This document shows positions 1-64,000 of a DNA stretch of 64,000 nt, in pieces. This DNA comes from an uncultured bacterium (lineage in GTDB: Bacteria; Bacillota_I; Bacilli_A; RFN20; CAG-826). A program made the position numbers and the translations under genes. The number at the start of each line of letters is the position of its first letter. Positions within the stretch are counted from its first letter, which is position 1. The stretch is from positions 9,256-73,255 of the forward strand of contig CASEYK010000016.1 of the NCBI GenBank assembly GCA_949292105.1. Direction: 5' to 3'. The notes beneath the pieces were generated by a model that worked only from the letters and a program-made list of their open reading frames with translations, made no database searches and was not told where the DNA came from.

Positions 1-414
1 CACGGTGGCCGAATTGGCAAATTGAGTGCTGTTATTGGCAAATTATTTCAAATCAATCCAATTATTGTTTTAAAGCATGGCGAGATATTCTCTGGCGGAA
101 TTGCCATTAAAAGAAAAAGAGCATTGTTATCTATTATAAGTAAGACAAAATTGTATTTTGAAAAACATAAACTAAAGTATGATGACTTCCGCTTTGTCAT
201 CGGCTATGGCCACGATAAAGATGAAGCTCTAAAATTTAAACAACTTGTCGATAAAGAACTTAATGTTGACTGTGACTTATCGCAAATTGGCATTACGATT
301 GCTGTCCATACCGGACCAGAACCACTCGGCCTAGCGTTTATGCGCAAGTTCGATCACCAATTTGCCGCTGAAGAAAAACCACAGATGAAATTGGCATCTT
401 CTAAGCAATCATAA
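1..414 (+). CDS. DegV-family fatty-acid-binding protein, C-terminal part (5' end lies upstream of the window)
   Basis: The reading frame is open back to nucleotide 1. The C-terminal sequence ...IGITIAVHTGPEPLGLAF... matches the conserved DegV C-terminal region. Confidence 0.6.
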   Translation, partial: HGGRIGKLSAVIGKLFQINPIIVLKHGEIFSGGIAIKRKRALLSIISKTKLYFEKHKLKYDDFRFVIGYGHDKDEALKFKQLVDKELNVDCDLSQIGITIAVHTGPEPLGLAFMRKFDHQFAAEEKPQMKLASSKQS

Positions 415-439
415 GAAACAATTAATAATTATTAATTAA

Positions 440-466
440 GAGGCGGTTTATCCGCCTTTTTGTTTT
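440..466 (+). terminator. Rho-independent terminator after degV
   Basis: GGCGG-TTTAT-CCGCC hairpin followed by TTTTTGTTTT, 25 nt after the stop codon. Confidence 0.6.
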
Positions 467-502
467 CTAGACATTTAGTTTTTGAATTTATAAAATCAAT
501 AT

Positions 503-1639
503 ATGAAGCAATGGATACAGAAACATAAATTTATTTTTATTCAACTGATAATATTAGGTGTTTTGCTTATTTTGTTGATTATTTTGTCTCTTTTTAAATT
601 AAGTCAAGATGTATCAGAATGGTGGACATTGACTTTTAATGCTTTTTATCGCGGCGTGTTCGCTCCTTTTAATCGGTTAATCCCTTTTTCTATTACTGAA
701 ATAACAATTGTTTTATTTATTCTAGCTTTAGTTGCTTTAATTGTTACTTCGATAGTGCTGGCATGCCAGAAAAAGAAAAAAACAGCTGCTCAAACGGCTC
801 TATTTATACCATTGCTTCTTGTTTTTGCTATTACTTTATATCAATCAACAGCAGGTATTGCTTACAGCCGTAAACCTTTGCCTCTCCATGTTTATGAAGG
901 AGAAGTCAGCAAAGATGATGCGCTAGATATATGCCAATACTTCGTCGATGATTTCAATCGCATTAGTCATCAACTTTCTTATGATGAAAGCGGAGAAGTT
1001 ATTTGTCCGTATACATTTGCAGAACTTAATGAACTCGTGATGAAAGAATATCAAAGAATTGATTCTACATACTTAATCGGTGGTTCATATATGTCAAAAA
1101 AGATGATTTTTCCATGGCTTTATTCAGAACTTCATATTACCGGTATGTTTTTTTCAATTACGACAGAGAGCATAATCAATTATTCTATTCCTAATAGTGA
1201 AATTCCTTTTACAATGCTACACGAAATCGCTCATTCAAAAGGAGTGATGAGAGAAAACGACGCTCAATTGTTAGCTATGTATTTATCGTTGACCAGTTCT
1301 AATGATTACATTCGCTATTCGGGATATATGAATACGATTTATTCTATGCTCAATCTTGCTCGTCAGATTGATGAGCAGCGCGGTATTGAAATTAATAATT
1401 CATTGACCAGTAACATCTTTAAAGAAAGTGCATATAACTCGAATTATTGGAAACAGTATCATATTTTGGATGATATTTCGACTTTCTTTAATGATTTGTA
1501 TTTATATATATTCTCAAATGATAACACGGGTAGTTATGTCGATAGTGGTTCAAGCGTAGGCGCTGATGGAACAATTTATTATTCAACCTACCAAAAGTTA
1601 TATTTTGGCGTTTATTTTGAAACCATTTATTTTGGATAA
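503..1639 (+). CDS. Membrane protein with an HExxH motif (DUF3810-like putative zinc metallopeptidase)
   Basis: N-terminal TM helix and a second TM segment. It has an MLHEIAHSKG (HExxH) motif and is ~378 aa, consistent with the DUF3810 family. Confidence 0.45.
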   Translation: MKQWIQKHKFIFIQLIILGVLLILLIILSLFKLSQDVSEWWTLTFNAFYRGVFAPFNRLIPFSITEITIVLFILALVALIVTSIVLACQKKKKTAAQTALFIPLLLVFAITLYQSTAGIAYSRKPLPLHVYEGEVSKDDALDICQYFVDDFNRISHQLSYDESGEVICPYTFAELNELVMKEYQRIDSTYLIGGSYMSKKMIFPWLYSELHITGMFFSITTESIINYSIPNSEIPFTMLHEIAHSKGVMRENDAQLLAMYLSLTSSNDYIRYSGYMNTIYSMLNLARQIDEQRGIEINNSLTSNIFKESAYNSNYWKQYHILDDISTFFNDLYLYIFSNDNTGSYVDSGSSVGADGTIYYSTYQKLYFGVYFETIYFG

Positions 1640-1683
1640 TTTTAATGATAGAATTAAATGACCAATTCTAGGAGGATAACATC

Positions 1684-1824
1684 ATGACACCAGAAGAGAA
1701 AAAAGTCCGCCGATTCCGCTGCATGGTCTGCGGATATGTTTACGAGGGAGATGAACTTCCTGAAGATTTTGTTTGCCCAGTTTGTGGACAACCAGCCTCG
1801 ATGTTTGAAGAAATTAAAGACTAA
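1684..1824 (+). CDS. Rubredoxin (46 aa; absent from the supplied ORF track)
   Basis: Translation is MTPEEKKVRRFRCMVCGYVYEGDELPEDFVCPVCGQPASMFEEIKD. It has two CxxCG knuckles (CMVCG..CPVCG) and aromatic core residues typical of rubredoxin. A GGAGGA SD lies 8 nt upstream of the ATG. Confidence 0.85.
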   Translation: MTPEEKKVRRFRCMVCGYVYEGDELPEDFVCPVCGQPASMFEEIKD

Positions 1825-1892
1825 GTTTTAAAATTTAAATTTAAAAACTGGCCTTTAATCGGTTATCATAATTAGTTAAAAAGGAGCACAAA

Positions 1893-3680
1893 GTGAAAAA
1901 GTATTTTTCTTTGATGTGGAAATTGATGAAAGGCCGACGCGTAGCGTATATTTTTTGTTTTGTCTTGTCGCTCCTTTATGTCTTTTTTACTGTTGTCTCA
2001 ACTTACACGACTAAAATTTTATCCGACGCCATTACCGGCGATATAACCGATGGTTCTAAATTGGGTCATTTTGGCGTTTTTATTACTAGCCTATATGGTG
2101 GGGCCGACTTTCTTGAAAACAACTTATGGATTTTTGCCGTCATTTTTGTATCTCTTGCCCTTATTTTAGCCGTTGTCACTTTTTTAAGAATCGTTTTAAG
2201 ATCGTACACATCGACAGGATTTGGCAAAAATACTCAAATGTTAATGTTTAATCATATTGAGGCACTGCCATATTCATTTTTAAAGAAATGTCAATCGGGT
2301 GATATCATCCAAACATGTACGCGCGACGAATCAGTTTTGAGGCGTTTTGCCATTATGCAAACTCTCAATGTTGCGCAAGCCATCTTTTTAGTTATCTTTT
2401 CCTTTTTCATCATTTTAGATTTGAATTACCAATTAGCATTAGTCAGTATTGCTATCATGCTGCCTTTATTTATTTATTCGGCTTTTATGATCAACGAGAT
2501 TCGCAAGCGATATCGACGCACCGATGATAGTGAAGGCCAAATGATTGCTAAGATTGAAGAAAATTTAAGCGCTGTTCGCATTGTAAAAGCATACAACAAC
2601 GAGCGATATGAAATCGATGATTTCGAAAGATATTTATCTGATTATAAACGCAAATATAAGAAGTGGCGTATGGTGTCTAGTCTATTTTGGTCATCATCCG
2701 ATATTCTTGTCTTCGGCCAAATTGCTCTTTCGGCATTAGTCGGTTTAGTTTTTGTTGTTAATGGTACAGTTTCTTTAGGAACATATATTGTTACTAACTC
2801 ATTTGTAACGATGGTCGTTTGGCCGCTCCGCGATATGGCAACTATTTTCGCTGATTTTGCGAGGGCAATCGTTGCTGTCGACCGCATCAACCTAGTAATA
2901 AATGAACCTATTGAAGATACAATTTCAGGTGACAAACCACCTATTCATGGCGATATTGAATTCAAAGATGTTTCTTTTAAATATGATGATGGCGATGAAG
3001 ATGTTTTAGATGGATTATCTTTTCATATCAAGCAAGGACAAACCGTTGCAATCATGGGCAAAACTGGTTCTGGCAAATCAACTATCGCTCAACTGTTAAC
3101 GCGCTTATATGATAACCAAAAGGGATCAATCATTATTGATGGAGTCAATATCCAAGATATTCAAAAAGAGCATTTGCGAAAAAATGTGTGTTGTGTTCTT
3201 CAAGAGTCATTCCTTTTTTCGCGCACAATCAAAAACAACATACGAATTGCTCATAAAGATGCAACAGATGAAGAAGTTACAAGTGTAGCCAAAATTGCCG
3301 ATGTTCACGATTCTATTATGTCATTTGAACAGCAATATGAAACGCCCGTTGGTGAAAATGGTGTGACTTTGTCTGGTGGCCAAAAGCAGCGTATAGCGAT
3401 GGCGAGATCGCTGCTAAGCAATCCCCCAATCATTATCTTTGATGATTCTTTTTCAGCTGTCGATACCGAAACTGATATTCGCATCCGTGAAGCACTTCAT
3501 AAATATAAAAAACAAACAACTACCATTATAATTACTCACCGTATCGCGACGGCTCATGAAGCTGATCAAATTATTGTTATTGATAAAGGTAAGGTTAGCC
3601 AAAGCGGTACGCATGAGCAGCTTCTCCAAGAAGAAGGTCTATACAAAAAACTTTACGATATTCAGACAAGGATGGTTTAA
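1893..3680 (+). CDS. ABC exporter permease/ATPase fusion, subunit 1 of a heterodimeric pair (non-canonical Walker B: IIIFDD)
   Basis: N-terminal six-TM domain. Walker A is GKTGSGKST and the signature is LSGGQKQR. Walker B reads IIIFDDSFSAVD (catalytic Glu replaced by Asp), and the H-loop is ITHRIAT. GTG start preceded by AAAGGAG. Confidence 0.85.
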   Translation: MKKYFSLMWKLMKGRRVAYIFCFVLSLLYVFFTVVSTYTTKILSDAITGDITDGSKLGHFGVFITSLYGGADFLENNLWIFAVIFVSLALILAVVTFLRIVLRSYTSTGFGKNTQMLMFNHIEALPYSFLKKCQSGDIIQTCTRDESVLRRFAIMQTLNVAQAIFLVIFSFFIILDLNYQLALVSIAIMLPLFIYSAFMINEIRKRYRRTDDSEGQMIAKIEENLSAVRIVKAYNNERYEIDDFERYLSDYKRKYKKWRMVSSLFWSSSDILVFGQIALSALVGLVFVVNGTVSLGTYIVTNSFVTMVVWPLRDMATIFADFARAIVAVDRINLVINEPIEDTISGDKPPIHGDIEFKDVSFKYDDGDEDVLDGLSFHIKQGQTVAIMGKTGSGKSTIAQLLTRLYDNQKGSIIIDGVNIQDIQKEHLRKNVCCVLQESFLFSRTIKNNIRIAHKDATDEEVTSVAKIADVHDSIMSFEQQYETPVGENGVTLSGGQKQRIAMARSLLSNPPIIIFDDSFSAVDTETDIRIREALHKYKKQTTTIIITHRIATAHEADQIIVIDKGKVSQSGTHEQLLQEEGLYKKLYDIQTRMV

Positions 3681-3683
3681 ACA

Positions 3684-5621
3684 GTGGCGAACGCATTTGT
3701 CTTCCAAGAAGAGAAAACACCAAAGAAGTTTAATCTATTAACTTGGGTGAGCATATCCAAGTATATTTTCCGTTGTTGGAAATATCTTCTCTTTGTCTTT
3801 TTGGCGATGATAGTGACTTCATTTATCGATTCTTCTTGTTTCCCGCTTTTATCTGCATCCATTATTTCGACGCTTCAAGGTCCTCACTCTTCAAATATTA
3901 ATGATTTGGTTATCCATGTATCTTTCATTTTTGGAATTCAATTCGATTTAAGTTTTTGGGGCGTCTGCATTTTCTATGTTGTCTCAATCATCATTCGCTC
4001 CGTTGGTATTTTTATTAATTTCTATCTATCAAATCTCATGGTTATGCATGTCGTTGTTGATCTTCGTCGCGATTCATTTAGAAAAGTTCAAGAATTATCC
4101 TTTTCATATTACGATAAGACACCGAGCGGATGGCTTATCGCCCGCATGGGCAGTGACTGCTCAGATATCGCCGATATGATTAGCAATGGCTTTATATCTT
4201 TATTATGGATTTTCTTTGATTTATTTTTCATCTTGGTCAGTATGTTTTCATATAATGTTGCCCTCTCATTTTTAGTTCTTGCCATTACTCCAATTCTCAT
4301 CATTGTAATTCCGATTTTTGAACGCATTGTTTTAAAATTACACCGCATTGCTCGCAATTCTTATTCTAACTTTGTCCGTTGGTTAGCTGAATGCATTAAT
4401 GGTGCAAAAACGATAAAAATATTGGCGATTGAAAGGGAAATTCATCGCGAAGCAGACGAAATTACTGAAGATATTCGTAAAAAAAGAAGAAGAGCTATGA
4501 CATTCAATGGATTCTTTATTCCTATTGTTTCTATCGCTTCAGCTATTACCTCTGGTTTAATCATTATTGTCGGCGAATATGTTTTGCATTTGCGCTCAGA
4601 TGTGACAGGCAGCATCGCCATTTTTACTTTCTTTATTTCTTGCTGTTCATCTATTTATACTCCTATTACCCAATTCACCGATTTATTCTCAGAGTTTATG
4701 TCAACGCAAGCGAGCGTGGAGAAAGTTTTATCACTGATTAACACTAAACCGCAAATCGTCGATAGAGAAGATGTTGTAGCAAAGTATGGAGGCTTATTTG
4801 ATAATAAAGTCGAAAATTTTGAACCGATGCACGGCAAAATTGAGTTTAAAGATATTAGTTTTCATTACGCCGATAATCCAGATGTAATTTCCCACTTCAA
4901 TTTAAAAATAAATCCAGGCGAAAGTGTAGCAATCGTGGGCGAAACTGGAAGTGGTAAGACAACAGTTGTTAATTTGCTCTGTCGTTTCTATGAACCGAGC
5001 AGTGGCGAGTTACTCATCGATGATATTGACTATCGAAATCGCAGCGTTGGTTGGATTAGAAGCAACATTGGTTATGTTCAACAAAATCCGTTCGTTTTTA
5101 ACGCCACCTATTTTGATAATTTGCGATATGGCAATATGAATGCCACTGAAGAAGAAATTATTGATGTTTGTAAAATTGTTGGCATTGATGATTTTATTCG
5201 CTCTCAACCTCAAGGATATAATTCCAAACTCGATGATGGTGGCAACCAGCTTTCAACTGGCCAAAAACAATTAATTTCATTTGCTCGTGCTCTTTTGAGA
5301 AAACCACAAATCATTATTTTGGATGAAGCAACAAGTTCAATTGATACAGAGACCGAATATAACATTCAAAAAATGATCGGGTCTTTTCTAAAAGATCGAA
5401 CATCAATTATTATTGCTCACCGTCTTTCGACTGTTGTTGAAGCGGACCGCATTATCGTTTTGGACAAAGGCAAGATTGTCGAAGAAGGCAATCATACTCA
5501 GCTCATCGAAAAGAAAGGATGGTATCATCATTTGTATATGAATCAGTTCAAAGAATTAAATATCGATGAGCAAATTCAAACTTATGAAGAACAGATCGAA
5601 AAAAAGAAAATTAAGTTATAA
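3684..5621 (+). CDS. ABC exporter permease/ATPase fusion, subunit 2 of a heterodimeric pair
   Basis: TM domain plus NBD. Walker A is GETGSGKTT. The signature is the variant LSTGQKQL. Walker B is the canonical IIILDEATSSID, and the H-loop is IAHRLST. It starts 3 nt after subunit 1 (GTG; an internal ATG alternatives exist). Confidence 0.85.
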   Translation: MANAFVFQEEKTPKKFNLLTWVSISKYIFRCWKYLLFVFLAMIVTSFIDSSCFPLLSASIISTLQGPHSSNINDLVIHVSFIFGIQFDLSFWGVCIFYVVSIIIRSVGIFINFYLSNLMVMHVVVDLRRDSFRKVQELSFSYYDKTPSGWLIARMGSDCSDIADMISNGFISLLWIFFDLFFILVSMFSYNVALSFLVLAITPILIIVIPIFERIVLKLHRIARNSYSNFVRWLAECINGAKTIKILAIEREIHREADEITEDIRKKRRRAMTFNGFFIPIVSIASAITSGLIIIVGEYVLHLRSDVTGSIAIFTFFISCCSSIYTPITQFTDLFSEFMSTQASVEKVLSLINTKPQIVDREDVVAKYGGLFDNKVENFEPMHGKIEFKDISFHYADNPDVISHFNLKINPGESVAIVGETGSGKTTVVNLLCRFYEPSSGELLIDDIDYRNRSVGWIRSNIGYVQQNPFVFNATYFDNLRYGNMNATEEEIIDVCKIVGIDDFIRSQPQGYNSKLDDGGNQLSTGQKQLISFARALLRKPQIIILDEATSSIDTETEYNIQKMIGSFLKDRTSIIIAHRLSTVVEADRIIVLDKGKIVEEGNHTQLIEKKGWYHHLYMNQFKELNIDEQIQTYEEQIEKKKIKL

Positions 5622-5650
5622 TAGAAATAGATAATAGTTGGATTAGTTAA

Positions 5651-6616
5651 ATGCCTCATATTCTTACCCATTACATCGTTATGGATCTTCTCTTAAACAA
5701 AGAAGAAAAGAATCGCCAAGCAGCTCTTGTTGGCGCGCAGGGACCAGATCCTTTTTATTATTATGGCATTGGCGATTTAGTCAAAAAACATAACGAAGAC
5801 GAGGTGCGAGATTTTGGTCATTTGCTCCATCATCACGACATTGCTCCCATTATCAGTTTTATGGTTGAATATATGAACAATCAAAAGAACGATTGGAGTT
5901 ACTTAGTTCTTAAACAATATATAAAAGGTTTCCTTTTGCATTATTGCATCGATCGAAACACCCACCCTTATATTTTTTATCGTACTGGTTTTACAACTGG
6001 AAGAGACATGAACAGCGCGAAATACAATTGGTTTCACGCTGTTTTTGAGTGCCATCTCGATGTTTTATTCCGCAAAAGGTATAACATTCATAATTTTAAC
6101 CCAAAGACTTGTCTTGCTCTTTCTAACAAGCAATTAAAGACTATTTCACTCATGTATTATCATTTGGCAAGGCAACTTTTTCCAACAGCGACTTATATCA
6201 CGCGTCACACTTTTTATCAAAGCGTAAAATGTATGAAGCGTGTTAATAGTTTCTTATATTCCCCAACTGGAGTGAAAAAAAGGCATTTTGAAAAACATAA
6301 TTTCTTTACTCTAAAAAATGCATTATGCCACCCTTTGAAAGTTGACGATGACAATAAAGTCGATTATTTAAACAATTCACATTCGATATGGAAAGACCCA
6401 ACAAGTGGGCAAGAACATGATTCTTCTTTTATTGATATGATTGAAGAAGCTAAAAAAGAATATAAAGAGATGATTCCTATTCTTGAATTTAAGCAGCCAG
6501 AACTCATAAAACATTATGCGTTAAAATTTTCAAAAAGTATTGACCACGACGGAAAACCTCTTAAATCAACAAAATATTATTTTGATGTTTTTTATAAAGA
6601 TGATTTTCCTTTATAA
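5651..6616 (+). CDS. Zinc-dependent phospholipase C-like family protein (cytoplasmic, no signal peptide)
   Basis: N-terminal His (MPHILTHY), HLLHHH, and GFLLHYCIDRNTHPY (an H-x3-D-x5-H pattern like the PLC zinc ligands). No signal sequence is present. Confidence 0.4.
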   Translation: MPHILTHYIVMDLLLNKEEKNRQAALVGAQGPDPFYYYGIGDLVKKHNEDEVRDFGHLLHHHDIAPIISFMVEYMNNQKNDWSYLVLKQYIKGFLLHYCIDRNTHPYIFYRTGFTTGRDMNSAKYNWFHAVFECHLDVLFRKRYNIHNFNPKTCLALSNKQLKTISLMYYHLARQLFPTATYITRHTFYQSVKCMKRVNSFLYSPTGVKKRHFEKHNFFTLKNALCHPLKVDDDNKVDYLNNSHSIWKDPTSGQEHDSSFIDMIEEAKKEYKEMIPILEFKQPELIKHYALKFSKSIDHDGKPLKSTKYYFDVFYKDDFPL

Positions 6617-6661
6617 TAAAAGAACGAAGTTTTTTTACTTCTACAAAGAAGGGAGAAAATT

Positions 6662-8266
6662 ATGAAAGGAAAATTTTATTTTATTCCAGCAGTTGCAATT
6701 ATCGCTATGTTAGTTTCTGGTTGTTCTATTTATCGATTTGGTGATAGTTCTTCAAACACATCAGATACAAATAGCGGCACTGATTATTCTGACAATTCTT
6801 CAGTTGGTCAAGACTCATCCGATGATAGTTCAATTGACATTAGTATTTCAATTGATTCATCCGATAATTCAGAGAATAGTGGTAATTACGATCGCTTATC
6901 CCACCCGACTGGTAATACTTATCACGATTTAGGCCAAAATTCTTATTATTCAACCTATTATGCACCTTGTGAAGGCGATTCAAATATTCTCGTTATTCCA
7001 GTCACAATCAAAGGATATGAATCAAAGGCGACAACCGCTAATAAACAAAAAATCGAAAAAGCTTTTTTTGGTACTTCCGAAGATACTGGATGGGAGTCTG
7101 TCAAAAGTTATTTTTATAAATCGTCTTATGGCAATTTAAATATTAGCGGAGATGTGACCGATTGGTTTGAAATTGGGCTCACTCCAAAACAAGTTTATGA
7201 AAAAAACGATAATGAATACGGCGATGGTGGAACTTTTTATGTTTTAAACAAAGCTGTTGAATGGGCGAAAACGCAAGGATATGACATGAAAGACTACGAT
7301 GTTGATAAAGACGGTTATATCGATTGTGTTTGGCTCGTATACTCTTGTCCATACGAAGTGAGTATTTCAGGCGTGAGCAGTGATGACAACCCATTTTGGG
7401 CGTTTACATATTGGGATTATTCTAATGTCTATGCTTCACCAAGCGTTTCTAATCCTATCACAAACACATATGCTTGGGCGTCTATTGATTTTATGAACGA
7501 TGGAACCTCGAGCAATATTACAATTGATGCTCATACATACATCCATGAGCATGGCCATGTCATTGGTTTAGATGATTATTACGATTATGATGGACTTCAT
7601 TCGCCATTAGGCCGATATGACATGCAAGACTGCAATGTGGGCGACCATAATGCATATTCTAAATTTGCTTTTGGTTGGACTACTCCTTATGTTGTGAAAG
7701 GTGATGCAACCATTACTATTAATCCTTCATCGAGCAGTGGCCATTCGATTATTTTGGCCAATCCGTCCGAAGCAGATAATATTACTCATGCTTTTAATGA
7801 ATATTTAATTTTGGAACTTCTTACTCCCGACGGATTATGGGAAAAAGACGCTACTTATTCTTATTCTGGATACGGTAAAACCTATTCAACTCCAGGTGTA
7901 AGAATTTTGCATGTAGATGGAAGATTATTAAATTCACGCAACTCCTTCGTTGATGGTGTGACTGATTCGGTGAGACATGCGTTCAGTAATACTCCTTCTT
8001 ATAGTTATAGTTCTGGAACAAGGAGTTTAAGACAGGATTTAGTTGCTCTTATTCCGGCCGATAAATCTACTAAATTCCAAACTAGTTATTCTGCTGCCGG
8101 TTCTTCATCCACGCTATTTAAGACCGGCGATTCATTTAGTGTCTCTGAGTATTCTAGTTTCTTTTCTAATCAAAAATTACATAACGGAACAACCATTCCT
8201 TACGAGATTACATTTGAAAATGTCAGTGCGGAAAGTGCTACCATTACATTTAAATTGATTGGATAA
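6662..8266 (+). CDS. Secreted zinc metalloprotease lipoprotein (HExxH + GLDDYYD motif, M6/InhA-like) with a Ser/Asp-rich linker
   Basis: Signal peptide with an LVSGC lipobox. A ~60-aa low-complexity S/D/N-rich region follows. The motif HTYIHEHGHVIGLDDYYDYDG resembles the M6 immune-inhibitor-A consensus HExxH..GLxDEYD. Confidence 0.5.
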   Translation: MKGKFYFIPAVAIIAMLVSGCSIYRFGDSSSNTSDTNSGTDYSDNSSVGQDSSDDSSIDISISIDSSDNSENSGNYDRLSHPTGNTYHDLGQNSYYSTYYAPCEGDSNILVIPVTIKGYESKATTANKQKIEKAFFGTSEDTGWESVKSYFYKSSYGNLNISGDVTDWFEIGLTPKQVYEKNDNEYGDGGTFYVLNKAVEWAKTQGYDMKDYDVDKDGYIDCVWLVYSCPYEVSISGVSSDDNPFWAFTYWDYSNVYASPSVSNPITNTYAWASIDFMNDGTSSNITIDAHTYIHEHGHVIGLDDYYDYDGLHSPLGRYDMQDCNVGDHNAYSKFAFGWTTPYVVKGDATITINPSSSSGHSIILANPSEADNITHAFNEYLILELLTPDGLWEKDATYSYSGYGKTYSTPGVRILHVDGRLLNSRNSFVDGVTDSVRHAFSNTPSYSYSSGTRSLRQDLVALIPADKSTKFQTSYSAAGSSSTLFKTGDSFSVSEYSSFFSNQKLHNGTTIPYEITFENVSAESATITFKLIG

Positions 8267-8277
8267 TAAATAATAAG

Positions 8278-8859
8278 ATGGAAGAGAAAATTTGTAAAAA
8301 GAGATCATATCAAGTAGTTGAAGCTCTTGATGAATTCAATTTTGTTGTTGAAAGAAAGAAAAAACGTTTTTTGTTTGTCGATTATCAAAATCGCAGTGAT
8401 GAATTCCAATTATTTGTCCTAGCGTATAAAAAGTTGAAAACAACCGGCATTAGAATTCCAAAAGTTTATCGTATCGATATAAAAAATCAAAATGTTGTGA
8501 TGGAGTGTGTTATTGGTCCGACCGCTCTTGATGTTTTAATTGAACATGATTTAGATGACTCATACTATGAACAGATTTTTATCTTAGCTTGGTCAGCTAA
8601 AGTAGAGGAATTAATGCTGGATTTTGATCCAAAAAACTTTATCATGCACGATGGTCTTTTATATTATATGGGTTTTAAATTCAGTGTTTATGATCCAAAG
8701 AATCCATTCCAATTAAATGCTATTTATTATTGGTTTTATACAAAACAGTTTGTGGAATACTTAAAAGAACATAATTTGCCTTATGATCAGTCACGATTAA
8801 AAGATGAATATTCAATTAATCGCGAAATAGCTTTAAAAATAGTAAAATATTATCGGTAA
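8278..8859 (+). CDS. Hypothetical cytoplasmic protein (193 aa), probably co-transcribed with prs
   Basis: ORF with a 3-nt gap to the next gene. No recognisable motif apart from DFDPKNFIMHDG, which loosely resembles a kinase-like catalytic loop. Confidence 0.4.
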   Translation: MEEKICKKRSYQVVEALDEFNFVVERKKKRFLFVDYQNRSDEFQLFVLAYKKLKTTGIRIPKVYRIDIKNQNVVMECVIGPTALDVLIEHDLDDSYYEQIFILAWSAKVEELMLDFDPKNFIMHDGLLYYMGFKFSVYDPKNPFQLNAIYYWFYTKQFVEYLKEHNLPYDQSRLKDEYSINREIALKIVKYYR

Positions 8860-8862
8860 TCT

Positions 8863-9777
8863 ATGGATAAAATCATTTTTTCAATCTCTTCAAATAAAAA
8901 AGTGGTTAGAAAAATCGCTGATGCTTTGTCTTGCCCAATTGGAAAAATCAAAGTCACCCATTTTGAAGACGGCGAAATAATGGTTAAGAGTTTGAGCGAT
9001 GTTAAAGACAAAATGGTAATTGTTGTTCAATCTACATCAAAACCCGCCCATGAAAAACTATTTGAATTGTTGCTCTTGCTCGACTCGATTAAAAGAAGTG
9101 GAGCAAAGAAAATTATTTTGTTCATTCCATATTTTGGTTATTCGCGACAAGAGCGAGTTTCTTTTAAAAATGAACCTGTATCATGTGAAGTTGTTGCAAG
9201 GCTGTTAGACACCGCTAATGTTGATAAAATAATTACATTTGATGTGCATCATGAAGAGATAGTTTCGTTCTTTAAAACTCCTTTCATAAATCAACCTACA
9301 ACTTCATTGTTTAGTGAATATTATCAATCTTATTTTGCTAGTCATCATATCGATCTTAAAGATGTGGTTGTTGTTTCACCGGATCACGGTTCAAATCAGA
9401 GAGCGCATTTACTTGGTGAATACTTAGGTGGAGTTGATGTTATCATTTTGGATAAATATCGACCTAAGCCCAATCAAGCTGAACATCTTTATTCGAGTGC
9501 GGATGTCGAAAATAAAGTTTGTATTATCGTCGATGACATCGTCGATACAGGTGGAACTTTAATTTCTGCTATCAATCTCTTAAAAGAAAAAAATGCTCGT
9601 TTAATTTTAGTTGCCGCCTCGCATGCTGTATTATCAAAAAAGTCATCAAAATTACTAAAAATGAAGCAAATCGACGATATTGTTGTCACTAATTCGATTG
9701 AAAAGACAATAAATTCGCATGTTTCGGTTGTCGATCTTGCCCCGCTCATTATTAAGGAAATTCAATGTGATGAATAA
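8863..9777 (+). CDS. prs: Ribose-phosphate pyrophosphokinase (PRPP synthetase), divergent
   Basis: IILFIPYFGYSRQER (cf. PYFGYARQDRK), VVVSPDHG, the PRPP-binding loop IIVDDIVDTGGTL, and C-terminal VVTNSI. The flexible-loop motif DLHAxQIQGFF is altered to DVHHEEIVSFF. Confidence 0.7.
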   Translation: MDKIIFSISSNKKVVRKIADALSCPIGKIKVTHFEDGEIMVKSLSDVKDKMVIVVQSTSKPAHEKLFELLLLLDSIKRSGAKKIILFIPYFGYSRQERVSFKNEPVSCEVVARLLDTANVDKIITFDVHHEEIVSFFKTPFINQPTTSLFSEYYQSYFASHHIDLKDVVVVSPDHGSNQRAHLLGEYLGGVDVIILDKYRPKPNQAEHLYSSADVENKVCIIVDDIVDTGGTLISAINLLKEKNARLILVAASHAVLSKKSSKLLKMKQIDDIVVTNSIEKTINSHVSVVDLAPLIIKEIQCDE

Positions 9778-9907
9778 TAGAGATTTTGATGATAAAACGC
9801 CTGAAAAAAGAAAAAAGTTAGACAAACAGACAATTATTGTTATCTCTGTTTTATCTGTATTTTTATTGCTAGCTGTCATCGCATTATTATATATTATATT
9901 TAGTTAA
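9770..9907 (+). CDS. Possible small single-pass membrane protein (45 aa)
   Basis: ATG overlapping the prs stop. Translation MNNRDFDDKTPEKRKKLDKQ followed by a hydrophobic helix IIVISVLSVFLLLAVIALLYIIFS. No SD sequence, and nothing else supports it. Confidence 0.2.
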   Translation: MNNRDFDDKTPEKRKKLDKQTIIVISVLSVFLLLAVIALLYIIFS

Positions 9908-9911
9908 AAAA

Positions 9912-9950
9912 TGGGTGTTGTCCTTGCTAACCACCCAATCAAACAAGGAG
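9912..9950 (+). ncRNA. Candidate preQ1-I riboswitch in the queT 5' leader
   Basis: 5-bp stem GGGUG(9913-9917)/CACCC(9932-9936) with a loop ending ..GCUAAC. An A-rich tail AAUCAAACAAGGAG contains the SD. This closely parallels the T. tengcongensis preQ1-I aptamer (CUGGG-UCGCAGUAAC-CCCAG-UUAACAAAACAAGG). It sits immediately upstream of a QueT-family gene. Confidence 0.5.
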
Positions 9951-9957
9951 AATAAAA

Positions 9958-10458
9958 ATGAACAACAAATTAACGCAGTCAATCGCCGCTAACGGAATTA
10001 TTGCTGCTCTATATGTCATCTTGACTTTGATAACCTACCCCATATCTTTTGAAGGTATTCAATTTCGCTTTGCAGAGATTTTGGTTTTACTTACTTTTTT
10101 TCGCAAAGACTATACTTTTGGAATTTGTTTAGGATGTGCTCTTGCTAACATCGCATCTCCACTTGGTTTCTTCGATGTTTTATTTGGCACTTTAGCCACC
10201 CTTTTATCTTGTGTGTGTATTTTCTTTTGTAAGCATCTTTTACTAGCTGTTATTTTTCCAGTTATTTTTAATGGTGTTATTGTTGGGCTTGAACTTTATT
10301 GGCTAATAAATGAACCTTTATTTATCTCGATGCTTTCTGTCGCACTCGGTGAACTTGTTGTAATGATTGTTGGCTACTTTATTTTCTTTTCGTTTAGAAA
10401 GCGACCTCAAGTACTGAAGAGTATCGGTGCGCTCCAAAATATTGATTTTAAGTTTTAA
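9958..10458 (+). CDS. queT: Queuosine precursor transporter QueT (ECF-type S component family)
   Basis: 166-aa polytopic membrane protein. The IQFRFAEILVLLTFF...GELVVMIVGYFIFF pattern matches the QueT/COG4708 family. It is adjacent to tgt-queA-queH. Confidence 0.7.
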   Translation: MNNKLTQSIAANGIIAALYVILTLITYPISFEGIQFRFAEILVLLTFFRKDYTFGICLGCALANIASPLGFFDVLFGTLATLLSCVCIFFCKHLLLAVIFPVIFNGVIVGLELYWLINEPLFISMLSVALGELVVMIVGYFIFFSFRKRPQVLKSIGALQNIDFKF

Positions 10459-10521
10459 TCGCTTTTGTTATACATCTTTGTCAAACGCCTTTATAATAGT
10501 TAAAGAAAGTGAGACAAATTT

Positions 10522-12973
<2,452 letters not shown>

Positions 12974-12974
<1 letters not shown>

Positions 12975-14011
12975 TGGATATTAAACTCTTTGACTTTGAC
13001 CTGCCAGAAGAACTTATTGCTCAATCTCCATCAGAAATTCGAGATCATTCCCGTCTTTTAGTCGTTAATAAAAAAGATAAAACCTATGTTGATCAGCATT
13101 TCTTTAATATTATCGATTATTTGCAACCGGGTGATGTGCTTGTTCGAAACAACACTAAGGTTATTCCAGCTCGCTTGCTTGGAATAAAAAAAGAAACAGG
13201 CGCTCATATTGAATTACTTCTTTTACATCAAATTGAAGGAAGTCAAGATGAATGGGAGTGTATGAGTAAACCTGCTAAATCCATTAAAGTTGGAACTGAA
13301 ATTTATTTTGGCGAAAATAATGAACTTAAAGGAATCTGTCTTGGAATTAAAGACGAAGGAATAAGAATCATTAAATTTGAATATGATGGAATTTTTCTTG
13401 AGATATTAGATAAATTAGGCAAAATGCCTCTTCCACCTTACATTAAAAAACAAGTTGGCGATAAAAATCGTTATCAGACAGTGTACGCGCAAGTTGAAGG
13501 CAGTGCAGCAGCTCCAACTGCTGGATTTCATTTCACTCCAGAATTGCTCAAGCGAATTGAAGAAAAAGGAATTGAAATTATTGATATTACTCTTCACATC
13601 GGCTTAGGTACTTTTAGACCAGTAAAAGTTGATAAAGTCGAAGACCATCACATGCATGAAGAAGAATATGAAATAAGTGAAAAAGCTGCGCAAAGAATTA
13701 ACCTCGCTTTGGCTGAACATAGAAGAATAATTGCGGTGGGTACAACAGCGATTAGAACGCTTGAAGCTAATTTCAACAAGTATCATAAAATAGTGGCGAG
13801 CAAAGAGAAAACGAATATCTTTATTAAGCCGGGCTATGAATTTAAAGTTGTCAAAGCCGTTATTACAAATTTTCATCTTCCTAAATCGACACTGATTATG
13901 CTTGTCAGCGCTTTTATGGGTCGAGAATTTACTCTTGAAGTTTACCGCCATGCAGTAGAAGTAAAATATCGCTTTTTTTCTTTCGGCGATGCAATGTTTA
14001 TTTATGAATAA
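12974..14011 (+). CDS. queA: S-adenosylmethionine:tRNA ribosyltransferase-isomerase
   Basis: N-terminal MDIKLFDFDLPEELIAQSP and C-terminal FFSFGDAM are conserved QueA blocks. 1-nt overlap with tgt. Confidence 0.9.
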
Positions 14012-14636
14012 CAATGTAAATTATCAAAAAACTCTTTATAAAACCCTTGAAAATATCAAAAATGATGGCAAAAAGCCAAAATTATTGCTCCATGTTTGTT
14101 GTGGACCGTGCTTTAGTGTTCCTTTTGATATACTCAAAGATTTTTTCGATATTACTATTATTTATAACAACTCAAATATTTATCCAGAAGAAGAATTTTA
14201 TCGACGAAAAAACGAACTAAAAAAATATCTTCATCTCATTGGGCGAGATGAGATTGAAATTGTTGAAGTCAAATATAATCCACAAGAATTTTTATGTTAT
14301 ATCAAAGGTCACGAGAGCGATAAAGAAGGCCACGAAAGATGTCGACTTTGCTTTCGTTATAGATTAACCTACGGATATCAATATGCACAAGACCATAATT
14401 TTGATTATTTTGGTACAGTTATGAGTATATCCCGATATAAAAATGCTCAAGACATAAACGCGATTGGGTTGGATTTGGAAAAAGAATTTCCTAACGTTAA
14501 ATGGCTTTGTGCGGATTTTAAAAAGAATAATGGTTACGAAAAAGAACTCGTCATCTGTCGGCAGTTTAACTTGTATTTTCAAGAGTATTGTGGTTGTCAG
14601 TTCTCGTATGAAAATTTCTTAAAAAAACATCAATAA
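14004..14636 (+). CDS. queH: Epoxyqueuosine reductase QueH (DUF208)
   Basis: LLLHVCCGPC and CRLCFRYRL cysteine motifs of the QueH family. The start is ambiguous (ATG at 13989, 14004 or 14016). Confidence 0.75.
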   Translation: MNNNVNYQKTLYKTLENIKNDGKKPKLLLHVCCGPCFSVPFDILKDFFDITIIYNNSNIYPEEEFYRRKNELKKYLHLIGRDEIEIVEVKYNPQEFLCYIKGHESDKEGHERCRLCFRYRLTYGYQYAQDHNFDYFGTVMSISRYKNAQDINAIGLDLEKEFPNVKWLCADFKKNNGYEKELVICRQFNLYFQEYCGCQFSYENFLKKHQ

Positions 14637-14664
14637 TTTATCTTTTTTTCGTCGATTAGTTTGT

Positions 14665-14702
14665 CCAATCATAAGCATTGATTGGGCTTTTTCTTATTTT
14701 TT
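14665..14702 (+). terminator. Rho-independent terminator after queH
   Basis: CCAATCA-TAAGCA-TTGATTGG hairpin followed by GCTTTTTCTTATTTTTT. Confidence 0.6.
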
Positions 14703-14713
14703 ATAAAAAGTTA

Positions 14714-14743
14714 TTGACATGCACGCGTAAAGAGGGGTATATT
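14714..14743 (+). promoter_or_regulatory. Sigma-A type promoter of the S10 ribosomal operon, followed by a ~130-nt leader
   Basis: TTGACA (14714-14719), 18-nt spacer, TATATT (14738-14743). GC-rich structured leader from 14744 to 14872. Confidence 0.55.
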
Positions 14744-14872
14744 CTAAACGTTGACTGCTCGCGTTGATGTGCGAGGTTGCGGATACACCCACAGGCGTTG
14801 TCATGAAGGTATATTCGGGAATTCTCACTGAGCGGACAAGTCAAGCCTGAAGTGATATTAGGAGGAAAGTTC

Positions 14873-15184
14873 ATGGCAAAAACAACAAAGATTCGGGTTC
14901 GCCTCAAAGCATACGATGCCGCTAACCTTGATGCTAGCGCAAAAAAGATCGTTGATGCTGCGGTGAAAACAAATGCTGGGGTCGTGGGACCAATTCCGCT
15001 CCCGACGGAAAAACAAGTATTCACAATCTTGAGAGCTGTTCACAAATACAAAGATTCTCGTGAACAATTCGAAATTAGAACCCACAAAAGAATTATCGAT
15101 ATTGTCAATCCAAGCAAAGGAACAATCGACGCACTAAAAAATCTCGATTTACCTTCAGGAGTTGATATCGAAATCAAACTATAA
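14873..15184 (+). CDS. rpsJ: 30S ribosomal protein S10
   Basis: [21 protein letters not shown] lies 7 nt upstream. The ORF-track start at 14852 is an artefact. Confidence 0.95.
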
Positions 15185-15198
15185 GGAGGTAAGACACA

Positions 15199-15930
15199 AT
15201 GAAAGCAATATTAGGTCGTCAAATGGGCATGACCCAAGTCTTCGCTGAAGATGGCACCATGTATCCTGTGACAGTCGTTGAAGTCTTGCCAAATGTTGTC
15301 ACTCAAGTTAAGACGCTTGAGAAAGATGGTTATGTAGCTGTTCAAGTCGGCTATGAAGACATGAAAGAAAGCCGTGCTAATAAATGTGAAAAAGGCATTG
15401 CCAAGAAGGCTGGTACCAATCCTCACAAAATCAGTGCTGAATTACGAGGAGATGAAATGGCCAATTACAAATTAGGCGATAAAATCACCGTCGATATGTT
15501 CAAAGCTGGTGATGTCGTCGATGTTATTGGAACAAGCAAAGGCAAAGGCTATGCTGGTACAATCAAGCGCTGGCATATGACCATCGGTCCAAAAGGTCAT
15601 GGTTCAGGTTATCACCGCGGACAAGGCTCATTCTCCAATAATGGGCGTTGCAATAACCGCGTTATTCCTGGTAAACACATGTCTGGACATCATGGCAACA
15701 AGTCGGCAACAATCTTAAATCTCGTTGTGATTAAAGTTGATGTCGAAAGAAATGCCATTCTCATCAAAGGTGGACTTCCTGGTCCGAGAAAGTCAATTGT
15801 GACAATCAGAAGTGCAATCAAGGCTCAAAAAGGCAAGCCAGTCGTTAAGACGCTCATCGATCGCACACCTGTTATGGAAGCGGCTGCTCCAGAAGTTACA
15901 AGTACACCTGTTGAAGAAAAAGCCGAATAA
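15199..15930 (+). CDS. rplC: 50S ribosomal protein L3 (with a C-terminal extension)
   Basis: The conserved L3 core runs through ..GGLPG.., then a ~35-aa K/A/E/P-rich tail. Confidence 0.95.
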   Translation: MKAILGRQMGMTQVFAEDGTMYPVTVVEVLPNVVTQVKTLEKDGYVAVQVGYEDMKESRANKCEKGIAKKAGTNPHKISAELRGDEMANYKLGDKITVDMFKAGDVVDVIGTSKGKGYAGTIKRWHMTIGPKGHGSGYHRGQGSFSNNGRCNNRVIPGKHMSGHHGNKSATILNLVVIKVDVERNAILIKGGLPGPRKSIVTIRSAIKAQKGKPVVKTLIDRTPVMEAAAPEVTSTPVEEKAE

Positions 15931-15951
15931 GACGAAAGGAGTTAATTAATT

Positions 15952-16593
15952 ATGGCAGAAAAGAAAAATGTCAGCGTCAAAGTAATGAACATGGCTGGCG
16001 AAGAAGTATCCAAATTAAATTTAAGCGCTTCCGTCTTCGGTATTGAACCGCATCAACAAGCTCTCTTCGATGCCGTTCAAGTTGAACAAAGCAATGCGCG
16101 TCAAGCGACTGCTAAAACCAAAAAGAGACATGAGGTGAGCGGTGGTGGTAAAAAACCATGGCGTCAAAAAGGAACCGGACGCGCTCGTGCTGGTAGCACA
16201 AGAAGCCCAATCTGGGTCGGAGGCGGTAATGTCTTTGGGCCAGATGGCACACAAAATTTCAAGATTTCTCAAAACAAAAAAGAGTATCGTTTGGCTAAAA
16301 AGAGTGCTCTCTCACTCGCTGTTAAAGAAAATAAATTAACAGTTGTCGATGAAATTAAGTTTGCTGAAAAGAAAACAAAAGCATTTGTCGCTATGTTAGA
16401 TGCTCTTAAAGCCGGCAGCAAAGTGCTTGTCGTCGTCGATGAAATCGATGAAGCAATGTTTGCCTCAGCAAGAAACCTTGCTTGGGTCAAATTAGTTACT
16501 TCAGACAATGTCAGCGTTGTTGACTTGCTCAATGTCGATACCCTCGTCATGAGCCAAACAGCCGCTAAATCTATTGAGGAGGCATTAAAGTAA
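15952..16593 (+). CDS. rplD: 50S ribosomal protein L4
   Basis: GGGKKPWRQKGTGRAR motif. Confidence 0.95.
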   Translation: MAEKKNVSVKVMNMAGEEVSKLNLSASVFGIEPHQQALFDAVQVEQSNARQATAKTKKRHEVSGGGKKPWRQKGTGRARAGSTRSPIWVGGGNVFGPDGTQNFKISQNKKEYRLAKKSALSLAVKENKLTVVDEIKFAEKKTKAFVAMLDALKAGSKVLVVVDEIDEAMFASARNLAWVKLVTSDNVSVVDLLNVDTLVMSQTAAKSIEEALK

Positions 16594-16594
16594 T

Positions 16595-16939
16595 ATGGCA
16601 CGCAAAGCAAAAAAACAAAGCGCAACAACTGAACGCTTCCCAAAAGCGACAGAAAAAGATTACGCCGTGATTGATAAACCAGTCATCACTGAAAAAACCA
16701 TGGCGTTAATGCAAAACGAAAACAAAGTCACCATTAAAGTTAATAAAAATTCTAACAAGACAGAAATCAAACTTGCCTTTGAAAGAATTTTCCAAGTCAA
16801 AGTTGTCGATGTCAAAGTTAGCAATGTGGCGGCTAAATCCCTAACAAGAGGAACAAGATATAAAGGAACCTTGCCGGGATATAAGAAAGCGATTGTCACT
16901 ATCGCCAGTGGTGAAGCAATCGACTTATTCAAAGAATAA
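16595..16939 (+). CDS. rplW: 50S ribosomal protein L23 (N-terminal ~20-aa basic extension)
   Basis: The conserved VIDKPVITEK.. block is preceded by MARKAKKQSATTERFPKATEKD. Confidence 0.9.
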   Translation: MARKAKKQSATTERFPKATEKDYAVIDKPVITEKTMALMQNENKVTIKVNKNSNKTEIKLAFERIFQVKVVDVKVSNVAAKSLTRGTRYKGTLPGYKKAIVTIASGEAIDLFKE

Positions 16940-16966
16940 CGAAAGATAAATATAGGAGGAAATGAA

Positions 16967-17800
16967 ATGTCTATCAGAAGTTATAAACCAACTTCTCCAT
17001 CACGTCGTAATATGACCAATTCGACATTCGAAGAAATTACGACCGCTACTCCTGAGAAAAGCTTATTAGTCAGTTTGACCAAAACAGGCGGAAGAAACAA
17101 CCAAGGCATTATTACTACTCGCCATATTGGTGGTGGCCATAAACGCAAATACCGCATTGTTGACTTCAAACGCGATAAAGATAATATCCCAGCGACGGTC
17201 AAAACAATCGAATATGATCCAAATCGTAATGCAAACATTTGTTTGCTCTCATACGCCGACGGAGAGAAAAGATACATTCTCGCCCCAAAGGGTTTGAATG
17301 TCGGTAGCAAAGTTGTGTCTGGAGATGCATGTGACATTCTTGTTGGCAATGCAATGCAACTAAAAAATATTCCAGAAGGTACATTCATTCATAATGTTGA
17401 ATTAAAACCTGGTAAAGGTGGACAAATGTGCCGTGCTGCTGGGACGAGTGCTCAAGTGCTCGGTCTCGAAGGCAAATATGCCATCATTCGTCTCGCTTCT
17501 GGCGAAGTGAGAAAAGTCGTTAGCACCTGCCGTGCTACAATCGGTATTGTCGGCAACGAAGATTATAACCTTATCAATCTCGGCAAAGCCGGTAAGACCA
17601 GATGGAAGGGCGAAAGACCAACCGTTCGTGGTTCGGTCATGAATCCTAATGATCACCCACACGGTGGTGGTGAGGGTAAAGCCCCAGTCGGCCGCGATGC
17701 TCCAAGAACCCCATGGGGCAAGAGAGCTCTCGGTGTGAAGACAAGAAATAGTAAGAAAGCGTCCGGCAAATTAATCGTCCGTCGCCGCAACGCGAAATAG
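16967..17800 (+). CDS. rplB: 50S ribosomal protein L2
   Basis: [16 protein letters not shown] motif. Confidence 0.95.
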
Positions 17801-17819
17801 GTAAAAGGAGGAAAAAATA

Positions 17820-18113
17820 ATGGCACGTAGTTTGAAAAAAGGTGCATTCGTCGATGAATATCTTCTCAAAAAAGTCGAAGCACTCAATGAAAGCGGTAAA
17901 AAAGAGATCATTAAGACATGGTCGCGCCGCTCAACCATTTACCCAGCATTTGTGGGCCACACCTTTGCCGTCTATAACGGAAAAGAACATATCTCTGTTT
18001 ATGTCACCGATGATATGGTTGGACATAAACTCGGCGAATTCTCACCGACCAGAAAATATACAGGACACACTGGCCATACCGCTGAAGATAAAGCGGCTGC
18101 GGCTGGTAAATAA
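17820..18113 (+). CDS. rpsS: 30S ribosomal protein S19
   Basis: [17 protein letters not shown] motif. Confidence 0.95.
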
Positions 18114-18124
18114 TGGAGGTCAAT

Positions 18125-18631
18125 ATGGCAGAAAAGAAAACGAAAAAAGTCGCTGACAAAACTGAAAAAGTTGTAGAAGAAACAACCCCAGTCGAAACAG
18201 CTGCTCCTGCTGAAGAAACTGCTCCAAAAGCTAAAAAAGCAAAAAAGGAAAAACCTGTCAAAGCAGTCGAGCCAAAAAAACCTTCTAAACCGATGCCGAC
18301 TGAAGCTCGTGCGATTGCAACTAATGTTCGCATTACCCCGCGCAAAGCTCGACTCGTCATCGATCTCGTCCGAGGTAAGAGTGTTAAGGAAGCATTAGGT
18401 ATCCTTCACAATGTCAATCGCGCTGCTAGCGAACCAGTCATGAAAGTGATTAAATCCGCTACTGCCAACGCGACAAACAACTTCGGAATGGATGAAAATA
18501 GTCTTTACATCGATACCATCTATGCCAACGATGGCCTTAAGATGAAAAGATATATGCCAAGAGCAAAAGGTTCTGCTTCTGGCTTAGTAAAAAGAACCTG
18601 CCACATCACCGTGGTAGTCAAGATGAGATAG
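18125..18631 (+). CDS. rplV: 50S ribosomal protein L22 with a ~55-aa N-terminal K/A/P/E-rich extension
   Basis: The conserved core ARAIATNVRITPRKARLVIDLVRGK starts about 60 aa into the ORF. GGAGG lies 6 nt before the ATG at 18125. There is no SD before the internal Met. Confidence 0.85.
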   Translation: MAEKKTKKVADKTEKVVEETTPVETAAPAEETAPKAKKAKKEKPVKAVEPKKPSKPMPTEARAIATNVRITPRKARLVIDLVRGKSVKEALGILHNVNRAASEPVMKVIKSATANATNNFGMDENSLYIDTIYANDGLKMKRYMPRAKGSASGLVKRTCHITVVVKMR

Positions 18632-18644
18632 GAGGAAAGAATCA

Positions 18645-19334
18645 ATGGGTCAAAAAGTTAATCCAGTCGGCATGCGCATTGGAATCAACCGCAATTGGAA
18701 TTCGCGTTGGTATGCTGATGACAAAGAATATCATGTCTATCTCAATCAAGACATTAAAATTCGTCAATATTTGACAAAAAATCTTAAAGAGGCACTTCTC
18801 TCGCATGTTGAGATTGAAAGAACCAAGACTGACAAAGGTCAAAAAGTAGTAGTTTACATCTTTGTCGCTCGTCCAGGTGTTGTCCTCGGTCAAGATGGCA
18901 AAAACATCTTAAAATTAAAGAAAGACTTATCTAAATTTGTTGGCGGTGCCAATTTAAGACTTGATGTCGTCGAAGTTAAATCTCCAGATTTGGATGCGAA
19001 CTTAGTCGCTCAAAGCATTGCCAAACAATTAGAAGAAAGAGCAAGTTTTAGAACCGCTCAGAAAAAGACCATTCAAAAAGTACGAAAAGCCGGCGCTAAA
19101 GGCTGCCGTACAGTCGTCAGTGGTCGTCTAGGCGGAGCTGATATCGCTCGTAGCGAAGGCTATAAAGAAGGCATTATTCCTCTTCATACTCTCCGCAGCG
19201 ACATCGACTACGCTGTTGCTGAAGCTGCTACTACATACGGACGCTTAGGCGTTAAAGTGTGGATCTGCCGCGGTGAAATTAGAAAAGAAAAAGCTGCTCC
19301 TAAAACTGAAGTCTCTGAAGCGAAAGGAGAATAA
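18645..19334 (+). CDS. rpsC: 30S ribosomal protein S3
   Basis: [15 protein letters not shown]-domain start. Confidence 0.95.
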
Positions 19335-19336
19335 TC

Positions 19337-19750
19337 ATGTTAGAACCAAAAAGAACAAAATATCGCCGTCCACATATTATTAAATATGAAGGACATTCAA
19401 AGGGCGGAACTGAAGTCACTTTTGGCGATTATGGTCTCCAAGCTCTTGAAGGAAATTGGGTCAGCGCTCGTCAAATTGAAGCTGCCCGTATCGTCTTGGC
19501 TCGATACACAAAAAGAAGTGGTAAGATTTGGATTCGTATCTTCCCACATTTAGCCAAAACTAAAAAGGCTGCCGGAACTCGTATGGGTTCAGGAAAAGGT
19601 GGTCCAGAATTATGGGTCGCCGTTGTCAAAACAGGCCGCGTTATGTTTGAAATCGGCGGAGTCCCAGATGCTGATGCAATAGAAGCATTAAGACTTGCCG
19701 CTTACAAATTGCCACTTAAATGTAAAGTGGTGAAGAAAGGAGAAAAGTAG
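19337..19750 (+). CDS. rplP: 50S ribosomal protein L16
   Basis: [18 protein letters not shown]. Confidence 0.95.
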
Positions 19751-19752
19751 AG

Positions 19753-19950
19753 ATGAAAATTTCTGAAGTCCGCGATATGAGTACGAGTGAACTTAACGAA
19801 AAACTCTACTCTCTCAAAGAACAACTCTTCGAGTTAAGACGTAAAAAAGCTGTTGGAGCTCTCGAAAGAGGTGAAGATGTCATTACTGTGAGAAAAGACA
19901 TCGCCCGTATCAATATGGTTATTCGCGAGCGCGAATTACAAGGAAAATAA
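19753..19950 (+). CDS. rpmC: 50S ribosomal protein L29
   Basis: 65 aa; EL..KL..LK.ELFELR pattern. Confidence 0.9.
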   Translation: MKISEVRDMSTSELNEKLYSLKEQLFELRRKKAVGALERGEDVITVRKDIARINMVIRERELQGK

Positions 19951-19958
19951 GGAGATAA

Positions 19959-20339
19959 ATGGTTATGGAAAGAAATAATGTATCCAGACGAACAATTCAA
20001 GGTGTCGTCGTTCAAAACAAAAATGACAAGACCATCGTCGTCCTTGTTGAAACTCACAAAAAACACGCTAAATACGGCAAGCGCGTTAAATATAGTAAAA
20101 AATATTATGCCCATGATGAGAAAAATGAATGTAAAGTCGGAGATACCGTCACAATCATGGAAACTCGTCCTCTCAGCGCATTAAAAAGATTTAGACTCGT
20201 CTCAATCGATAAACACGCTGAATTGAGCGTAAAAGAAGCCGAAGCTGAATTAAAAGAAGAAATCTTAACTGGCGAAGTTGAAGAGACAGCTACCAGTGAA
20301 GAGACCGCCGAAAAAGAAGCAAAGGAGGAAAATGAATAA
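19959..20339 (+). CDS. rpsQ: 30S ribosomal protein S17 with an acidic C-terminal extension
   Basis: S17 core ([26 protein letters not shown]), then a ~40-aa E/A/K-rich tail. Confidence 0.9.
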
Positions 20340-20713
20340 TGATTCAAAACGAAACAAATCTTGTTGTTGCCGATAATTCCGGAGCAAGAAAAGTTCGCGC
20401 CTTCCGCCTCTACGGTGGTTCAAACCGCAAATCTTCATCCGTCGGCGACATTATCTTATGTGCCGTTAAAGACGCCATCCCAAACGCAAAAGTGAAAAAA
20501 GGCGATGTCGTCAAATGCGTCATCGTTCGCACTAAAAAGGCCATCAATCGTCCAGATGGTTCAACCATTCGTTTTGATGATAACGCTGTTGTTGTTATTA
20601 ATGATGATTGTGCACCAGTTGGAACTCGTGTTTTTGGACCAGTAGCCCGCGAACTCAGAGAGCAAGGAGATAAATTCATGAAAATTGTCTCATTAGCTCT
20701 AGAAGTGTTATAA
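20339..20713 (+). CDS. rplN: 50S ribosomal protein L14
   Basis: [17 protein letters not shown]. Confidence 0.95.
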
Positions 20714-20725
20714 GGAGGAAAAACG

Positions 20726-21031
20726 ATGAATCTAGTTAAAGGTGATAAAGTCATCGTTATCGCTGGGCGCGATAAAGGTAAAGTCGGAATCATTCAAAAA
20801 GTTGATCCGAAATCTAATCGCGTGGTAGTGGAAAACGTCAATGTCCGTAAAAAACACAAAAAACCAACTCAACAAAATCCTGAAGGAACAATTATGGAAG
20901 TCTATGCACCAATTGATGCATCAAATGTCATGATTGTCGATCCAAAAACAAAAAAACCAACTCGTATCGCTCATAAAGAAGTGAAAGGCAAAAAGGTTCG
21001 CGTGACGAAAGCCAGCGGATCAGTATTATAA
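20726..21031 (+). CDS. rplX: 50S ribosomal protein L24
   Basis: [18 protein letters not shown] motif. Confidence 0.95.
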
Positions 21032-21044
21032 GGAGGATAGAACA

Positions 21045-21761
21045 ATGGCTGAAGAAGTTAAAAAGAAAACGACAAGTACAGCGAAGAAAACCTCCGGTAC
21101 AACTGCTAAAAAAGCGAGCACAACAGCGAAAAAGACCGCTGCTGTAAAAGAAGAAGCGCCAAAAGCTGAAACAAAAAAAGTTGAAAAGAAAACAACCTCA
21201 GCACACAAAGTGAGCGCTTATATCCCTCGCGTTAGAGCTCATTATGAAAGCGAAGTAAGAAAAGCATTGTTAGAGAAATATCAATATTCATCTCCGATGC
21301 AAATTCCTGCTCTTGAGAAAATCGTCATCAATATCGGTGTTGGCGACGCTGTCTCGGATGCAAAAAGATTGGAAGATTCAGTCAATGAATTAGCCATCAT
21401 CACTGGTCAAAAACCAGTTGTGACACGCGCTAAAAAGTCTGTTGCTTCCTTCAAATTGCGTGAAGGCCAAGCTATTGGATGCAAAGTCACGCTTCGCGGA
21501 ACAAGAATGTATGAATTCTTTGATAAATTAGTCAGTATCGCGCTCCCACGCGTTCGTGACTTCCGCGGCGTAAGTAAAAACGCATTCGATGGTCGTGGTA
21601 ATTACACGCTTGGTATTAAAGAACAACTTATCTTCCCTGAAATTGATTACGATAAGGTTCATAAAGTGCGCGGTATGGATGTGGTCATCGTTACTACCGC
21701 TCAAACAGATGAAGAGGCATTCACATTACTACAACTTCTCGGAATGCCCTTCCACAGATAA
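21045..21761 (+). CDS. rplE: 50S ribosomal protein L5 with a ~57-aa N-terminal K/T/A-rich extension
   Basis: The conserved L5 core begins around ..[10 protein letters not shown]... The first 57 aa are low-complexity ([18 protein letters not shown]...). Strong SD before the ATG at 21045. Confidence 0.9.
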
Positions 21762-21781
21762 GAAAGGAGTCCTAAAACTAA

Positions 21782-21967
21782 ATGGCTAAAACAAGTGCAA
21801 AGGTCCGCTGCGCGAGACCAAAAAAGTACAAAGTTCAAGAATATACACGCTGTGAACGTTGCGGACGTCCTCACGCTGTCTATTCAAAATTTCATCTCTG
21901 CCGTATTTGCCTTCGCGAATTAGCGTACAAAGGCGAAATTCCCGGCATGAAAAAATCATCTTGGTAA
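21782..21967 (+). CDS. rpsZ: 30S ribosomal protein S14 type Z (zinc-ribbon, 61 aa)
   Basis: CERCGRP....CRIC; 61 aa. Confidence 0.9.
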
Positions 21968-21985
21968 TAAGGAGGAAAAACGATT

Positions 21986-22378
21986 ATGATGTCAGATCCA
22001 ATTGCTGATATGCTCACACGCATCCGCAATGCAAATGCTCTCAAATATGAAACAGTTTCTATTCCTTCATCTAAGATGAAAGTTGAAATCGCAAAAATCT
22101 TAAAAGAAGAAGGATTTATCAGTGAATATAAAGTGAAAGGCGATGTCAAAAAAGAATTGATTATCACCCTTCGCTATACAGCCGATGGCACAAGAGTTAT
22201 TTCTGGTTTAAAACGCATTTCTAAACCAGGCTTACGCGTTAATGTCGGTGCTGATAAACTTCCTCGAGTTCTCAAAGGTTTAGGTATTGCTATCATTTCT
22301 ACCTCACAAGGTGTTATGAGCGATGCAAAGGCCCGTAAACTCGGCGTTGGTGGCGAAGTGCTCGCCTATATTTGGTAG
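21986..22378 (+). CDS. rpsH: 30S ribosomal protein S8
   Basis: [16 protein letters not shown]. Confidence 0.95.
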
Positions 22379-22389
22379 GAGGTTAAAAT

Positions 22390-22941
22390 ATGTCTCGTAT
22401 TGGTAATAAACATATTATTCTTCCTGAAAATGTTACATTGACTGTCGAAGGTTCTAAAGCAATTGTCAAAGGTCCAAAAGGTACCCTTGAAGTAGCAATC
22501 AATTCCGGCATCGATGTTCACATTGATGATCGAACAGTGACCTTTACTCGTCGCAACGAACTCAAACAAACCAAACAAAATCATGGCACAACCCGTGCCA
22601 ATGTTCACAACGCCGTTGTCGGTGTCAGCGAAGGATACAAAAAAGAATTAGAAATGAAAGGTATTGGTTATAAAGCCCAAATGCAAGGCGAAAATGTCGT
22701 CTTATGGGCTGGATATAGCCATACTGTGACCATCACTCCGAATGAAGGAGTAAAAATTTCTTGCCCAAGCGCTACAGAAATCGTAGTAGAAGGTATTTCC
22801 AAGCAAGCTGTTGGTCAAACAGCGGCTCGCATTCGCGAAGTACGCCCACCTGAACCATATCTTGGTAAAGGTATTCGCTACAAAACAGAAGTTGTTCACA
22901 CCAAAGAAGGTAAACGTGCTTCTGCTGGCGGTAAGAAATAG
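22390..22941 (+). CDS. rplF: 50S ribosomal protein L6
   Basis: MSRIGNKHIILPENV. Confidence 0.95.
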   Translation: MSRIGNKHIILPENVTLTVEGSKAIVKGPKGTLEVAINSGIDVHIDDRTVTFTRRNELKQTKQNHGTTRANVHNAVVGVSEGYKKELEMKGIGYKAQMQGENVVLWAGYSHTVTITPNEGVKISCPSATEIVVEGISKQAVGQTAARIREVRPPEPYLGKGIRYKTEVVHTKEGKRASAGGKK

Positions 22942-22958
22942 AAAGGCGGAGTTAATCT

Positions 22959-23315
22959 ATGATTAAGAAAGAATCAAAAAATATTTCTCGTTTGAGACGA
23001 CATGCTCGTATTAGAGAAAAAATCAGTGGTACTGCAAGTTGCCCAAGACTCTGCCTCTACCGTTCAAATAAAAACATTGAAGCTCAATTAATCGACGATG
23101 TGAAAGGCGTCACTCTCGTCGCTTCATCTTCAATGAGTTTAAAACTCGAAAATGGCAGCAACATTGAAGCTGCTGCTAAAGTTGGCGAAGATATTGCTAA
23201 AAAAGCCTTGGCAAAAGGTATTAAAGCTGTTGTCTTCGATCGTTCTGGCTATCTCTATCACGGCCGCGTTAAAGCTTTGGCTGAAGCTGCTCGTGAAGCT
23301 GGCTTAAAATTCTAA
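22959..23315 (+). CDS. rplR: 50S ribosomal protein L18
   Basis: ..[40 protein letters not shown]. Confidence 0.95.
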
Positions 23316-23328
23316 GGAGGATGAAATA

Positions 23329-23958
23329 ATGGAAGAAGAAAAAAAGGAACTCGCCACACCAAACGCTGTGGAAGAAACCAAACCATCAACTGAATCCGCT
23401 CCAAATGGTGAAGCGGGTCAAAGACGTCATCCTCGTGGTGATCGCAAAGGACCACGACGCGACAAGCGTGAACGTGCTCCTCGCGAAGAAGTCAAAGAAT
23501 TTGAAGAAAGAGTCGTCTATATCAATCGCGTCTCAAAAACCGTCAAAGGTGGTCGACGCATGAAATTTACCGCCCTCGTCGTTATCGGCGACCGCAAAGG
23601 TCGATATGGTTTTGCTCTTTCCAAAGCTGCTGAAGTCCCTGACGCCATTAAAAAGGCCACTGAAGCTGCTAAAAAGAATCTTCATACTATCAAATTGAGC
23701 AAAGGTGCAACCCTTTCCCATGAAGTCATCGGTAAATATGGTGCATGTAATGTTTATCTCAAACCTGCTCCAGAAGGTACTGGTGTGGTCGCAGGAGGAC
23801 CTGTCCGTGCAATCCTTGAACTCGCTGGCGTGCAAAATGTCTGTTCTAAAGTTTATGGATCACGTGCTCCAATCAACGTTATTCGTGCGACCAATGAGGG
23901 CTTGTCACGTCTAAAGAGTTATAAGGATGTTAAAGCTCTTCGTAGTCAAGAACAATAA
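23329..23958 (+). CDS. rpsE: 30S ribosomal protein S5 with a ~45-aa N-terminal charged extension
   Basis: S5 core ([19 protein letters not shown]..), preceded by [54 protein letters not shown]. Confidence 0.9.
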
Positions 23959-24005
23959 CATTGATTACAATAAATAATATGTTTAAGTAGGGAGGTGCAC
24001 ACGAA

Positions 24006-24446
24006 ATGAAATTGCATGAACTTCAAGCGAGCGAAGGCGCGCGCCGCGATAATTTCCGCAAAGGGCGTGGAATCGGATCTGGAAACGGCAAAACAGCCGG
24101 TAAAGGTCACAAAGGTCAAAATGCCCGTAGTGGCGGCGGCGTTCCATTAGGATTTGAAGGTGGCCAAATGCCATACTTTAGAAGAATTCCAAAACGTGGA
24201 TTTAAAAATGCCAATCGCGTCGTCTATGCAACCGTTAATGTGTCTTCGTTAAATCGTTTTGACGATGGCACACTCATCACCCCAGCATTATTAAAAGAAA
24301 CTGGTTTATTAACCAAGGAATATGATGGATTAAAAATTTTAGGAAACGGAACTTTAGAGAAAAAGTTAACTGTTCAAGCTAATAAATTCTCTAAGTCTGC
24401 TGAAAAAGCCATCGTCGATGCTGGCGGAACAGTTGAGGTCATTTAA
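24006..24446 (+). CDS. rplO: 50S ribosomal protein L15
   Basis: [38 protein letters not shown]. Confidence 0.95.
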
Positions 24447-24448
24447 GT

Positions 24449-25813
24449 ATGAAGAAACTAGGCGCTATCTTAAAAAATAAAGAAATCATGGATCGTTTAC
24501 TTTTTACGATCATGATTCTTCTCGTCTTCCGTATCGGCGCACAAATTACTGTGCCTGGTGTGACACTAAGTAGCGATCTAAAAGAATATTTGAACTCAAA
24601 CAATGCTTTGAGTTTGATGAACTTACTAGGTGGTGGAACGCTTCAAACATTCTCCATCTTCGCTCTTGGGGTTTCTCCATATATTACTTCACAAATTATT
24701 ATTCAACTTCTTTCAACTGATGTCTTGCCTGCTCTATCAGAGTTAAAACGACAAGGGCAGTATGGTCGAAAGAAAATTGAATTAGCCACTCGTTATCTAA
24801 CATTGATGATTGGTGCTGTACAAGCGTATGGCGTTATTCAAACAATGCAAAATAGTTCGTATATCACCTTTGAAACAGGTTCGTATGAGTGGTTGACATA
24901 TACTTATGTCGTCGTCGTTATGCTCGCTGGATCACTTCTTGTTATGTGGTTAGGCGACCAAATCTCATCAAAAGGTATTGGAAATGGTATCTCCATGATT
25001 ATCTTCGCCGGTATTGTCTCATCCTTGCCGACACAGATTTATCAAGCTTACGCCACTTGGGTTGGAACAGCTCAAGGTACTGGCAATGAGCTCGCTGGAA
25101 TCTTCCAATTTGTCCTTTATATCTTGTGTTATTTGGCCATTATTTCTTTTGTTACTTTCATCGAAATGTCCAAAAGAAAAATTCCTGTTCAACACTCAGG
25201 CAAAAGTGGTGGTCAAACTCAAAGTATGGCGAGAGCATCGTTCTTGCCTATTAAGATTAACTCCGCTGGTGTCATTCCTGTCATCTTTGCCAGTTCAATC
25301 TTAATGGTGCCAAGCGTGATTGTCGCCTTTGTTGATCCGTCAGCATCAGACGCTTCTTGGCTCGGTATCTTTAATACCTCAACGCTCTTTGAAATGCCAG
25401 GCGTCAACGGAACGAGTTGGTATATGCCTTGGGGACTGATTATCTATATCGTTCTCACTGTCTTATTTACCTTCTTCTATTCTAATTTACAAATCAACCC
25501 GCAACAGCTGGCTGAAAACTTCCAAAAGAATGGAAGTTATATTCCTGGTATCAAACCAGGTAACGAAACTGAAAGGTATGTGCGCAAAGTGCTCAATCGC
25601 GTTACCGTTATTGGCGCTGCTGCCCTCGCCTTTATTGCCGCTTTGCCAGCTATTCTCACCATGTCAGGCATTTTTGGTTCGAACCAATCGCTTGCTCTTG
25701 GCGGAACTGGTATGATTATCGTTGTCGGTGTTGCATTAGAACTCAATAGCCAAATCGATGGTTTGCTCGCTGGTAAATCATTTGATGAAGTTGTTGCTGG
25801 TGGAGGTCGCTAA
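24449..25813 (+). CDS. secY: Preprotein translocase SecY
   Basis: 10-TM protein in the position after rplO. Confidence 0.95.
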   Translation: MKKLGAILKNKEIMDRLLFTIMILLVFRIGAQITVPGVTLSSDLKEYLNSNNALSLMNLLGGGTLQTFSIFALGVSPYITSQIIIQLLSTDVLPALSELKRQGQYGRKKIELATRYLTLMIGAVQAYGVIQTMQNSSYITFETGSYEWLTYTYVVVVMLAGSLLVMWLGDQISSKGIGNGISMIIFAGIVSSLPTQIYQAYATWVGTAQGTGNELAGIFQFVLYILCYLAIISFVTFIEMSKRKIPVQHSGKSGGQTQSMARASFLPIKINSAGVIPVIFASSILMVPSVIVAFVDPSASDASWLGIFNTSTLFEMPGVNGTSWYMPWGLIIYIVLTVLFTFFYSNLQINPQQLAENFQKNGSYIPGIKPGNETERYVRKVLNRVTVIGAAALAFIAALPAILTMSGIFGSNQSLALGGTGMIIVVGVALELNSQIDGLLAGKSFDEVVAGGGR

Positions 25814-25815
25814 TT

Positions 25816-26466
25816 ATGAAGAAAAACATTATTTTAATGGGCCCACCTGGAGCAGGTAAGGGCACAGCTGCTAAACAGCTTCAGACCGCCTTCAATCTCG
25901 TCCATATTTCGACTGGAGATATGTTTCGAGAAGCAATGAAGGAAGGAACTGAGCTTGGCAAATTAGCTAAAACATTCATTGAAAAAGGCGACCTTGTCCC
26001 CGATGATGTCACAATTGGTATTGTTCGTGAGAGATTGAGCAAACCCGATTGTGCTAATGGCTATTTGCTCGATGGTTTTCCTCGCACTTTAGTTCAAGCT
26101 GAAGCGCTAGAGAAATTATCGAAAGAAATTGGTCGTCCAATTGATACAGTCATCAATTTGGATTGCAATCAAGAAGAACTTATTAGGCGCATTTCTGGAC
26201 GTCGCGTCTGCAAAGTGTGTGGCACTCCATATCATGTCGTTACGATGAAACCAAAAGTCGAAGGCGTTTGTGATCATTGCGGTGGCCCTCTCTACCAAAG
26301 ACCAGACGATAACGAAGAGGCATTAAAAGTTCGTTTACATCACTATGTCGAAAGCACAAAACCGCTTCTCGATTATTATGAGAAATTAGGCTTGTTGAAA
26401 AATTTCAACTCGCTCGTTGGTGCTACGACATTATTCGATGAAATTTCGCAGTATTTAAAAGCGTAA
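25816..26466 (+). CDS. adk: Adenylate kinase (zinc-lid type)
   Basis: GPPGAGKGT P-loop, with a CKVCG....CDHCG zinc lid. Confidence 0.95.
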   Translation: MKKNIILMGPPGAGKGTAAKQLQTAFNLVHISTGDMFREAMKEGTELGKLAKTFIEKGDLVPDDVTIGIVRERLSKPDCANGYLLDGFPRTLVQAEALEKLSKEIGRPIDTVINLDCNQEELIRRISGRRVCKVCGTPYHVVTMKPKVEGVCDHCGGPLYQRPDDNEEALKVRLHHYVESTKPLLDYYEKLGLLKNFNSLVGATTLFDEISQYLKA

Positions 26467-26469
26467 GAT

Positions 26470-27231
26470 ATGATTATTATCAAATCGAAACGTGAAATTG
26501 ATCTGATGCGTGTGGCGGGACAAGTGGTCGCTCTAGTTTTTAAAGAATTAGAACCGCTTTGCCGCCCAGGCGTCAGCACTGAATATTTATCCGAAAAAGC
26601 GGAAGAAATAATTAGAGCTCATGATTGTCTTCCAACATTTAAAGGATATTATGGATTCCCTGGCGCGGTGTGTATCTCGCTTAATGATACGCTCGTCCAT
26701 GGTATTCCTAGCAAACACATCATCTTGAAAGAAGGCGACATAGTCTCCATCGATGTGGGGGCGACCTATAAAGGATATGTCGCTGATGCTTGCCGAACAT
26801 TTGGAGTTGGTGAAATTAAAGATAATGCTCGCCGCTTGGTCGAAGTGACTAAGCAGAGCTTCTTCGAAGGCGTCAAACTTGTCAAACCAGGCGTGCATCT
26901 TGGTGATGTGAGTCACGCTATTCAAGCATACTGCGAAGCACATGGATATTCCTTGCCACGCGATTATACTGGGCATGGAGTGGGTGCTCATCTACATGAG
27001 GATCCAAGTATTCCAAACTATGGCAAAGCTGGAACTGGGCCAATATTACAAGAAGGCATGGGGCTAGCTATCGAGCCGATGGTTGCAGAGGGTCGACATC
27101 AAACGCGCGTCCTTCCCGATGAATGGACGGTAAAAATGAGAGATGGAAAACTTTCTGCTCATTATGAAAATACAATCGTCGTCACAAGCGACGGATATGA
27201 AATCTTAACCATGTATGAGGGGGAAGAATAG
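26470..27231 (+). CDS. map: Methionine aminopeptidase type I
   Basis: Metal ligands in ..[14 protein letters not shown].. and ..HGVGAHLHE.. Confidence 0.9.
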
Positions 27232-27233
27232 AC

Positions 27234-27452
27234 ATGTCAAAACAAGATGTCATCGAAGTTCAGGCGGTCGTTGTCGAGAATTTGCCCAACGCGATGTTCA
27301 AGGTAAAACTCGAAAACGGCGTCGTAATTCTGGCCACCGTTTCTGGAAAAATCCGAATGAACTACATTCGCATCCTTCCAGGTGATAGAGTTACGGTTGA
27401 AGTCTCGCCTTATGATTTAACACGGGGCCGCATAACTTTCCGTTTCAAATAG
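27234..27452 (+). CDS. infA: Translation initiation factor IF-1
   Basis: 72 aa; S1-like OB domain, ..[11 protein letters not shown].. motif. Confidence 0.95.
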
Positions 27453-27483
27453 AAACAGGAATTATTAGGAGGAAAAAAACTTT

Positions 27484-27597
27484 ATGAAAGTCAGACCTTC
27501 AGTCAAACCTATTTGCTCTAAGTGCAAGGTTATTCGCCGCCATGGCAAAGTCATGGTCATCTGCAGCGATCCAAAGCACAAGCAAAGACAAGGTTAA
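27484..27597 (+). CDS. rpmJ: 50S ribosomal protein L36 (37 aa; not in the ORF track)
   Basis: Translation is [43 protein letters not shown] lies upstream. Confidence 0.9.
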
Positions 27598-27616
27598 TTA
27601 AGGAGGAAAATCGAAT

Positions 27617-27994
27617 ATGGCACGTATTGTTGGTGTTGATATTCCAAACGATAAGCCAGTTGGCATTTCCATTACTTATATTTATGGTATCGGACGCCCA
27701 ACTGCTCTTAAAATTTGCGAAGCCGCAAAAGTTGATGCTGGGCTTCGCGTCAAAGATTTAAGCGATGATCAATTCAACGCTATCCGTAGCGAAATCGCCA
27801 AATACAAAACCGAAGGTGATTTAAGAAGAGAAGTCGCCTTAAACATCAAGCGTCTTAGCGAAATCGGTTGCTACCGAGGCCTAAGACACCGCAAAGGTCT
27901 TCCTGTGCGTGGACAAAGAACCAAAACCAACGCCCGCACTCGCAAGGGACCAAAAAAGACTATTGCCAATAAGAAAGCGGCACCTAAAGGTTAA
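27617..27994 (+). CDS. rpsM: 30S ribosomal protein S13
   Basis: [13 protein letters not shown]. Confidence 0.95.
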
Positions 27995-28012
27995 TGAAAG
28001 GAGAATAAATGT

Positions 28013-28402
28013 ATGGCAACTAAAACAACAACTCGTAAGAAAAAAGTCAAACGCTCCTATACCAGAGGTGTGGCTCACATCCACTCAACATTTAATAACA
28101 CCATTGTCACCATCACTGATGAACAAGGCAATGTTATCGCTTGGAGCAGCGCTGGTGCGCTAGGCTTCAAAGGCGCGAAAAAATCGACTCCTTTTGCCGC
28201 TCAACAAGCTGCAGAAGCAGCTGGTAAAAATGCTTACGATCAGGGCATTCGTACCGTCGATGTCGATGTCAAAGGTCCAGGACCAGGTCGCGAAGGCGCT
28301 ATCCGTTCATTAAGCGTTAGTGGTCTTCAAGTGTTATCAATCACTGATAGCACCCCAATTCCTCATAACGGCTGTCGTCCACCAAAACGCCCACGTGGTT
28401 AA
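28013..28402 (+). CDS. rpsK: 30S ribosomal protein S11
   Basis: ..[18 protein letters not shown].. Confidence 0.95.
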
Positions 28403-28419
28403 TTTAAGGAGGAAAAACG

Positions 28420-29397
28420 ATGAAAATTGCAAATCCATTTGAACAATTCAACATCACAAGTGCCGATTATGATGGCAATGAAAACTATGGTCGATTTGTA
28501 ATCGAACCATTAGAGAGAGGATTTGGTTTAACCGTTGGTAATGCCCTTCGCCGCGTTCTTCTTTCCGCCCTCCCAGGCGCAAGCATGTACGCCATCGAAA
28601 TCGAAGGCGCACGCCACGAGTTCAGCGCCCTTCCCGGCATTGAAGAAGATATTACACAAATCATTCTCAATCTCAAAGATTTAGTTCTTAAAATCGATGG
28701 TGTTGATGAAGAAAAACTTGAGAACAAAAGATTAACAATTCATGTCCATGGACCAAAAGTGGTGACAGCCGCCGATATCGAATGTCCATTCGGTGTTGAG
28801 GTTATTAATAAAGATCTCGTCATCGCTCACATTACTGAAACCGGTGAATTAAACGCCACTTTACATGTCCGCAATGGCCGTGGATACATCACTGGCGAAC
28901 AAAATAAAGTGCTTCGTCCTAACTTGCCTCTCGGTGTAATTTCGACCGATAGCAATTACTCGCCAGTACGCAAAGCCAATTATACCGTTGAAGCAACTCG
29001 TGTCGGTCACGATTCACGCTTTGACAAATTAACGCTTGAGGTTTGGACTAATGGTTCATTACTTCCTCAAGATGCAGTCGCGATGGCGGCCAAAATCCTC
29101 ATCGATCACTTCTCTAAATTTGTTAATTTGAGCGAAATTACTCGCGATATCAACATTGAAAAAGATGATGTGGTGGAAGAAGAAAACAAATATGAAAATA
29201 TTCAGATTGAAGAACTCGACTTATCAGTTAGAAGTTATAACTGTTTAAAAAGAGCTGCAATTAACACTGTCATGGAATTAACTGAAAAAACTGAAGAAGA
29301 CATGATGAAGTATAAAAATCTCGGTAAAAAATCCTTAAAGGAAATCAAAGAGAAATTAGCGGAAATCGGTCTTTCGTTCAAGGAATACGATGAATAA
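28420..29397 (+). CDS. rpoA: DNA-directed RNA polymerase alpha subunit
   Basis: N-terminal dimerisation domain and a C-terminal ..ELDLSVRSYNCLKRA.. alpha-CTD. Confidence 0.95.
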   Translation: MKIANPFEQFNITSADYDGNENYGRFVIEPLERGFGLTVGNALRRVLLSALPGASMYAIEIEGARHEFSALPGIEEDITQIILNLKDLVLKIDGVDEEKLENKRLTIHVHGPKVVTAADIECPFGVEVINKDLVIAHITETGELNATLHVRNGRGYITGEQNKVLRPNLPLGVISTDSNYSPVRKANYTVEATRVGHDSRFDKLTLEVWTNGSLLPQDAVAMAAKILIDHFSKFVNLSEITRDINIEKDDVVEEENKYENIQIEELDLSVRSYNCLKRAAINTVMELTEKTEEDMMKYKNLGKKSLKEIKEKLAEIGLSFKEYDE

Positions 29398-29410
29398 GGA
29401 GGAATAAAAC

Positions 29411-29818
29411 ATGCCAGCACAAGGAAGAAAAAATGTTCATGGTAAAACCGGCGTTCGTTTTAAAGCCGCTTATACCAAAAGCAAATATGAAAATATGCTT
29501 CGCAACGTTGTTAGTGATCTCATTATTCACGGTTCTATCAAAGTGACAGAAGCGGTCGCTACTGATGTTGTCAAAGAAGCTGATCGTTTAGTGACATTGA
29601 CCAAGAAAGAAGATGTTGTTAACGCTAAACGCCAAGCCGCCGCCTTTGTTCGACGCGTTTATCGTGACGAAGAAAAGAAAGTCTCGGCTCTCGATGTTTT
29701 ATTCAATGAAATCGGGCCAAAGATGAAAGGTCGTTCAGGTGGCTATACGAGAACTCTTCGCCTCGGCAATCGCCGCGGTGACGATGCTCCAATCGTCCTG
29801 CTCACCTGGGTTGAATAA
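29411..29818 (+). CDS. rplQ: 50S ribosomal protein L17
   Basis: ..GGYTRTLRLGNRRGD.. Confidence 0.95.
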   Translation: MPAQGRKNVHGKTGVRFKAAYTKSKYENMLRNVVSDLIIHGSIKVTEAVATDVVKEADRLVTLTKKEDVVNAKRQAAAFVRRVYRDEEKKVSALDVLFNEIGPKMKGRSGGYTRTLRLGNRRGDDAPIVLLTWVE

Positions 29819-29842
29819 TCCAAAAGTTAATTAAAAGTAAAG

Positions 29843-29879
29843 GTCGCTTGTTAAAAAAATAACAGGCGACTTTTTTCTT
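29843..29879 (+). terminator. Rho-independent terminator closing the alpha operon
   Basis: GUCGCUUGUU / AACAGGCGAC stem (10 bp with one G-U pair) followed by TTTTTTCTT. Confidence 0.7.
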
Positions 29880-29942
29880 ACTATCAAAATAGTAAAAAAA
29901 TGATATACTTAAAGCGAACATAAATTACCGCGGAGGTTAATC

Positions 29943-31169
29943 ATGAAAAAAGATTATTTGCAAGAGTATAAGGACGGATATACTTCTTTTTTAGTCAAAG
30001 AAGAAGCTAGTCGCTGTCTTTTATGCTTGGATGCTCCTTGTTCAAAGGCGTGTCCAGCTGGCACTGATCCTGCAAAATTTATTCGTTCTGTTCGCTTCTT
30101 AAATGTCAAAGGAGCAGCGGAAACAGTCCGCACGAATAATATTTTAGGCTCGATTTGTGCTCGCGTTTGTCCGACTGAAAGATATTGTCAACTCGGATGC
30201 TCAAGAAGTGGAATTGATAAACCGATCGATATCGGTCGCATTCAAAGGTATATCACCGATTTTGAATCAGCCACCAAAATGAAAATTTTAGAGAAAAAAC
30301 CGGATAACGGCAAGAAAGTGGCTGTTATTGGCAGTGGTCCTGGTGGTCTTTCCATCGCCGGTCTATTAGCGATGGACGGATATCGCGTTAAGGTTTATGA
30401 AAAAGATGAAAAGGTCGGTGGCTATTTGCGATATGGTATTCCTGAATATCGCCTTCCAACTCGAGTTATCGATGAAGAAGTGAAGCGTATCGAAGATTTA
30501 GGTGTTGAATTTATTACTAAATGCCATGTTGGTAAAGATGTTGCTTTATCGACCATTCAGTTAGAGAATGATGCTGTTGTGCTCGCTGTCGGCATGAGCA
30601 AAGGCAAAATGCTCAAAATGTTTGAAAACAATCCACATGTTGTTACTGCTGTCGATTTGTTGAAACAAATTAAAGATCGACGTGGCGATGTCAAACTTCC
30701 AAAACATGTTTTGGTCATCGGTGGTGGAGATGTCGCTATGGATGTTACAACTTCGCTCAAACTCTTGGGCGTTGAAAATGTCAGCGATGTTGTCTATGAA
30801 GAACTCAAAGAATTCAAAGCGAGTCGCGAAGAGAAAGAAACTGCGCAAAAAAACAATGTTTCAATCATTGATGGCTATGTTCCTGTTTCTGTCGAGAACA
30901 ATATCGTGACATTTAAACATCGAGTAATTAATTCGACTATTCAAATTCAAGCTGATTTAATTGTTTTAGCTGTCGGCCAAGAAGTTGAGAGCGAAGGCTT
31001 AAATGTTGAATTTGAAAAAGGTGAAGTTAAAGAAAAATCATATCGCATCAATGGGTCGAATCTCTTTTATGTTGGAGATATTTCTCACAATGAGAAGACA
31101 GTTGTTTATGCGGTGAGAAGCGCTAAAGAAGTGGCTTACGCTGTCAAAACATATTTAGGAGGCAAATAA
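29943..31169 (+). CDS. preT: NAD-dependent dihydropyrimidine dehydrogenase subunit PreT (FAD/NAD-binding, GltD-like)
   Basis: Collinear with, and highly similar to, E. coli PreT across its length ([34 protein letters not shown]...NN.LG..CARVCP.E..C...C.R.G.D.PIDIGR.QR..TDFE...). [11 protein letters not shown] dinucleotide fold. Confidence 0.8.
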
Positions 31170-31170
31170 G

Positions 31171-32418
31171 ATGGTCAAGAAAGATTTATCTATTACTTTT
31201 ATGGGAGTAAAATTCCCCAATCCATTTTGCTTAAGCGCCTCGCCTGTTGGCAATTGCTACGATATGTGTGCAAAAGCATACGATTTAGGCTGGGGTGGCG
31301 TCGTTTTTAAAACCATTGGATTTTTTATTGCCGATGAAGTTTCGCCTCGTTTTGATACCCTTTCAAAAGAAGCAGAGCCATTTGTTGGTTTTAAGAATAT
31401 GGAACAAATAGCAGAGCATCCTCTTAAAGACAATTTGGCTGACATCAAGCGTTTGAAACAAAATTATCCTGACCGTGTTCTTATTTCATCAATTATGGGT
31501 GCAAATGAGAAAGAGTGGGAAGAATTAGCTAGACTTTCAGAAGAAGCAGGTGCGGATATGTTGGAACTCAACTTCTCCTGCCCTCAGATGACTTCTCACG
31601 CCATGGGAAGCGATGTTGGTACTTCTCCTGAATTATGTGAAAAATATTGCCGCGCAGTCCGACGAGGATCAAAATTGCCGTTTATGGCGAAAATGACACC
31701 TAATGTCACCGATATGTGTCCTGTTGCTATCGCGTCGATGCGCGGTGGAGCAAATGGCATCGCCGCAATTAATACAGTCAAATCGATTTGTAATATTGAT
31801 TTAGATAAAAAGATTGGCCTTCCAATCATCAATGGCAAATCATCGATTTCTGGATATTCTGGCAAAGCCATCAAACCTATCGCATTACGCTTTATTCAAC
31901 AAATGAAACAAAATCCAGAATTAAAAGATGTCGAGATTTCAGGCATCGGTGGAATTGAAACTTGGATTGATGCCGCTGAATTTATTTTGCTCGGCTGTAA
32001 AACACTGCAAGTGACAACTGGCATTATGCAGTATGGATACCGCATTGTCGAAGATATGAAAAACGGCCTTATGCACTATATGGAAGAACAAGGCGTTGAT
32101 CATCTTGAAGACTTAGTTGGCCTTGCTAATAAAAATATTATTCCAGCGGAAGAATTGGACCGCGATTATAAAATTTATCCATCTATTGATCTCGATAAAT
32201 GTGTCGGCTGCGGGCGATGTGTTATTTCATGCTATGACGGTGCTCACCAAGCGATGGAGTGGGATGAAGAAAAGAGAAAACCACACTGCAATGAAGACAA
32301 ATGTGTTGGCTGTTTGCTCTGCGGCCATGTCTGTCCAGTCAGCGCAATTACAAAAGGTAAAATTGTTTTTAAACCAGGCCGAGATAAAAACCGCCACATC
32401 AAAGATTTAATTGTTTAA
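31171..32418 (+). CDS. preA: NAD-dependent dihydropyrimidine dehydrogenase subunit PreA (DHOD-like TIM barrel + 2x[4Fe-4S] ferredoxin)
   Basis: DHOD family core followed by a C-terminal [11 protein letters not shown]....[12 protein letters not shown] ferredoxin. Directly downstream of preT, as in E. coli. Confidence 0.75.
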
Positions 32419-32441
32419 TCTCATCAAAAACTGTGCAAAAA

Positions 32442-32482
32442 CCCTCCAAAATTGTTGAAATTGGAGGGTTTTTATTTTTTTT
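32442..32482 (+). terminator. Rho-independent terminator after preA
   Basis: CCCTCCAA-aattgttgaaa-TTGGAGGG hairpin followed by TTTTTATTTTTTTT. Confidence 0.7.
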
Positions 32483-32550
32483 CGACGATGAAATTAATAA
32501 AAAATGTCTTTATCCTTTTTATACATCCAGTATAAAGTCTTGACAATTTA

Positions 32551-32579
32551 TTGATAAAAAAAGCAAAAAAAACTAAAAT
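32551..32579 (+). promoter_or_regulatory. Putative sigma-A promoter of the hydCBA operon
   Basis: TTGATA (32551-32556), 17-nt A-rich spacer, TAAAAT (32574-32579). An alternative -35 TTGACA sits at 32540. Confidence 0.4.
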
Positions 32580-32613
32580 AGTTTTGTTATATACAAAATT
32601 GTAAGGAGAAAAT

Positions 32614-33105
32614 ATGGCTCATTTGCAACCTCAATCGGCAAAACGCATTGCCGAAATCGTCTACCGTCATAAAGATGAACCAACCCCTTTAATGGTAATC
32701 CTTTCAGAGATTCAAGGTGAGTTTGGATATATTCCTCTTGAAGTTCAAGAACTCGTATCCTCCCTCATCGATGTTCCTGTTTCGGAAATTTATGGCGTTG
32801 TTACATTCTATTCTTTCTTCTCGTTGGCACCAAAGGGCAAATATGTCATTGGTGTGTGCCTTGGCACAGCTTGCTATGTAAAAAATTCACAAGCTGTTTT
32901 GGACAAATTTGGAGAAATTCTTGGTATTGAACCAGGACAATCGACTGATGATGGCTTGTTTACGCTCGATATTCTTCGTTGCGTCGGCGCGTGCGCATTG
33001 GCTCCAGCTGTTTCTATTAACGGCAAAGTGTATCCGATGGTGGATCCGTCTCAGTGTGAAAGCATCGTCCGCGAATATCGAACAAAGGAGGCTAGTAATC
33101 AATGA
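32614..33105 (+). CDS. hydC: [FeFe]-hydrogenase subunit HydC (NuoE-like 2Fe-2S thioredoxin-fold ferredoxin)
   Basis: C..C....C...C cluster pattern (GVCLGTACYV ... CVGACALAP). Its TGA stop overlaps the hydB ATG. Confidence 0.8.
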   Translation: MAHLQPQSAKRIAEIVYRHKDEPTPLMVILSEIQGEFGYIPLEVQELVSSLIDVPVSEIYGVVTFYSFFSLAPKGKYVIGVCLGTACYVKNSQAVLDKFGEILGIEPGQSTDDGLFTLDILRCVGACALAPAVSINGKVYPMVDPSQCESIVREYRTKEASNQ

Positions 33106-34976
33106 GAAAGATTAATAGTGAAAAAGACTTACTAGACCGCGTTTCGCATTGTGCGGAATGCATCAATAAAAAGTTCCACGCCAAAGACGGAACGCGCGCT
33201 ATTGTTGTTTGTGGAGGAACAGGATGTTTATCCTCAAACTCTCAAAAGATTTTAGACCGCTTCCAAGAATTGATTGAAGAAAAAGGGCTCAGCAAGAAAG
33301 TAACAGCTAATATTGTCGGCTGTTTCGGATTTTGCTCGCAAGGGCCATTCGTTAAGATTTTCCCAGAAGAAACTTTATATACAAAAGTGAAACTTGAAGA
33401 TGTTGATGAAATTTTTGAAAAGGATATCATTGGCGGGGAAGTGGTTGAGAGACTTCTTTTCCTTGACCCTGTTGAAAAAGTTCGCGTTCGCAAACAATCA
33501 GATATTCACTTTTATAAATTGCAAAAAAGAGATATTGCCTTAAGAGGCAATGACCATATTAATCCTGAATCATTAGAAGAAGCTCTTGGCTTTGAAACTT
33601 TTGTTGGACTCAACCGCGCTTTACATATGAGCCAACAAGAAGTTATTGATGAAGTTCTAAAGAGTGGTCTTCGCGGCCGTGGTGGAGCTGGATTCCCAAC
33701 CGGCCGTAAATGGCAATTCGCCCATGATGTTGAAAGCGATGAAAAATATATCATCTGTAATGGTGATGAAGGCGATCCAGGTGCTTTTATGGATCGTTCT
33801 ATTATCGAAGGCAACCCGCTAAATGTTATTGAAGGTATGATGATTGCTGGATATGCTATCGGGGCTAAAAATGGATATTTTTACATCCGTGCTGAATATC
33901 CAGTTGCCGTGTCTCGTCTTGAAAAGGCGATCAAATTATGTGAAGATGCCGGCTTATTAGGCGATCATATTTTAGGAACTGAATTCTCATTTAGATGCCA
34001 TATCCGACTCGGTGCTGGCGCTTTCGTCTGTGGTGAAGAAACTGCTCTTCTCAATTCGATTGAAGGCAAACGTGGCATGCCTCGCCCGCGTCCTCCTTTC
34101 CCAGCTATTAAAGGTTTGTGGGGCAAGCCAAGCGTTATCAACAATGTTGAAACTTTAGCTAATGTCCCTTACATCTTGCGTGAAGGGTGGGAAAAATATG
34201 CTTCAATCGGTACAGAGAAATCCAAAGGCACAAAAGTGTTTGCTCTCGGTGGCAAAGTTAATAATGTCGGTTTAGTCGAGGTACCGATGGGAGTTACCTT
34301 GCGACAATTAATTTTTGATATTGGCGAAGGTATTCCTCATGGCAAAAAATTTAAAGCTATTCAAACAGGCGGTCCTTCTGGTGGATGTTTAACTGAAAAA
34401 GATTTGGATACGCCAATCGATTACGATTCATTAATCGCTCGCGGTTCAATGATGGGTTCAGGTGGCGCCATCGTCATGGATGAAGACAACTGTATGGTTG
34501 ATGTTGCGAAGTTCTATATGACTTTTATTTGCGATGAATCGTGCGGTAAATGTACACCATGTCGTATTGGAACTAAACGCTTGCTTGAAATATTAGAAAA
34601 AATTACTGATGGGCGAGGAACAATGAAAGATTTAGAAGATCTTGAATCGCTCTCTCATGTTGTTAAAAATAATTCTTTGTGTGGTCTTGGTCAAACGGCT
34701 GCCAACCCAATCTTATCGACGCTTGCGTCGTTTAGAAATGAATATTTGGCTCATGTTCAGGAACATAAATGTCATGCCCATGTCTGTAAGAAACTTGTTG
34801 AATACTACATCGATCCAGGCAAGTGTAAAAAATGTTCACTATGCGCGAGAAATTGTCCTGTTCACGCCATCAGCGGTGAGGTTGGCAAAACGCCGTTTAT
34901 CATTGACACAACAAAATGTATCAAGTGTGGCGCTTGTATGGCTGGATGCCGCTTCGGCGCTATTGTAAGACGCTAA
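33102..34976 (+). CDS. hydB: [FeFe]-hydrogenase subunit HydB (NuoF-like NAD(P)H/FMN subunit with an N-terminal 2Fe-2S and C-terminal 2x[4Fe-4S] domains)
   Basis: GLRGRGGAGFPTG FMN site and NuoF 4Fe-4S. An extra N-terminal thioredoxin-like Cys cluster and C-terminal CKKCSLCARNCP / CIKCGACMAGC motifs, as in bifurcating hydrogenase beta subunits. Confidence 0.8.
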   Translation: MRKINSEKDLLDRVSHCAECINKKFHAKDGTRAIVVCGGTGCLSSNSQKILDRFQELIEEKGLSKKVTANIVGCFGFCSQGPFVKIFPEETLYTKVKLEDVDEIFEKDIIGGEVVERLLFLDPVEKVRVRKQSDIHFYKLQKRDIALRGNDHINPESLEEALGFETFVGLNRALHMSQQEVIDEVLKSGLRGRGGAGFPTGRKWQFAHDVESDEKYIICNGDEGDPGAFMDRSIIEGNPLNVIEGMMIAGYAIGAKNGYFYIRAEYPVAVSRLEKAIKLCEDAGLLGDHILGTEFSFRCHIRLGAGAFVCGEETALLNSIEGKRGMPRPRPPFPAIKGLWGKPSVINNVETLANVPYILREGWEKYASIGTEKSKGTKVFALGGKVNNVGLVEVPMGVTLRQLIFDIGEGIPHGKKFKAIQTGGPSGGCLTEKDLDTPIDYDSLIARGSMMGSGGAIVMDEDNCMVDVAKFYMTFICDESCGKCTPCRIGTKRLLEILEKITDGRGTMKDLEDLESLSHVVKNNSLCGLGQTAANPILSTLASFRNEYLAHVQEHKCHAHVCKKLVEYYIDPGKCKKCSLCARNCPVHAISGEVGKTPFIIDTTKCIKCGACMAGCRFGAIVRR

Positions 34977-34990
34977 GGAGGAAAAATAGT

Positions 34991-36757
34991 ATGGCTTTAG
35001 TCAATATTAAAATTGATGGTCAACCCTTTCAAGTTGAAAGTGGATTAACCATTATGCAAGCTGCGAGAAGATGTGGTTTTGTCATTCCTTCCTTGTGCAC
35101 TTTTAACAACGGCGAATGTTCTTTAGCATCGTGCCGTGTGTGTTTAGTCGAAGTAAAAGGTGCAAGAGGTCTTGTCGCTTCTTGTATATATCCCGTTTCT
35201 GAAGGCATGGAAATTAGCATTTGTTCTGAAAAAGCTGTTTCAGCAAGGCGGGCCTCAGTCGAATTACTCCTTTCAAATCATGAAAAGAATTGTTTGCAAT
35301 GTGAAAAAAATACCCACTGTGAACTTCTTGAAGTGGCCAGAATGGTTGGAGCTCGTGAAAATATGTACATCGGTCAAATGACTCCTGGTACAGTTGATAC
35401 TTTAGCCCCGGGTCTAGTTCGCAATACCGCTAAATGTATTTTGTGTGGAAGATGTATCGCTCGATGTACTGCTGCACAAGGCTTAGCCATTTTAGGTTTT
35501 GAAAATCGTGGGTTTAAGACTATTGTCGCCCCAATTCAAAACCGTAGTTTCGCTCAGTCCCCTTGTATTCAGTGTGGACAATGCGTCAATGTTTGTCCAA
35601 CTGGCGCTTTGATGGAGCACAGCGAAATTGAAAAAGTCGACGAAGCGTTTAGACAAGGAAAAAAAGTCATTGTCCAAACCGCGCCTGCTGTGCGCGCTGC
35701 AATTGCTGAAGAATTTGATGAAAAGATTGGCACACCGGGAACTGGCAAAATGGTGGCTGCTCTTCATCGTTTAGGATTCTATCGCGTTTTCGATACCAAT
35801 TTTGGTGCCGATCTTACCATCATGGAAGAAGCGCATGAACTATTAGAAAGAATTAAGAATAAAGGTGTTTTGCCACAACTTACATCTTGTTCACCGGGCT
35901 GGGTTAATTATTTAGAATTCTATTATCCAGAACTTATTCCTTATCTTTCAACTTGTAAGTCTCCTCACATGATGGTTGGAGCCATTATTAAATCTTATTT
36001 TGCTCAAAAACATAATCTCAATCCTGATGATATCTTTGTCGTTTCAGTTATGCCTTGTATTGCTAAAAAGTATGAACGCCAAAGAGAAAATATGATTAAT
36101 GATGTCGATGCTGTTCTCACAACGAGAGAATTAGCTCGTCTTATCAAGCGTGCTGGTATTAATTGGCATCGCTTGCCAGAAGAAGAATTCGACCACGATT
36201 TACTTGGCGAATATAGTGGTGCTGGTGTTATCTTCGGTGTGACTGGCGGAGTTATGGAAGCCGCTTTACGCACAGCTTATTACTGGCTAAGTGGCAAAGA
36301 GTACGAGAAAATTGAATTCCATGAAGTGCGCGGTTTAGAAGGCGTAAAAGAAGCGAGCATTGATATCAATGGTACTGTCATTAAAGTTGCTGTTGCTTCA
36401 GGTATGAGAAATACCAAACCACTTCTTGAACAAATTCGAAATGGCACATCTCCATACGCTTTTATTGAAGTTATGGGTTGTCCAGGTGGATGTATTAATG
36501 GTGGTGGTCAACCATATGTCAAACCGCTTTTGCTCCCTAACGAAGACGATGATATTTTAGAGACATATCGCCAAAAAAGAGCGGCGGTGCTCTATAGCGA
36601 AGACGAAAAACAAGTTATTCGTCAATCGCATAATAATCCTGACATCATTAAACTTTACGAAGATTATTTAGGTAAACCCGGTTCGCATTTGGCGGAAAAG
36701 TTGCTTCACACTTCATATAATGATCACCGCGAAAAATATCCTGATCTAAAAAAATAA
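34991..36757 (+). CDS. hydA: [FeFe]-hydrogenase catalytic subunit HydA
   Basis: N-terminal 2Fe-2S plant-type ferredoxin domain and FS4A/B cysteine clusters. H-cluster signatures TSCSPGW, MPCIAKKYE and EVMGCPGGCINGGGQP. GGAGG lies 8 nt before the ATG at 34991. Confidence 0.9.
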   Translation: MALVNIKIDGQPFQVESGLTIMQAARRCGFVIPSLCTFNNGECSLASCRVCLVEVKGARGLVASCIYPVSEGMEISICSEKAVSARRASVELLLSNHEKNCLQCEKNTHCELLEVARMVGARENMYIGQMTPGTVDTLAPGLVRNTAKCILCGRCIARCTAAQGLAILGFENRGFKTIVAPIQNRSFAQSPCIQCGQCVNVCPTGALMEHSEIEKVDEAFRQGKKVIVQTAPAVRAAIAEEFDEKIGTPGTGKMVAALHRLGFYRVFDTNFGADLTIMEEAHELLERIKNKGVLPQLTSCSPGWVNYLEFYYPELIPYLSTCKSPHMMVGAIIKSYFAQKHNLNPDDIFVVSVMPCIAKKYERQRENMINDVDAVLTTRELARLIKRAGINWHRLPEEEFDHDLLGEYSGAGVIFGVTGGVMEAALRTAYYWLSGKEYEKIEFHEVRGLEGVKEASIDINGTVIKVAVASGMRNTKPLLEQIRNGTSPYAFIEVMGCPGGCINGGGQPYVKPLLLPNEDDDILETYRQKRAAVLYSEDEKQVIRQSHNNPDIIKLYEDYLGKPGSHLAEKLLHTSYNDHREKYPDLKK

Positions 36758-36768
36758 TCAGTAATATG

Positions 36769-36796
36769 AAAAAGCATTGTAGTTCAATGCTTTTTT
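36769..36796 (+). terminator. Rho-independent terminator after hydA
   Basis: AAAGCATTG-tagttc-AATGCTTTT hairpin plus a T-run. Confidence 0.6.
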
Positions 36797-36883
36797 AAAA
36801 TGTAAAACTATTGCTAATACTTATTTTTAAAAACTATATATAATAGAAGAGCATAATTTTTTGAATTGATGTAAAATAAGCCT

Positions 36884-38236
36884 ATGACTACTCTTAAACA
36901 AATTAAACTCTACAATTCTTTAACCAATCGCGAAGAAACACTAGTACCTCTTGAAGAGGGTAAAATTTCCATGTATGTATGTGGACCGACTGTCTATAAT
37001 CGCCCGCATATCGGCAACATGCGACCAATTGTTGTTTTTGATACGCTCCGCCGACTCTTGGAATTTCTAGGATATAAAGTTACATATGTTTCAAATTATA
37101 CCGATGTTGATGACAAAATAATTGATAGCGCCATCAAAGAAGGCGTCAACGAATACGAACTCAGTTCAAGATACATTCGCCATTTTGAAAAAGTTGTTGG
37201 GATGATCGGCTCAAAACTACCAACCATCACACCTCGTGTTACTCAATATATTCCTCAAATTATTCATTTTATCGATGAATTAGTTAAAAATGGCTCTGCT
37301 TATGTGACTGATAGTGGAGTTTATTTTGATGTGAGCAAGGTAAAAGATTACGGATCGCTGAGCGGCATTAGTTTAGAAAATCTTCATGTCGGTGCGAGAA
37401 TTGAAACGAGTGAAGAAAAAAAATCACCTTATGATTTTGCTCTATGGAAAAAAACGGACATTGGCATTAAATGGGACTCACCTTGGGGTGAAGGGAGACC
37501 AGGTTGGCACACCGAATGTTGTGTGATGATTGATTCTATTTTTCCACGACATTTCATCGACATTCACGGTGGCGGGTATGATTTAAAATTTCCCCATCAC
37601 GAAAATGAAATCGCTCAATCTGAAGCGCTCAATCACAACAAAATTGCCCAATTTTGGATGCATAATGCATTCATTAATGTTGAAAATGAAAAAATGTCTA
37701 AATCTCTAGGCAATGTTTTATACCCTGAAGATTTGATTGCTCAATATGGTGGACCAGTTGTTCGACTCGTCATTTTAAGTGCCCATTATCGTCAGCCGAT
37801 TAATTTTAAAGATGAGACAATCAACGCTGCTGTTCAAGAATTCAAAAAGATTGAAACAGTTATTAGGCAAGCTGGATTATATTTACAGCTTCATCACTTA
37901 TCGTTTGAAAAAGCAGATACGGACGAAAGTCTAAATCGTTTTATTGATGCGATGCTCGATGATTTGAATACCGCTAATGCATTAATGGAAGTATATGGTT
38001 TAGTTAAGAAAATTAATGTTTGTTTGAGACAGAAAGAAGTCGATCAGACCGCTCTTATCAGCATGATGAAAAGTTTGATGGTGATGCTCGATATTTTAGG
38101 AATAAATGTTGAATATACAAAATTAAGCCCTGCTGACCTCGAAATTTATGAAAAATATGTGCAAGCCAAAAACAATAAAGATTTTGCACTTTCAGATGAG
38201 TTAAGAAAACAATTAATCGAAAAGAAAATTATTTAA
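36884..38236 (+). CDS. cysS: Cysteine--tRNA ligase
   Basis: HIGN (HIGH variant) and KMSKS motifs, and a zinc-binding C..C region. Confidence 0.95.
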
Positions 38237-38237
38237 T

Positions 38238-38957
38238 ATGGTTAATGATTCTTTATTTTTCTTTGGTAAGAACCCTTTTAAAGAAGCGGTGAAAAAAAAT
38301 AATGTTGAGCGAGTTTATCTTCAACATGGTTTTATTGATAAAAGCATTTTAACCATCATTGAGCAAAATCACCTTAGTACAAAATATGTCAACGCTCAAG
38401 ATTTAACTAATCTAGCGCAAGATAAACATCACCAAGGAGTTGTATTTCAAGTTAAAGATTATCGTTATTATTCTCTTGAAGAAATTATTTCTGAGGCGAG
38501 CCAAAAAAATCATATGCCCCTCTTACTAATTTTGGATGAGATTAACGATCCACATAATTTCGGTGCCATTTTAAGAAGTGCAGATGCCTTTGGAGTTGAT
38601 GGTGTAATTGTTAAAAAACGCAACCAAGTGTTAATTAATGGAACGGTAATGAAAAGCAGCGCCGGAGCGGCTAATTTTGTTAAAGTAGCTTCTGTAACAA
38701 ACTTAAATCAAGCTGTTGAAAAACTTAAAAAGGCTGGATATTGGATAGTTGCAACCGATGGCAATGCGAAAATGTCATACAAAGAGATAAGATATGATTT
38801 TCCTCTTGCTCTAATCGTTGGCAGCGAAGGTTTTGGCATTTCAACTCTCCTTTTGAAAAATGCCGATTATATCGTAAAAATTCCAATGCTTGGAGAAGTA
38901 AATTCTCTCAATGCGAGTGTTGCAGCGAGCATTTTTCTTGCTCATATAAGAAGTTAA
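38238..38957 (+). CDS. rlmB: 23S rRNA 2'-O-ribose G2251 methyltransferase (SpoU/TrmH family, YacO-like)
   Basis: SPOUT motifs LILDEINDPHNFGAILRSA, LIVGSEGFGIS and VKIPMLGEVNSLNASVAASI. Confidence 0.8.
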   Translation: MVNDSLFFFGKNPFKEAVKKNNVERVYLQHGFIDKSILTIIEQNHLSTKYVNAQDLTNLAQDKHHQGVVFQVKDYRYYSLEEIISEASQKNHMPLLLILDEINDPHNFGAILRSADAFGVDGVIVKKRNQVLINGTVMKSSAGAANFVKVASVTNLNQAVEKLKKAGYWIVATDGNAKMSYKEIRYDFPLALIVGSEGFGISTLLLKNADYIVKIPMLGEVNSLNASVAASIFLAHIRS

Positions 38958-39011
38958 TTATTTTTTATTAGTTTTATATTTTGCTTTCGTTGGCTGAATG
39001 CGAAAGGAAAT

Positions 39012-39635
39012 ATGTCAAAAACTAGAAAACTTCGCGATGAGGAGTTAATTTTTTTGGTATGTCAAGAAAATGAAAACGCTTATCAATTATTGTTTGAAAG
39101 ATACCGCCGCTATTCATGGAAACTTGCTCATTCAATGCACGCGCAAAATAGTTCTTCCGGCATCGACACTTCAGTCTTTCATTCAATTGCAATTTATTGT
39201 TTTCACTGCGCGCTAAAAAAATATAAAACACATTCGAGCAATTTTTATCCATATTGGAAAACAATTTCAAATCGTCAAATGATTGATTTTATTCAAGAAC
39301 AATCTTATCAGTATCGCGGTCAAGTATTTGGTGGTTTTGTTTCACTCGACGCCAATTTTAATGACACATCATCGTTAACATTTGGCGAAATGCTCGGTGA
39401 AGTTGATAAAAATATCGATCGAAAAATAAATTTTGATGATTTAATTAAAATTTTAAAAAGAAATGAGAACCTGTTCAGTGCTCGAGAATATCAAGTCATC
39501 AATCTTCTCATCAATGAACATACAATTAAAGAAATTTCTTGCTCTTTGAATTTACCAATTGAAAAAGTCTATTATCACATTAAAATGATCAAGAAAAAAA
39601 TTCGTTCGCTCAATATTAGACAATGTGTATTTTAA
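39012..39635 (+). CDS. Sigma-70 family RNA polymerase sigma factor, SigH-like by position (after cysS-rlmB)
   Basis: ~207 aa, with a region-2-like segment LVCQENENAYQLLFERYRRYSWKLAH and a C-terminal HTH. Gene order cysS-rlmB-sigma mirrors B. subtilis cysS-yacO-yacP-sigH. Confidence 0.5.
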   Translation: MSKTRKLRDEELIFLVCQENENAYQLLFERYRRYSWKLAHSMHAQNSSSGIDTSVFHSIAIYCFHCALKKYKTHSSNFYPYWKTISNRQMIDFIQEQSYQYRGQVFGGFVSLDANFNDTSSLTFGEMLGEVDKNIDRKINFDDLIKILKRNENLFSAREYQVINLLINEHTIKEISCSLNLPIEKVYYHIKMIKKKIRSLNIRQCVF

Positions 39636-39662
39636 AAAGCATCTTATGATATAATCATACCT

Positions 39663-40478
39663 ATGAATGCCATCGAAATAAAAAACCTCTGCTATTCATA
39701 CGATAAGAACAGTGAAGTGTTAAAAAAGATTGATTTATCGATTAAATATGGCGAGCACATCGCCATTGTTGGACATAATGGTTCAGGCAAGTCGACATTA
39801 GCCAAACTTCTTGTCGGTTTAATTGAAAAAGACAGCGGAGATATTAATATATTAGGTTTGAATCTCGACCGTAAAAATATTCAAGCAATTCGTCAACAAG
39901 TCGGTATTGTCTTTCAAAATCCAGACAATCAGTTTGTTGCCACAACGGTCGAAGATGATATCGCTTTTGGACTAGAGAATCGCTGTCTTTCGTATGAAGA
40001 GATGCATAAAATTGTTCCTGAATTTGCTAAAAAAGTTGGCATGGAAGAATATTTGGATAAAGAGCCTAGTTCGCTATCAGGTGGTCAAAAGCAAAGAGTG
40101 GCACTAGCGGGTGCTCTTTCGCTCGAGCCAAAAATTCTCATTTTAGATGAAGCGACATCTATGCTCGACCCTAAAGGCAAGTCTGAAATAACACATCTTT
40201 TGACTAAAATGAGAAAAAATAATCAAGATTTAACAGTAATTTCAATAACACACGATGTAGAAGAGGCTTATTTGTGCGACCGCGTTTTTGTTTTAAATAA
40301 CGGACAAATTGTTTTAAGCGGTCGGCCTGATGAAGTGTTCGAAAACGGCGAAGAAATTCATAAATTAGGTCTTGAACAACCCCTTCTTTTGAAATTAAAA
40401 AAAGAATTGAAAAAAATAGGAATTGATATTTCAAACGATAAAACTCTTGAGGAGGTCGCTGATTCAATATGCCGATAA
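39663..40478 (+). CDS. ecfA1: ECF transporter ATPase EcfA1
   Basis: Walker A GHNGSGKST, signature LSGGQKQR, Walker B ILILDEATS. Confidence 0.9.
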   Translation: MNAIEIKNLCYSYDKNSEVLKKIDLSIKYGEHIAIVGHNGSGKSTLAKLLVGLIEKDSGDINILGLNLDRKNIQAIRQQVGIVFQNPDNQFVATTVEDDIAFGLENRCLSYEEMHKIVPEFAKKVGMEEYLDKEPSSLSGGQKQRVALAGALSLEPKILILDEATSMLDPKGKSEITHLLTKMRKNNQDLTVISITHDVEEAYLCDRVFVLNNGQIVLSGRPDEVFENGEEIHKLGLEQPLLLKLKKELKKIGIDISNDKTLEEVADSICR

Positions 40479-41329
40479 AACTCGACCACCTTTCGCATAC
40501 ATATATGGTTAAGACGCCGACTCCAACGGCCGCTATTGTCGATATCAACTTGTTGATTGATACACCAAGTTTTGTCGCTTTCGTCGGCGAGACTGGTAGT
40601 GGTAAATCAACTCTTGTTCAGCATCTTAATGCTTTATTGCTTCCGACGAGTGGTGATGTCTATGTCGATGATTTTCATATTGTGAGTAAAAAGCGTAAAA
40701 ACAAGAAAGTCATGCTTTTAAGAAAACATGTTGGATTGGTTTTTCAATTTCCAGAGTATCAGTTGTTTGAATCAACAGTAGAAAAAGATGTAATGGTTGG
40801 TCCCAAAAATTTTAAAGTTAAAGATGAAGAGGCGCTGAAGATTGCGCATAAAGCTTTAAAAGATGTCGGAATCAAAGAAGATTATTATTCTCGTTCCCCT
40901 TTTGAATTGTCCGGCGGAGAAAAAAGGCGCGTGGCTATCGCAGGTATTTTGGCTTTACAGCCTGATATTCTAGTTCTCGATGAACCGACAGCTGGTCTTG
41001 ATCCCAAAGGGGCAAAAGAAATCATGTCTTTACTCGTCAGATTATTCAAACAAGGAAAAACAATCATTCTTGTTACTCACGACATGGACATTGTGATGGA
41101 ATATGCACAAAAAGTATTTGCTCTTCACAAAGGCAAATTAATTTTTGAAGGAACGCCAAACGAATTATTCTCTCATTTGAACGATGAGATGGCTTTAGAA
41201 ATTCCTCCCCTATATTCGCTTATTAATCAACTCAATTCTCGCGGGTTTCATCTCGACTCAGCAAACATTCACAATGTCGAGGATTTTGTGCAAGCCATTA
41301 AAATAGAAAAAGAGGGGCGCCATGAATAA
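40469..41329 (+). CDS. ecfA2: ECF transporter ATPase EcfA2
   Basis: Walker A GETGSGKST, signature LSGGEKRR, Walker B ILVLDEPTAGLD. Confidence 0.9.
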   Translation: MPIKLDHLSHTYMVKTPTPTAAIVDINLLIDTPSFVAFVGETGSGKSTLVQHLNALLLPTSGDVYVDDFHIVSKKRKNKKVMLLRKHVGLVFQFPEYQLFESTVEKDVMVGPKNFKVKDEEALKIAHKALKDVGIKEDYYSRSPFELSGGEKRRVAIAGILALQPDILVLDEPTAGLDPKGAKEIMSLLVRLFKQGKTIILVTHDMDIVMEYAQKVFALHKGKLIFEGTPNELFSHLNDEMALEIPPLYSLINQLNSRGFHLDSANIHNVEDFVQAIKIEKEGRHE

Positions 41330-42200
41330 CGTTATTTTTGGTCGTTATACCAACTATCACACGCCTATTCATCGTTTAGAACCGCGATTGAAATTATTTT
41401 TGCTCGTCCTTTTGATTAGCATCATCTTTTTTAAGTTTACTGTCTGGTCGACCAATCTCATTTATTCGCTTTTTCTTTTGATTTTCTTCTTCGTTTTGAT
41501 GGGCGTTTCTAAGTCGAGTTTTTTAAGCTTGCTAAAGAGTTTTAAAGCCATGTGGTTTTTAATTCTCTTCCTTTTTATTGTCTATATCTTTTTTCCTAAT
41601 TCTTCATATCAGTTTGTCGCTTTTTATATCGGTACTTATCCGATTTATTGGGATGCCATTTATCAAACAGTTTACATCATACTTCGCTTATTCTTAATGA
41701 TCTCAATTATGATGGTGCTCACGAGCACAACTAAACCGATGGATTTAACATATGCTTTTGAGTGGTATATGACACCTTTGAAACTGATTAAATTTCCAGT
41801 CCATGCGGGAGCAATGGCTCTTTCTATCGCTTTGCGTTTTGTTCCAACACTTCTTGAAGAAACAGATCGTATTATGAAAGCACAAGCGAGCCGTGGTATT
41901 GATTTTAATCATGGCAGTCTAGGCAAAAGATTCAAAGCCGTTATTTCTCTTATTATTCCTTTTTTCTTAACCGCTTTCCAAAGAAGCGATGATTTGGCGG
42001 AAGCTATGGAAGTAAGAGGATACGATCCAAACGCTAAAAGGACAAGATACCGCAAATACTCACTCCATCTTGTCGATTTATTTTCTTCGCTTATTATTCT
42101 TCTTATTTTTGCTGGAGTCCTTACTTTATTCATTATCGATAAAACGGTTGGACCTCTCGATTTGATACAATTAATCTTTAAGGTAGATATAGGTTTTTAA
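41322..42200 (+). CDS. ecfT: ECF transporter transmembrane component EcfT
   Basis: Polytopic membrane protein with the Ala-Arg-Gly coupling motif (QASRGIDF). Position after ecfA1A2. Confidence 0.85.
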   Translation: MNNVIFGRYTNYHTPIHRLEPRLKLFLLVLLISIIFFKFTVWSTNLIYSLFLLIFFFVLMGVSKSSFLSLLKSFKAMWFLILFLFIVYIFFPNSSYQFVAFYIGTYPIYWDAIYQTVYIILRLFLMISIMMVLTSTTKPMDLTYAFEWYMTPLKLIKFPVHAGAMALSIALRFVPTLLEETDRIMKAQASRGIDFNHGSLGKRFKAVISLIIPFFLTAFQRSDDLAEAMEVRGYDPNAKRTRYRKYSLHLVDLFSSLIILLIFAGVLTLFIIDKTVGPLDLIQLIFKVDIGF

Positions 42201-42202
42201 TT

Positions 42203-42940
42203 ATGGTGAGAGTTTTAGGATACTGCACATATCGGGGAACAAATTTTGCTGGGTGGCAAATTCAACCTCATCAAGATAGTGTTGAGGAATATATTGAACG
42301 AGCACTTTCACAAGTATTGAATCAACCTATTTATATTACTGGATCAGGAAGAACTGATAGTGGTGTTCACGCCTTATCTCAGCCTTTTCATTTCGATTTA
42401 GAAAAGAAGGTTGACTTAAAGAAAATGGTTTATGCTCTCAACTGCCTTTTGCCAGAAGACATTCGCATCAACAAAATGAAATATGTCGATTCATCGTTTC
42501 ACGCTCGTATCAATGCCAAGGCAAAAGAGTATGTCTATTATTTGCAGTTATCGAGCAAGGATCCTTTTGTTTATGACAAAGTTTATTTATGTCCTTATCA
42601 CTTAAATGTCAAAGCAATGGCAAAGGCTATAAAACTTTTCATCGGCAAACATAATTTTTCGTGTTTTACATCAAAAACGGAAGATTTTGTCGGGTTTATG
42701 CGGGAAATTTATTCTGCAAATATCAAATTTGATAAAGAACGCCAACTCGTTATTTTCACATTTAAAGGCAATGGATTTATGCGCTATATGGTTCGCTATA
42801 TGGTTGGGACGCTCATTGAAATTGGACGAGGAAAAATTGATTCTACTTTTATTCCAACACATCTCGACCAGCCGCAAAGAGCCATTATATCTTTTAAAGC
42901 TCCGCCGCAAGGTTTATATTTAAAAAAAGTATATTATTAG
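42203..42940 (+). CDS. truA: tRNA pseudouridine(38-40) synthase
   Basis: GSGRTDSGVHA catalytic Asp motif. Confidence 0.9.
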   Translation: MVRVLGYCTYRGTNFAGWQIQPHQDSVEEYIERALSQVLNQPIYITGSGRTDSGVHALSQPFHFDLEKKVDLKKMVYALNCLLPEDIRINKMKYVDSSFHARINAKAKEYVYYLQLSSKDPFVYDKVYLCPYHLNVKAMAKAIKLFIGKHNFSCFTSKTEDFVGFMREIYSANIKFDKERQLVIFTFKGNGFMRYMVRYMVGTLIEIGRGKIDSTFIPTHLDQPQRAIISFKAPPQGLYLKKVYY

Positions 42941-42992
42941 TGTCAGTATCATTAAATTGTGATAGAATCACAAAAGACAAAGAGGTTATTTT

Positions 42993-43697
42993 ATGGGTAG
43001 ACATTTTGAAGTTAGAGCGAAAGCAATGGCTGAAACAGCAGCAAAAAAATCAGCCGTTTATATGCGTGCATCGAAAGAAATTTATATGGCAGCAAGAAGT
43101 GGAGATCCAAATCCTGATTCTAATTTGGCCCTTCGCTCAGCTATTGAAAAATGGAAAGGTCAATCTGTTCCAAAAGATGTTATTGATCGCGCAATTAAAA
43201 AGGCACAAGGTGGCACCGGCGAAAACTATGTAGCTGGTCGCTACGAAGCTTTTGGCCCTGGAGGCTCTTACTTTATTATTGATACCCTCAGCGATAATAA
43301 TAATCGTGCGCTTACTGAAGTGAGAACAGCCGTTACGAAAAAAGGTGGTCATTTAGGATCGGTGGCTTATTATTTTACTGAAACTGGTGTGTTGGTGTTT
43401 AAAGGTAACAATCGTGATGAAGTTGAAGAAACATTAATTTTGAGTGATGTCGATGTTCGAGAAGTGAATGAAAATGACGGAATGATTGAGGTTCTTGTTG
43501 AGCCCACCGCATTTGGCAAAGCAAAAGAAGTCCTATCCGGTATGGGCATTACAGATTATGAAGTAGCAGAAGTGGCACCAATCGCCAATGAGACCATCGA
43601 AATTACCGATGAAGAAGATAAAAGAAAATTCAACGAGTTATGCGATTTGCTCGATGAACTACAAGATGTTCAAGGCGTGCACCACAACGTTGGATAA
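42993..43697 (+). CDS. YebC/PmpR family DNA-binding transcriptional regulator
   Basis: MGRHFEVRAKAMAETAAKKS.. family signature. Confidence 0.85.
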   Translation: MGRHFEVRAKAMAETAAKKSAVYMRASKEIYMAARSGDPNPDSNLALRSAIEKWKGQSVPKDVIDRAIKKAQGGTGENYVAGRYEAFGPGGSYFIIDTLSDNNNRALTEVRTAVTKKGGHLGSVAYYFTETGVLVFKGNNRDEVEETLILSDVDVREVNENDGMIEVLVEPTAFGKAKEVLSGMGITDYEVAEVAPIANETIEITDEEDKRKFNELCDLLDELQDVQGVHHNVG

Positions 43698-43703
43698 AAT
43701 AAA

Positions 43704-44882
43704 TTACTTAAAATTTTCTACTAAATAATGGGCGTTCACAAGCGCCCATTTTAAATTGTATCCGCCACAAAGGCCATCAATGTCTAAAACTTCCCCACCA
43801 AAATAAATGCCTTGCTCTTTTTTAGATTGGAAAAAGTTATCGATTTCATTTATATCTATTCCGCCAATCGTTGCTTGTGAATCATTAAATCCGTAAGTTG
43901 ACACAATAGTAAAAGATAAATTATTTGCTGCCCACAATAATTTTTGCGCATCTTTTCTTGATAGTTTATTATCAATTTTCACATTAGCTTTTTGATAAAT
44001 ATATTGAGCCGTGTTTTGACCGACAAATGGCCATAAAACATTGTCGATTGTTTTATTTATTTTTAATAAGTCGTTTTCACCGATATCGTCACCTAAACAC
44101 TGAATGTTTACCGCTGGATTACTCAATTTATTTCGTTGGATTATACTGCTGAGGTTCATTATTGCAATCCCGCCTAATCCATCATCTTTAAAAACAATTT
44201 CTCCGTTCTCTTGGTGAATAATTTGGTTGTTTGACAAAAGAGCAATCTTCGCTCTTATCTTTTCGCCAAATAAAGGTTTAACTTTTTCTTTGGTTTTCAA
44301 AGCGGTTAGACCAGGCAGTAATCCATTGATTTTATATCCTTTTTTGTTCAGTAGAGCAAAAAGATTACCATTTGATCCTAGTTTAGGAGAAGAGCAACCG
44401 CCGGTAACAATAATTAATCGATTCACCTTTATTTTCTCTCCATTTTCAAAAAAGAGGACTATTTCATTGTTGCTTTTATGCTCGTAATCGATGAGTTTCA
44501 TACCGGTTTTTACCAAAAGATTTGGACAATTGGATATTTGCTGTTGAAGAATTTTTAAGACATTTTTTCCAGAAAGCGAAATGGGATACAAATAGCCCTC
44601 ATGTAGTTCAGTGAGATATATGCCTAATTCTTTTAAAAGTTGGTTTTGTTTTTGAAGAGGAAAATCATCTAACAGTGGTCTTACAAAACATGGTTGATTA
44701 TATTTAGTGGCATCATCGATGATGTTATTAATGTTGCAGCGTCCGTTACCTGCAACAGTAAATTTTTTGCCGATTGTTGCTCCCTGCTCAAAAATAATGA
44801 TTTCGTCATTTGGATATTTTTTATGTAAGAGAAGAGCAGAATAAATTCCACATGCCCCTCCACCAATTAGTGCGATTTTCAT
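43704..44882 (-). CDS. HI0933/YhiN-like (BaiN family) FAD-dependent oxidoreductase
   Basis: N-terminal MKIALIGGGACG Rossmann fold and a C-terminal GGEVLDIDGLCGGYNLKWA motif. The ORF-track start at 44900 is probably upstream of the true ATG. Confidence 0.7.
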   Translation of the reverse strand: MKIALIGGGACGIYSALLLHKKYPNDEIIIFEQGATIGKKFTVAGNGRCNINNIIDDATKYNQPCFVRPLLDDFPLQKQNQLLKELGIYLTELHEGYLYPISLSGKNVLKILQQQISNCPNLLVKTGMKLIDYEHKSNNEIVLFFENGEKIKVNRLIIVTGGCSSPKLGSNGNLFALLNKKGYKINGLLPGLTALKTKEKVKPLFGEKIRAKIALLSNNQIIHQENGEIVFKDDGLGGIAIMNLSSIIQRNKLSNPAVNIQCLGDDIGENDLLKINKTIDNVLWPFVGQNTAQYIYQKANVKIDNKLSRKDAQKLLWAANNLSFTIVSTYGFNDSQATIGGIDINEIDNFFQSKKEQGIYFGGEVLDIDGLCGGYNLKWALVNAHYLVENFK

Positions 44883-45030
44883 AGATATAGAATAACACAA
44901 CTGACCGCAACAATTAAAAGTAATTGACTTTTAAATATTGTTTAGTGTATTTTTATATTCGGCACACGAAATGCCAAAACAAGAAAGTCCCGGTAAAGAC
45001 TAGTTTGTTTGGTAAAGGAGGATTAAGTTT

Positions 45031-45471
45031 ATGCAACGTCAAACAACTATCGTAAAAGCAAACGAAATCCAAAGAAAATGGTATGTTATTGATGCCACAG
45101 GCTTGCCACTTGGAAGATTAGCTTCTCAAATCGCTCAAATTTTGACAGGACGCAACAAACCAATCTACACTCCACATGTCGATTGTGGTGATTATGTCAT
45201 TGTCATCAATGCTGAAAAAGTTTCTCTTTCAGGCGATAAACTCAATAACAAAAAATATTACAACGTGTCAGGTTATAACGGTGGTTTAAGAACCCGTACA
45301 GCAAGAGAAATGATCGAAGGTTATCCAACCGAACTCATCGAAAGAAGTGTCCACGGCATGGTACCAAAGGGACGTTTAGGTCGTCAAATCGAAAAGAAAC
45401 TCTTTGTTTATAAAGGTCCTAACCATGTTCATGAAGCTCAAAAGCCAGAAGTGCTTGAGCTTAAATTCTAA
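45031..45471 (+). CDS. rplM: 50S ribosomal protein L13
   Basis: ..KWYVIDA.G..LGRLAS.IA..L.GR..P.YTPHVD.GD.V.VINA.. Confidence 0.95.
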
Positions 45472-45482
45472 GGAGGTTTTCC

Positions 45483-45881
45483 ATGGCTAAGAAAAACGAA
45501 GTCCAATATTATGGAACCGGAAGAAGAAAATCTTCCAAAGCCCGCGTTTATATTACCACAGGTAAAGGACGCATTATCGTCAATGGTCGCGATGTCAATG
45601 AATATATGCCATATGCGACATTAGTGATGGATTTAAAACAACCTCTCACTTTAACTGGCACTGATACCAAATACGATGTTCGCGCAGAAGTAGTTGGTGG
45701 TGGATTCACTGGCCAAGCTGGCGCTATTCGTTTAGGTATTGCAAGAGCTTTGTTAGAGGCTGGATGTGATCGACAAGTGTTGAAAGGCAACGGAATGTTG
45801 ACAAGAGATTCCCGCGCTAAAGAACGTAAGAAATACGGTTTGAAAGCCGCTCGTCGCGCTCCACAATTCTCGAAACGTTAA
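45483..45881 (+). CDS. rpsI: 30S ribosomal protein S9
   Basis: C-terminal ..[25 protein letters not shown]. Confidence 0.95.
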
Positions 45882-45905
45882 TTCGTTTCTGCTTAAACAA
45901 TCAAA

Positions 45906-45935
45906 AGATCACCACTTGTTGGTGGTCTTTTTTTA
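45906..45935 (+). terminator. Rho-independent terminator after rpsI
   Basis: AGATCACCAC-ttgtt-GGTGGTCT hairpin followed by TTTTTTTAT. Confidence 0.7.
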
Positions 45936-45983
45936 TCAACAAAATTTATCATTTTACATAGTAAATATATTGCAAAAATACCA

Positions 45984-46012
45984 TTGCATTTTTATTGTTT
46001 GTATTGTATAGT
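45984..46012 (+). promoter_or_regulatory. Putative sigma-A promoter for tRNA-Ile
   Basis: TTGCAT (45984-45989), 17-nt spacer, TATAGT (46007-46012). The tRNA 5' end lies 20 nt downstream. Confidence 0.5.
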
Positions 46013-46031
46013 AAGTAAGCGTCGTGCAAGC

Positions 46032-46108
<77 letters not shown>

Positions 46109-46138
46109 TTTAATTCCCTAGCGCACGAAAAGCGGGTA

Positions 46139-46168
46139 GTGGAACAATTGATTAGTTCCACGTTTTTT
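46139..46168 (+). terminator. Terminator-like hairpin between tRNA-Ile and tRNA-Val
   Basis: GTGGAAC-aattgatta-GTTCCAC followed by GTTTTTT. Confidence 0.5.
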
Positions 46169-46219
46169 AAAAACAGAATGATTGAATTTCCTCTCCCTTT
46201 TTGTCGGTAGTGAAGAAAC

Positions 46220-46294
46220 GGACACTTAGTTCAGCGGGAGAACGCTTCCTTCACACGGAAGAGGTCACAGGTTCAATCCCTGTAGTGTCCACCA
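46220..46294 (+). tRNA. tRNA-Val (anticodon CAC by manual reading), CCA encoded
   Basis: Acceptor GGACACT/AGTGTCC, D-stem GTTC/GAAC, anticodon stem CTTCC/GGAAG with loop UUCACAC, T-stem ACAGG/CCTGT with loop TTCAATC, A73, CCA. Confidence 0.7.
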
Positions 46295-46302
46295 TCTAAT
46301 GT

Positions 46303-46379
46303 GCCGTCTTAGCTCAACCAGGCAGAGCAACTGATTTGTAATCAGTAGGTTGTAGGTTCGATTCCTATAGACGGCACCA
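46303..46379 (+). tRNA. tRNA-Thr (anticodon UGU), CCA encoded
   Basis: Acceptor GCCGTCT/AGACGGC, D-stem GCTC/GAGC, anticodon stem ACTGA/TCAGT with loop UUUGUAA, T-loop TTCGATT, A73, CCA. Confidence 0.75.
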
Positions 46380-46390
46380 TTATTATTTAT

Positions 46391-46475
46391 GCAGCTGTGG
46401 CGGAACTGGCAGACGCACTAGACTTAGGATCTAGCGAGGAAACTCATGCAGGTTCAATTCCTGTCAGCTGCACCA
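46391..46475 (+). tRNA. tRNA-Leu (anticodon UAG), class II with a long variable arm, CCA encoded
   Basis: Acceptor GCAGCTG/CAGCTGC, anticodon stem CTAGA/TCTAG with loop CUUAGGA, ~13-nt variable arm, T-stem GCAGG/CCTGT, A73, CCA. 85 nt long. Confidence 0.8.
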
Positions 46476-46488
46476 GAAGATGAAGATT

Positions 46489-46520
46489 ACTATGTTGTGA
46501 AGACATAGTTTTTTTATTTA
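46489..46520 (+). terminator. Rho-independent terminator after the tRNA cluster
   Basis: ACTATG-ttgtgaaga-CATAGT hairpin followed by TTTTTTTATTT. Confidence 0.6.
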
Positions 46521-46623
46521 TATGAATCGCATATGCGCGTGTCTGATGCATAAGAAATTTAAATGCTTCCAAACGACAGATCATTTCTTTTATATTTTTT
46601 GATATTTTGTTTTAAAAAAAGTA

Positions 46624-46652
46624 TTGACTAACTCAAAAACAGATGTATTATT
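46624..46652 (+). promoter_or_regulatory. Putative sigma-A promoter of the fructan utilization operon
   Basis: TTGACT (46624-46629), 16-17-nt spacer, TATTAT/ATTATT (46646-46652). A cre-like element lies downstream and the AAGGAG SD is at 46676. Confidence 0.45.
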
Positions 46653-46690
46653 AGTGTGTATGGTATCGTTCCCACAAGGAGAATTTTGCA

Positions 46691-48031
46691 ATGAGAAATT
46701 TTAAATTACCAATTTTATTGTCTCTTGTCATGGCGGGCGCTTTAGCAATGACTGGATGTGGAAAATCATCAGAGGATGAAAGCGGCGTCAAGATTATTAC
46801 TGTTTGGGTTCACAAGAATGAAACAGAAGATGAAGGCAAAATTTACAAGCAAATTCAAACTAATTTCAACAATGCTGGGTTAACAACTTCAACTGGTCTC
46901 CAATTAAAAATGTCTATGTCGTTTTGGGGTTCAACTCTTGAAGATAAAATTAATGCTTCTATTATGACTAATTCCTTACCGGATATCATCGCTGTAGATA
47001 GTTCAGATGTAGCAGCAAAAGTGTATAACGATATTATTGTTTCATTTGATGAGTATTTAGATTCTGAAACAAAAAATTCCTATGTCGATAGTGTAATTCA
47101 ACAAGGCACGATCGATGGCAAAATGTACTTTTTATCGGGTATGGAAGCTCCGGGAGGCTTGTACTACAATAAAACCCTTCTTAAATCAGTTGGTTACACT
47201 GATGATGATTTTGGAACATGGGAAAATCCTTGGTCTTGGAAAGATGTTCACGAGGCTCAAGAAAAATTAAAAGCTGCAGGTTTAGAATATCAAATCGCAC
47301 TAAACCAAAATTTTGGCACAGATGGAAATATGTATTTATATTCCGGTCTCGTTTATTCAGCTGGTGCAACATTTGGTGAAGAAAATCATGTTACTGAAGC
47401 TTTGACAACTGACGAAGCCATTGCGGGCATATCACAACTTGAATTATTCTATTCAAACGAAGGTTTGTCGAGCAATGAATCTTGGGTCTATAGCGGAACA
47501 AATGAAAATGCTTTTGCTTCAGAACTCATTCCTTTTGAAATTCACGGACCTTGGGATGCTAGAAAAATTAAAAAAGCTGATTCCAACTTTAAAAATGAGT
47601 ATGGTATCATGCCATATCCTGTTTATGAAGATGAAAATGGCAATAAGAGCGACATAATTGCTATTCCTTGTGGATCGTATGGTTTTGGTATCACTAATGA
47701 CTGTAAAAATGTTGAAGCAGCAACTATTGCTTTGACCTATTTAACTGGTGCTGATGCGTCAAAAATGATGTATGACGCTATCGGAACTTTCCCAACAAAC
47801 AAAGCTTTATTGGAAAGTATGGATGAATTTAAAAGTGGACCAGAAAAAGATTTAGCTGATTATTTGGTTAAAAATCAATACACAAGGCCACAAATGGTTA
47901 AATATCCAATATTAAAAGATGCTTATGGCGAAGTTTTAAACTATATCAAAAATATGAACCTCGTCTCTAATTACAACTTAGAACAACAAATCAGAGAACA
48001 AATGACAAGAGTCGATGACGCAAGAGCATAG
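46691..48031 (+). CDS. Carbohydrate ABC transporter substrate-binding lipoprotein (SBP family 1)
   Basis: Signal peptide with an AMTGC lipobox. ~446 aa, with the usual SBP_bac_1 topology. First gene of the sugar locus. Confidence 0.8.
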   Translation: MRNFKLPILLSLVMAGALAMTGCGKSSEDESGVKIITVWVHKNETEDEGKIYKQIQTNFNNAGLTTSTGLQLKMSMSFWGSTLEDKINASIMTNSLPDIIAVDSSDVAAKVYNDIIVSFDEYLDSETKNSYVDSVIQQGTIDGKMYFLSGMEAPGGLYYNKTLLKSVGYTDDDFGTWENPWSWKDVHEAQEKLKAAGLEYQIALNQNFGTDGNMYLYSGLVYSAGATFGEENHVTEALTTDEAIAGISQLELFYSNEGLSSNESWVYSGTNENAFASELIPFEIHGPWDARKIKKADSNFKNEYGIMPYPVYEDENGNKSDIIAIPCGSYGFGITNDCKNVEAATIALTYLTGADASKMMYDAIGTFPTNKALLESMDEFKSGPEKDLADYLVKNQYTRPQMVKYPILKDAYGEVLNYIKNMNLVSNYNLEQQIREQMTRVDDARA

Positions 48032-48035
48032 CAAT

Positions 48036-48971
48036 ATGAAAATTGAAAATGTTGTTGCCAAAAGAAAACGAAATTCTTTTACACTCGGCAAGACTGAATA
48101 CAATACAAAAGAAGCATTGGCTGGTATCTTGTTTTTAGCGCCTTGCTTTATTCTTGCGGTAATCTTTGTTTTTCTACCAATTGTCATTTCGCTGGCATAT
48201 GCTTTCACTGATGCTAATATGTTGCGGCTAAATAAAGCTGAATTTATTTGGTTTGATAATTTTATAAGGGCCTTCAATGATGTTGAAATTAGGAACGCCT
48301 TAAAAAACACACTCATTTTCGTTTTAGGTGTTATGCCATTACAATTTGGTACAGCGTTAGGCTTAGCTTTGCTGCTCAATAAAATAAAAAGATTTAACAC
48401 TTTCTTTAGATGGGCATTCTTTGCTCCTGTGATGCTCTCTTTGGCTGTGACTTCTATGTTGTGGATGAATCTATTAAATCCACAAGAAGGACTGATTAAT
48501 ACTTTTTTATTGGCACTTGGAGCAAATCCAATGCTGTTTTTAGAAGATCCTAACCAAGCGATGGGTTGCATAATTTTTATTTCTGCATGGCAAGGTGCAG
48601 GTTACCAAATGTTGATCATTTTAAGTGGTTTAAAAAATATTCCAAAAGATATGTATGAGGCTGCAAGTATCGATCGCGCTAACAAGTGGCAACAATTTTT
48701 GCATGTAACCCTTCCATCGTTAAAACCAACCCTTGTTTTCGTTTTTATTACAATGCTTATTGGTGCTTTTAGGATTTGCGTTCAGCCGATGATTATGACT
48801 GGTGGTGGACCTTTGGGTTCAACTATGACAATGTCATATTACATTTACAAAACTGGCGTTGAATACCGCGATGTAGGTTATTCAAGTGCTATTGCGCTCT
48901 TATACACAATCATTATTGCAACAATTTCATTAACATTAAGAAAAGTGTTAGGAGGGGACAACCAAGCATAA
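48036..48971 (+). CDS. Carbohydrate ABC transporter permease (MalF/UgpA-like)
   Basis: 6-TM protein with an EAA-like loop (ASIDRANKWQQFLHVTLPSLKP). The ORF-track start at 48015 overlaps the SBP; ATG 48036 is preferred. Confidence 0.8.
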   Translation: MKIENVVAKRKRNSFTLGKTEYNTKEALAGILFLAPCFILAVIFVFLPIVISLAYAFTDANMLRLNKAEFIWFDNFIRAFNDVEIRNALKNTLIFVLGVMPLQFGTALGLALLLNKIKRFNTFFRWAFFAPVMLSLAVTSMLWMNLLNPQEGLINTFLLALGANPMLFLEDPNQAMGCIIFISAWQGAGYQMLIILSGLKNIPKDMYEAASIDRANKWQQFLHVTLPSLKPTLVFVFITMLIGAFRICVQPMIMTGGGPLGSTMTMSYYIYKTGVEYRDVGYSSAIALLYTIIIATISLTLRKVLGGDNQA

Positions 48972-48972
48972 T

Positions 48973-49884
48973 ATGGAAAATATCAATGTCAATCAAATTC
49001 CAACCCTTCACAAACCTAGAAAGAAAATTTCGTTTGGCAAAATCGTTATCAAAATTTTATTTGCTCTTCTTTGCCTCGCTCTAGCTTTTATCTTCTTATT
49101 TCCAGTTGTTTGGATGGTTTCCAATTCATTTAAAACAGATGAACAAGTGTACGCTCAAATGACGAGCATTTGGACCTTTTTTCCTCCTTCTTGGAATATA
49201 AGTGAATGGTTTGTATCATATATCAAACTATTCCAAACATTTGAATATTTTGGTCGTTCAATTTTAAATTCAATTTTATATTGTACAGTTACTATTGTTG
49301 CTGTTTTGGTCATCAATTCTTTAGCGGGATATGCTCTAGCAAGATTTAAATTTCCTGGCAACAAAGCCATGACAACCGTTATTTTGCTTTTGATGATTAT
49401 TCCTGTTGAAACAAGTATCGTTCCAACATACTTAATTCTTTATTACTTAGGATTATTGAGTGAACCTGTAAATATTATTGGTTACTTATTGCCCGGCTTT
49501 GCTTCGCTTTTTTATACATACATGTTTAGACAATATTTTTTGGGTATGCCAATTGAAATAGAAGAAGCAGCACGCATTGATGGATGCTCGAGAATTGGCG
49601 TGTTTTTCCGCATGATTGTTCCATTAGCTAAACCTATTTTTGCAACAGTAGCTATTTTCACATTTATGGGACAATGGAATGAGTACATCTTTGCACAATT
49701 TATGTTTCCTAATCCTGCATATCAACCGCTTCAAGTATTTTTACAACTAGTTAATACAGCCACCCCGAAAGATATTGGTGTTGTTATGGCTTCTTTGACC
49801 TTTTCAACAATTCCAATCGCCTTAGTTTACATCTTCGCTCAAAAATATATCGTCGAAGGAGTCAGTTTTACTGGTCTAAAATAA
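48973..49884 (+). CDS. Carbohydrate ABC transporter permease (MalG/UgpE-like)
   Basis: 6-TM protein with an EAA loop (EEAARIDGCSRIGVFFRMIVPLAKP). Confidence 0.8.
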   Translation: MENINVNQIPTLHKPRKKISFGKIVIKILFALLCLALAFIFLFPVVWMVSNSFKTDEQVYAQMTSIWTFFPPSWNISEWFVSYIKLFQTFEYFGRSILNSILYCTVTIVAVLVINSLAGYALARFKFPGNKAMTTVILLLMIIPVETSIVPTYLILYYLGLLSEPVNIIGYLLPGFASLFYTYMFRQYFLGMPIEIEEAARIDGCSRIGVFFRMIVPLAKPIFATVAIFTFMGQWNEYIFAQFMFPNPAYQPLQVFLQLVNTATPKDIGVVMASLTFSTIPIALVYIFAQKYIVEGVSFTGLK

Positions 49885-49885
49885 T

Positions 49886-52249
49886 ATGAAAAAAAGTTTA
49901 TCCTTATTAACCGCTGTCTTTTCTCTTTCAATCGTTCTTTCGGCTTGTCAATCTAATGATGACGAGCCTAATTATAATAAACATTTGCTTGCTTATTTTG
50001 AATTCAAACAAAATAATCAAAGCCTTTTAATTGATTCTTTAAATAATGTCGATCCTGTGAATGTTAATTATCATTTACTCGATTCATCGACTATTTCAGA
50101 ACCTAAAAATGTTCAATTTAAAGAAGGCATTTTCAATGAAGCAATGGTTTTTGATGGATATTCAACTTTTGCGAGTATCGAAAGCAGTGAATTAATGATT
50201 TCAGGGTCTAATTTTTCTATCAGCGCTTGGATTGCTCCTCGCTCATATAATTGGTCAGATCAAAACAGCGATGATGATTTAATTCAAGCCATTGCTAGCC
50301 AATATTACAAAGATGATTCATTCGCTATGGGCTTTCAGCTTGGTTATAGACGCGATGGCAAGGTCACATTTGGGGTTGGGACTGAAAGCGGATGGTATCA
50401 ACTATATGATGAAGGTAGCCCAATCAATCGTTATGAATGGAACCATATCTTAGCTACTTTTGATGGTGTAAATGGATCAATTCGATTATATGTGAACGGC
50501 AAAATCGCCAATCGTCTAGAAATTGAAAAAAATAGTAAAATTGTCGGATGCGATTTGCCTCTGTTAATTGGTAAAAACACTGTCTCAACTTCTTCAGGGG
50601 ATTGTTCAGAAGGAGTGATTTCTGGTCTACTTGATGAACTGAGATTGTACAATACTACGCTCTCTTATGATGACTACAAAGATTATTATTCTTCATGCCT
50701 AGTTAACGGCGAAATCAAAGATGTAAATTTTGAAGACGTATGGATTCAAAATACTTTAACTGACGATTTATACAAACCACAATACCATGGTGGCCCATAC
50801 GAACATTGGATGAATGAACCTCACGCCCCAATTTATTATAACGGTGTCTATCATTTATTTTTCCAATTCAATGAAAATGGTCCATATTTTAATGATGCCA
50901 AAGGAATTGCATGGGGCCATTTAACAAGTACAGACATGGTCGAATGGACACCTAGAAAAGAAGTAATTGTGCCAACGGCTAATACTGTTTGTCCAGATGG
51001 AGTTTGGTCGGGAGGGGCAACTTATGATAAAGATGGCGTCCCAGTGTTATTTTTTACTGCCGGTGACTATACTCATTCTGGCATGATTTCAAATCAAAAT
51101 ATTGGTCTTGCAACACCTAAAGATTTAAGCGATCCATATTTGACAGAATGGGTCGTTTCGGATGAGTTGGCCGTCGAACAAAAAAGTGGGCAAGGAAGAA
51201 CGGGCGAATTCCGCGACTGCCACTTAATTAAAGATGGCGAAAATTATTATATGTTAGTTGGTAGTGGCGATGAAAATTCAAATCGCGGGACAGTTTTAAT
51301 CTACACGACTAATACAAGTAAAAATGATTATTTTCACAACTGGGAATATAAAGGTCATTTATTTGACTATGCAAATAATGATTCAAAATATGGCACATCA
51401 TGGGAATTGCCGGTGCTTCTCCCCTTAAAAGATGAAAACGGGAATGACTCAAACAAATGGGTTTTAATAATCTCCCCAGCACCGGCTTCCACCGCTGATA
51501 ATAACATCATCTATTGGATTGGCGAGTTTGACAAAAATACATGTCGATTTGTCTCTGATTTTGCTGGTCCTAGAAGAATGGACTATGGTAAAAATGTTTT
51601 TACTGGTCCGAGCGGCTTTATCGATCCAAACACTGGTGAGGCTATGATGTTTTCAATTATGCAATCGCAAAGAGAATCAAGCGATTTAGCAAGTTCAGGT
51701 TGGTCACATAATGTTGGGTTAACAAGACGCTTAAGATACAATTCTCAAACAAACGATTTAAGTATTTCAATTATTGATAATGTTTCCAATTTATCAACCG
51801 GCGTTTTATACGACGCAACTAATTGTACAATTAGTGATATCAACCGAGCGATTTCTAATATTAAATCAGACATGTTTAATATCAAAATCGTTATCAACAA
51901 TCTAACTTCAAAATTTTCAATTAAAACAAGAATGACAGAATCACAAAGCGAATATACACTAATCTACGCTGATCCATCTAGCAATATAGTTGGAGCAGTT
52001 AATACATTAAATTTGAATAATTCATCATTAAGTTCAGGTGAATTTATTGGAAATATAAATGATTGCAGTCAATTATCAATAGATTTATATGTCGACCGCA
52101 GCCAAATCGAAGTAGTGTTCAATGATGAAAAGACAATCTCGTGCCGAAGTTATCCAAAGGATTTAAACGCTCTATTAACGCAACTTGAAGGTAGTGAAGA
52201 CATAGTAATCGACAGTTTTGTTATGAGTCAAATGAGGTCTATTTTCTAA
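49886..52249 (+). CDS. Surface lipoprotein: concanavalin/LamG-like lectin domain + GH32 beta-fructofuranosidase (levanase/inulinase-like)
   Basis: LSAC lipobox. N-terminal LamG_3-like domain (..LDELRLYNTTLS..). GH32 motifs WMNEPHAPIYYNGVYHLFFQ (WMNDPNG block), FRDCHL (RDP) and a C-terminal beta-sandwich (IDLYVDRSQIEVVFNDEKT). Confidence 0.8.
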   Translation: MKKSLSLLTAVFSLSIVLSACQSNDDEPNYNKHLLAYFEFKQNNQSLLIDSLNNVDPVNVNYHLLDSSTISEPKNVQFKEGIFNEAMVFDGYSTFASIESSELMISGSNFSISAWIAPRSYNWSDQNSDDDLIQAIASQYYKDDSFAMGFQLGYRRDGKVTFGVGTESGWYQLYDEGSPINRYEWNHILATFDGVNGSIRLYVNGKIANRLEIEKNSKIVGCDLPLLIGKNTVSTSSGDCSEGVISGLLDELRLYNTTLSYDDYKDYYSSCLVNGEIKDVNFEDVWIQNTLTDDLYKPQYHGGPYEHWMNEPHAPIYYNGVYHLFFQFNENGPYFNDAKGIAWGHLTSTDMVEWTPRKEVIVPTANTVCPDGVWSGGATYDKDGVPVLFFTAGDYTHSGMISNQNIGLATPKDLSDPYLTEWVVSDELAVEQKSGQGRTGEFRDCHLIKDGENYYMLVGSGDENSNRGTVLIYTTNTSKNDYFHNWEYKGHLFDYANNDSKYGTSWELPVLLPLKDENGNDSNKWVLIISPAPASTADNNIIYWIGEFDKNTCRFVSDFAGPRRMDYGKNVFTGPSGFIDPNTGEAMMFSIMQSQRESSDLASSGWSHNVGLTRRLRYNSQTNDLSISIIDNVSNLSTGVLYDATNCTISDINRAISNIKSDMFNIKIVINNLTSKFSIKTRMTESQSEYTLIYADPSSNIVGAVNTLNLNNSSLSSGEFIGNINDCSQLSIDLYVDRSQIEVVFNDEKTISCRSYPKDLNALLTQLEGSEDIVIDSFVMSQMRSIF

Positions 52250-54303
52250 TGAAAAAGAATGTGTCCAAATTGCTTACAGTTTTATTGTTATTAAGCTGCG
52301 TTTCTTGTGGAAACCAGAATAATTTTGAAGAATATTCTTTTGCTAATGCTGGATTTGAAACTGGTCTATTGACAAATTGGACAGCGACTGGAGATGCCTT
52401 TTCTGATAACAGTGTTACAATTGCAGATTCAAGCAAGGATAAAATTCATGTTGTTGGTAATTTCTATTTAAATGGTGAATCGAGTGGAAACGCCGCCACC
52501 GGCACCCTTCAGTCCACAACATTTAAACTAAATGGAAATGGCAAAATTGGTTTTATGATTGGTGCTGGTAAAAATCAGTCGCTTGTTTATGTTTCTTTGC
52601 ATTTAGAAGACACTGGTGAAGAAATAGGAAGAGTTAGCAATAAATTTTTTAATAGCGAAAATCCAAACAATCGCATGTATCGCATTATCCTTAATGCTTC
52701 GGAATACATTGGTGAAAATGTTTATTTAAAAATTGTCGATAATGATGCTCAAAACGATGGGTATAACTATATCATGGTTGATGATTTTATTGTTTCTTAT
52801 TTAGGAGATGAAGATGATGGCTCGCTGGTAAGCGATGCAAGAAAATATACCGAAGCAAATAAAAATAATGTTGGCAATGAATATCGCCATACATATCACT
52901 TAATGCCAACCATCGGTTGGATGAATGATCCGAATGGATTTACATACTATGATGGTTATTATCATTTATTTTATCAACATAATCCTTATTCATCCAATTG
53001 GGATACTATGCATTGGGGACATGCTATTTCGAAAGATTTAGTCGTATGGGAAGATGCTGGTGTCGCCTTGGCTCCAGATAAAACATATGATAAACTCGGT
53101 GTCTACTCTGGAGGAGCGATTGAGAAAGATGGAACTCTTAATTTGTTATATACATGTGTCGGTGATGGTGGGGTTCAGCAGCAAGCTCTAGCTACTAGCT
53201 ACGATGGTTATAATTTCACTAAACGCGCGAGTAATCCTGTTATTTCTTCTTCACAAAGGCTCAATTCGAGAGTTACTGACTTTAGAGATCCGTATTTATT
53301 TGAAAAGGATGGCGTTTACTACACCTTAATCGGAGGAAAGCTTGAAGGCGAAGGTGGACAATTAATCTTGTATTCTTCTAAAGATTTAATGAACTGGAAA
53401 ACCATTGGTAGTGTTTATTCTTCAACTTTGACGGGCGGCGGCATGTTTGAATGCCCAAATTTAGCCTTTTTTGGTGATAAAGAAGTTATCATTACTTCTC
53501 CCCAATCAATTCGAGATAGCGAAATATCAAATTATCAAAACATTCATTCAGTCACATATCAGATTGGCGACATCGATTTTGAAAATGGCGTTTTTACAAA
53601 TGAATTTGGTCAAGATTCCATGGAGGAATTTGACAAAGGATTCGATTTTTATGCCACACAAGTAATAAGTGAGGAAGATCGAGTTATTATGCTCGCTTGG
53701 ATGAATATGTGGTCGAGGAGTTATCCAACTGCAACCGATCAATGGGCAGGTGAAATTACTTTGCCTAGAGAATTAGAACTGGTTGATGGACATATTTATC
53801 AAAAACCGATACGCGAAATTGAAAATTACTATCAAAACGAGGTTATTTTGAGCAATATTGATGCAAATAATGAAAATATTGCATTAGATTTTAGAGGTAA
53901 TACTCTTCATTTAAAAGCAGAAATAGATGTATCAAGTTTAAATGGCGGGAAGAGTGGTTTTCATCTATTTAAAGGTTCGGATGAAGAGACAAGCATTTAT
54001 TATGATGATTCACTGGGGATGGTTGTCTTTAATCGAAAAAATAGTGGAGTTGAAATCGATTCTTTTGATGATGATGGCGAGCTAAATGTCCGCTACGCAT
54101 CTATTGAGCCGATTAATGATGTTATTAAATTAGAATTCTTTTTAGATGTTTCGAGCATCGAAGTTTTTATTAATGATGGTTACTATACCATGAGTGGCTT
54201 GGTTTACCCAAGTGAAGGTAGTGATGGAGTTGAATTTTTTGCCACTAATGGCAGTGCTACTTTAAATTCACTCGTCAAACATGATGTGATTGTGGGAGCG
54301 TAA
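52249..54303 (+). CDS. Surface lipoprotein: N-terminal CBM-like beta-sandwich module + GH32 beta-fructofuranosidase
   Basis: LLSCVSCG lipobox. ~155-aa N-terminal module opening NAGFETGLLTNWTATGDAF and ending YIGENVYLKIVDND..DDFIV. GH32 motifs GWMNDPNG, FRDPYLF, MFECPNL and the C-terminal LDVSSIEVFINDG. Confidence 0.85.
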   Translation: MKKNVSKLLTVLLLLSCVSCGNQNNFEEYSFANAGFETGLLTNWTATGDAFSDNSVTIADSSKDKIHVVGNFYLNGESSGNAATGTLQSTTFKLNGNGKIGFMIGAGKNQSLVYVSLHLEDTGEEIGRVSNKFFNSENPNNRMYRIILNASEYIGENVYLKIVDNDAQNDGYNYIMVDDFIVSYLGDEDDGSLVSDARKYTEANKNNVGNEYRHTYHLMPTIGWMNDPNGFTYYDGYYHLFYQHNPYSSNWDTMHWGHAISKDLVVWEDAGVALAPDKTYDKLGVYSGGAIEKDGTLNLLYTCVGDGGVQQQALATSYDGYNFTKRASNPVISSSQRLNSRVTDFRDPYLFEKDGVYYTLIGGKLEGEGGQLILYSSKDLMNWKTIGSVYSSTLTGGGMFECPNLAFFGDKEVIITSPQSIRDSEISNYQNIHSVTYQIGDIDFENGVFTNEFGQDSMEEFDKGFDFYATQVISEEDRVIMLAWMNMWSRSYPTATDQWAGEITLPRELELVDGHIYQKPIREIENYYQNEVILSNIDANNENIALDFRGNTLHLKAEIDVSSLNGGKSGFHLFKGSDEETSIYYDDSLGMVVFNRKNSGVEIDSFDDDGELNVRYASIEPINDVIKLEFFLDVSSIEVFINDGYYTMSGLVYPSEGSDGVEFFATNGSATLNSLVKHDVIVGA

Positions 54304-54305
54304 AA

Positions 54306-55739
54306 ATGAAGAAGAAAAATTATCGCCCGCTTTTACATATCACTCCAGACCATGGTTGGATAAATGATCCAAATGGCTTTTCATTTTTTAATGGTTTGTA
54401 TCATGTTTTCGCTCAATATTATCCGCATGAACTTAGGTGGGGCCCAATGCATTGGGCACATTTTGTCAGTACTGATTTAATCAATTGGAAACAAGTTCAA
54501 AACGCTCTAAAACCCGATCAGCCTTATGATCAAGATTTTGGATGCTTTTCGGGCAGTGCATTATCCATAAATAATAAGCACATACTTGCCTATACAGGTG
54601 TGGCAAATAACAAGCAAACGCAATGTTTAGCGACTTCAACCGACGGACTTAATTATGTCAAACATCCGTTAAATCCAATTATTGATGAGCGATTATTACC
54701 TTCTGGATATGATGTTGCGAACTTTAGGGATCCTAAGATTTTTTATCGGCACGGTTCTTTTTATATTTTAGTTGGCGCCAAACGAACCGACGGCATTTCT
54801 TCTTTGCTCCTTTTTAGAGGCGATTCGTTTGATCATGTTGAATTTGTTCGCTCTATTTTTGATATGTCAGGTCTCGGTGCAGGAATGTTGGAATGCTGTG
54901 ATATTTTATTCTTAAATGAAAAGGATGATCGATGCATACTTTTGTGTTCACCTCAATTTAAAAAATCACCATGTCCATACCATTATCAAAATATTCATTC
55001 TACTCTTGCTTTATTAGGTGAATTAGATTTTGCAAATTGTTGTTTTATTCCTTCCAGCCCTGAAATTGAATTAGATCTTGGCTTTGATTTTTATGCAGCA
55101 CAAACTCTTGCTCGTGATAATCATTTTTATCTAATTGCGTGGGAATCAATGTGGGATCGAAATTATCCAAGTGAACAGTGTGGTTTTGTCGGTCAATTAA
55201 CATGTCCCCGCGAATTAACAATTATCGATAATTCCATCCATCAGAAGTTTGTTTCTTCTCTAGATAATTATTTTGCTGAAGTTAATTGTTTTGAAGAATT
55301 GCTGGTTGACCACCAAAAAGATTTTTTTAGTCAAGATGAAGTGAGAAGATATCGTTTTGAAGTTGAAGCAGATGGCAATTATTCAATTATTTTATATTCA
55401 AATGGTAAAACAGGTTATGTAATTAATTCCGATATAAAAACAAAACTTGTGCAATTCAATCGTTCTTGTTCGAATGAAAAAATTTCAAATGTTAATGGCA
55501 CTCAAGCCGATGTGCGCAATATTCGCATTGAAGAAGGATGCCAAACTATCAGTTTTGACATTTTAATTGATCATTGCTCGTGCGAAATTTTAATTAACAA
55601 CGGGAGATACTCTTTCACTTCATTGTTTTATCCCGATGGTGAATTTGGCATTTCGTTTATGAATAAGGCGAACAAAATGATTATAAAAAATTTAGTGATT
55701 AGCGGATTAGTAAACAAGGAGGCTTACAAAGATGATTAA
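54306..55739 (+). CDS. Cytoplasmic GH32 sucrose-6-phosphate hydrolase / beta-fructofuranosidase (ScrB-like)
   Basis: No signal peptide. Motifs HGWINDPNG, FRDPKIF, MLECCDI and the C-terminal IDHCSCEILINNG. Confidence 0.8.
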   Translation: MKKKNYRPLLHITPDHGWINDPNGFSFFNGLYHVFAQYYPHELRWGPMHWAHFVSTDLINWKQVQNALKPDQPYDQDFGCFSGSALSINNKHILAYTGVANNKQTQCLATSTDGLNYVKHPLNPIIDERLLPSGYDVANFRDPKIFYRHGSFYILVGAKRTDGISSLLLFRGDSFDHVEFVRSIFDMSGLGAGMLECCDILFLNEKDDRCILLCSPQFKKSPCPYHYQNIHSTLALLGELDFANCCFIPSSPEIELDLGFDFYAAQTLARDNHFYLIAWESMWDRNYPSEQCGFVGQLTCPRELTIIDNSIHQKFVSSLDNYFAEVNCFEELLVDHQKDFFSQDEVRRYRFEVEADGNYSIILYSNGKTGYVINSDIKTKLVQFNRSCSNEKISNVNGTQADVRNIRIEEGCQTISFDILIDHCSCEILINNGRYSFTSLFYPDGEFGISFMNKANKMIIKNLVISGLVNKEAYKDD

Positions 55740-57945
55740 AAAGCATAGTTTTATTATTCCTTTACTTTTTACAGCATTGTTATTCGTTGGTGGCTGTTCA
55801 TCTAACAAAGATGATTCATCATCAATTTATGATGATGAGATTCGAAATGGCAGTTTTGAAAATGGCTTAACTTCTTGGACCATTGGAGGCCTTGGAGGTT
55901 TTAGCGAAGAAGACGTTTCAACAATTGATACATTTTCTGATGGCCAACCAACCGAAAAAGTTGGAAATAGTTTTTATGCTGGAGCTACTTCTTCACTACC
56001 TTCATTTACTGGCACATTAACTTCTGAGCCATTCAATTTAGGGGGAGTTGGTTATATTTCCCTTAAATTAGGAGCAGCTAAAAACGGAGAAAAATGTTAC
56101 ATCGAATTTTATGAAGTTGGAAAAGATGATGTTCCTTTATCTTTCTATCTAGATTACGATACTTCAACTGTTTATACCAAACTTATTAATACTGATTTTA
56201 ATGGAACAACAATCCGCTCATTAATGATGAGACATGTTGTCGATTTGCGTGAATATTTTGAAAAAGATATTTATATTAAAATTACCGATAATGACACTGG
56301 ATCAGATTACACTGATTATTCTTTTGTTAATTTAGATGATTTTAGAGTTTTAAAAACAGCTCAGGAAAAAAATGATGCTTTAGTTGAAAGAGCTGATCAA
56401 TTGCTTCAACACGGAGAAGATGACATTGATGCTGAAAATCCTGTCGAACAACTCCGTAATGGTGGTTTTGAAACAGGCGATACATCATATTGGAAAGCTA
56501 TTTCTGGTGATGCATTTTTAAGCGAAGATATGGTTATTTCTTCAAGCGAAATGTATTGGGGCAACAGGCTTTATCACGCTGATGGAAATTATTTCTTAAA
56601 CAACATAAGTAGCGGTGAAGAAAAAGTTGGCAAAATGCGCTCAGAAAAGTTCATTGTTACAGATCAGGGCGATAATCAATCATACGCTACTTTCATGATG
56701 GGTGCGGCCAAACAATCAACAACCTATGTTGCGGTTAATGATGCTGAAACAGGTAGCGAGCTTATTCGAGTTTATAACAAAGCGTTTAAGGATCCAGGAT
56801 TAGCTCAAGGATTAGTAAGATACTACATTGATTTAAGTGAGTATATTGGTCAAACTCTTTACTTTACGATTGTCGATAATGCTACTGGCGATGGATTCGC
56901 ATTTATTGAAGTTGATGATTTTGAAATAAATCTATCTCAACAAGAAGTAATAAACGGCATCGCTGAACTTCGCCTGTGGGCAAACGATTTGGATGATATG
57001 GAAGCAAAATCAGATTATATCTCTGCATACAATGGGGGAATTTCTTTCCCTATTTCTGGAAATGCTCCAGTGGTTATAGAAGAAAATGGCTATGCCTTAT
57101 CATTAACAGTTGCTCCTAAGGTTATGAATTTAAACCAATTATTTAATCAAGTTATAGTTGTGGATGATTATACAGCAACTGATGATTTGACAAAAAATAT
57201 AGAAGGAATAACCTTTAATGGTGATGAATTAGATGGCGATTATACCAGTTTTGAATTAAATGTCGGAGAATATATAGTCTCGTTGTCTTTTACTGATACT
57301 TATCAAAATAAGACAACAACTAAAGTAAAAATAACAGTAGTTGAGAGTTTAAGTTACGATAGCACTATTGAAAACGGCGACTTTGAGTACGGGAATTTAA
57401 ATGGTTGGACAGTTGTGAGCGGAAATGTTAACACGAGCAATGCTATTGATAATGCCTCTACATTCTGGGCCGAAGCCATTCCATTCAACAAATCAGGAGA
57501 GTATTTCTTCAATGGTTGGAATGCTTGCGAAGTTGAGGCGGATGGATATTCTCTTCGCTCGACAACATTTACGCTAGGTGGCGTCGGTCAAATTAGTTTC
57601 AAACTTGGAGGTCATTCGAGCAAATTAGTTGTCAGAGACGAAGCTGATAATGTTATTGCCGAATATCGAAATTATGCTTTTGCTGATGTGAATTTTCCAA
57701 ATGTTAGCGAAGGTTGTCGCTTGGCAACAATGAATACATATGTTGCTGACTTATCAGAATATATTGGTGAAAACCTTTATATAGAAATCGTTGATGAAGT
57801 AATTTCTGAAGGATGGGCAGTTGCATTCTTTGACGAGATTAATGTTTATCACGAACAAACAATCAACATAGCCGAGGAGTTTGATGTTGTTGAACAATAT
57901 GGCGTTCAAACAAAACTGCCATGGCTAGAAGCTAAAAGTAATTAA
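55732..57945 (+). CDS. Non-catalytic surface lipoprotein built from three tandem CBM4_9-like beta-sandwich modules
   Basis: FVGGC lipobox. Three ~160-aa repeats. Each opens N-G-x-F-E-x-G (IRNGSFENGLTSW / LRNGGFETGDTSYW / IENGDFEYGNLNGW). Each contains F.LGG.G.IS.KLG and ends E-Y-I-G-[EQ]-x-L-Y-x-x-I-V-D...DDF. No catalytic motif. Confidence 0.6.
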   Translation: MIKKHSFIIPLLFTALLFVGGCSSNKDDSSSIYDDEIRNGSFENGLTSWTIGGLGGFSEEDVSTIDTFSDGQPTEKVGNSFYAGATSSLPSFTGTLTSEPFNLGGVGYISLKLGAAKNGEKCYIEFYEVGKDDVPLSFYLDYDTSTVYTKLINTDFNGTTIRSLMMRHVVDLREYFEKDIYIKITDNDTGSDYTDYSFVNLDDFRVLKTAQEKNDALVERADQLLQHGEDDIDAENPVEQLRNGGFETGDTSYWKAISGDAFLSEDMVISSSEMYWGNRLYHADGNYFLNNISSGEEKVGKMRSEKFIVTDQGDNQSYATFMMGAAKQSTTYVAVNDAETGSELIRVYNKAFKDPGLAQGLVRYYIDLSEYIGQTLYFTIVDNATGDGFAFIEVDDFEINLSQQEVINGIAELRLWANDLDDMEAKSDYISAYNGGISFPISGNAPVVIEENGYALSLTVAPKVMNLNQLFNQVIVVDDYTATDDLTKNIEGITFNGDELDGDYTSFELNVGEYIVSLSFTDTYQNKTTTKVKITVVESLSYDSTIENGDFEYGNLNGWTVVSGNVNTSNAIDNASTFWAEAIPFNKSGEYFFNGWNACEVEADGYSLRSTTFTLGGVGQISFKLGGHSSKLVVRDEADNVIAEYRNYAFADVNFPNVSEGCRLATMNTYVADLSEYIGENLYIEIVDEVISEGWAVAFFDEINVYHEQTINIAEEFDVVEQYGVQTKLPWLEAKSN

Positions 57946-57955
57946 GGAGGAAATT

Positions 57956-59785
57956 ATGATGAAAAAGAATTTACTTTTAGGATTTGGCATCGTTGCTCTT
58001 GCTTCTGCTGCATTTGGAATATTAAGCAACGAGTCAAAAACAATTTCGTCAGTTAAAGCGGAAGATAATTCAACACTAGTGACATATATTCCTTTTAACA
58101 ATGACAATTTCACAATTGTAACAGATGAAGGAGTTGAAACAGAACTAGGTGATACATCAGATTGGGTTACTGGTCGATATGGTACATTTTGGAACTATAG
58201 GTATTTCAACGCTATGGATGATTTTTATGATGGAAATAGACAAGAAAGTTGGACTGGAACTATTACATCTAGAACATGGGTTCAACAAAATAAATATGTC
58301 ACTTTCACTCTTGGCGGTAACTCTCAGAATAAAGTTTTAATTAAGAATGAGAGTGGAGAAGTTGTTGCAACTGCAAACAATAATTTATTTAATGATCCGT
58401 ACTTATCAGTCAATATGATTACTAAAGTTGTTACTGTTCCAGAAGAATATATTGGTCAGACACTTCATCTTGAAATTATCGATTCAACAACAAATGGTTT
58501 TGGTATGACTACTTTTGGTGCGTTAAAGGTTAACCAAACTTTAGATGATGTTGCTCAAACAGTTGTTGCCCATATTGCTGAAACAAAATGGATTGTTGAC
58601 CTCAATGATGATTCTGCCCCGGCTAATACAAATACTCTTGCGGCTGACTATATCATCAATGTATATCGCACAGCCGATGAGTATGAACTTGTTAGAAATA
58701 ACGGTTTAATAATTAATGAAGATGGCAGTTTTACATCGCCATTAACTGATGTCGATGAAGGTTTTGAATCAAGTGGTTTAACGAATTGGGCGTATGACAT
58801 CGAATATTCAGACAATGGTAACGAAGAGGAACCTGCCAACTACTTTATTCCTTTCGCTTCTTCTATTTCGGAAGAAACATATGCTGGATGGATAGAACAC
58901 ATGCCTTTTAATAAAACCGGCAACAAATTTTACAAAGGATGGGAAGACGGATTTGATGAGGCAGCGAAGTATCGTTTATTATCTGCTCCATTCACGCTTT
59001 CTGGCACAGGACTTATTTCGATTAAAATGGCTGGCAATTCAGCCGCTTTACAAATTTTAGATGCATCCACACATGAACAATTGATGGAAGTCAACAATCA
59101 AGTATTTCTTGACAATGTTGATACTGTTGTTGGTGGCGGCAGATTATGCACTATGGTTCGTCATATCATTGATGCCAGCGATTATCTCGGCCAACAAATT
59201 GTCATCGCTCTTGCTGATAACCGAACAGGCGGTGGCTGGGGATGTGTCTTCTTTGATGAATTAATTACAAACTATCAGGCTTTGCCTTCGTTAAAATTGG
59301 ATACAATTGTTCAAAGTGGGACTATTAATGGCGAAGATGTCACTAATTATGGCGTTATTCGAGACACATATGTTGGATCTATGGATTCAACTTTTGGCCA
59401 AGCGTATACATTTATGAACAATTATTATGATACTTTGAGAAATTCAACTAATAATTTTTCATATTGTAGTATAATCTCTAGTGAAGAAGTCAAAAATGTT
59501 TTGGAAAGTTATGAAGCACTTCCTGAAGAAGTTCAAACAATTGTCCAAAACAGTGATGACTATTCATATACTGGCTCTATTTATTCAAGCGAAGTTCAAT
59601 TGTACAAAGTCATTGAGACAATCAACTACATTAATGGTCAAAACGACAATGCTGGAAATTTAAAATCATCATTTGGTGTTTTACCTGTTAAGAATAGCAT
59701 CGCGATTGCCATTGGTGTTTTATCGTTGACAGTATTCCTTTTCGCGGTTATTTTTGTCAGTAGAAAGAAAAAAACACATAACTAG
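57956..59785 (+). CDS. Membrane-anchored surface protein with two copies of the same CBM-like module (signal peptide + C-terminal TM anchor)
   Basis: Cleavable-type signal peptide. Two modules (..TFTLGGNSQNKVLIKN...EEYIGQTLHLEIID.. and ..FTLSGTGLISIKMAGN...SDYLGQQIVIALADN...FFDEL). C-terminal LPVKNS + hydrophobic helix + RKKKTHN. Confidence 0.55.
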   Translation: MMKKNLLLGFGIVALASAAFGILSNESKTISSVKAEDNSTLVTYIPFNNDNFTIVTDEGVETELGDTSDWVTGRYGTFWNYRYFNAMDDFYDGNRQESWTGTITSRTWVQQNKYVTFTLGGNSQNKVLIKNESGEVVATANNNLFNDPYLSVNMITKVVTVPEEYIGQTLHLEIIDSTTNGFGMTTFGALKVNQTLDDVAQTVVAHIAETKWIVDLNDDSAPANTNTLAADYIINVYRTADEYELVRNNGLIINEDGSFTSPLTDVDEGFESSGLTNWAYDIEYSDNGNEEEPANYFIPFASSISEETYAGWIEHMPFNKTGNKFYKGWEDGFDEAAKYRLLSAPFTLSGTGLISIKMAGNSAALQILDASTHEQLMEVNNQVFLDNVDTVVGGGRLCTMVRHIIDASDYLGQQIVIALADNRTGGGWGCVFFDELITNYQALPSLKLDTIVQSGTINGEDVTNYGVIRDTYVGSMDSTFGQAYTFMNNYYDTLRNSTNNFSYCSIISSEEVKNVLESYEALPEEVQTIVQNSDDYSYTGSIYSSEVQLYKVIETINYINGQNDNAGNLKSSFGVLPVKNSIAIAIGVLSLTVFLFAVIFVSRKKKTHN

Positions 59786-59797
59786 TAGGTAATAAGG

Positions 59798-60754
59798 ATG
59801 GGAAAAACAATTGTCGATATCGCAAAGATTGCGAATGTTAGCAAATCGACCGTATCTAGATATTTGAACAATGGATATGTGTCGAAAGAAGCTCAAGAGA
59901 GAATCAAACAAGCGATTGAATCAGAAAATTATGAGCAGAATTCATTTGGAAGAATGCTCAAACTGAATCGCTCCTTTGCTATCGCTTTATGCGTGCCGAT
60001 GATTTCCCATCCTTTTTTCGCAAAAATCACTGAAGAAATTGAAAACTGCGCATATGAATTTGGCTATAAACTGCTAGTCACTGATTCAGATAATAATCGT
60101 GCTAGAGAAGAAGAATTTATTCGTATGGTTTATAAAAATCAGGTCGATGGTATTATTTTTATCACTCATAACAAGTACGAATGTTTTGATTCTTCCTTAC
60201 CAATTGTTACAATTGATCGTCTATTTGGCGATAATGTCCCATGCATCACTTCTGATAATTACAACGCTACATATAACGCTATTAAATATCTCTTTGAAAA
60301 GGGATGCCACAATATTGGTTTTATCGGAGGCAGACCCCTTGTTAATTCAGAAGTGCTAGAACGATATCATGCTTATCTTGATGCTTGCAAAGATTTTGGT
60401 TTGCAGACATATGTCTCTTATGGAGATTTTAGGCATGGTGAAGAATACACTCATTCCAATGAATTTTTGCATAAGTATACAAATTTAGATGCCGTGTTTG
60501 CTACCTCTGATACATTTGGTTTTACAATTTATCGCGTGGCTACCGAAATGAAATATCCACAGCAATTAAAAATTATTACTTACGACGGCTGTATGAGCGA
60601 TTGGATTCAAAATCCAGCTTTTACAACCATCCGTCAAGATTTGAAAAGTATGGCTTTTAAAGTCGTGGATACTTTAATTAAAAGAATCAACAAAAAACAA
60701 GTTGAAAGCAAAATTGTTGTGCCAACCGAATTCATTATTGGAGAAACTACATAA
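59798..60754 (+). CDS. LacI-family transcriptional regulator (likely sucrose/fructan operon repressor)
   Basis: N-terminal HTH TIVDIAKIANVSKSTVSRYLNN, plus a periplasmic-binding-protein-like sugar-binding domain. Confidence 0.8.
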   Translation: MGKTIVDIAKIANVSKSTVSRYLNNGYVSKEAQERIKQAIESENYEQNSFGRMLKLNRSFAIALCVPMISHPFFAKITEEIENCAYEFGYKLLVTDSDNNRAREEEFIRMVYKNQVDGIIFITHNKYECFDSSLPIVTIDRLFGDNVPCITSDNYNATYNAIKYLFEKGCHNIGFIGGRPLVNSEVLERYHAYLDACKDFGLQTYVSYGDFRHGEEYTHSNEFLHKYTNLDAVFATSDTFGFTIYRVATEMKYPQQLKIITYDGCMSDWIQNPAFTTIRQDLKSMAFKVVDTLIKRINKKQVESKIVVPTEFIIGETT

Positions 60755-61680
60755 TGATTTTAATCGTCGGTGAAATATTGATGGATGTTTTTAAAGAACA
60801 TAACAATGTTGAGTCCCACCCAGGTGGAGCCCCTTTCAATGTTGCTTGCAATGTTGCTTTTTTTGGTGGCGATGTTGCTTTCTATGGATGCGTTGGCAAC
60901 GATGACTATGGAAACCAATTATATGAATTCTCAAAAACAATAGCTTTAAAAAAGAATTTGGTTCAACGACTAGGAAAGCACCATACAACTGTTGCGCTCG
61001 TCAGTTTAAATCAAGGTGAAAGATCATTTCGTTTTTTAAGAGATGACGGCACTGATTATCAATTTGATTTTGAAAAATTCAAAACAATTGACTTAAGCGA
61101 AATTAATATTGTCCATTTCGGTTCTTTAATGCTATCACATCAGTCTGGACGAGAATTTTTAAACAAAGCAATTGAATATTTACGTCAATTCCCTCATATT
61201 CAAATTTCATTTGATGTAAACTATCGCGATGATATTTTTGAAGACACTAATTCTAAATCGTTTTATTTAAATGTTATTGAGAAATCCGATTTGGTTAAAA
61301 TTAGCGAAGATGAAGTTCACTTTTTATCAGGATGTTCATCGATAGAAGAAGGTTTAAATCAAATTTTTCATTCACGACAGCATGTTTTTTTATCACTTGG
61401 TCAAGAAGGTTCATGCTATTACCACGAACAGAAACTTATAAAAGCAAAAACAATTAAAGTTCGCCCAGTTGATACGACAGGCGCTGGTGATAGTTTTTAT
61501 TCCTACATTTTGTACTGTTTGAATAAGGATAAGAATATTTTATTGGATACCATCAAGATTCAAAACATGTTGGAATGTGCAAATATTGTCGGTGCGTATG
61601 CTACAACAAAAAAAGGCGCTATTGGTGTTGTACCATCAGTAGATGTAATAGTGGAAATCCAAAAAAATGAAAAGAAATAG
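60754..61680 (+). CDS. PfkB-family fructokinase
   Basis: N-terminal LIVGEILMDVF...GGAPFNVA and the C-terminal DTTGAGDSF anion hole. Sits in a GH32 locus. Confidence 0.75.
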   Translation: MILIVGEILMDVFKEHNNVESHPGGAPFNVACNVAFFGGDVAFYGCVGNDDYGNQLYEFSKTIALKKNLVQRLGKHHTTVALVSLNQGERSFRFLRDDGTDYQFDFEKFKTIDLSEINIVHFGSLMLSHQSGREFLNKAIEYLRQFPHIQISFDVNYRDDIFEDTNSKSFYLNVIEKSDLVKISEDEVHFLSGCSSIEEGLNQIFHSRQHVFLSLGQEGSCYYHEQKLIKAKTIKVRPVDTTGAGDSFYSYILYCLNKDKNILLDTIKIQNMLECANIVGAYATTKKGAIGVVPSVDVIVEIQKNEKK

Positions 61681-62566
61681 TTTATATAATTTTTTCAATA
61701 AAAATAATGATAAGCCAAATTCCGATCGACTCCCATCAAATCGCTTTAAAGCTTATTTTGATATTCTTCGCAATCGATTTGGAAAAGTTGTTTTGCTCTC
61801 ACTCATTACAACTATTTTCTTTTTGCCACTGATTATCTTTTCGTTTTTTTGGAATGTTTACAGCAATTATTCTATTGAACAATTTGCCGTCGAAAACTCT
61901 GATCAAACTCTTATTTTATTTCAGAAATTTTCTCTTATTTCTATGCAATATTTATTTTCTATACCTCTTTTTATCATTGGCTTTATTGGCTTGGGAGGTA
62001 CTTTTTATGTCAGCAAGAAAATGGTGTTTCAAGAAGGAGATATTTTCCTGTGGAGCGATTTTTTCTCTGGCGTTAAGTCAAATATTAAATCATCCTTATT
62101 GAGCGGTGTATGTTTTTCTGTTTATCTATTAATTTACTTTATGAATATCTATTTTTATCCGATTGTTAGCGAAATTCCGTTTGCTGTTAAAATCATCCTT
62201 ATTATTTTACTGAGCATTATATTGGTTTTTGTTACTAGTTTTTGCTTATTTGTTCTCGCTAGTGCATCTATTTATCAGTTCAAATTTGTACCAACAGTTA
62301 AAAACAACGCTCTTTTAGCAGCTATCTTATTTCCAACGAATATTTTGATGTGCCTTCTCAGCCTCTTCTTTTTTATTGGTGCATTTTTATTGCCATACAT
62401 TATTATTCAAAGCATATTTTTATTGCTTATCATTTTATTTGGTTTTTCACATCTTGCTATTTCATTTAATCTTTATGCATTCAAAATGTTTGATAAACAT
62501 ATCAATATTCGGTATTCTCAAGAACTTACCGACAAAGGTTTAGATAAAGGCCAAAAGGAGGAATAA
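61667..62566 (+). CDS. DUF624/YesL-like integral membrane protein (sugar-operon associated)
   Basis: The N-terminus (..LYNFFNK..RF...FDILRNRFGKVVLLSLI..) and the 5-6 TM layout resemble the YesL family commonly linked to carbohydrate ABC operons. Confidence 0.45.
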   Translation: MKRNSLYNFFNKNNDKPNSDRLPSNRFKAYFDILRNRFGKVVLLSLITTIFFLPLIIFSFFWNVYSNYSIEQFAVENSDQTLILFQKFSLISMQYLFSIPLFIIGFIGLGGTFYVSKKMVFQEGDIFLWSDFFSGVKSNIKSSLLSGVCFSVYLLIYFMNIYFYPIVSEIPFAVKIILIILLSIILVFVTSFCLFVLASASIYQFKFVPTVKNNALLAAILFPTNILMCLLSLFFFIGAFLLPYIIIQSIFLLLIILFGFSHLAISFNLYAFKMFDKHINIRYSQELTDKGLDKGQKEE

Positions 62567-62569
62567 TTT

Positions 62570-64000
62570 ATGGCTAGTTTAAAGTTTGAACATATCTATA
62601 AAGTTTATGATGGAGGAGTAAAAGCGGTCTCTGACTTGAACTTGACAATCGACGATAATGAGTTTGTTGTTTTTGTCGGTCCTTCTGGATGTGGCAAATC
62701 AACAACGCTTCGTATGATTGCCGGCTTGGAAGAAATTACGTCTGGCAATTTATACATAGATGGCAAAGTAGTAAATGATTTGTCACCAAAGGATCGCGAT
62801 ATAACGATGGTCTTTCAAAATTATGCCCTCTATCCTCATATGACGGTTTATGACAATATGGCCTTTGGACTAAAAATGGCTAAAGTGCCAAAAGAAGAAA
62901 TTAAAAAGCGAATTGAAAATGCAGCTGAGATTTTGGGGTTAACACCTTATCTTTCAAGAAAACCAACAGCCCTTTCTGGTGGTCAAAGACAAAGAGTAGC
63001 GCTTGGTAGAAGCATCGTTCGTGAACCTAAGGTATTTTTGCTCGATGAGCCTCTTTCTAATCTTGATGCAAAGTTACGAGTTTCGATGCGCAGCGAAATA
63101 ACGAAATTGCATCGTAGACTTCAAACAACCTTTGTCTATGTCACGCACGATCAAACAGAAGCTATGACGATGGGAACAAAAATAGTGGTGATGAAAAACG
63201 GAATTGTTCAGCAAGTTGATACACCAACCAATCTTTATGACCACCCCGCTAATGTTTTTGTTGCTACCTTTTTAGGCTCCCCACAAATGAATTTATTTGA
63301 TGCTAAACTTGAGCAAGATGGTAACGACTATTATGCTGTTATCACCAAAAATGATTCTAAATTTAAAACCAAAATTCATATCAGCACTATACACCAACTC
63401 ATTTCGTATAGTTATATTGGCAAAGATATTATATTAGGAATTCGACCTGAAGAGATATTTGATGTCGATGAAAATGAAGAAGACGCCGTCCCAGTCATCA
63501 TTGATGTCATTGAGAAGTTAGGAAGCGAAATTGTTTGTTACTGCCAAATCGAAAACACTGATATTTCGTTGGTTGTTAAATTAGATGGGCGAAAGGAAGT
63601 TCGCGAAGGCGATAAGATTTTTGTAAAATTCCATACGAGACATGTTCATCTTTTTGATAAAGACAGCGAAAAAAGAATTTCTGGTATCTCAAACGATAAC
63701 TATATCAAGGCAACATTGAACTATGACAAATCTAATATTCAGTTTGCCGACAAAACTATCGAGATAAGCGAAGAAACTAAAACCAAAATTCTTCCCGAAT
63801 TTAGAAAAGATTGTCATATTTTGATGAAAATACCGACCAATAGTTTTAAGTTGAAATCTGAAACGGATACCGATATTGCTTTTGAAGGCAAGATCGAAAT
63901 TGTCGAGCAGAGTAAAGAACAAACTTTAGTTTATATTTCGATGCCACATAAGAAGTCATACATTGGTGTTAAACTGCATAAACATGATTATCAAGAAGGC
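62570..64000 (+). CDS. Sugar ABC transporter ATPase, MsmK/MalK-type, with an extended C-terminal regulatory region (3' end beyond the window)
   Basis: AAGGAGG SD 8 nt upstream. Walker A GPSGCGKST, Q-loop, signature LSGGQRQRVALGR, Walker B VFLLDEPLSNLD, H-loop. The frame stays open to the window end (>476 aa), so it is longer than a typical MalK. Confidence 0.85.
   Translation, partial: MASLKFEHIYKVYDGGVKAVSDLNLTIDDNEFVVFVGPSGCGKSTTLRMIAGLEEITSGNLYIDGKVVNDLSPKDRDITMVFQNYALYPHMTVYDNMAFGLKMAKVPKEEIKKRIENAAEILGLTPYLSRKPTALSGGQRQRVALGRSIVREPKVFLLDEPLSNLDAKLRVSMRSEITKLHRRLQTTFVYVTHDQTEAMTMGTKIVVMKNGIVQQVDTPTNLYDHPANVFVATFLGSPQMNLFDAKLEQDGNDYYAVITKNDSKFKTKIHISTIHQLISYSYIGKDIILGIRPEEIFDVDENEEDAVPVIIDVIEKLGSEIVCYCQIENTDISLVVKLDGRKEVREGDKIFVKFHTRHVHLFDKDSEKRISGISNDNYIKATLNYDKSNIQFADKTIEISEETKTKILPEFRKDCHILMKIPTNSFKLKSETDTDIAFEGKIEIVEQSKEQTLVYISMPHKKSYIGVKLHKHDYQEG

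Follow-up and report, generated by a model that had tools for sequence, protein, structure and literature searches.

A probable inulin utilization locus with enzyme-free CBM38 surface proteins in an uncultured Bacilli bacterium

INTRODUCTION

In Bacteroides thetaiotaomicron, the levan PUL BT1757-1763 includes a surface glycan-binding protein, BT1761, and an endo-levanase, BT1760. [quoted passage not shown] In the fructan gpPULs Eub-3 and Eub-4 of Eubacterium rectale and Roseburia inulinivorans, as described, there is one GH32, which in some cases bears CBM66, and stand-alone binding proteins are absent (PMC5320581). The cycloinulo-oligosaccharide fructanotransferases (CFTases) of Paenibacillus and Niallia circulans (for example, O52973 and AAG47946.1) are giant enzymes, secreted or SLH anchored, with two to five CBM38 modules fused N-terminally and one fused C-terminally, and this architecture has also been annotated as CBM38x3-GH32-CBM38 (PMC7355431). 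In the Paenibacillus macerans CFTase, CBM38 corresponds to residues 32 to 389 and forms two β-sandwiches; one biochemical study is reported to have shown that it binds both inulin and levan with low micromolar affinity (PMC10076258).

Here, we analyzed a 64-kb stretch of DNA (the window) from an uncultured anaerobic gut-type Bacilli bacterium. The window carries a locus for plant fructan use, and the fructan is probably inulin. Apart from two enzyme-free CBM38 surface proteins, the locus is of the ordinary sugar-use kind, and we consider it likely that it represents a LacI-controlled gpPUL for inulin-type fructan that captures, cuts, imports, and finishes its substrate.

RESULTS

Operon structure and transport genes. 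The ORF map of the 64-kb window showed 12 tightly packed genes on the + strand between positions 46624 and 64000, in the order SBP, permease 1, permease 2, GH32A, GH32B, GH32C, ncA, ncB, lacI, kinase, membrane protein, and ATPase; all coordinates below refer to this strand. The intergenic gaps were at most 12 nt throughout, and with the longest ORFs the overlaps were 1 to 14 nt, the 14-nt overlap being that of the frk/membrane-protein pair. An SBP/permease 1 overlap of 17 nt, obtained with the longest ORF, disappeared when permease 1 was started at 48036, the position used in gene calls on same-species contigs. Given the measured spacing and this start, the earlier view of a single + strand operon-like unit, in which neighboring genes are separated or overlap by no more than 13 nt, was essentially right, with one overlap of 14 nt.

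The SBP (46691..48031; 446 aa; SBP_bac_1, 5e-26) was a lipoprotein of a CUT1-type sugar ABC importer, with the lipobox LAMTGC and only distant PDB relatives, all of them sugar SBPs. It was followed by permease 1 (48015..48971, likely start 48036; 311 aa in the same-species gene calls; BPD_transp_1, 8e-18) and permease 2 (48973..49884; BPD_transp_1, 1.6e-16). The MsmK/MalK-type ABC ATPase at the other end (62570..64000; MalK/UgpC-type in Pfam and NCBIfam) is cut by the window end. In contigs more than 99% identical to the window, the full protein was 624 aa, not ~370 aa, and its gene extended 444 nt beyond the window to approximately 64444 and formed the end of the operon; no terminator was found downstream of it. 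The C-terminal extension of ~250 aa was weakly TOBE-like and conserved only in the related loci L005 to L008 and L046. The LacI-family repressor (59798..60754) had a Pfam LacI HTH match of 6.5e-14 and Peripla_BP_1/3 matches. Thus, the solute-binding lipoprotein, the two permeases, the LacI repressor, and the MsmK-type ATPase, of which the window holds a part, were all as first described.

Two further labels needed qualification. The gene given earlier as a fructokinase (60754..61680) belonged to the PfkB family (2e-43), and its top NCBIfam match was the fructokinase NF006957, yet at 171 bits this was below the cut-off of 450; we regard the protein as probably a fructokinase. The label DUF624 for the polytopic membrane protein (61667..62566) was not established, because all family matches were subthreshold: DUF624 (PF04854) scored 16.1 bits (E value, 0.013) against a Pfam gathering cut-off of 24.2, and NCBIfam MusI scored 21.6 bits (E value, 1.6e-4) against a cut-off of 160. 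This protein, which was kept only in the closest syntenic loci, sits where sugar ABC operons carry YesL/DUF624/MusI-type accessory proteins and may be a transporter accessory.

The best + strand promoter-like site in the region, TTGACT-16-TATTAT (46624..46651), lay 5' of the first gene and was recognized by consensus matching (10/12 matches). Position 46624, taken earlier as the start of the locus, belongs to the -35 hexamer and is not a gene start. The site is preceded by a tRNA cluster and then a terminator-like hairpin/T-run. An imperfect palindrome, TGGTATCGTTCCCA (46661..46674), which followed the -10 hexamer and preceded the RBS, is a candidate LacI-type operator, although it may instead be a CcpA cre site. 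In the 64 kb, the pattern TGNNANCGNTNNCA had only two occurrences. Palindromes of nearly the same sequence (TGGGAACGCTACCA, TGGAAACGCTTTCA, and others) adjoined the SBP start in L005, L008, L027, and L046, that is, in 4/25 loci, compared with ~0.25 expected. A second promoter-like site, TTGACA-17-TATTTT (59726..59754; also a consensus match, 10/12), was located just 5' of lacI and could permit repressor expression without dependence on the main promoter. Elsewhere in the window, translation of two small ORFs listed previously gave a 46-aa rubredoxin-like CxxC...CPxCG peptide (1684-1824) and a 37-aa L36-like peptide (27484-27597), and the hand-read tRNA anticodons were correct as Ile-GAT, Val-CAC, Thr-TGT, and Leu-TAG.

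GH32 enzymes. As anticipated, two of the GH32 enzymes were lipoproteins, one with LamG and one with a CBM-like module, the latter being CBM38. GH32A (49886..52249; lipobox LSAC) consisted of a LamG-like domain (aa 95-261; Laminin_G_3, 2e-20) and a GH32 catalytic domain (GH32N/C) with the motifs WMNEP (aa 308), FRDC (442), and WELP (506). It had Glu for Asp at the nucleophile position, as did the named CFTases (NWMNEAHAP), and WMNEP was present in 75/92 GH32A-type ORFs of related loci. The nucleophile of the endo-inulinase INU2 is Glu43, in YWMNEPNG (PMC5245892). GH32A matched the named CFTases over aa 59-786 (~730 residues, LamG plus catalytic domain; E value, 1e-132) with 36% identity, a level that does not separate hydrolase from transferase, and we place it, on sequence grounds, in a CFTase/endo-inulinase-like clade. 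One shared residue and this clade membership suggest that it acts in the endo mode.

GH32B (52249..54303; lipobox LLSC/VSC) carried one CBM38 (aa 22-195, nt 52312-52833), in a region lacking Pfam and NCBIfam annotation, followed by a GH32 domain (GH32N/C) with the canonical motifs WMNDP (224), FRDP (345), and FECP (400). Its top PDB relatives were the exo-acting fructosidases 7vco (1e-78), 1uyp, and 3pig, and it exceeded the cut-off of TIGR01322 with 393 bits; it is probably an exo-β-fructosidase. GH32C (54306..55739; GH32N/C) had no signal peptide and also showed canonical motifs (WINDP at 18, FRDP at 140, and LECC). Thus, the GH32 triad (WMNDPNG, RDP, EC) could be located in all three enzymes, in canonical form in GH32B and GH32C and with the clade-conserved Glu in GH32A. 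The earlier name for GH32C, a cytoplasmic ScrB-like GH32, was right as to location, but "ScrB-like" holds as homology only, since ABC import leaves the substrate unphosphorylated.

CBM38 modules and noncatalytic proteins. An HMM built from the window modules recovered six copies in the operon (E values, 1e-51 to 1e-70), one in GH32B, three in ncA, and two in ncB, so that the modules of ncA and ncB are the same as that at the N terminus of GH32B. The lipoprotein ncA (55732..57945; 737 aa; lipobox VGGC) contained M1 (aa 27-219, nt 55810-56388), M2 (aa 231-412, nt 56422-56967), and M3 (aa 536-715, nt 57337-57876), together with helical linkers and a small β domain at aa 456-536 (AF2 pLDDT, 86), and the M1-M2-M3 order was kept across species; the three would be ancient, positionally conserved CBM38 paralogues. 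ncB (57956..59785; 609 aa) had an N-terminal signal, modules at aa 35-205 (nt 58058-58570) and aa 254-448 (nt 58715-59299), and a C-terminal hydrophobic helix (aa 581-601, nt 59696-59758) followed by a KKK tail. The module HMM, the VGGC lipobox, and the ncB helix agree with the previously proposed three-module noncatalytic lipoprotein and TM-anchored two-module protein. Orthologues of ncB with the same anchor were found only in the closest relatives (L005 to L008 and L045). Although its helix and basic tail resemble a sortase signal, ncB had just "LPVKN" and no LPXTG, and its orthologues likewise lacked the motif. Indeed, LPXT[GASN] was absent from all 12 operon proteins, as expected from the claim that no LPXTG anchoring is used.

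Neither ncA nor ncB matched a Pfam or NCBIfam family. Homology assigns the module to family CBM38 of CAZy, known from CFTase as its inulin-binding module. The module HMM matched named CFTases (O52973 of N. circulans and the P. polymyxa CFTase; E values, 1e-64 to 1e-20) both in the N-terminal tandem and at the C terminus, and BLAST gave 28 to 46% identity between window and CFTase CBM38 modules (E values, 5e-7 to 2e-46), with 31 to 46% for those of ncA. This homology to the X39/CBM38 modules of the Paenibacillus CFTase falls in the region to which CBM38 has been assigned (PMC10076258). The AF2 model was a β-sandwich of the CBM type (pLDDT, 91), and no homology or close fold match was found to the CBM66 module at the C terminus of SacC (PDB 4azz). 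The six operon modules were only 23 to 40% identical to each other, and therefore some may bind something else. Among the best 150 module representatives, 19 of the 143 newly returned proteins carried GH32. A scan of 36 other large module proteins gave two GH32 C-terminal-type matches and one GDSL lipase, the remainder having only FIVAR, Big_2, and similar noncatalytic domains; in these two sets, no glycoside hydrolase family besides GH32 was fused to the module.

Conservation in related loci. We compared 78 species-level loci with module genes. A GH32 gene was located within 10 kb of the module gene in 73/78 loci, and a separate GH32 gene was present in 53/57 loci with a noncatalytic module protein, the median distance being 4 nt. 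Of the 78 loci, 62 to 63 had permeases, 56 had LacI, and 48 had the kinase. The check proposed in the preliminary description, whether module genes travel with GH32 genes, was thus strongly positive, and together with the gene content it supports a single fructan utilization locus. Orthologous lipobox-bearing three-module proteins occurred in GH32 loci of Lachnospiraceae-, Oscillospiraceae-, and Christensenellaceae-labelled MAGs. In the 78 loci, neither the module proteins nor the GH32 proteins contained LPXTG, and Paenibacillus relatives had SLH domains in its place. Because the same lipoproteins occur in these MAGs and LPXTG is absent from all of the loci, the mode of anchoring does not support the earlier suggestion of a host with a thin wall or none; the 64-kb window held no cell-wall-informative gene. 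Overall, dozens of Firmicutes species share the arrangement of enzyme-free proteins built from repeated CBM38, and we found no description of stand-alone multi-CBM38 surface proteins in the literature searched.

DISCUSSION

The CBM38 modules, the likeness of GH32A to CFTase, and the GH32 linkage of the loci give good inferential support to a capture, cut, import, and finish scheme. Lipid-anchored ncA, with three modules, and tail-anchored ncB, with two, would hold soluble polymer at the membrane by avidity; since CBM38 is reported to bind inulin and levan (PMC10076258), surface capture is a reasonable expectation. GH32A, with its Glu nucleophile, would cleave the chain internally at the surface, and GH32B, with CBM38 and a canonical GH32, would trim chain or oligomer ends. 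Fructo-oligosaccharides would be imported by the SBP, the two permeases, and the MsmK-type ATPase; GH32C would hydrolyze them in the cytoplasm, and the PfkB kinase would phosphorylate the fructose.

The same logic could serve a main substrate other than inulin, either levan (β-2,6 fructan) or grass fructans of mixed or branched type, which we consider unlikely. The reported levan binding of CFTase CBM38 (PMC10076258), the frequent activity of exo-GH32 enzymes on both linkages, and the possibility that six divergent modules differ in specificity are consistent with such substrates. However, the nearest characterized relatives of GH32A are the inulin-specific CFTases, and the characterized endo-levanases 9h8i, 6r3r, and 7znr are weak or absent matches for it. 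Like GH32A, endo-inulinase has Glu as its nucleophile; the endo-levanase BT1760, in contrast, carries Asp, and in another motif (PMC5245892). On these sequence comparisons, inulin is favored over levan, and the original "levan or inulin" stands as fructan and can be narrowed towards inulin.

It is quite unlikely that GH32A is a true fructanotransferase that converts surface-held inulin to cycloinulo-oligosaccharides for import and subsequent ring opening in the cytoplasm; such a "selfish" use of cyclofructans would parallel the way starch is handled in the cyclodextrin pathway. The whole LamG plus GH32 core and the WMNE motif are common to GH32A and the named CFTases, and Paenibacillus CFTase orthologues lie in similar loci that also encode ABC permeases, LacI, a kinase, and additional GH32 enzymes; the identity, however, is low, the Glu-bearing clade is large, and GH32A (LamG plus GH32 only) lacks the fused N- and C-terminal CBM38 of all named CFTases and with it their full architecture (CBM38 tandem, LamG, GH32, CBM38). 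We know of no sequence determinant of cyclization. That ncA and ncB are adhesins or structural surface proteins sharing a fold, in a locus for sucrose or short FOS only, is very improbable: both lack family annotation, the fold class also holds noncarbohydrate domains, MAM and gingipain adhesin domains among them, and the module proteins of L047 and L048 have no nearby GH32, but the homology to CBM38 is at the sequence level, beyond fold likeness, GH32 linkage is near-universal and immediately adjacent, and the module is fused to GH32 in GH32B and 19 representative proteins and to no other GH family found.

For the inulin gpPUL reading, we propose tentatively, as quite possible, that ncA-type proteins are the Gram-positive inulin counterpart of Bacteroides surface glycan-binding proteins and, with ncB, act as in-trans modules. 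If so, binding modules that are present in cis in CFTase-type enzymes would be provided in trans by ncA and ncB, which would explain at the molecular level why many gut Firmicutes bind inulin. In the boldest version of this proposal, GH32A would produce cyclofructans that no cell but the producer can import.

With three GH32 genes, of which those for GH32A and GH32B encode lipoprotein signals, an SBP, two permeases, and an MsmK-type ATPase for transport, and the LacI-family gene at 59798-60754 as regulator, the locus has every component of a gpPUL. The preliminary description of a monoderm counterpart of a PUL fits but is not new, because the published gpPUL concept already includes fructan gpPULs (PMC5320581). 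The locus shares with Eub-3 and Eub-4 the core of GH32, ABC transporter, LacI-type regulator, and fructokinase (PMC5320581) and differs from them in having three GH32 genes, CBM38 rather than CBM66, and two noncatalytic multi-CBM38 surface proteins. Bacillus subtilis levanase SacC, with its CBM66, likewise combines an exo-GH32 with a fructan-binding β-sandwich module. The B. thetaiotaomicron levan PUL works alike: one or more lipoprotein binders and an endo-GH32 act at the surface, and import and additional hydrolysis by GH32 enzymes come next. However, this locus is not a member of the Bacteroidetes Sus-like PULs and resembles them in function only: SusC (TonB-dependent transporter) and SusD families had no match among the 12 operon proteins, an outer membrane is lacking, the binders show no sequence relationship, import is by an ABC transporter, and the likely substrate is inulin instead of levan. 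With the CFTases it shares the LamG plus GH32 core, the Glu, and the CBM38 family, but the GH32A core is free of CBM38, and the modules are found in GH32B, a canonical GH32, and in distinct membrane-anchored proteins.

Operon layout and gene content

From position 46691 to the end of the window lie twelve genes, all on the + strand, with gaps of at most 12 nt and small overlaps, to which families were assigned by scans that included Pfam and NCBIfam. The first encodes the solute-binding lipoprotein (SBP) of a sugar ABC importer and is followed by genes for two CUT1-type permeases and three GH32 enzymes: GH32A, with a lipobox, a Laminin_G_3 (LamG) domain and GH32N/C; GH32B, with a lipobox, an unannotated N-terminal module of ~175 aa and GH32N/C; and the cytoplasmic GH32C, without a signal peptide. 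Two non-catalytic surface proteins for which the scans returned no match, ncA (a 737-aa lipoprotein) and ncB (609 aa), come next, and then LacI, a PfkB kinase with fructokinase as its top match, a polytopic membrane protein and a MalK/UgpC-type ATPase. The locus and the parts listed for it in the preliminary description are real, and the name DUF624 for the membrane protein was dropped, its match being sub-threshold. The proposed logic of surface capture, cleavage, import and cytoplasmic finishing would best explain the locus. A search by homology for the ligand specificity of the SBP returned only distant PDB relatives.

The ATPase gene is the last of the gene string: in same-species contigs (>99% identical), retrieved through an exact-protein look-up, 90 nt separate it from the next genes, which are unrelated, and a search for a terminator 3' of it found none. 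Full length in these contigs, the protein has 624 aa. It is of the MsmK type (window 62570-64000 and beyond; L001:16125-17999, L-numbers denoting related loci), normal and MalK-like over aa 1-370 and then extended by ~250 aa that have no Pfam match and resemble the TOBE regulatory domain only weakly (E 0.02). None but the nearest syntenic loci, L005-L008 and L046, have kept the long form (619-699 aa), and the ATPases of Clostridia loci have ~400 aa. On the - strand, an antisense ORF of 197 aa (47978-48571) crosses the SBP/permease junction; because + strand genes with good support enclose it completely, it is in all likelihood spurious.

Identity of the repeated module

Self-comparison gave six copies of one module of ~175 aa, one in GH32B (aa 22-195), three in ncA (M1-M3 in N-to-C order) and two in ncB, with pairwise identities of 23-40%. 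An AlphaFold2 model of the GH32B module, built on 67 diverse copies, was confident (pLDDT 91), and the modeled fold is the beta-sandwich known from CBM4/16/22/61, with which Foldseek was concordant. CBM66, the levan-binding module of SacC, was absent from both match lists for this model and from the sequence-profile searches. The model of whole ncA (pLDDT 86) contains three module sandwiches together with linkers of helical structure and, at aa 456-536, a small beta domain. For ncB, a degenerate sortase signal ('LPVKN' followed by a helix and KKK) was ruled out, since the orthologues keep the helix and tail without such a motif.

Because Pfam, NCBIfam and the PDB gave no match for the module, it was at first read as an unclassified CBM. 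A new family was ruled out, as named cycloinulo-oligosaccharide fructanotransferases (CFTases) carry the same module. In a direct test of module identity, the search query was a protein of Paenibacillus terreus that the genome scan had found, and it retrieved proteins named CFTase at 82-86% identity, from Niallia circulans (O52973, 1503 aa) and P. polymyxa (1333 aa). The window-derived HMM matched O52973 at 53-232, 236-418, 417-560 and 1325-1496 and the P. polymyxa CFTase at 70-250, 254-396 and 1162-1333, with E values of 1e-64 to 1e-20, and the window modules were 28-46% identical to the named CFTases by BLAST. These matches are in line with the P. macerans CFTase (1333 aa), in which CBM38 is reported to span residues 32-389, to form two beta-sandwiches and to have a low micromolar affinity for inulin/levan (PMC10076258). 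On this sequence evidence, we identify the repeated module as CBM38, a known CAZy family that is barely studied.

A profile search of 1.84 billion representatives returned 3942 proteins with the module, 1448 of them at E<1e-10 and often with 3-10 copies per protein. Among the 143 newly returned proteins within the best 150 of the 3942, 19 also had a GH32 domain. When 36 other large module proteins were scanned, two had GH32 C-terminal-type matches, one had a GDSL lipase, the remainder had nothing beyond FIVAR, Big_2 and similar non-catalytic domains, and GH32 was the sole glycoside hydrolase family found. The dbCAN architecture published for Defluviitalea raffinosedens is CBM38(44-189)+CBM38(221-367)+CBM38(409-527)+GH32(808-1121)+CBM38(1313-1448) (PMC7355431), and P0144, a module-bearing protein, has the window module at 39-209, 220-393, 403-556 and 1330-1490 and GH32 from 815.

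GH32 enzymes

The canonical motifs WMNDP/WINDP, FRDP and EC are present in GH32B and GH32C, whose nearest solved relatives are exo-acting fructosidases. GH32A is divergent (best PDB E-value, ~1e-29) and has the motif WMNEP, with Glu in place of the usual nucleophile Asp. This Glu is not a defect, because it is common to ORFs of the clade (WMNEP in 75 of the 92 GH32A-type ORFs of related loci), module-fused relatives (W-x-N-E) and named CFTases (NWMNEAHAP). Over aa 59-786, which comprise the LamG and catalytic domains, GH32A is 36% identical to CFTases (E 1e-132); the nucleophile of the fungal endo-inulinase INU2 is Glu43, in YWMNEPNG (PMC5245892). We infer that GH32A acts on inulin, probably in endo fashion, and at 36% identity either a hydrolase or a transferase would fit. 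Its LamG domain is similar to pentraxins and to a domain of an S-layer protein (4qvs) and showed no resemblance to CBM66. By sequence, there is a large bacterial GH32 clade with a predicted Glu nucleophile and a LamG domain, with the CFTases inside it; this clade likely includes endo-inulinases, enzymes of potential use in making FOS.

Upstream region and regulation

Four tRNA genes, Ile-GAT, Val-CAC, Thr-TGT and Leu-TAG (46032-46475), stand after the rplM-rpsI pair and directly 5' of the operon, and ARAGORN and Rfam agree on them. ARAGORN places the 3' ends 3 nt further on, which suggests that the CCA ends are encoded. A hairpin/T-run follows, then a promoter-like site (TTGACT-16-TATTAT, 46624-46651) and an imperfect palindrome, TGGTATCGTTCCCA (46661-46674), between the -10 hexamer and the RBS and near the start of the first gene. 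The reverse complement of the palindrome is TGGGAACGATACCA, and it nearly equals TGGGAACGCTACCA 5' of the SBP gene in L005. Similar palindromes were also found in L008, L027 and L046, for a total of 4 of 25 loci versus ~0.25 expected, and the conserved form, TGGRAACGNTWYCA, lies upstream of the SBP gene in these four loci as well as in the window. This site fits a candidate operator of the LacI-family repressor encoded in the locus; it may instead be a CcpA/cre element. Besides this putative operator region, a near-consensus promoter-like site (TTGACA-17-TATTTT, 59726-59754) falls within the 3' part of ncB, 44 nt ahead of lacI; from it, lacI, the kinase and the ATPase may be expressed apart from the main promoter.

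Related loci and the host

Scanning one genome per GTDB species with an alignment of ncA orthologues yielded 78 loci. The expectation that module genes travel with GH32 genes was borne out: GH32 lay within 10 kb in 73 loci and was of the LamG-GH32A type in 71, with permeases in 62-63, LacI in 56 and a kinase in 48. A separate GH32 ORF was present in 53 of the 57 loci having a non-catalytic protein with at least two modules, at a median distance of 4 nt, and two of the remaining four are short contigs. L047 (a Bacilli MAG) and L048 (a Haloplasma contractile MAG) encode lipoproteins with four or five CBM38 modules and have no GH32 gene within 10 kb; they may be the only apparently genuine exceptions to the linkage. 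Complete synteny with the window, which takes in a protein of the ncB type, the small membrane protein and the extended ATPase, was found only in the closest relatives, L005-L008 and L046, and most of it, ncB included, in L045. The lipoprotein with three modules, by comparison, recurs widely in MAGs that bear the labels Lachnospiraceae, Oscillospiraceae, Christensenellaceae and Clostridia, and its module order is kept, the best match being M1 at position 1 in 32 of 44 proteins, M2 at position 2 in 33 of 44 and M3 at position 3 in 37 of 44.

The motif LPXTG occurred in none of the module or GH32 proteins of the 78 loci, as had been stated for the locus. The accompanying suggestion of a wall-less host is not supported, since in genomes that carry the labels of ordinary Firmicutes families the orthologues are as a rule anchored through a lipobox, and the 64-kb window has no wall-related genes, for or against a wall. 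Outside the operon, only housekeeping and anaerobe genes occur in the window, whose FeFe hydrogenase and rubredoxin genes show the host to be an anaerobe. At 29943-36757 are a Fer4_20/Pyr_redox_2 oxidoreductase, a DHO_dh-type dehydrogenase with 4Fe-4S domains, a Nuo51-like flavoprotein and an [FeFe]-hydrogenase large subunit, a cluster that is typical of a strict anaerobe and is probably an electron-bifurcating hydrogenase set. The two small ORFs that the preliminary description had added translate cleanly, into a 46-aa rubredoxin-like peptide (1684-1824; CxxC...CPxCG) and a 37-aa L36-like peptide (27484-27597). Two adjoining ORFs of 321 and 534 aa (5651-8266), downstream of an ABC exporter gene pair, had no Pfam match at E 1e-5.

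Discussion

Inulin is the most widely used prebiotic. By activity-based sorting, many Gram-positive gut bacteria were found to bind it before degradation, in a study that names no binding proteins (PMC10721620). The ncA-type family is conserved, lipid-anchored and enzyme-free, with three CBM38 modules, and its genes stand directly beside GH32 genes in >50 species-level genomes labelled Bacilli, Lachnospiraceae, Oscillospiraceae and Christensenellaceae; for these reasons it is a concrete candidate for inulin binding by gut bacteria. In the literature searched, we found no description of stand-alone membrane-anchored multi-CBM38 proteins and their conservation (an absence that is not proof of novelty), of fructan-binding lipoproteins of Firmicutes, or of the LamG and Glu-nucleophile GH32 clade, CFTases included, as the usual partner. 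The GH32/ABC/LacI/fructokinase core is routine. The earlier likening to a monoderm polysaccharide utilization locus corresponds to the Gram-positive polysaccharide utilization locus (gpPUL), a concept already in print, fructan examples included (PMC5320581), and the locus shows all three of its defining features. The locus fills in a component and leaves the general picture of Firmicutes glycan use unchanged; it is of relevance to workers on prebiotic fructan use (cf. PMC10721620) and no surprise in kind.

Paenibacillus, Cohnella and Neobacillus have the modules in one polypeptide with the LamG-GH32A core; these fusion enzymes are 1300-2266 aa long, and many of them bear SLH domains. CFTase orthologues of Paenibacillus (L051-L073, from Paenibacillus and Cohnella; P0453 and P0495) lie in fructan loci with ABC permeases, LacI, fructokinase and two or three further GH32 genes, among them another LamG-GH32 that lacks part of the module set. 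This gene content hints at a dedicated uptake route for CFTase products. One parts list is thus found in two forms: in the CFTase-like form, the modules and LamG-GH32 are fused, whereas in the window locus the same parts are split.

Follow-up and report, generated by a model that had tools for sequence, protein, structure and literature searches.

The window, i.e. the whole 64,000-nucleotide stretch of DNA that was analysed, encodes six homologous modules of about 165 residues that, judging from their sequences, are very likely members of the CAZy family CBM38 within a locus for the utilisation of fructans in an uncultured gut bacterium of the Bacillota with low GC content. One copy lies at the N-terminus of the enzyme GH32B, three lie in the protein P4 and two in the protein P5. 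The assignment is based on homology to P0489, the putative orthologue of the family founder, and on published annotations. The homology of the modules to the founder type of CBM38, their fold and their conserved linkage to GH32 are what the analysis shows. The genes and modules concerned are the following:

46691..49884, + strand: ABC sugar importer, a solute-binding lipoprotein and two permeases (Pfam SBP_bac_1 and, twice, BPD_transp_1)
49886..52249, + strand: GH32A, lipoprotein with Laminin_G_3 and a GH32 core of CFTase/endo-inulinase type (WMNEP motif), no CBM38 (Pfam)
52249..54303, + strand: GH32B, lipoprotein with a probable CBM38 module, a GH32 catalytic domain of exo type and the C-terminal domain of GH32 (Pfam GH32N 8e-90, GH32C 4e-30)
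52333..52812, + strand: GH32B module (aa 29-188, profile envelope; 129 bits with the independent profile)
54306..55739, + strand: GH32C, a GH32 without signal peptide and presumed to be cytoplasmic (Pfam GH32N 2.5e-76; sequence start MKKKNYRPLLHITPDHGWINDPNG)
55732..57945, + strand: P4, non-catalytic lipoprotein of 737 aa with three probable CBM38 modules (its signal peptide ends with FVGGC as lipobox)
55834..56370, + strand: P4 module 1 (aa 35-213, profile envelope; 82 bits)
56446..56946, + strand: P4 module 2 (aa 239-405, profile envelope; 109 bits)
56947..57360, + strand: P4 spacer (aa 406-543), a pair of helices and, after them, a small beta domain (DSSP on the model)
57361..57864, + strand: P4 module 3 (aa 544-711, profile envelope; 113 bits)
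57956..59785, + strand: P5, secreted protein of 609 aa with an N-terminal signal sequence, two divergent probable CBM38 modules and, at the C-terminus, a transmembrane anchor
58088..58549, + strand: P5 module 1 (aa 45-198, profile envelope; 30 bits; N-terminal strand degenerate)
58745..59284, + strand: P5 module 2 (aa 264-443, profile envelope; 55 bits)
59798..61680, + strand: LacI-family regulator and PfkB-family sugar kinase, the latter presumed to be a fructokinase (Pfam LacI/Peripla_BP; PfkB 1.9e-43)

The window proteins are related to each other in pairwise BLASTP comparisons (25-40% identity over 80-230 residues, E = 1e-5 to 3e-23), and P5 module 2 is 40% identical to P4 module 3. The copies were also searched with an independent profile made up of 318 modules taken solely from distant CFTase-type GH32 enzymes, from which the window sequences and the full-length orthologues of the window proteins were left out. 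This profile finds all six copies (E = 6e-36 to 1.5e-5 when a database of one million sequences is assumed) in the places where a preliminary description of this DNA had located them. The alignment of the six copies contains the three motifs of the signature reported there, and the suggestion of an old and diverse family agrees with the 4105 representative clusters that match. P5 module 1 is degenerate at its N-terminus: the N-G-x-F-E opening is broken by an insertion and the match is limited to profile positions 38-155. The positions that hardly vary among 41 diverse members of the family are N, F, E, G and W in the opening strand, together with a Ser-x-x-Phe, one Gly, one Asn and two Asp. 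By analogy with other modules, this conserved signature is probably fold-determining and perhaps forms a structural metal site like that of CBM4/22-type modules; it is uninformative on the ligand.

For CBM38, formerly X39, binding of inulin and levan was first demonstrated with the cycloinulo-oligosaccharide fructanotransferase (CFTase) of Paenibacillus macerans. In this protein (AAG47946.1), CBM38 corresponds to residues 32-389, which comprise two beta-sandwich domains and bind levan and inulin with low micromolar affinity (PMC10076258). The published supplementary model gives residues 62-70 of the founder as IPQNDMGLS and residues 78-87 as IRNPGFETGD (PMC10076258). P0489, a GH32 protein of P. 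polymyxa with 1333 aa, has IPKNDMGLS at 62-70 and IRNPGFETGD at 78-87, so that 18 of the 19 founder residues compared match, with identical numbering. These 19 residues suggest that P0489 is the orthologue of AAG47946.1 over its whole length. A profile of the modules matches P0489 at 73-248 (188 bits), 258-397 and 1166-1332; the first two of these modules fall almost wholly within the CBM38 region 32-389, the second envelope ending 8 residues beyond it. Judged through P0489, the window modules appear homologous to this founder region, as they are 25-51% identical to the modules of P0489 and other CFTase-type enzymes. The copy nearest to the founder type by sequence is P4 module 3, which reaches 48-51% identity over 168 aa with an N-terminal repeat of Paenibacillus GH32 proteins, module 1 of P0489, P0523 and P0483 (48% for P0489; E down to 4e-47). 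The GH32B module is 36-40% identical to modules of P0483, P0489 and P0523, P4 module 2 and P4 module 1 respectively share 33-37% and 29% with the CFTase-type module 1, and P5 module 2 shares 28-34% with CFTase-type modules.

Published annotations point in the same direction. The quoted dbCAN annotation of a Defluviitalea raffinosedens GH32 reads CBM38(44-189) + CBM38(221-367) + CBM38(409-527) + GH32 + CBM38(1313-1448), that is, four CBM38 units of about 120-150 aa each, and the profile matches in P0257, P0483 and P0475, which have the same architecture, mirror these positions. In a GH32 of Pseudoalteromonas, a CBM38 has been reported as an insertion that separates propeller blades IV and V; the profile likewise matches inserts where GH32N is split, with weak scores in P0518 (20-24 bits) and a strong one in P0514 (144 bits). 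Among the cluster members listed none is explicitly named CFTase, their current names all being "GH32 C-terminal domain-containing protein".

The association with GH32 is seen in the window both in the fusion of GH32B and in the neighbouring GH32 genes. GH32A is 35% identical to aa 421-1146 of P0489 (752 aa, E = 2e-131). GH32B shows the WMNDPNG, RDP and ECP motifs, its best solved match is the beta-fructofuranosidase 7vco (32% identity), and its layout is common to about 69 orthologues. A GH32 is encoded within 10 kb in 72 of the 79 GTDB loci with a multi-module relative, and 16 of the 31 large module proteins themselves carry GH32. The order LacI, solute-binding protein, two permeases, LamG-GH32, multi-module protein, second multi-module protein and GH32 is recurrent, one frameshifted copy excepted, and LacI and PfkB relatives are found at most 10 kb away in many related loci. 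The 1+3+2 layout of the modules recurs in seven species genomes, and a two-module protein also follows a three-module one in the loci L011-L013, L037 and L049-L051. Together with the Pfam-confirmed genes of the window, this neighbourhood bears out the preliminary reading of the module proteins as surface proteins of a fructan locus. Two related loci have a GH66 (the dextranase family) instead of a GH32, and a branch adjacent to GH66, GH31 and GH97 genes includes proteins with four to six modules; P0060 and P0081 are among the GH66-linked proteins. Since relatives of the module occur in GH66 loci without GH32, family membership alone is no guarantee of fructan specificity.

The beta-sandwich fold proposed in the preliminary description is found in confident AlphaFold2 models of P4 (pLDDT 89.3) and GH32B (pLDDT 94.4, pTM 0.89). 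In GH32B the strands of the module span residues 44-182 and are followed by a helix (193-207). The spacer of P4, which is conserved among orthologues, has helices at 403-418 and 423-436 and strands within 456-536 (DSSP on the model). In the fold search, which had been suggested as a check, the nearest solved structures are type-B CBMs (the porphyran CBM 8xmz, CBM61, CBM16, CBM4 and CBM22), with 8-19% sequence identity to the modules. A Foldseek search with the GH32B model retrieved no solved GH32 carrying this N-terminal module (query TM-score <=0.66).

It is rather unlikely, but deserves consideration, that some copies with a CBM38 fold, especially those of P5 and P4 module 1, do not bind fructans. 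Such copies might be spacers or scaffolds, binders of other glycans, or contacts between surface proteins. The P5 copies indeed score weakly and one of them is without the N-terminal motif. The occurrence of the family beside GH66, GH31 and GH97 genes without GH32 also means that ligand specificity is not fixed in the wider family, and the rigid packing of the GH32B module on its catalytic domain (the pTM given above) implies that it could influence the form of the active site instead of working as a separate lectin. Yet the position of each copy is kept across orthologues with 34-92% identity, which argues for a selected function, and the linkage to GH32 loci is strong. The P4 orthologues, which span this same range of identities, come from many gut MAGs.

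The preliminary description had treated the module as uncharacterised, and a new, unnamed carbohydrate-binding family resembling known CBMs in fold alone would agree with several searches. No Pfam or NCBIfam model of the module reaches its threshold in the five proteins scanned: sub-threshold matches to the opening motif alone were obtained (CBM_4_9, NTTRR-F1), neither P4 nor P5 has any Pfam family at threshold, and CBM_4_9 (PF02018), whose cut-off is 25.9 bits, reaches 19.4 over the 25-residue opening motif of P4 (residues 545-569). Solved structures likewise match in the opening motif alone, as profiles of the six modules and of the 41 modules searched against PDB sequences gave matches that extend no further than the initial 30-50 residues of 2xom and 8xmz. 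These two proteins, TmCBM61 and the porphyran CBM, have the N-terminal N-x-G-F-E-T-G-x-L-x-x-W strand in common with the modules, with 15-19% identity and profile matches of E about 2e-3; the TmCBM61 match (E = 0.0019) covers profile positions 4-56 alone and does not indicate membership of CBM61. Their ligands are beta-1,4-galactan and porphyran respectively, unlike those of CBM38. A new family is nevertheless very improbable, given the homology to CFTase-type GH32 repeats, which include the founder orthologue with its matching numbering, and the published dbCAN annotation, which puts CBM38 units at corresponding positions. Because the homology maps to CBM38, a characterised CBM, an outcome that the preliminary description had itself set against its reading, the module very likely belongs to a known family rather than an unnamed one.

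CBM66, the comparator put forward in the preliminary description, is a different sequence family from the modules. It is represented by PF06439, which has no match at E <= 1 on GH32B, P4 or P5; a CBM66 identity was rejected on this ground, PF06439 matching other GH32 proteins in the same searches. The CBM66 of Bacillus subtilis SacC is, like CBM38, a fructan-binding beta-sandwich appended to a GH32, but forms a distinct sequence family with zero match to the window modules. PF06439 domains do occur in the loci of relatives, even alongside the module in one protein (P0514). As for the suggested HMM comparison, the resemblance of the opening motif to CBM4_9 stands at a sub-threshold level, and neither CBM_4_9 nor PF06439 can be assigned; no match passing the gathering threshold across the domain was found for CBM4_9 (PF02018) or CBM22. 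That the modules belong to CBM66, CBM4_9 or CBM22 can practically be dismissed: the N-G-x-F-E-x-G opening and overall fold do resemble CBM4, CBM22 and CBM61, and CBM66, which is found attached to GH32, is known to bind fructan, but PF06439 does not match, CBM_4_9 stays below threshold and identity to the structural neighbours is low.

With the modules read as CBM38, the domain content and gene order of the locus suggest a mechanism. P4, through its lipid anchor, and P5, through its C-terminal transmembrane helix (C-terminus SIAIAIGVLSLTVFLFAVIFVSRKKKTHN), would display five CBM38 units and capture fructan polymer at the cell surface. The lipoprotein GH32A, with its CFTase/endo-inulinase-type core, would cut the polymer, and the lipoprotein GH32B, whose own CBM38 is predicted to pack rigidly against the exo-type catalytic domain, would trim the chains. 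Oligosaccharides would be taken up by the ABC importer, and breakdown would be completed in the cytoplasm by GH32C and the PfkB kinase under the control of LacI. This scheme supposes that each copy binds fructan, with some linkage preference, and that labour is divided among the proteins. It is plausible that the copies differ in linkage preference, since they fall into conserved subtypes.

CBM38 and fructan utilisation are known; it is the tandem-CBM38 surface proteins that are uncharacterised. Dozens of uncultured species of gut Bacillota encode pairs of such non-catalytic proteins beside their GH32 genes. We tentatively propose, as a possibility that we hold at somewhat less than even, that they are the Bacillota counterpart of the SGBPs of Bacteroidota, with positionally conserved subtypes for different fructan features, and that the GH66-linked branch binds alpha-glucans, for instance dextran. 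The relatives linked to GH66 are a hint of a second class of ligands and, if they do bind alpha-glucans, CBM38 would extend beyond fructans. Since neither Pfam nor NCBIfam has a model for the module, of which no structure has been solved, thousands of proteins are left "hypothetical" in Pfam-based annotation, including those of common human and animal gut fructan loci. Once the CBM38 arrays are recognised, such loci can be read as complete systems for the capture and degradation of inulin or levan, and the confident models and the subtypes of the copies offer targets for solving the structure of a CBM38 for the first time and for mapping specificity. What is understood of fructan utilisation in general is not altered by this.

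Compared with known systems, the window modules are like the CBM38 of the P. macerans CFTase in being homologous, tandem, GH32-linked beta-sandwich units with an N-P/G-G-F-E-T-G opening strand, and they share 28-51% identity with the modules of P0489. The arrangement is different: CFTase-type enzymes have the modules on either side of a LamG + GH32 core within a single polypeptide, two to five being N-terminal and one C-terminal, whereas in the window the CFTase-type core (GH32A) has no modules and these are instead found on an exo-type GH32 and two non-catalytic membrane-anchored proteins. The SGBPs of Bacteroidota are non-catalytic, lipid-anchored, multi-domain glycan binders to which P4-type proteins may be likened in role, and they are encoded, as in the window locus, next to the enzymes that degrade their glycan and to its transporter. 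Their sequences are unrelated to those of the tandem-CBM38 proteins, so that the analogy is one of role alone: the SGBP loci of Bacteroidota have SusC/D, whereas the window locus has an ABC importer and CBM38 repeats as its putative binding units.

The region between 46.7 and 61.7 kb of the window is a single co-directional locus, composed as follows.

First genes of the locus: solute-binding lipoprotein (SBP) and two ABC permeases (Pfam)
49886-52249: GH32A, lipoprotein with Laminin_G_3 and GH32 (Pfam)
52249-54303: GH32B, lipoprotein with a 160-aa N-terminal region without Pfam family, and GH32
After GH32B: GH32C, GH32 without signal peptide
After GH32C: P4, 737 aa, lipobox
After P4: P5, 609 aa, signal peptide and C-terminal transmembrane helix
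Locus end, after P5: LacI regulator and PfkB kinase

The Pfam scan assigned neither P4 nor P5 to a family, and the locus contains no ABC ATPase gene. Ribosomal protein genes and then four tRNAs lie 5' of the locus; therefore, the window is chromosomal DNA. The tRNA cluster occupies 46032-46472, between rplM-rpsI and the beginning of the locus. The GC content of the source organism is about 35%, and P4 and GH32B have their nearest relatives in MAGs that carry the labels Tenericutes, Bacilli or Bacillales. The kinase gene is followed, with an overlap of 14 bases, by the gene of a 299-aa protein (61667-62566), which is predicted to have several membrane helices and has no match in Pfam. On the other strand, an ORF of 197 aa (47978-48571, -) lies almost wholly beneath the first permease gene, with its 3' end beneath the last part of the SBP gene; in all likelihood it is spurious. 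P5 ends (59696-59785) in a hydrophobic helix and, after it, a basic tail (e.g. ...VIFVSRKKKTHN), and so do large GH32 enzymes in related loci (L001, 2-3325, and L008, 2-1246); LPXTG, SLH or cell-wall-binding anchors are not present at the C-terminus of any of these proteins. The remaining secreted proteins of the locus are lipoproteins, and both kinds of anchor fit a host of reduced or absent cell wall.

The preliminary description had proposed that one module is repeated six times in GH32B, P4 and P5, and three analyses bear this out over the nucleotide range that it gave. In BLASTP comparisons among the five proteins, GH32B 33-180 aligns with P4 in three places (E = 3e-22, 2e-18 and 6e-8) and with P5 in two, and P4 579-703 matches P5 312-436 (40% identity, E = 3e-23). 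The limits of the copies were taken from a six-way alignment (A1) and the profile made from it.

GH32B, aa 29-188: one copy
P4, aa 35-213, 239-405 and 544-711: three copies
P5, aa 45-198 and 264-443: two copies

As a guard against circularity, an independent profile was built with 318 modules, all of them from distant enzymes; it recovers all six copies, with 129 bits in GH32B, 82, 109 and 113 in P4 and 30 and 55 in P5. The weakest is the first copy of P5, where the canonical opening strand is lost. The modules sit on three secreted, membrane-tethered proteins.

The AlphaFold2 models of P4 (41 orthologues, pLDDT 89.3) and GH32B (67 orthologues, pLDDT 94.4, pTM 0.89) present every module as an all-beta unit followed by a helix. 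The predicted fold is a CBM4/16/22/61-type jelly roll, in agreement with the CBM4-like beta-sandwich first guessed; MAM domains are also among the structural neighbours, all of which have 8-19% identity. The high pTM of the GH32B model indicates that the placement of its module with respect to the catalytic domain is fixed. No solved GH32 structure has such an N-terminal module, and no PDB sequence matches the module past its first 30-50 residues. The residues conserved in the signature (N, F, E, G and W of the first strand, plus two Asp late in the module) probably serve to keep the fold intact, and may do so by forming a structural metal site like that of CBM4/22-type modules. The ligand is more likely to be contacted by variable loops, such as the W-x-E-x-x-P-F/Y-N-x-x-G-x-Y-x-x-x-G-W loop common to P4 module 3, P5 module 2 and CFTase (cycloinulo-oligosaccharide fructanotransferase) module 1, which is missing in the GH32B module and P4 module 1.

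The module looks unknown because Pfam and NCBIfam score nothing above threshold on it. A search of 1.84 billion representative proteins with a profile made from 41 diverse copies (A4) retrieved 4105 of them at E <= 1e-3 and 1704 when the limit was E <= 1e-10; single proteins contain as many as ten copies. Of 31 proteins taken from the larger matches, 16 also have GH32 and Laminin_G_3. Many such proteins measure 1300-2200 aa, come from Paenibacillus, Cohnella, Bacillaceae and actinobacteria, and carry two to five N-terminal modules, typically with one more past the GH32 C-terminal domain. CBM38 (formerly X39) was founded on residues 32-389 of the P. macerans CFTase AAG47946.1, a region of two beta-sandwich domains with low micromolar affinity for levan and inulin (PMC10076258). 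The AlphaFold model of that enzyme in the supplement reads IPQNDMGLS at residues 62-70 and IRNPGFETGD at 78-87, with confidence >90 beginning at residue 78 (PMC10076258). Over these 19 founder residues, the putative P. polymyxa orthologue P0489 (1333 aa) has IPKNDMGLS and IRNPGFETGD at the exact same positions, and its module matches (73-248 and 258-397) fall almost entirely within the CBM38 region, the second overrunning it by 8 residues. A further relative, P0523, clusters with P0487 (1338 aa, same layout as P0489) and comes from Paenibacillus sp. LX16, for which CFTase secretion was shown. Aligned over 168 residues, P4 module 3 and module 1 of P0489-type proteins share 48-51% identity, and the other window copies are 25-40% identical to CFTase-type modules. 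A quoted dbCAN annotation of a Defluviitalea GH32 places CBM38 at 44-189, 221-367, 409-527 and 1313-1448 around GH32, and the profile gives the same pattern in three relatives (P0257, P0483 and P0475). In a Pseudoalteromonas GH32, CBM38 was described as an insert that separates blades IV and V of the propeller; the profile likewise matches domains inside a split GH32N in P0518 (weak, 20-24 bits) and P0514 (strong, 144 bits). In these proteins, from Knoellia (794 aa) and Priestia filamentosa (1192 aa) respectively, the module is within the GH32 N-terminal propeller domain, which Pfam gives as two pieces; the P0514 propeller also has inserted PF06439 (CBM66-type) domains. CBM66 was rejected as the identity of the module. 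Contrary to the preliminary description, which regarded the family as uncharacterised and assigned it to no named CBM family, the module very probably belongs to CBM38, whose founder has demonstrated fructan binding; the assignment is kept short of certainty because the founder comparison consists of 19 residues read directly.

GH32A is 35% identical to the LamG and GH32 core of P0489 over 752 residues, lacks a CBM38, and has WMNEP in place of the WMNDP nucleophile motif usual in most GH32, a variant known from endo-inulinases. From its sequence, GH32A may be no simple beta-fructosidase but an endo-inulinase or a fructanotransferase. The catalytic domain of GH32B is exo-type, and its best solved relative is a beta-fructofuranosidase (32% identity). 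Its closer relatives include GH32 genes (34-41% identity) of beetles (Aromia, Exocentrus, Rhamnusium), moths (Helicoverpa, Plodia) and a cockroach, in line with the bacterial origin of insect beta-fructofuranosidases. The locus is complete for fructan breakdown and uptake: P4 and P5 would capture fructan at the surface, GH32A would cut it internally, GH32B would trim the chains aided by its own module, the ABC system would admit the oligosaccharides, and GH32C and the kinase would carry out their final processing. Both the CFTase-type core and the ligand of the founder point towards substrates of the inulin type, levan being a further possibility.

A GH32 lies within 10 kb in 72 of 79 loci taken from GTDB species genomes; 39 of the 79 have two or more module-bearing ORFs and seven repeat the exact 1+3+2 layout of the window. 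Most of the hosts are uncultured Bacilli, Clostridia, Oscillospiraceae, Lachnospiraceae and Christensenellaceae from the guts of humans, rabbits, ruminants and chickens, and a few are Paenibacillus and Halobacillus. Human-gut contigs contain a distantly related family of four-module proteins (about 825 aa, 28% identity to P4), with the gene order large GH32, LacI, SBP, two permeases, LamG-GH32, four-module protein, cytoplasmic GH32 and a 779-aa protein which has three modules as well. The same gene order is found around five- and four-module relatives, and in every case a second protein with modules comes next. In at least three loci (L005/L006 8554-12183; L007, identical to L054, 10001-13549; L052), proteins of 4-6 modules adjoin GH66 and an AraC-type regulator, with GH32 absent nearby. 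GH31 and GH97 are also present in L007, and one of these loci is from a Haloplasma contractile MAG. This branch suggests a non-fructan ligand, perhaps an alpha-glucan. The literature search found no paper on the GH66-linked branch or on paired, non-catalytic tandem-CBM38 surface proteins, which are widespread; both merit follow-up. As for the large proteins combining modules with GH32, their layout is the one reported for CFTase, with N-terminal modules and typically one at the C-terminus.

Follow-up and report, generated by a model that had tools for sequence, protein, structure and literature searches.

Background

Among prebiotics, inulin-type fructans have the widest use, and the levan utilisome of Bacteroides is well studied. 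To our knowledge, extracellular fructan capture in Gram-positive and wall-less gut bacteria is largely undescribed. For starch, Ruminococcus bromii has Sas6, a non-catalytic multi-CBM surface protein that contains CBM26 and CBM74; no fructan equivalent of Sas6-type proteins was found in the searchable literature.

The closest known counterpart of the modules considered here is CBM38, the "inulin-binding module" formerly called X39. According to the account given in PMC10076258, it comes from the cycloinulo-oligosaccharide fructanotransferase (CFTase) of Paenibacillus macerans (AAG47946.1; Lee et al. 2004), and the family was founded on residues 32-389 of that enzyme, which comprise a pair of beta-sandwiches and have both inulin and levan as ligands. 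The affinity for inulin and levan is given as low micromolar where PMC10076258 and PMC8291819 treat the module. CBM38 has been reported inserted within the GH32 catalytic domain (PMC13000452), and dbCAN annotation of an enzyme from D. raffinosedens reads CBM38(44-189)+CBM38(221-367)+CBM38(409-527)+GH32(808-1121)+CBM38(1313-1448) (PMC7355431). A different fructan-binding module, CBM66, is appended to GH32 in the levanase SacC of Bacillus subtilis (PMC13003330). For CBM38, the literature and PDB copies that we searched contain one 2004 binding study and no solved structure, and the literature searched describes neither stand-alone CBM38 proteins nor fructan-binding lipoproteins in Bacillota.

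In the window (the whole stretch of 64,000 nucleotides analysed, from an uncultured gut bacterium), a locus for fructan use contains a gene for a 737-residue protein, here called T737. We propose, with a probability of about 0.7, that T737 has no enzymatic role and is displayed at the cell surface on a lipid anchor, where it binds fructans; these would most likely be plant fructans, captured for the enzymes encoded nearby.

The locus and its conservation

The genes of the locus all lie on the forward strand. A promoter-like site at 46624-46651 precedes genes for parts of an ABC importer (46691-49884), namely a solute-binding lipoprotein and a pair of permeases (Pfam SBP_bac_1 and BPD_transp_1). 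Two GH32 lipoproteins identified with Pfam follow: GH32_787, of 787 residues with LamG_3 and GH32 domains (49886-52249), and GH32_684, of 684 residues with GH32N and GH32C at residues 217-675 (52249-54303). A third GH32 protein of 477 residues (54306-55739; Pfam and ORF call) has no signal peptide and is assigned to the cytoplasm. Downstream of T737 are U609, a second non-catalytic module protein of 609 residues found with BLAST and the module HMM (57956-59785), and genes for a LacI-family regulator and a PfkB fructokinase (59798-61680; Pfam). U609 combines a signal peptide with modules at about 58163-58549 and about 58862-59281 and has a transmembrane anchor at its C-terminus; Pfam found nothing in its C-terminal region. 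No SusC/SusD pair was found in the locus among the ORFs or by Pfam.

The T737 gene itself (55732-57945) begins with an ATG located 9 nt downstream of a strong Shine-Dalgarno sequence, AAGGAGG (55716-55722), and its extent and lack of a catalytic domain rest on the ORF call and on Pfam and NCBIfam. It lies, as the preliminary description had stated, between the cytoplasmic GH32 gene and the second binding protein, and the 8-nt overlap with the upstream gene given there agrees with the GH32 stop codon at 55737-55739. The genes of the locus are probably co-transcribed.

T737-like proteins occurred in loci with GH32, ABC importer and LacI genes in 9 of the 11 lineages sampled, and most of the further fructan loci that we sampled also encode a U609-like second module protein next to the T737-like one. 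The remaining two lineages have homologues with five to six modules that adjoin genes for GH66 dextranase, GH31 and GH97 instead of GH32, so specificity within the module family does not appear to be fixed.

Export signal of T737

Residues 1-22 of T737 (55732-55797) are a signal peptide with the lipobox VGGC and Cys22, as judged from the sequence and its conservation in orthologues. The N-terminus, MIKKHSFIIPLLFTALLFVGGC, agrees with the lipoprotein signal pattern: MIKKHSFIIPLLFTALLFVGG-C22 is a signal peptide that ends in the lipobox cysteine, where lipidation is predicted. Cys22 is kept in at least 90% of 39 T737 orthologues. A search with T737 found 132 homologues, and most of those inspected have a lipobox. 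The exact T737 protein was called on 17 metagenome contigs, and its relatives come from Bacillota or "Tenericutes" MAGs. We considered whether lipid anchoring could be an adaptation of wall-less hosts and rejected this, because lipoboxes are likewise present in the T737-like proteins of the other lineages sampled, one of them a MAG labelled Clostridia.

Modules and spacer

A profile of the module matched T737 at residues 33-215 (independent E-value 2e-52), 238-407 (1e-58) and 542-712 (9e-58), so that three copies of about 170 residues are present far beyond chance. Applied to the six-frame translation of the window, the profile found, beyond T737, only the two copies in the 609-residue neighbour and one copy at the N-terminus of GH32_684 (about 52336-52812; independent E 7e-40). 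Domain boundaries were set as follows. Module 1 (residues 33-222; 55828-56397) is a CBM38-like beta-jelly roll with a type-specific insertion, delimited by the HMM, the alignment and the AF2 model. Module 2 (residues 236-405; 56437-56946), also a CBM38-like beta-jelly roll, is delimited by the HMM, AF2 and Foldseek. Module 3 (residues 541-715; 57352-57876), identified by the HMM and by sequence identity, is CBM38-like and is the copy nearest to the N-terminal module of CFTase-type enzymes. The three copies are mutually 25-28% identical and are thus not near-identical repeats, and each copy is 45-70% conserved across orthologues.

Copies 2 and 3 are separated by a spacer of 135 residues (406-540; 56947-57351), in which DSSP of the AF2 model gives two helices followed by a small Ig-like beta domain of about 80 residues. 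The spacer is distinct from the modules: its own profile matches the spacer only, and Pfam found nothing in it. Homologues carry Bact_surface_Ig-like domains. A conserved tail of 22 residues follows copy 3. The preliminary description of a 737-residue lipoprotein with three module copies and no catalytic domain therefore holds, as judged from lipobox Cys22, the module profile, Pfam and NCBIfam; its statement that the lipobox is followed by three modules only does not, since the helical and Ig-like spacer and the 22-residue tail are present as well.

The module alignment shows six invariant positions, N, F, E and W close to the module start and two Asp close to its end. The N/E/D pattern would fit the structural Ca2+ site of the CBM4, CBM6, CBM22 and CBM35 families rather than a catalytic site.

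Predicted fold and database searches

The AF2 model of full-length T737 is confident, with a pLDDT of 88.9. Module 2 modelled alone, also with confidence (pLDDT 94.9), is all-beta, like the beta-sandwiches of CBM38. Its best Foldseek matches in the PDB were CBMs and adhesin domains with E-values of about 1e-5 to 1e-4, among them the porphyran-binding CBM 8xmz, CBM4-2, the alginate CBM 8zqf, CBM16, CBM35 and gingipain adhesin domains. The similarity is modest, with TM values of 0.5-0.7 and identities no higher than 18%, and non-carbohydrate domains (adhesin and MAM) are among the matches. The full-length model was uninformative in Foldseek: it matched reelin, CBM51 and other generic proteins with several jelly rolls, the Bacteroides ovatus SGBP-B structure 6e57 among them. 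The preliminary description would have failed on a non-lectin fold with an active site; the fold predicted is instead a beta-jelly roll of the lectin or CBM type.

Sequence searches of Pfam, NCBIfam and the PDB gave no match to the module above threshold, and neither Pfam nor NCBIfam indicated a catalytic, esterase or transporter domain in T737. The sole Pfam hit was CBM_4_9 (PF02018) over the first 27 or so residues of module 3; its score of 19.4 bits falls below the gathering cut-off of 25.9, and we do not place T737 in that family, although the fold class is the same. From NCBIfam there was just a sub-threshold NTTRR-F1 motif. The PDB sequence search with the whole of T737 gave only a 29-residue match to an NGxFExG motif, and the search with the module profile a weak match to CBM61 (2xom; E 0.0055). 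In the PDB copy searched by sequence and profile, there is no solved structure of the module.

The module family and its probable assignment to CBM38

A word-indexed profile search returned only short single-module proteins, and it was an exhaustive search of cluster representatives that revealed the family, with 2,635 representatives. Among 29 long module-bearing proteins, 11 contain GH32, which is the sole catalytic Pfam domain present; module and GH32 are combined in 19 of the 308 proteins collected, and in some proteins the module is also inserted inside the GH32 catalytic domain. Association with GH32 is thus a feature that the module family has in common with CBM38.

In P0407, a GH32 protein of 1333 residues from Paenibacillus polymyxa, modules span residues 76-245 (where the HMM scores 176 bits), 261-390 and 1169-1329, and Paenibacillus sp. 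LX16 has an orthologue of 1338 residues (P0445). LX16 is a CFTase-producing strain (PMC4835578). From their size and layout and from the LX16 strain, P0407 and P0445 are probably CFTases. Module 3 of T737 shares 48% identity with the first module of either protein (E 2e-47 to 2e-49); modules 1 and 2 share 29-34% with these (E 1e-16 to 1e-26), and 29-35% with CFTase-type modules. The T737 modules are thus homologues of the modules repeated at the two ends of CFTase-type GH32 enzymes. Over about 750 residues, GH32_787 and the LamG-GH32 core of P0407 are 35% identical, so parts that are fused in Paenibacillus are encoded in the window as separate lipoproteins.

The module layouts of three further proteins (P0188, P0401 and P0382) mirror the CBM38 and GH32 coordinates that dbCAN gives for the D. 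raffinosedens enzyme. P0188 was considered as the D. raffinosedens protein and rejected, the assembly being a different one. Cluster look-ups for "fructanotransferase" names or for accession AAG47946.1 found none among the clusters. The T737 module is very probably CBM38, given the 48% identity of module 3 to the first module of CFTase-sized proteins, the N-terminal region of which is of the type on which CBM38 was founded; the assignment is made from sequence, through the CFTase-type Paenibacillus proteins and the dbCAN layout as proxies for the founding sequence. Modules 1 and 2, with their lower identity to CFTase-type modules, could bind something else.

It follows from this assignment that tandem arrays of the module, which the preliminary description took to be undescribed, are not new, as CFTase and GH32 enzymes annotated by dbCAN already have CBM38 in tandem (PMC7355431). 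The undescribed part is the stand-alone lipoprotein form of the module. We rejected CBM66 as the identity of the module because T737 has no hit to PF06439, and no CBM66 structure was among the top 50 Foldseek matches. Some GH32 proteins carry PF06439 together with the module.

Proposed function of T737

The preliminary description of T737 as a candidate multivalent fructan-binding surface protein is supported by the jelly-roll fold, by GH32 as the sole catalytic partner of the module and by the identity between module 3 and the CFTase-type module. Further support comes from the recurrence of T737-like genes in GH32/ABC/LacI loci and from the lipobox in nearly all homologues, and all of the computational tests point the same way. 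We infer from these observations the fructan ligand, the surface exposure and the cooperation with the enzymes of the locus. After Sec export, T737 would be lipidated at Cys22, and its stalk-like spacer would help to present the three divergent CBM38-type beta-jelly-roll modules. The modules would bind chains of beta-fructan (inulin and/or levan), with avidity across the three holding the polymer at the membrane. U609, anchored by the transmembrane helix at its C-terminus, would add two further modules. At the surface, the polymer would be cut to oligosaccharides by the two GH32 lipoproteins, of which one carries the same module and the other has a LamG-GH32 core of the kind fused to modules in Paenibacillus. 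These would be imported by the lipoprotein solute-binding protein and the two permeases, and the cytoplasmic GH32 and the fructokinase would complete the pathway under LacI control.

T737 might instead be a surface glycan-binding protein in which some or all modules bind a glycan other than fructan polymer (an alpha-glucan or dextran, or another dietary or microbial glycan), or only short fructo-oligosaccharides that it passes to the binding protein of the transporter. The relatives beside GH66, GH31 and GH97 genes would fit such a ligand, as would the divergence of the three module types and the many specificities of the fold class. We nevertheless consider this unlikely, since T737 and its close relatives are in GH32 loci in every sampled case, module 3 is so similar to the CFTase-type N-terminal module, and the same module is fused to a GH32 enzyme of the T737 locus. 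The gingipain K1/K2/K3 adhesin and MAM domains among the Foldseek matches raise another reading, in which T737 is mainly an adhesin for host mucus, food particles or cells, or a scaffold that joins the GH32 lipoproteins by protein-protein contacts. The Ig-like spacer and the homologues with surface Ig-like domains agree with this, and the conserved second module protein alongside suggests a complex. We find it unlikely too, as the module, in a family of thousands of proteins, is appended to GH32 enzymes, the N-terminal region of CFTase, which has the same layout, binds inulin, and the conservation of the locus points to fructan use and not to colonisation genes.

Jelly-roll folds also house enzymes, such as GH16 and some polysaccharide lyases, and several acidic residues are invariant in the module, so the T737 modules could be imagined as an unrecognised fructan-active hydrolase, lyase or transferase. 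This is very improbable: the Pfam, NCBIfam and PDB sequence searches gave no similarity to any catalytic family, the invariant N/E/D pattern would match a Ca2+ site that has a structural role in related CBMs, and in multi-domain proteins the module is an accessory beside a complete GH32 catalytic domain.

Returning to T737 as a fructan-binding protein, a broader and more speculative proposal is that T737 and U609 are the first members of a conserved "split-CBM38" system, in which two proteins serve fructan capture in monoderm gut Bacillota. The modules, fused to CFTase-type GH32 enzymes in soil Paenibacillus, would have become detached as dedicated proteins with a lipid or transmembrane anchor, the three types might read different features of the fructan (beta-2,1 versus beta-2,6 linkages; ends versus internal positions), and the relatives in GH66 loci might have been re-targeted to alpha-1,6-glucan. 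If this tentative proposal is true, CBM38 would be polyspecific and not restricted to inulin.

Comparison with known systems

The T737 family is common in gut metagenomes, where it is annotated just as "hypothetical". Under the proposed function it would mark organisms that attack polymeric fructan and not just short oligosaccharides. Its modules are tractable single-domain targets for a first CBM38 structure and ligand map, and the GH66-linked relatives suggest that the specificity of the module family is broader than CAZy now records.

T737 would resemble the Bacteroidota surface glycan-binding proteins SusE/SusF and BT1761 of the levan PUL in being non-catalytic and lipid-anchored, with several beta-sandwich glycan-binding domains and a place in a glycan-utilisation locus beside surface enzymes. 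SusE/SusF belong with a SusC/D pair at an outer membrane, whereas the T737 locus has a Bacillota-type ABC importer and no outer membrane is involved. We found no sequence match or specific fold match between T737 and SusE/F. With neither the SusC/D pair nor homology to SusE/F, the likeness is functional only, and the earlier comparison to SusE/F-type proteins stands as an analogy and falls as homology or membership of that type.

Sas6 is the nearer parallel in the kind of organism, being an extracellular Bacillota protein that, like T737, consists of CBMs and spacer domains only and captures a polysaccharide. Its ligand is starch and it is tied to the amylosome through a dockerin, whereas T737 has a lipobox and a candidate fructan ligand, and the CBM families differ. 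The CBM66 of SacC belongs to PF06439 (3keto-disac_hyd), which the T737 module lacks. The CBM38 modules of P. macerans CFTase are, like those of T737, beta-sandwiches of about 150-175 residues that occur in tandem and are associated with GH32. CFTase and other GH32 enzymes carry these modules beside or within their catalytic domain, whereas in T737 three of them make up a separate lipoprotein with no enzyme attached.

The T737 gene and protein

The open reading frame at 55732-57945 on the forward strand encodes T737, a 737-aa lipoprotein. Its ATG is preceded, 9 nt away, by the consensus Shine-Dalgarno motif AAGGAGG (55716-55722, same strand). The gene and its upstream neighbour overlap by 8 nt, as the preliminary description had stated; the neighbour's stop codon is at 55737-55739. 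A protein identical to T737 is called on 17 metagenome contigs. The N-terminus carries the lipoprotein signal MIKKHSFIIPLLFTALLFVGG-C22, and of 39 orthologues at least 90% retain Cys22, which bears out the lipobox recognized earlier.

We built a profile from the repeated module of T737 and ran it on the six-frame translation of the whole window. The three copies already described were recovered at aa 33-215, 238-407, and 542-712, with independent E values of 2e-52, 1e-58, and 9e-58. Elsewhere in the window the profile, like BLAST, matched two proteins only: the downstream protein U609, which has two copies, and the 684-aa GH32, with a single N-terminal copy. T737 itself shows no catalytic or transporter domain in Pfam or NCBIfam, in agreement with the original reading; its sole Pfam match, CBM_4_9, is below threshold. 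The lipobox is nevertheless not followed by modules only, as had been proposed: aa 406-540 are a separate non-module spacer, comprising two helices and a beta domain of about 80 residues, and a conserved tail of 22 residues follows module 3. Pairwise identity among the three modules is 25-28%, and each type is 45-70% conserved across orthologues; judged by their sequences, the copies are old and divergent.

U609, the second module protein (609 aa; 57956-59785, forward strand), starts 10 nt 3' of T737. It has an N-terminal signal peptide, modules at aa ~70-198 and ~303-442, a region of ~125 aa without annotation, and, at the C-terminus, a transmembrane helix followed by the tail KKKTHN. This anchoring is unlike that of the four other exported proteins of the locus, which have a lipobox.

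Predicted fold of the module

AlphaFold2 modelled the module as an all-beta jelly roll (pLDDT 88.9 for full-length T737; 94.9 when module 2 was modelled by itself). In a Foldseek comparison with solved structures, its top matches were carbohydrate-binding modules (the porphyran-binding CBM 8xmz, CBM4-2, the alginate-binding CBM 8zqf, CBM16, and CBM35) and related adhesin domains (gingipain K1/K3), together with MAM domains, at modest similarity (E ~1e-5 to 1e-4, TM 0.5-0.7, identity at most 18%). The only profile match at the sequence level was a weak one to CBM61 (E 0.0055). An early N, F, E, and W and a later G, S, F, G, and two Asp do not vary between the three module types or among their orthologues. 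These residues may form a structural calcium site, in the pattern of the CBM4/6/22/35 families, rather than an active site.

The module family and CBM38

An exhaustive search with the module profile found 2,635 cluster representatives at E <=1e-3 and 341 at <=1e-30, typically with 2-10 copies per protein. Among 29 long matches, GH32 was the sole catalytic Pfam domain (11 of the 29), the other domains being LamG_3, Ig-like domains, SLH, and cell-wall-binding repeats. The module may be N-terminal to GH32, C-terminal to it, or inserted inside the catalytic domain. Having one catalytic partner and such varied placements is characteristic of a fructan CBM that serves as an accessory. Bacillus/Priestia-type levanases (P0429-P0435) combine CBM66 (PF06439) with one module copy (residues 526-684 in P0432), which sits within an insertion of ~600 residues splitting the GH32 catalytic domain. 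Stand-alone single-module proteins of 210-320 aa (P0122, P0131, and P0144) are encoded in Cohnella, in Paenibacillus, and on many metagenome contigs; one of their clusters has 108 members.

According to PMC10076258, the founding member of CBM38 (earlier called X39) comes from the cycloinulo-oligosaccharide fructanotransferase (CFTase) of Paenibacillus macerans, where residues 32-389 make up two beta-sandwich domains with low-micromolar affinity for inulin and levan; the N-terminal position is also given by PMC8291819. A 1333-aa P. polymyxa GH32 (P0407) has two module copies in residues 76-390 and a third at its C-terminus, and Paenibacillus sp. LX16, for which CFTase production has been shown (PMC4835578), encodes a 1338-aa orthologue. 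Module 3 of T737 shares 48% identity with the first module of both proteins (E 2e-47 to 2e-49), more than with its own sister modules. In a Defluviitalea GH32, dbCAN assigned CBM38(44-189)+CBM38(221-367)+CBM38(409-527)+GH32(808-1121)+CBM38(1313-1448) (PMC7355431), a layout that module matches in P0188, P0401, and P0382 mirror almost coordinate for coordinate. CBM38 has also been reported inserted in the GH32 propeller (PMC13000452), in agreement with the insertions found here. The T737 modules thus very probably belong to CBM38, an assignment reached through the CFTase-like Paenibacillus proteins and the dbCAN layout rather than the founding sequence AAG47946.1. For this reason, the suggestion that tandem arrays of the module are undescribed does not hold.

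GH32_787, a LamG_3-GH32 lipoprotein of the same locus, shares 35% identity with the LamG-GH32 core of P0407 across ~750 residues. Given the likeness of T737 module 3 to the N-terminal module of P0407, the window carries as separate lipoproteins what is one fused enzyme in Paenibacillus, which supports a functional coupling of T737 to the surface GH32 enzymes.

Genomic context and homologous loci

The genes from 46691 to ~62566 are all on the forward strand, with tiny gaps or overlaps, and constitute a complete fructan-utilization locus in a chromosomal core region. Directly upstream is a cluster of four tRNA genes (46032-46472). A promoter-like site precedes the gene for the lipoprotein solute-binding protein, which with two permeases forms the ABC importer at the start of the locus (from 46691). 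GH32_787 (787 aa; 49886-52249), the module-bearing 684-aa GH32 lipoprotein (52249-54303), a 477-aa GH32 without signal peptide, T737, U609, a LacI regulator, and a PfkB fructokinase follow. The last gene (61667-62566) overlaps the 3' end of the fructokinase gene and may belong to the same operon; it encodes a 299-aa protein, predicted to be membrane-bound, that weakly matches DUF624 (YesL-like).

A ribosomal-protein/SecY/RpoA operon lies at 16-29 kb. The GC-richer, A-skewed stretch at 16000-37000 corresponds to this ribosomal-protein/SecY/Map/RpoA operon. Beyond the operon lie dihydropyrimidine-dehydrogenase-like genes and genes for a NuoF-like subunit, an [FeFe]-hydrogenase, and CysRS; this gene content is that of a chromosomal core in an anaerobe.

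Candidatus Alloenteromonas pullicola and a second MAG have a syntenic locus with a T737 orthologue of 50% identity. In seven further lineages (P0065, P0043, P0075, P0059, P0104, P0054, and P0027), T737-like proteins of 27-50% identity are encoded in GH32/ABC/LacI loci, four of them with a visible PfkB gene. As a rule, a LamG-GH32 gene immediately precedes the T737-like gene, and most of the sampled GH32 loci encode a second non-catalytic module protein 3' of the latter. Nearly all T737-like proteins of the sampled lineages have a lipobox. In two lineages (P0081 and P0060; loci L008 10001-13549 and L010 8001-11630), homologues with 5-6 modules and an N-terminal aBig_2 adjoin a GH66 dextranase gene rather than GH32, with GH31 and GH97 genes in L008, suggesting that the family was re-targeted to alpha-glucans there.

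Proposed role

The anatomy, fold, homology, and context of T737 point, with a probability of about 0.7, to a lipid-anchored multivalent fructan binder feeding surface GH32s, ABC import, and cytoplasmic breakdown; from them we infer its ligand, exposure, avidity, and co-transcription. T737 would be exported and then lipid-anchored, and its three CBM38-type modules would bind fructan chains multivalently, U609 contributing two more. Polymer held at the membrane would be cut by the two surface GH32 lipoproteins, the oligosaccharides imported by the ABC system, and catabolism completed by the cytoplasmic GH32 and fructokinase.

The GH66-linked relatives would fit a ligand other than fructan polymer, be it another glycan or oligosaccharides only, and the placement of T737 and its close relatives in GH32 loci fits fructan; we consider another ligand unlikely. 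A role as adhesin or scaffold, which the gingipain matches would suit and the conserved placement in fructan loci would not, seems slightly less likely still. That T737 is a cryptic enzyme is highly improbable: Pfam and NCBIfam show no likeness to a catalytic family.

Comparison with known systems

A stand-alone, lipid-anchored, CBM38-only protein like T737, putatively a dedicated component for fructan capture in a Gram-positive-type locus, was not found in the CBM38, fructan, and CBM literature searched. The paired T737/U609 architecture and the GH66-linked relatives are further leads, the latter hinting that CBM38 is not confined to fructans. By analogy T737 would work like SusE/F or BT1761, a levan-PUL protein, in Bacteroides, and like Sas6, a non-catalytic multi-CBM protein of Ruminococcus bromii. 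It stands outside their families, as the locus has no SusC/D pair and the modules of T737 are different.
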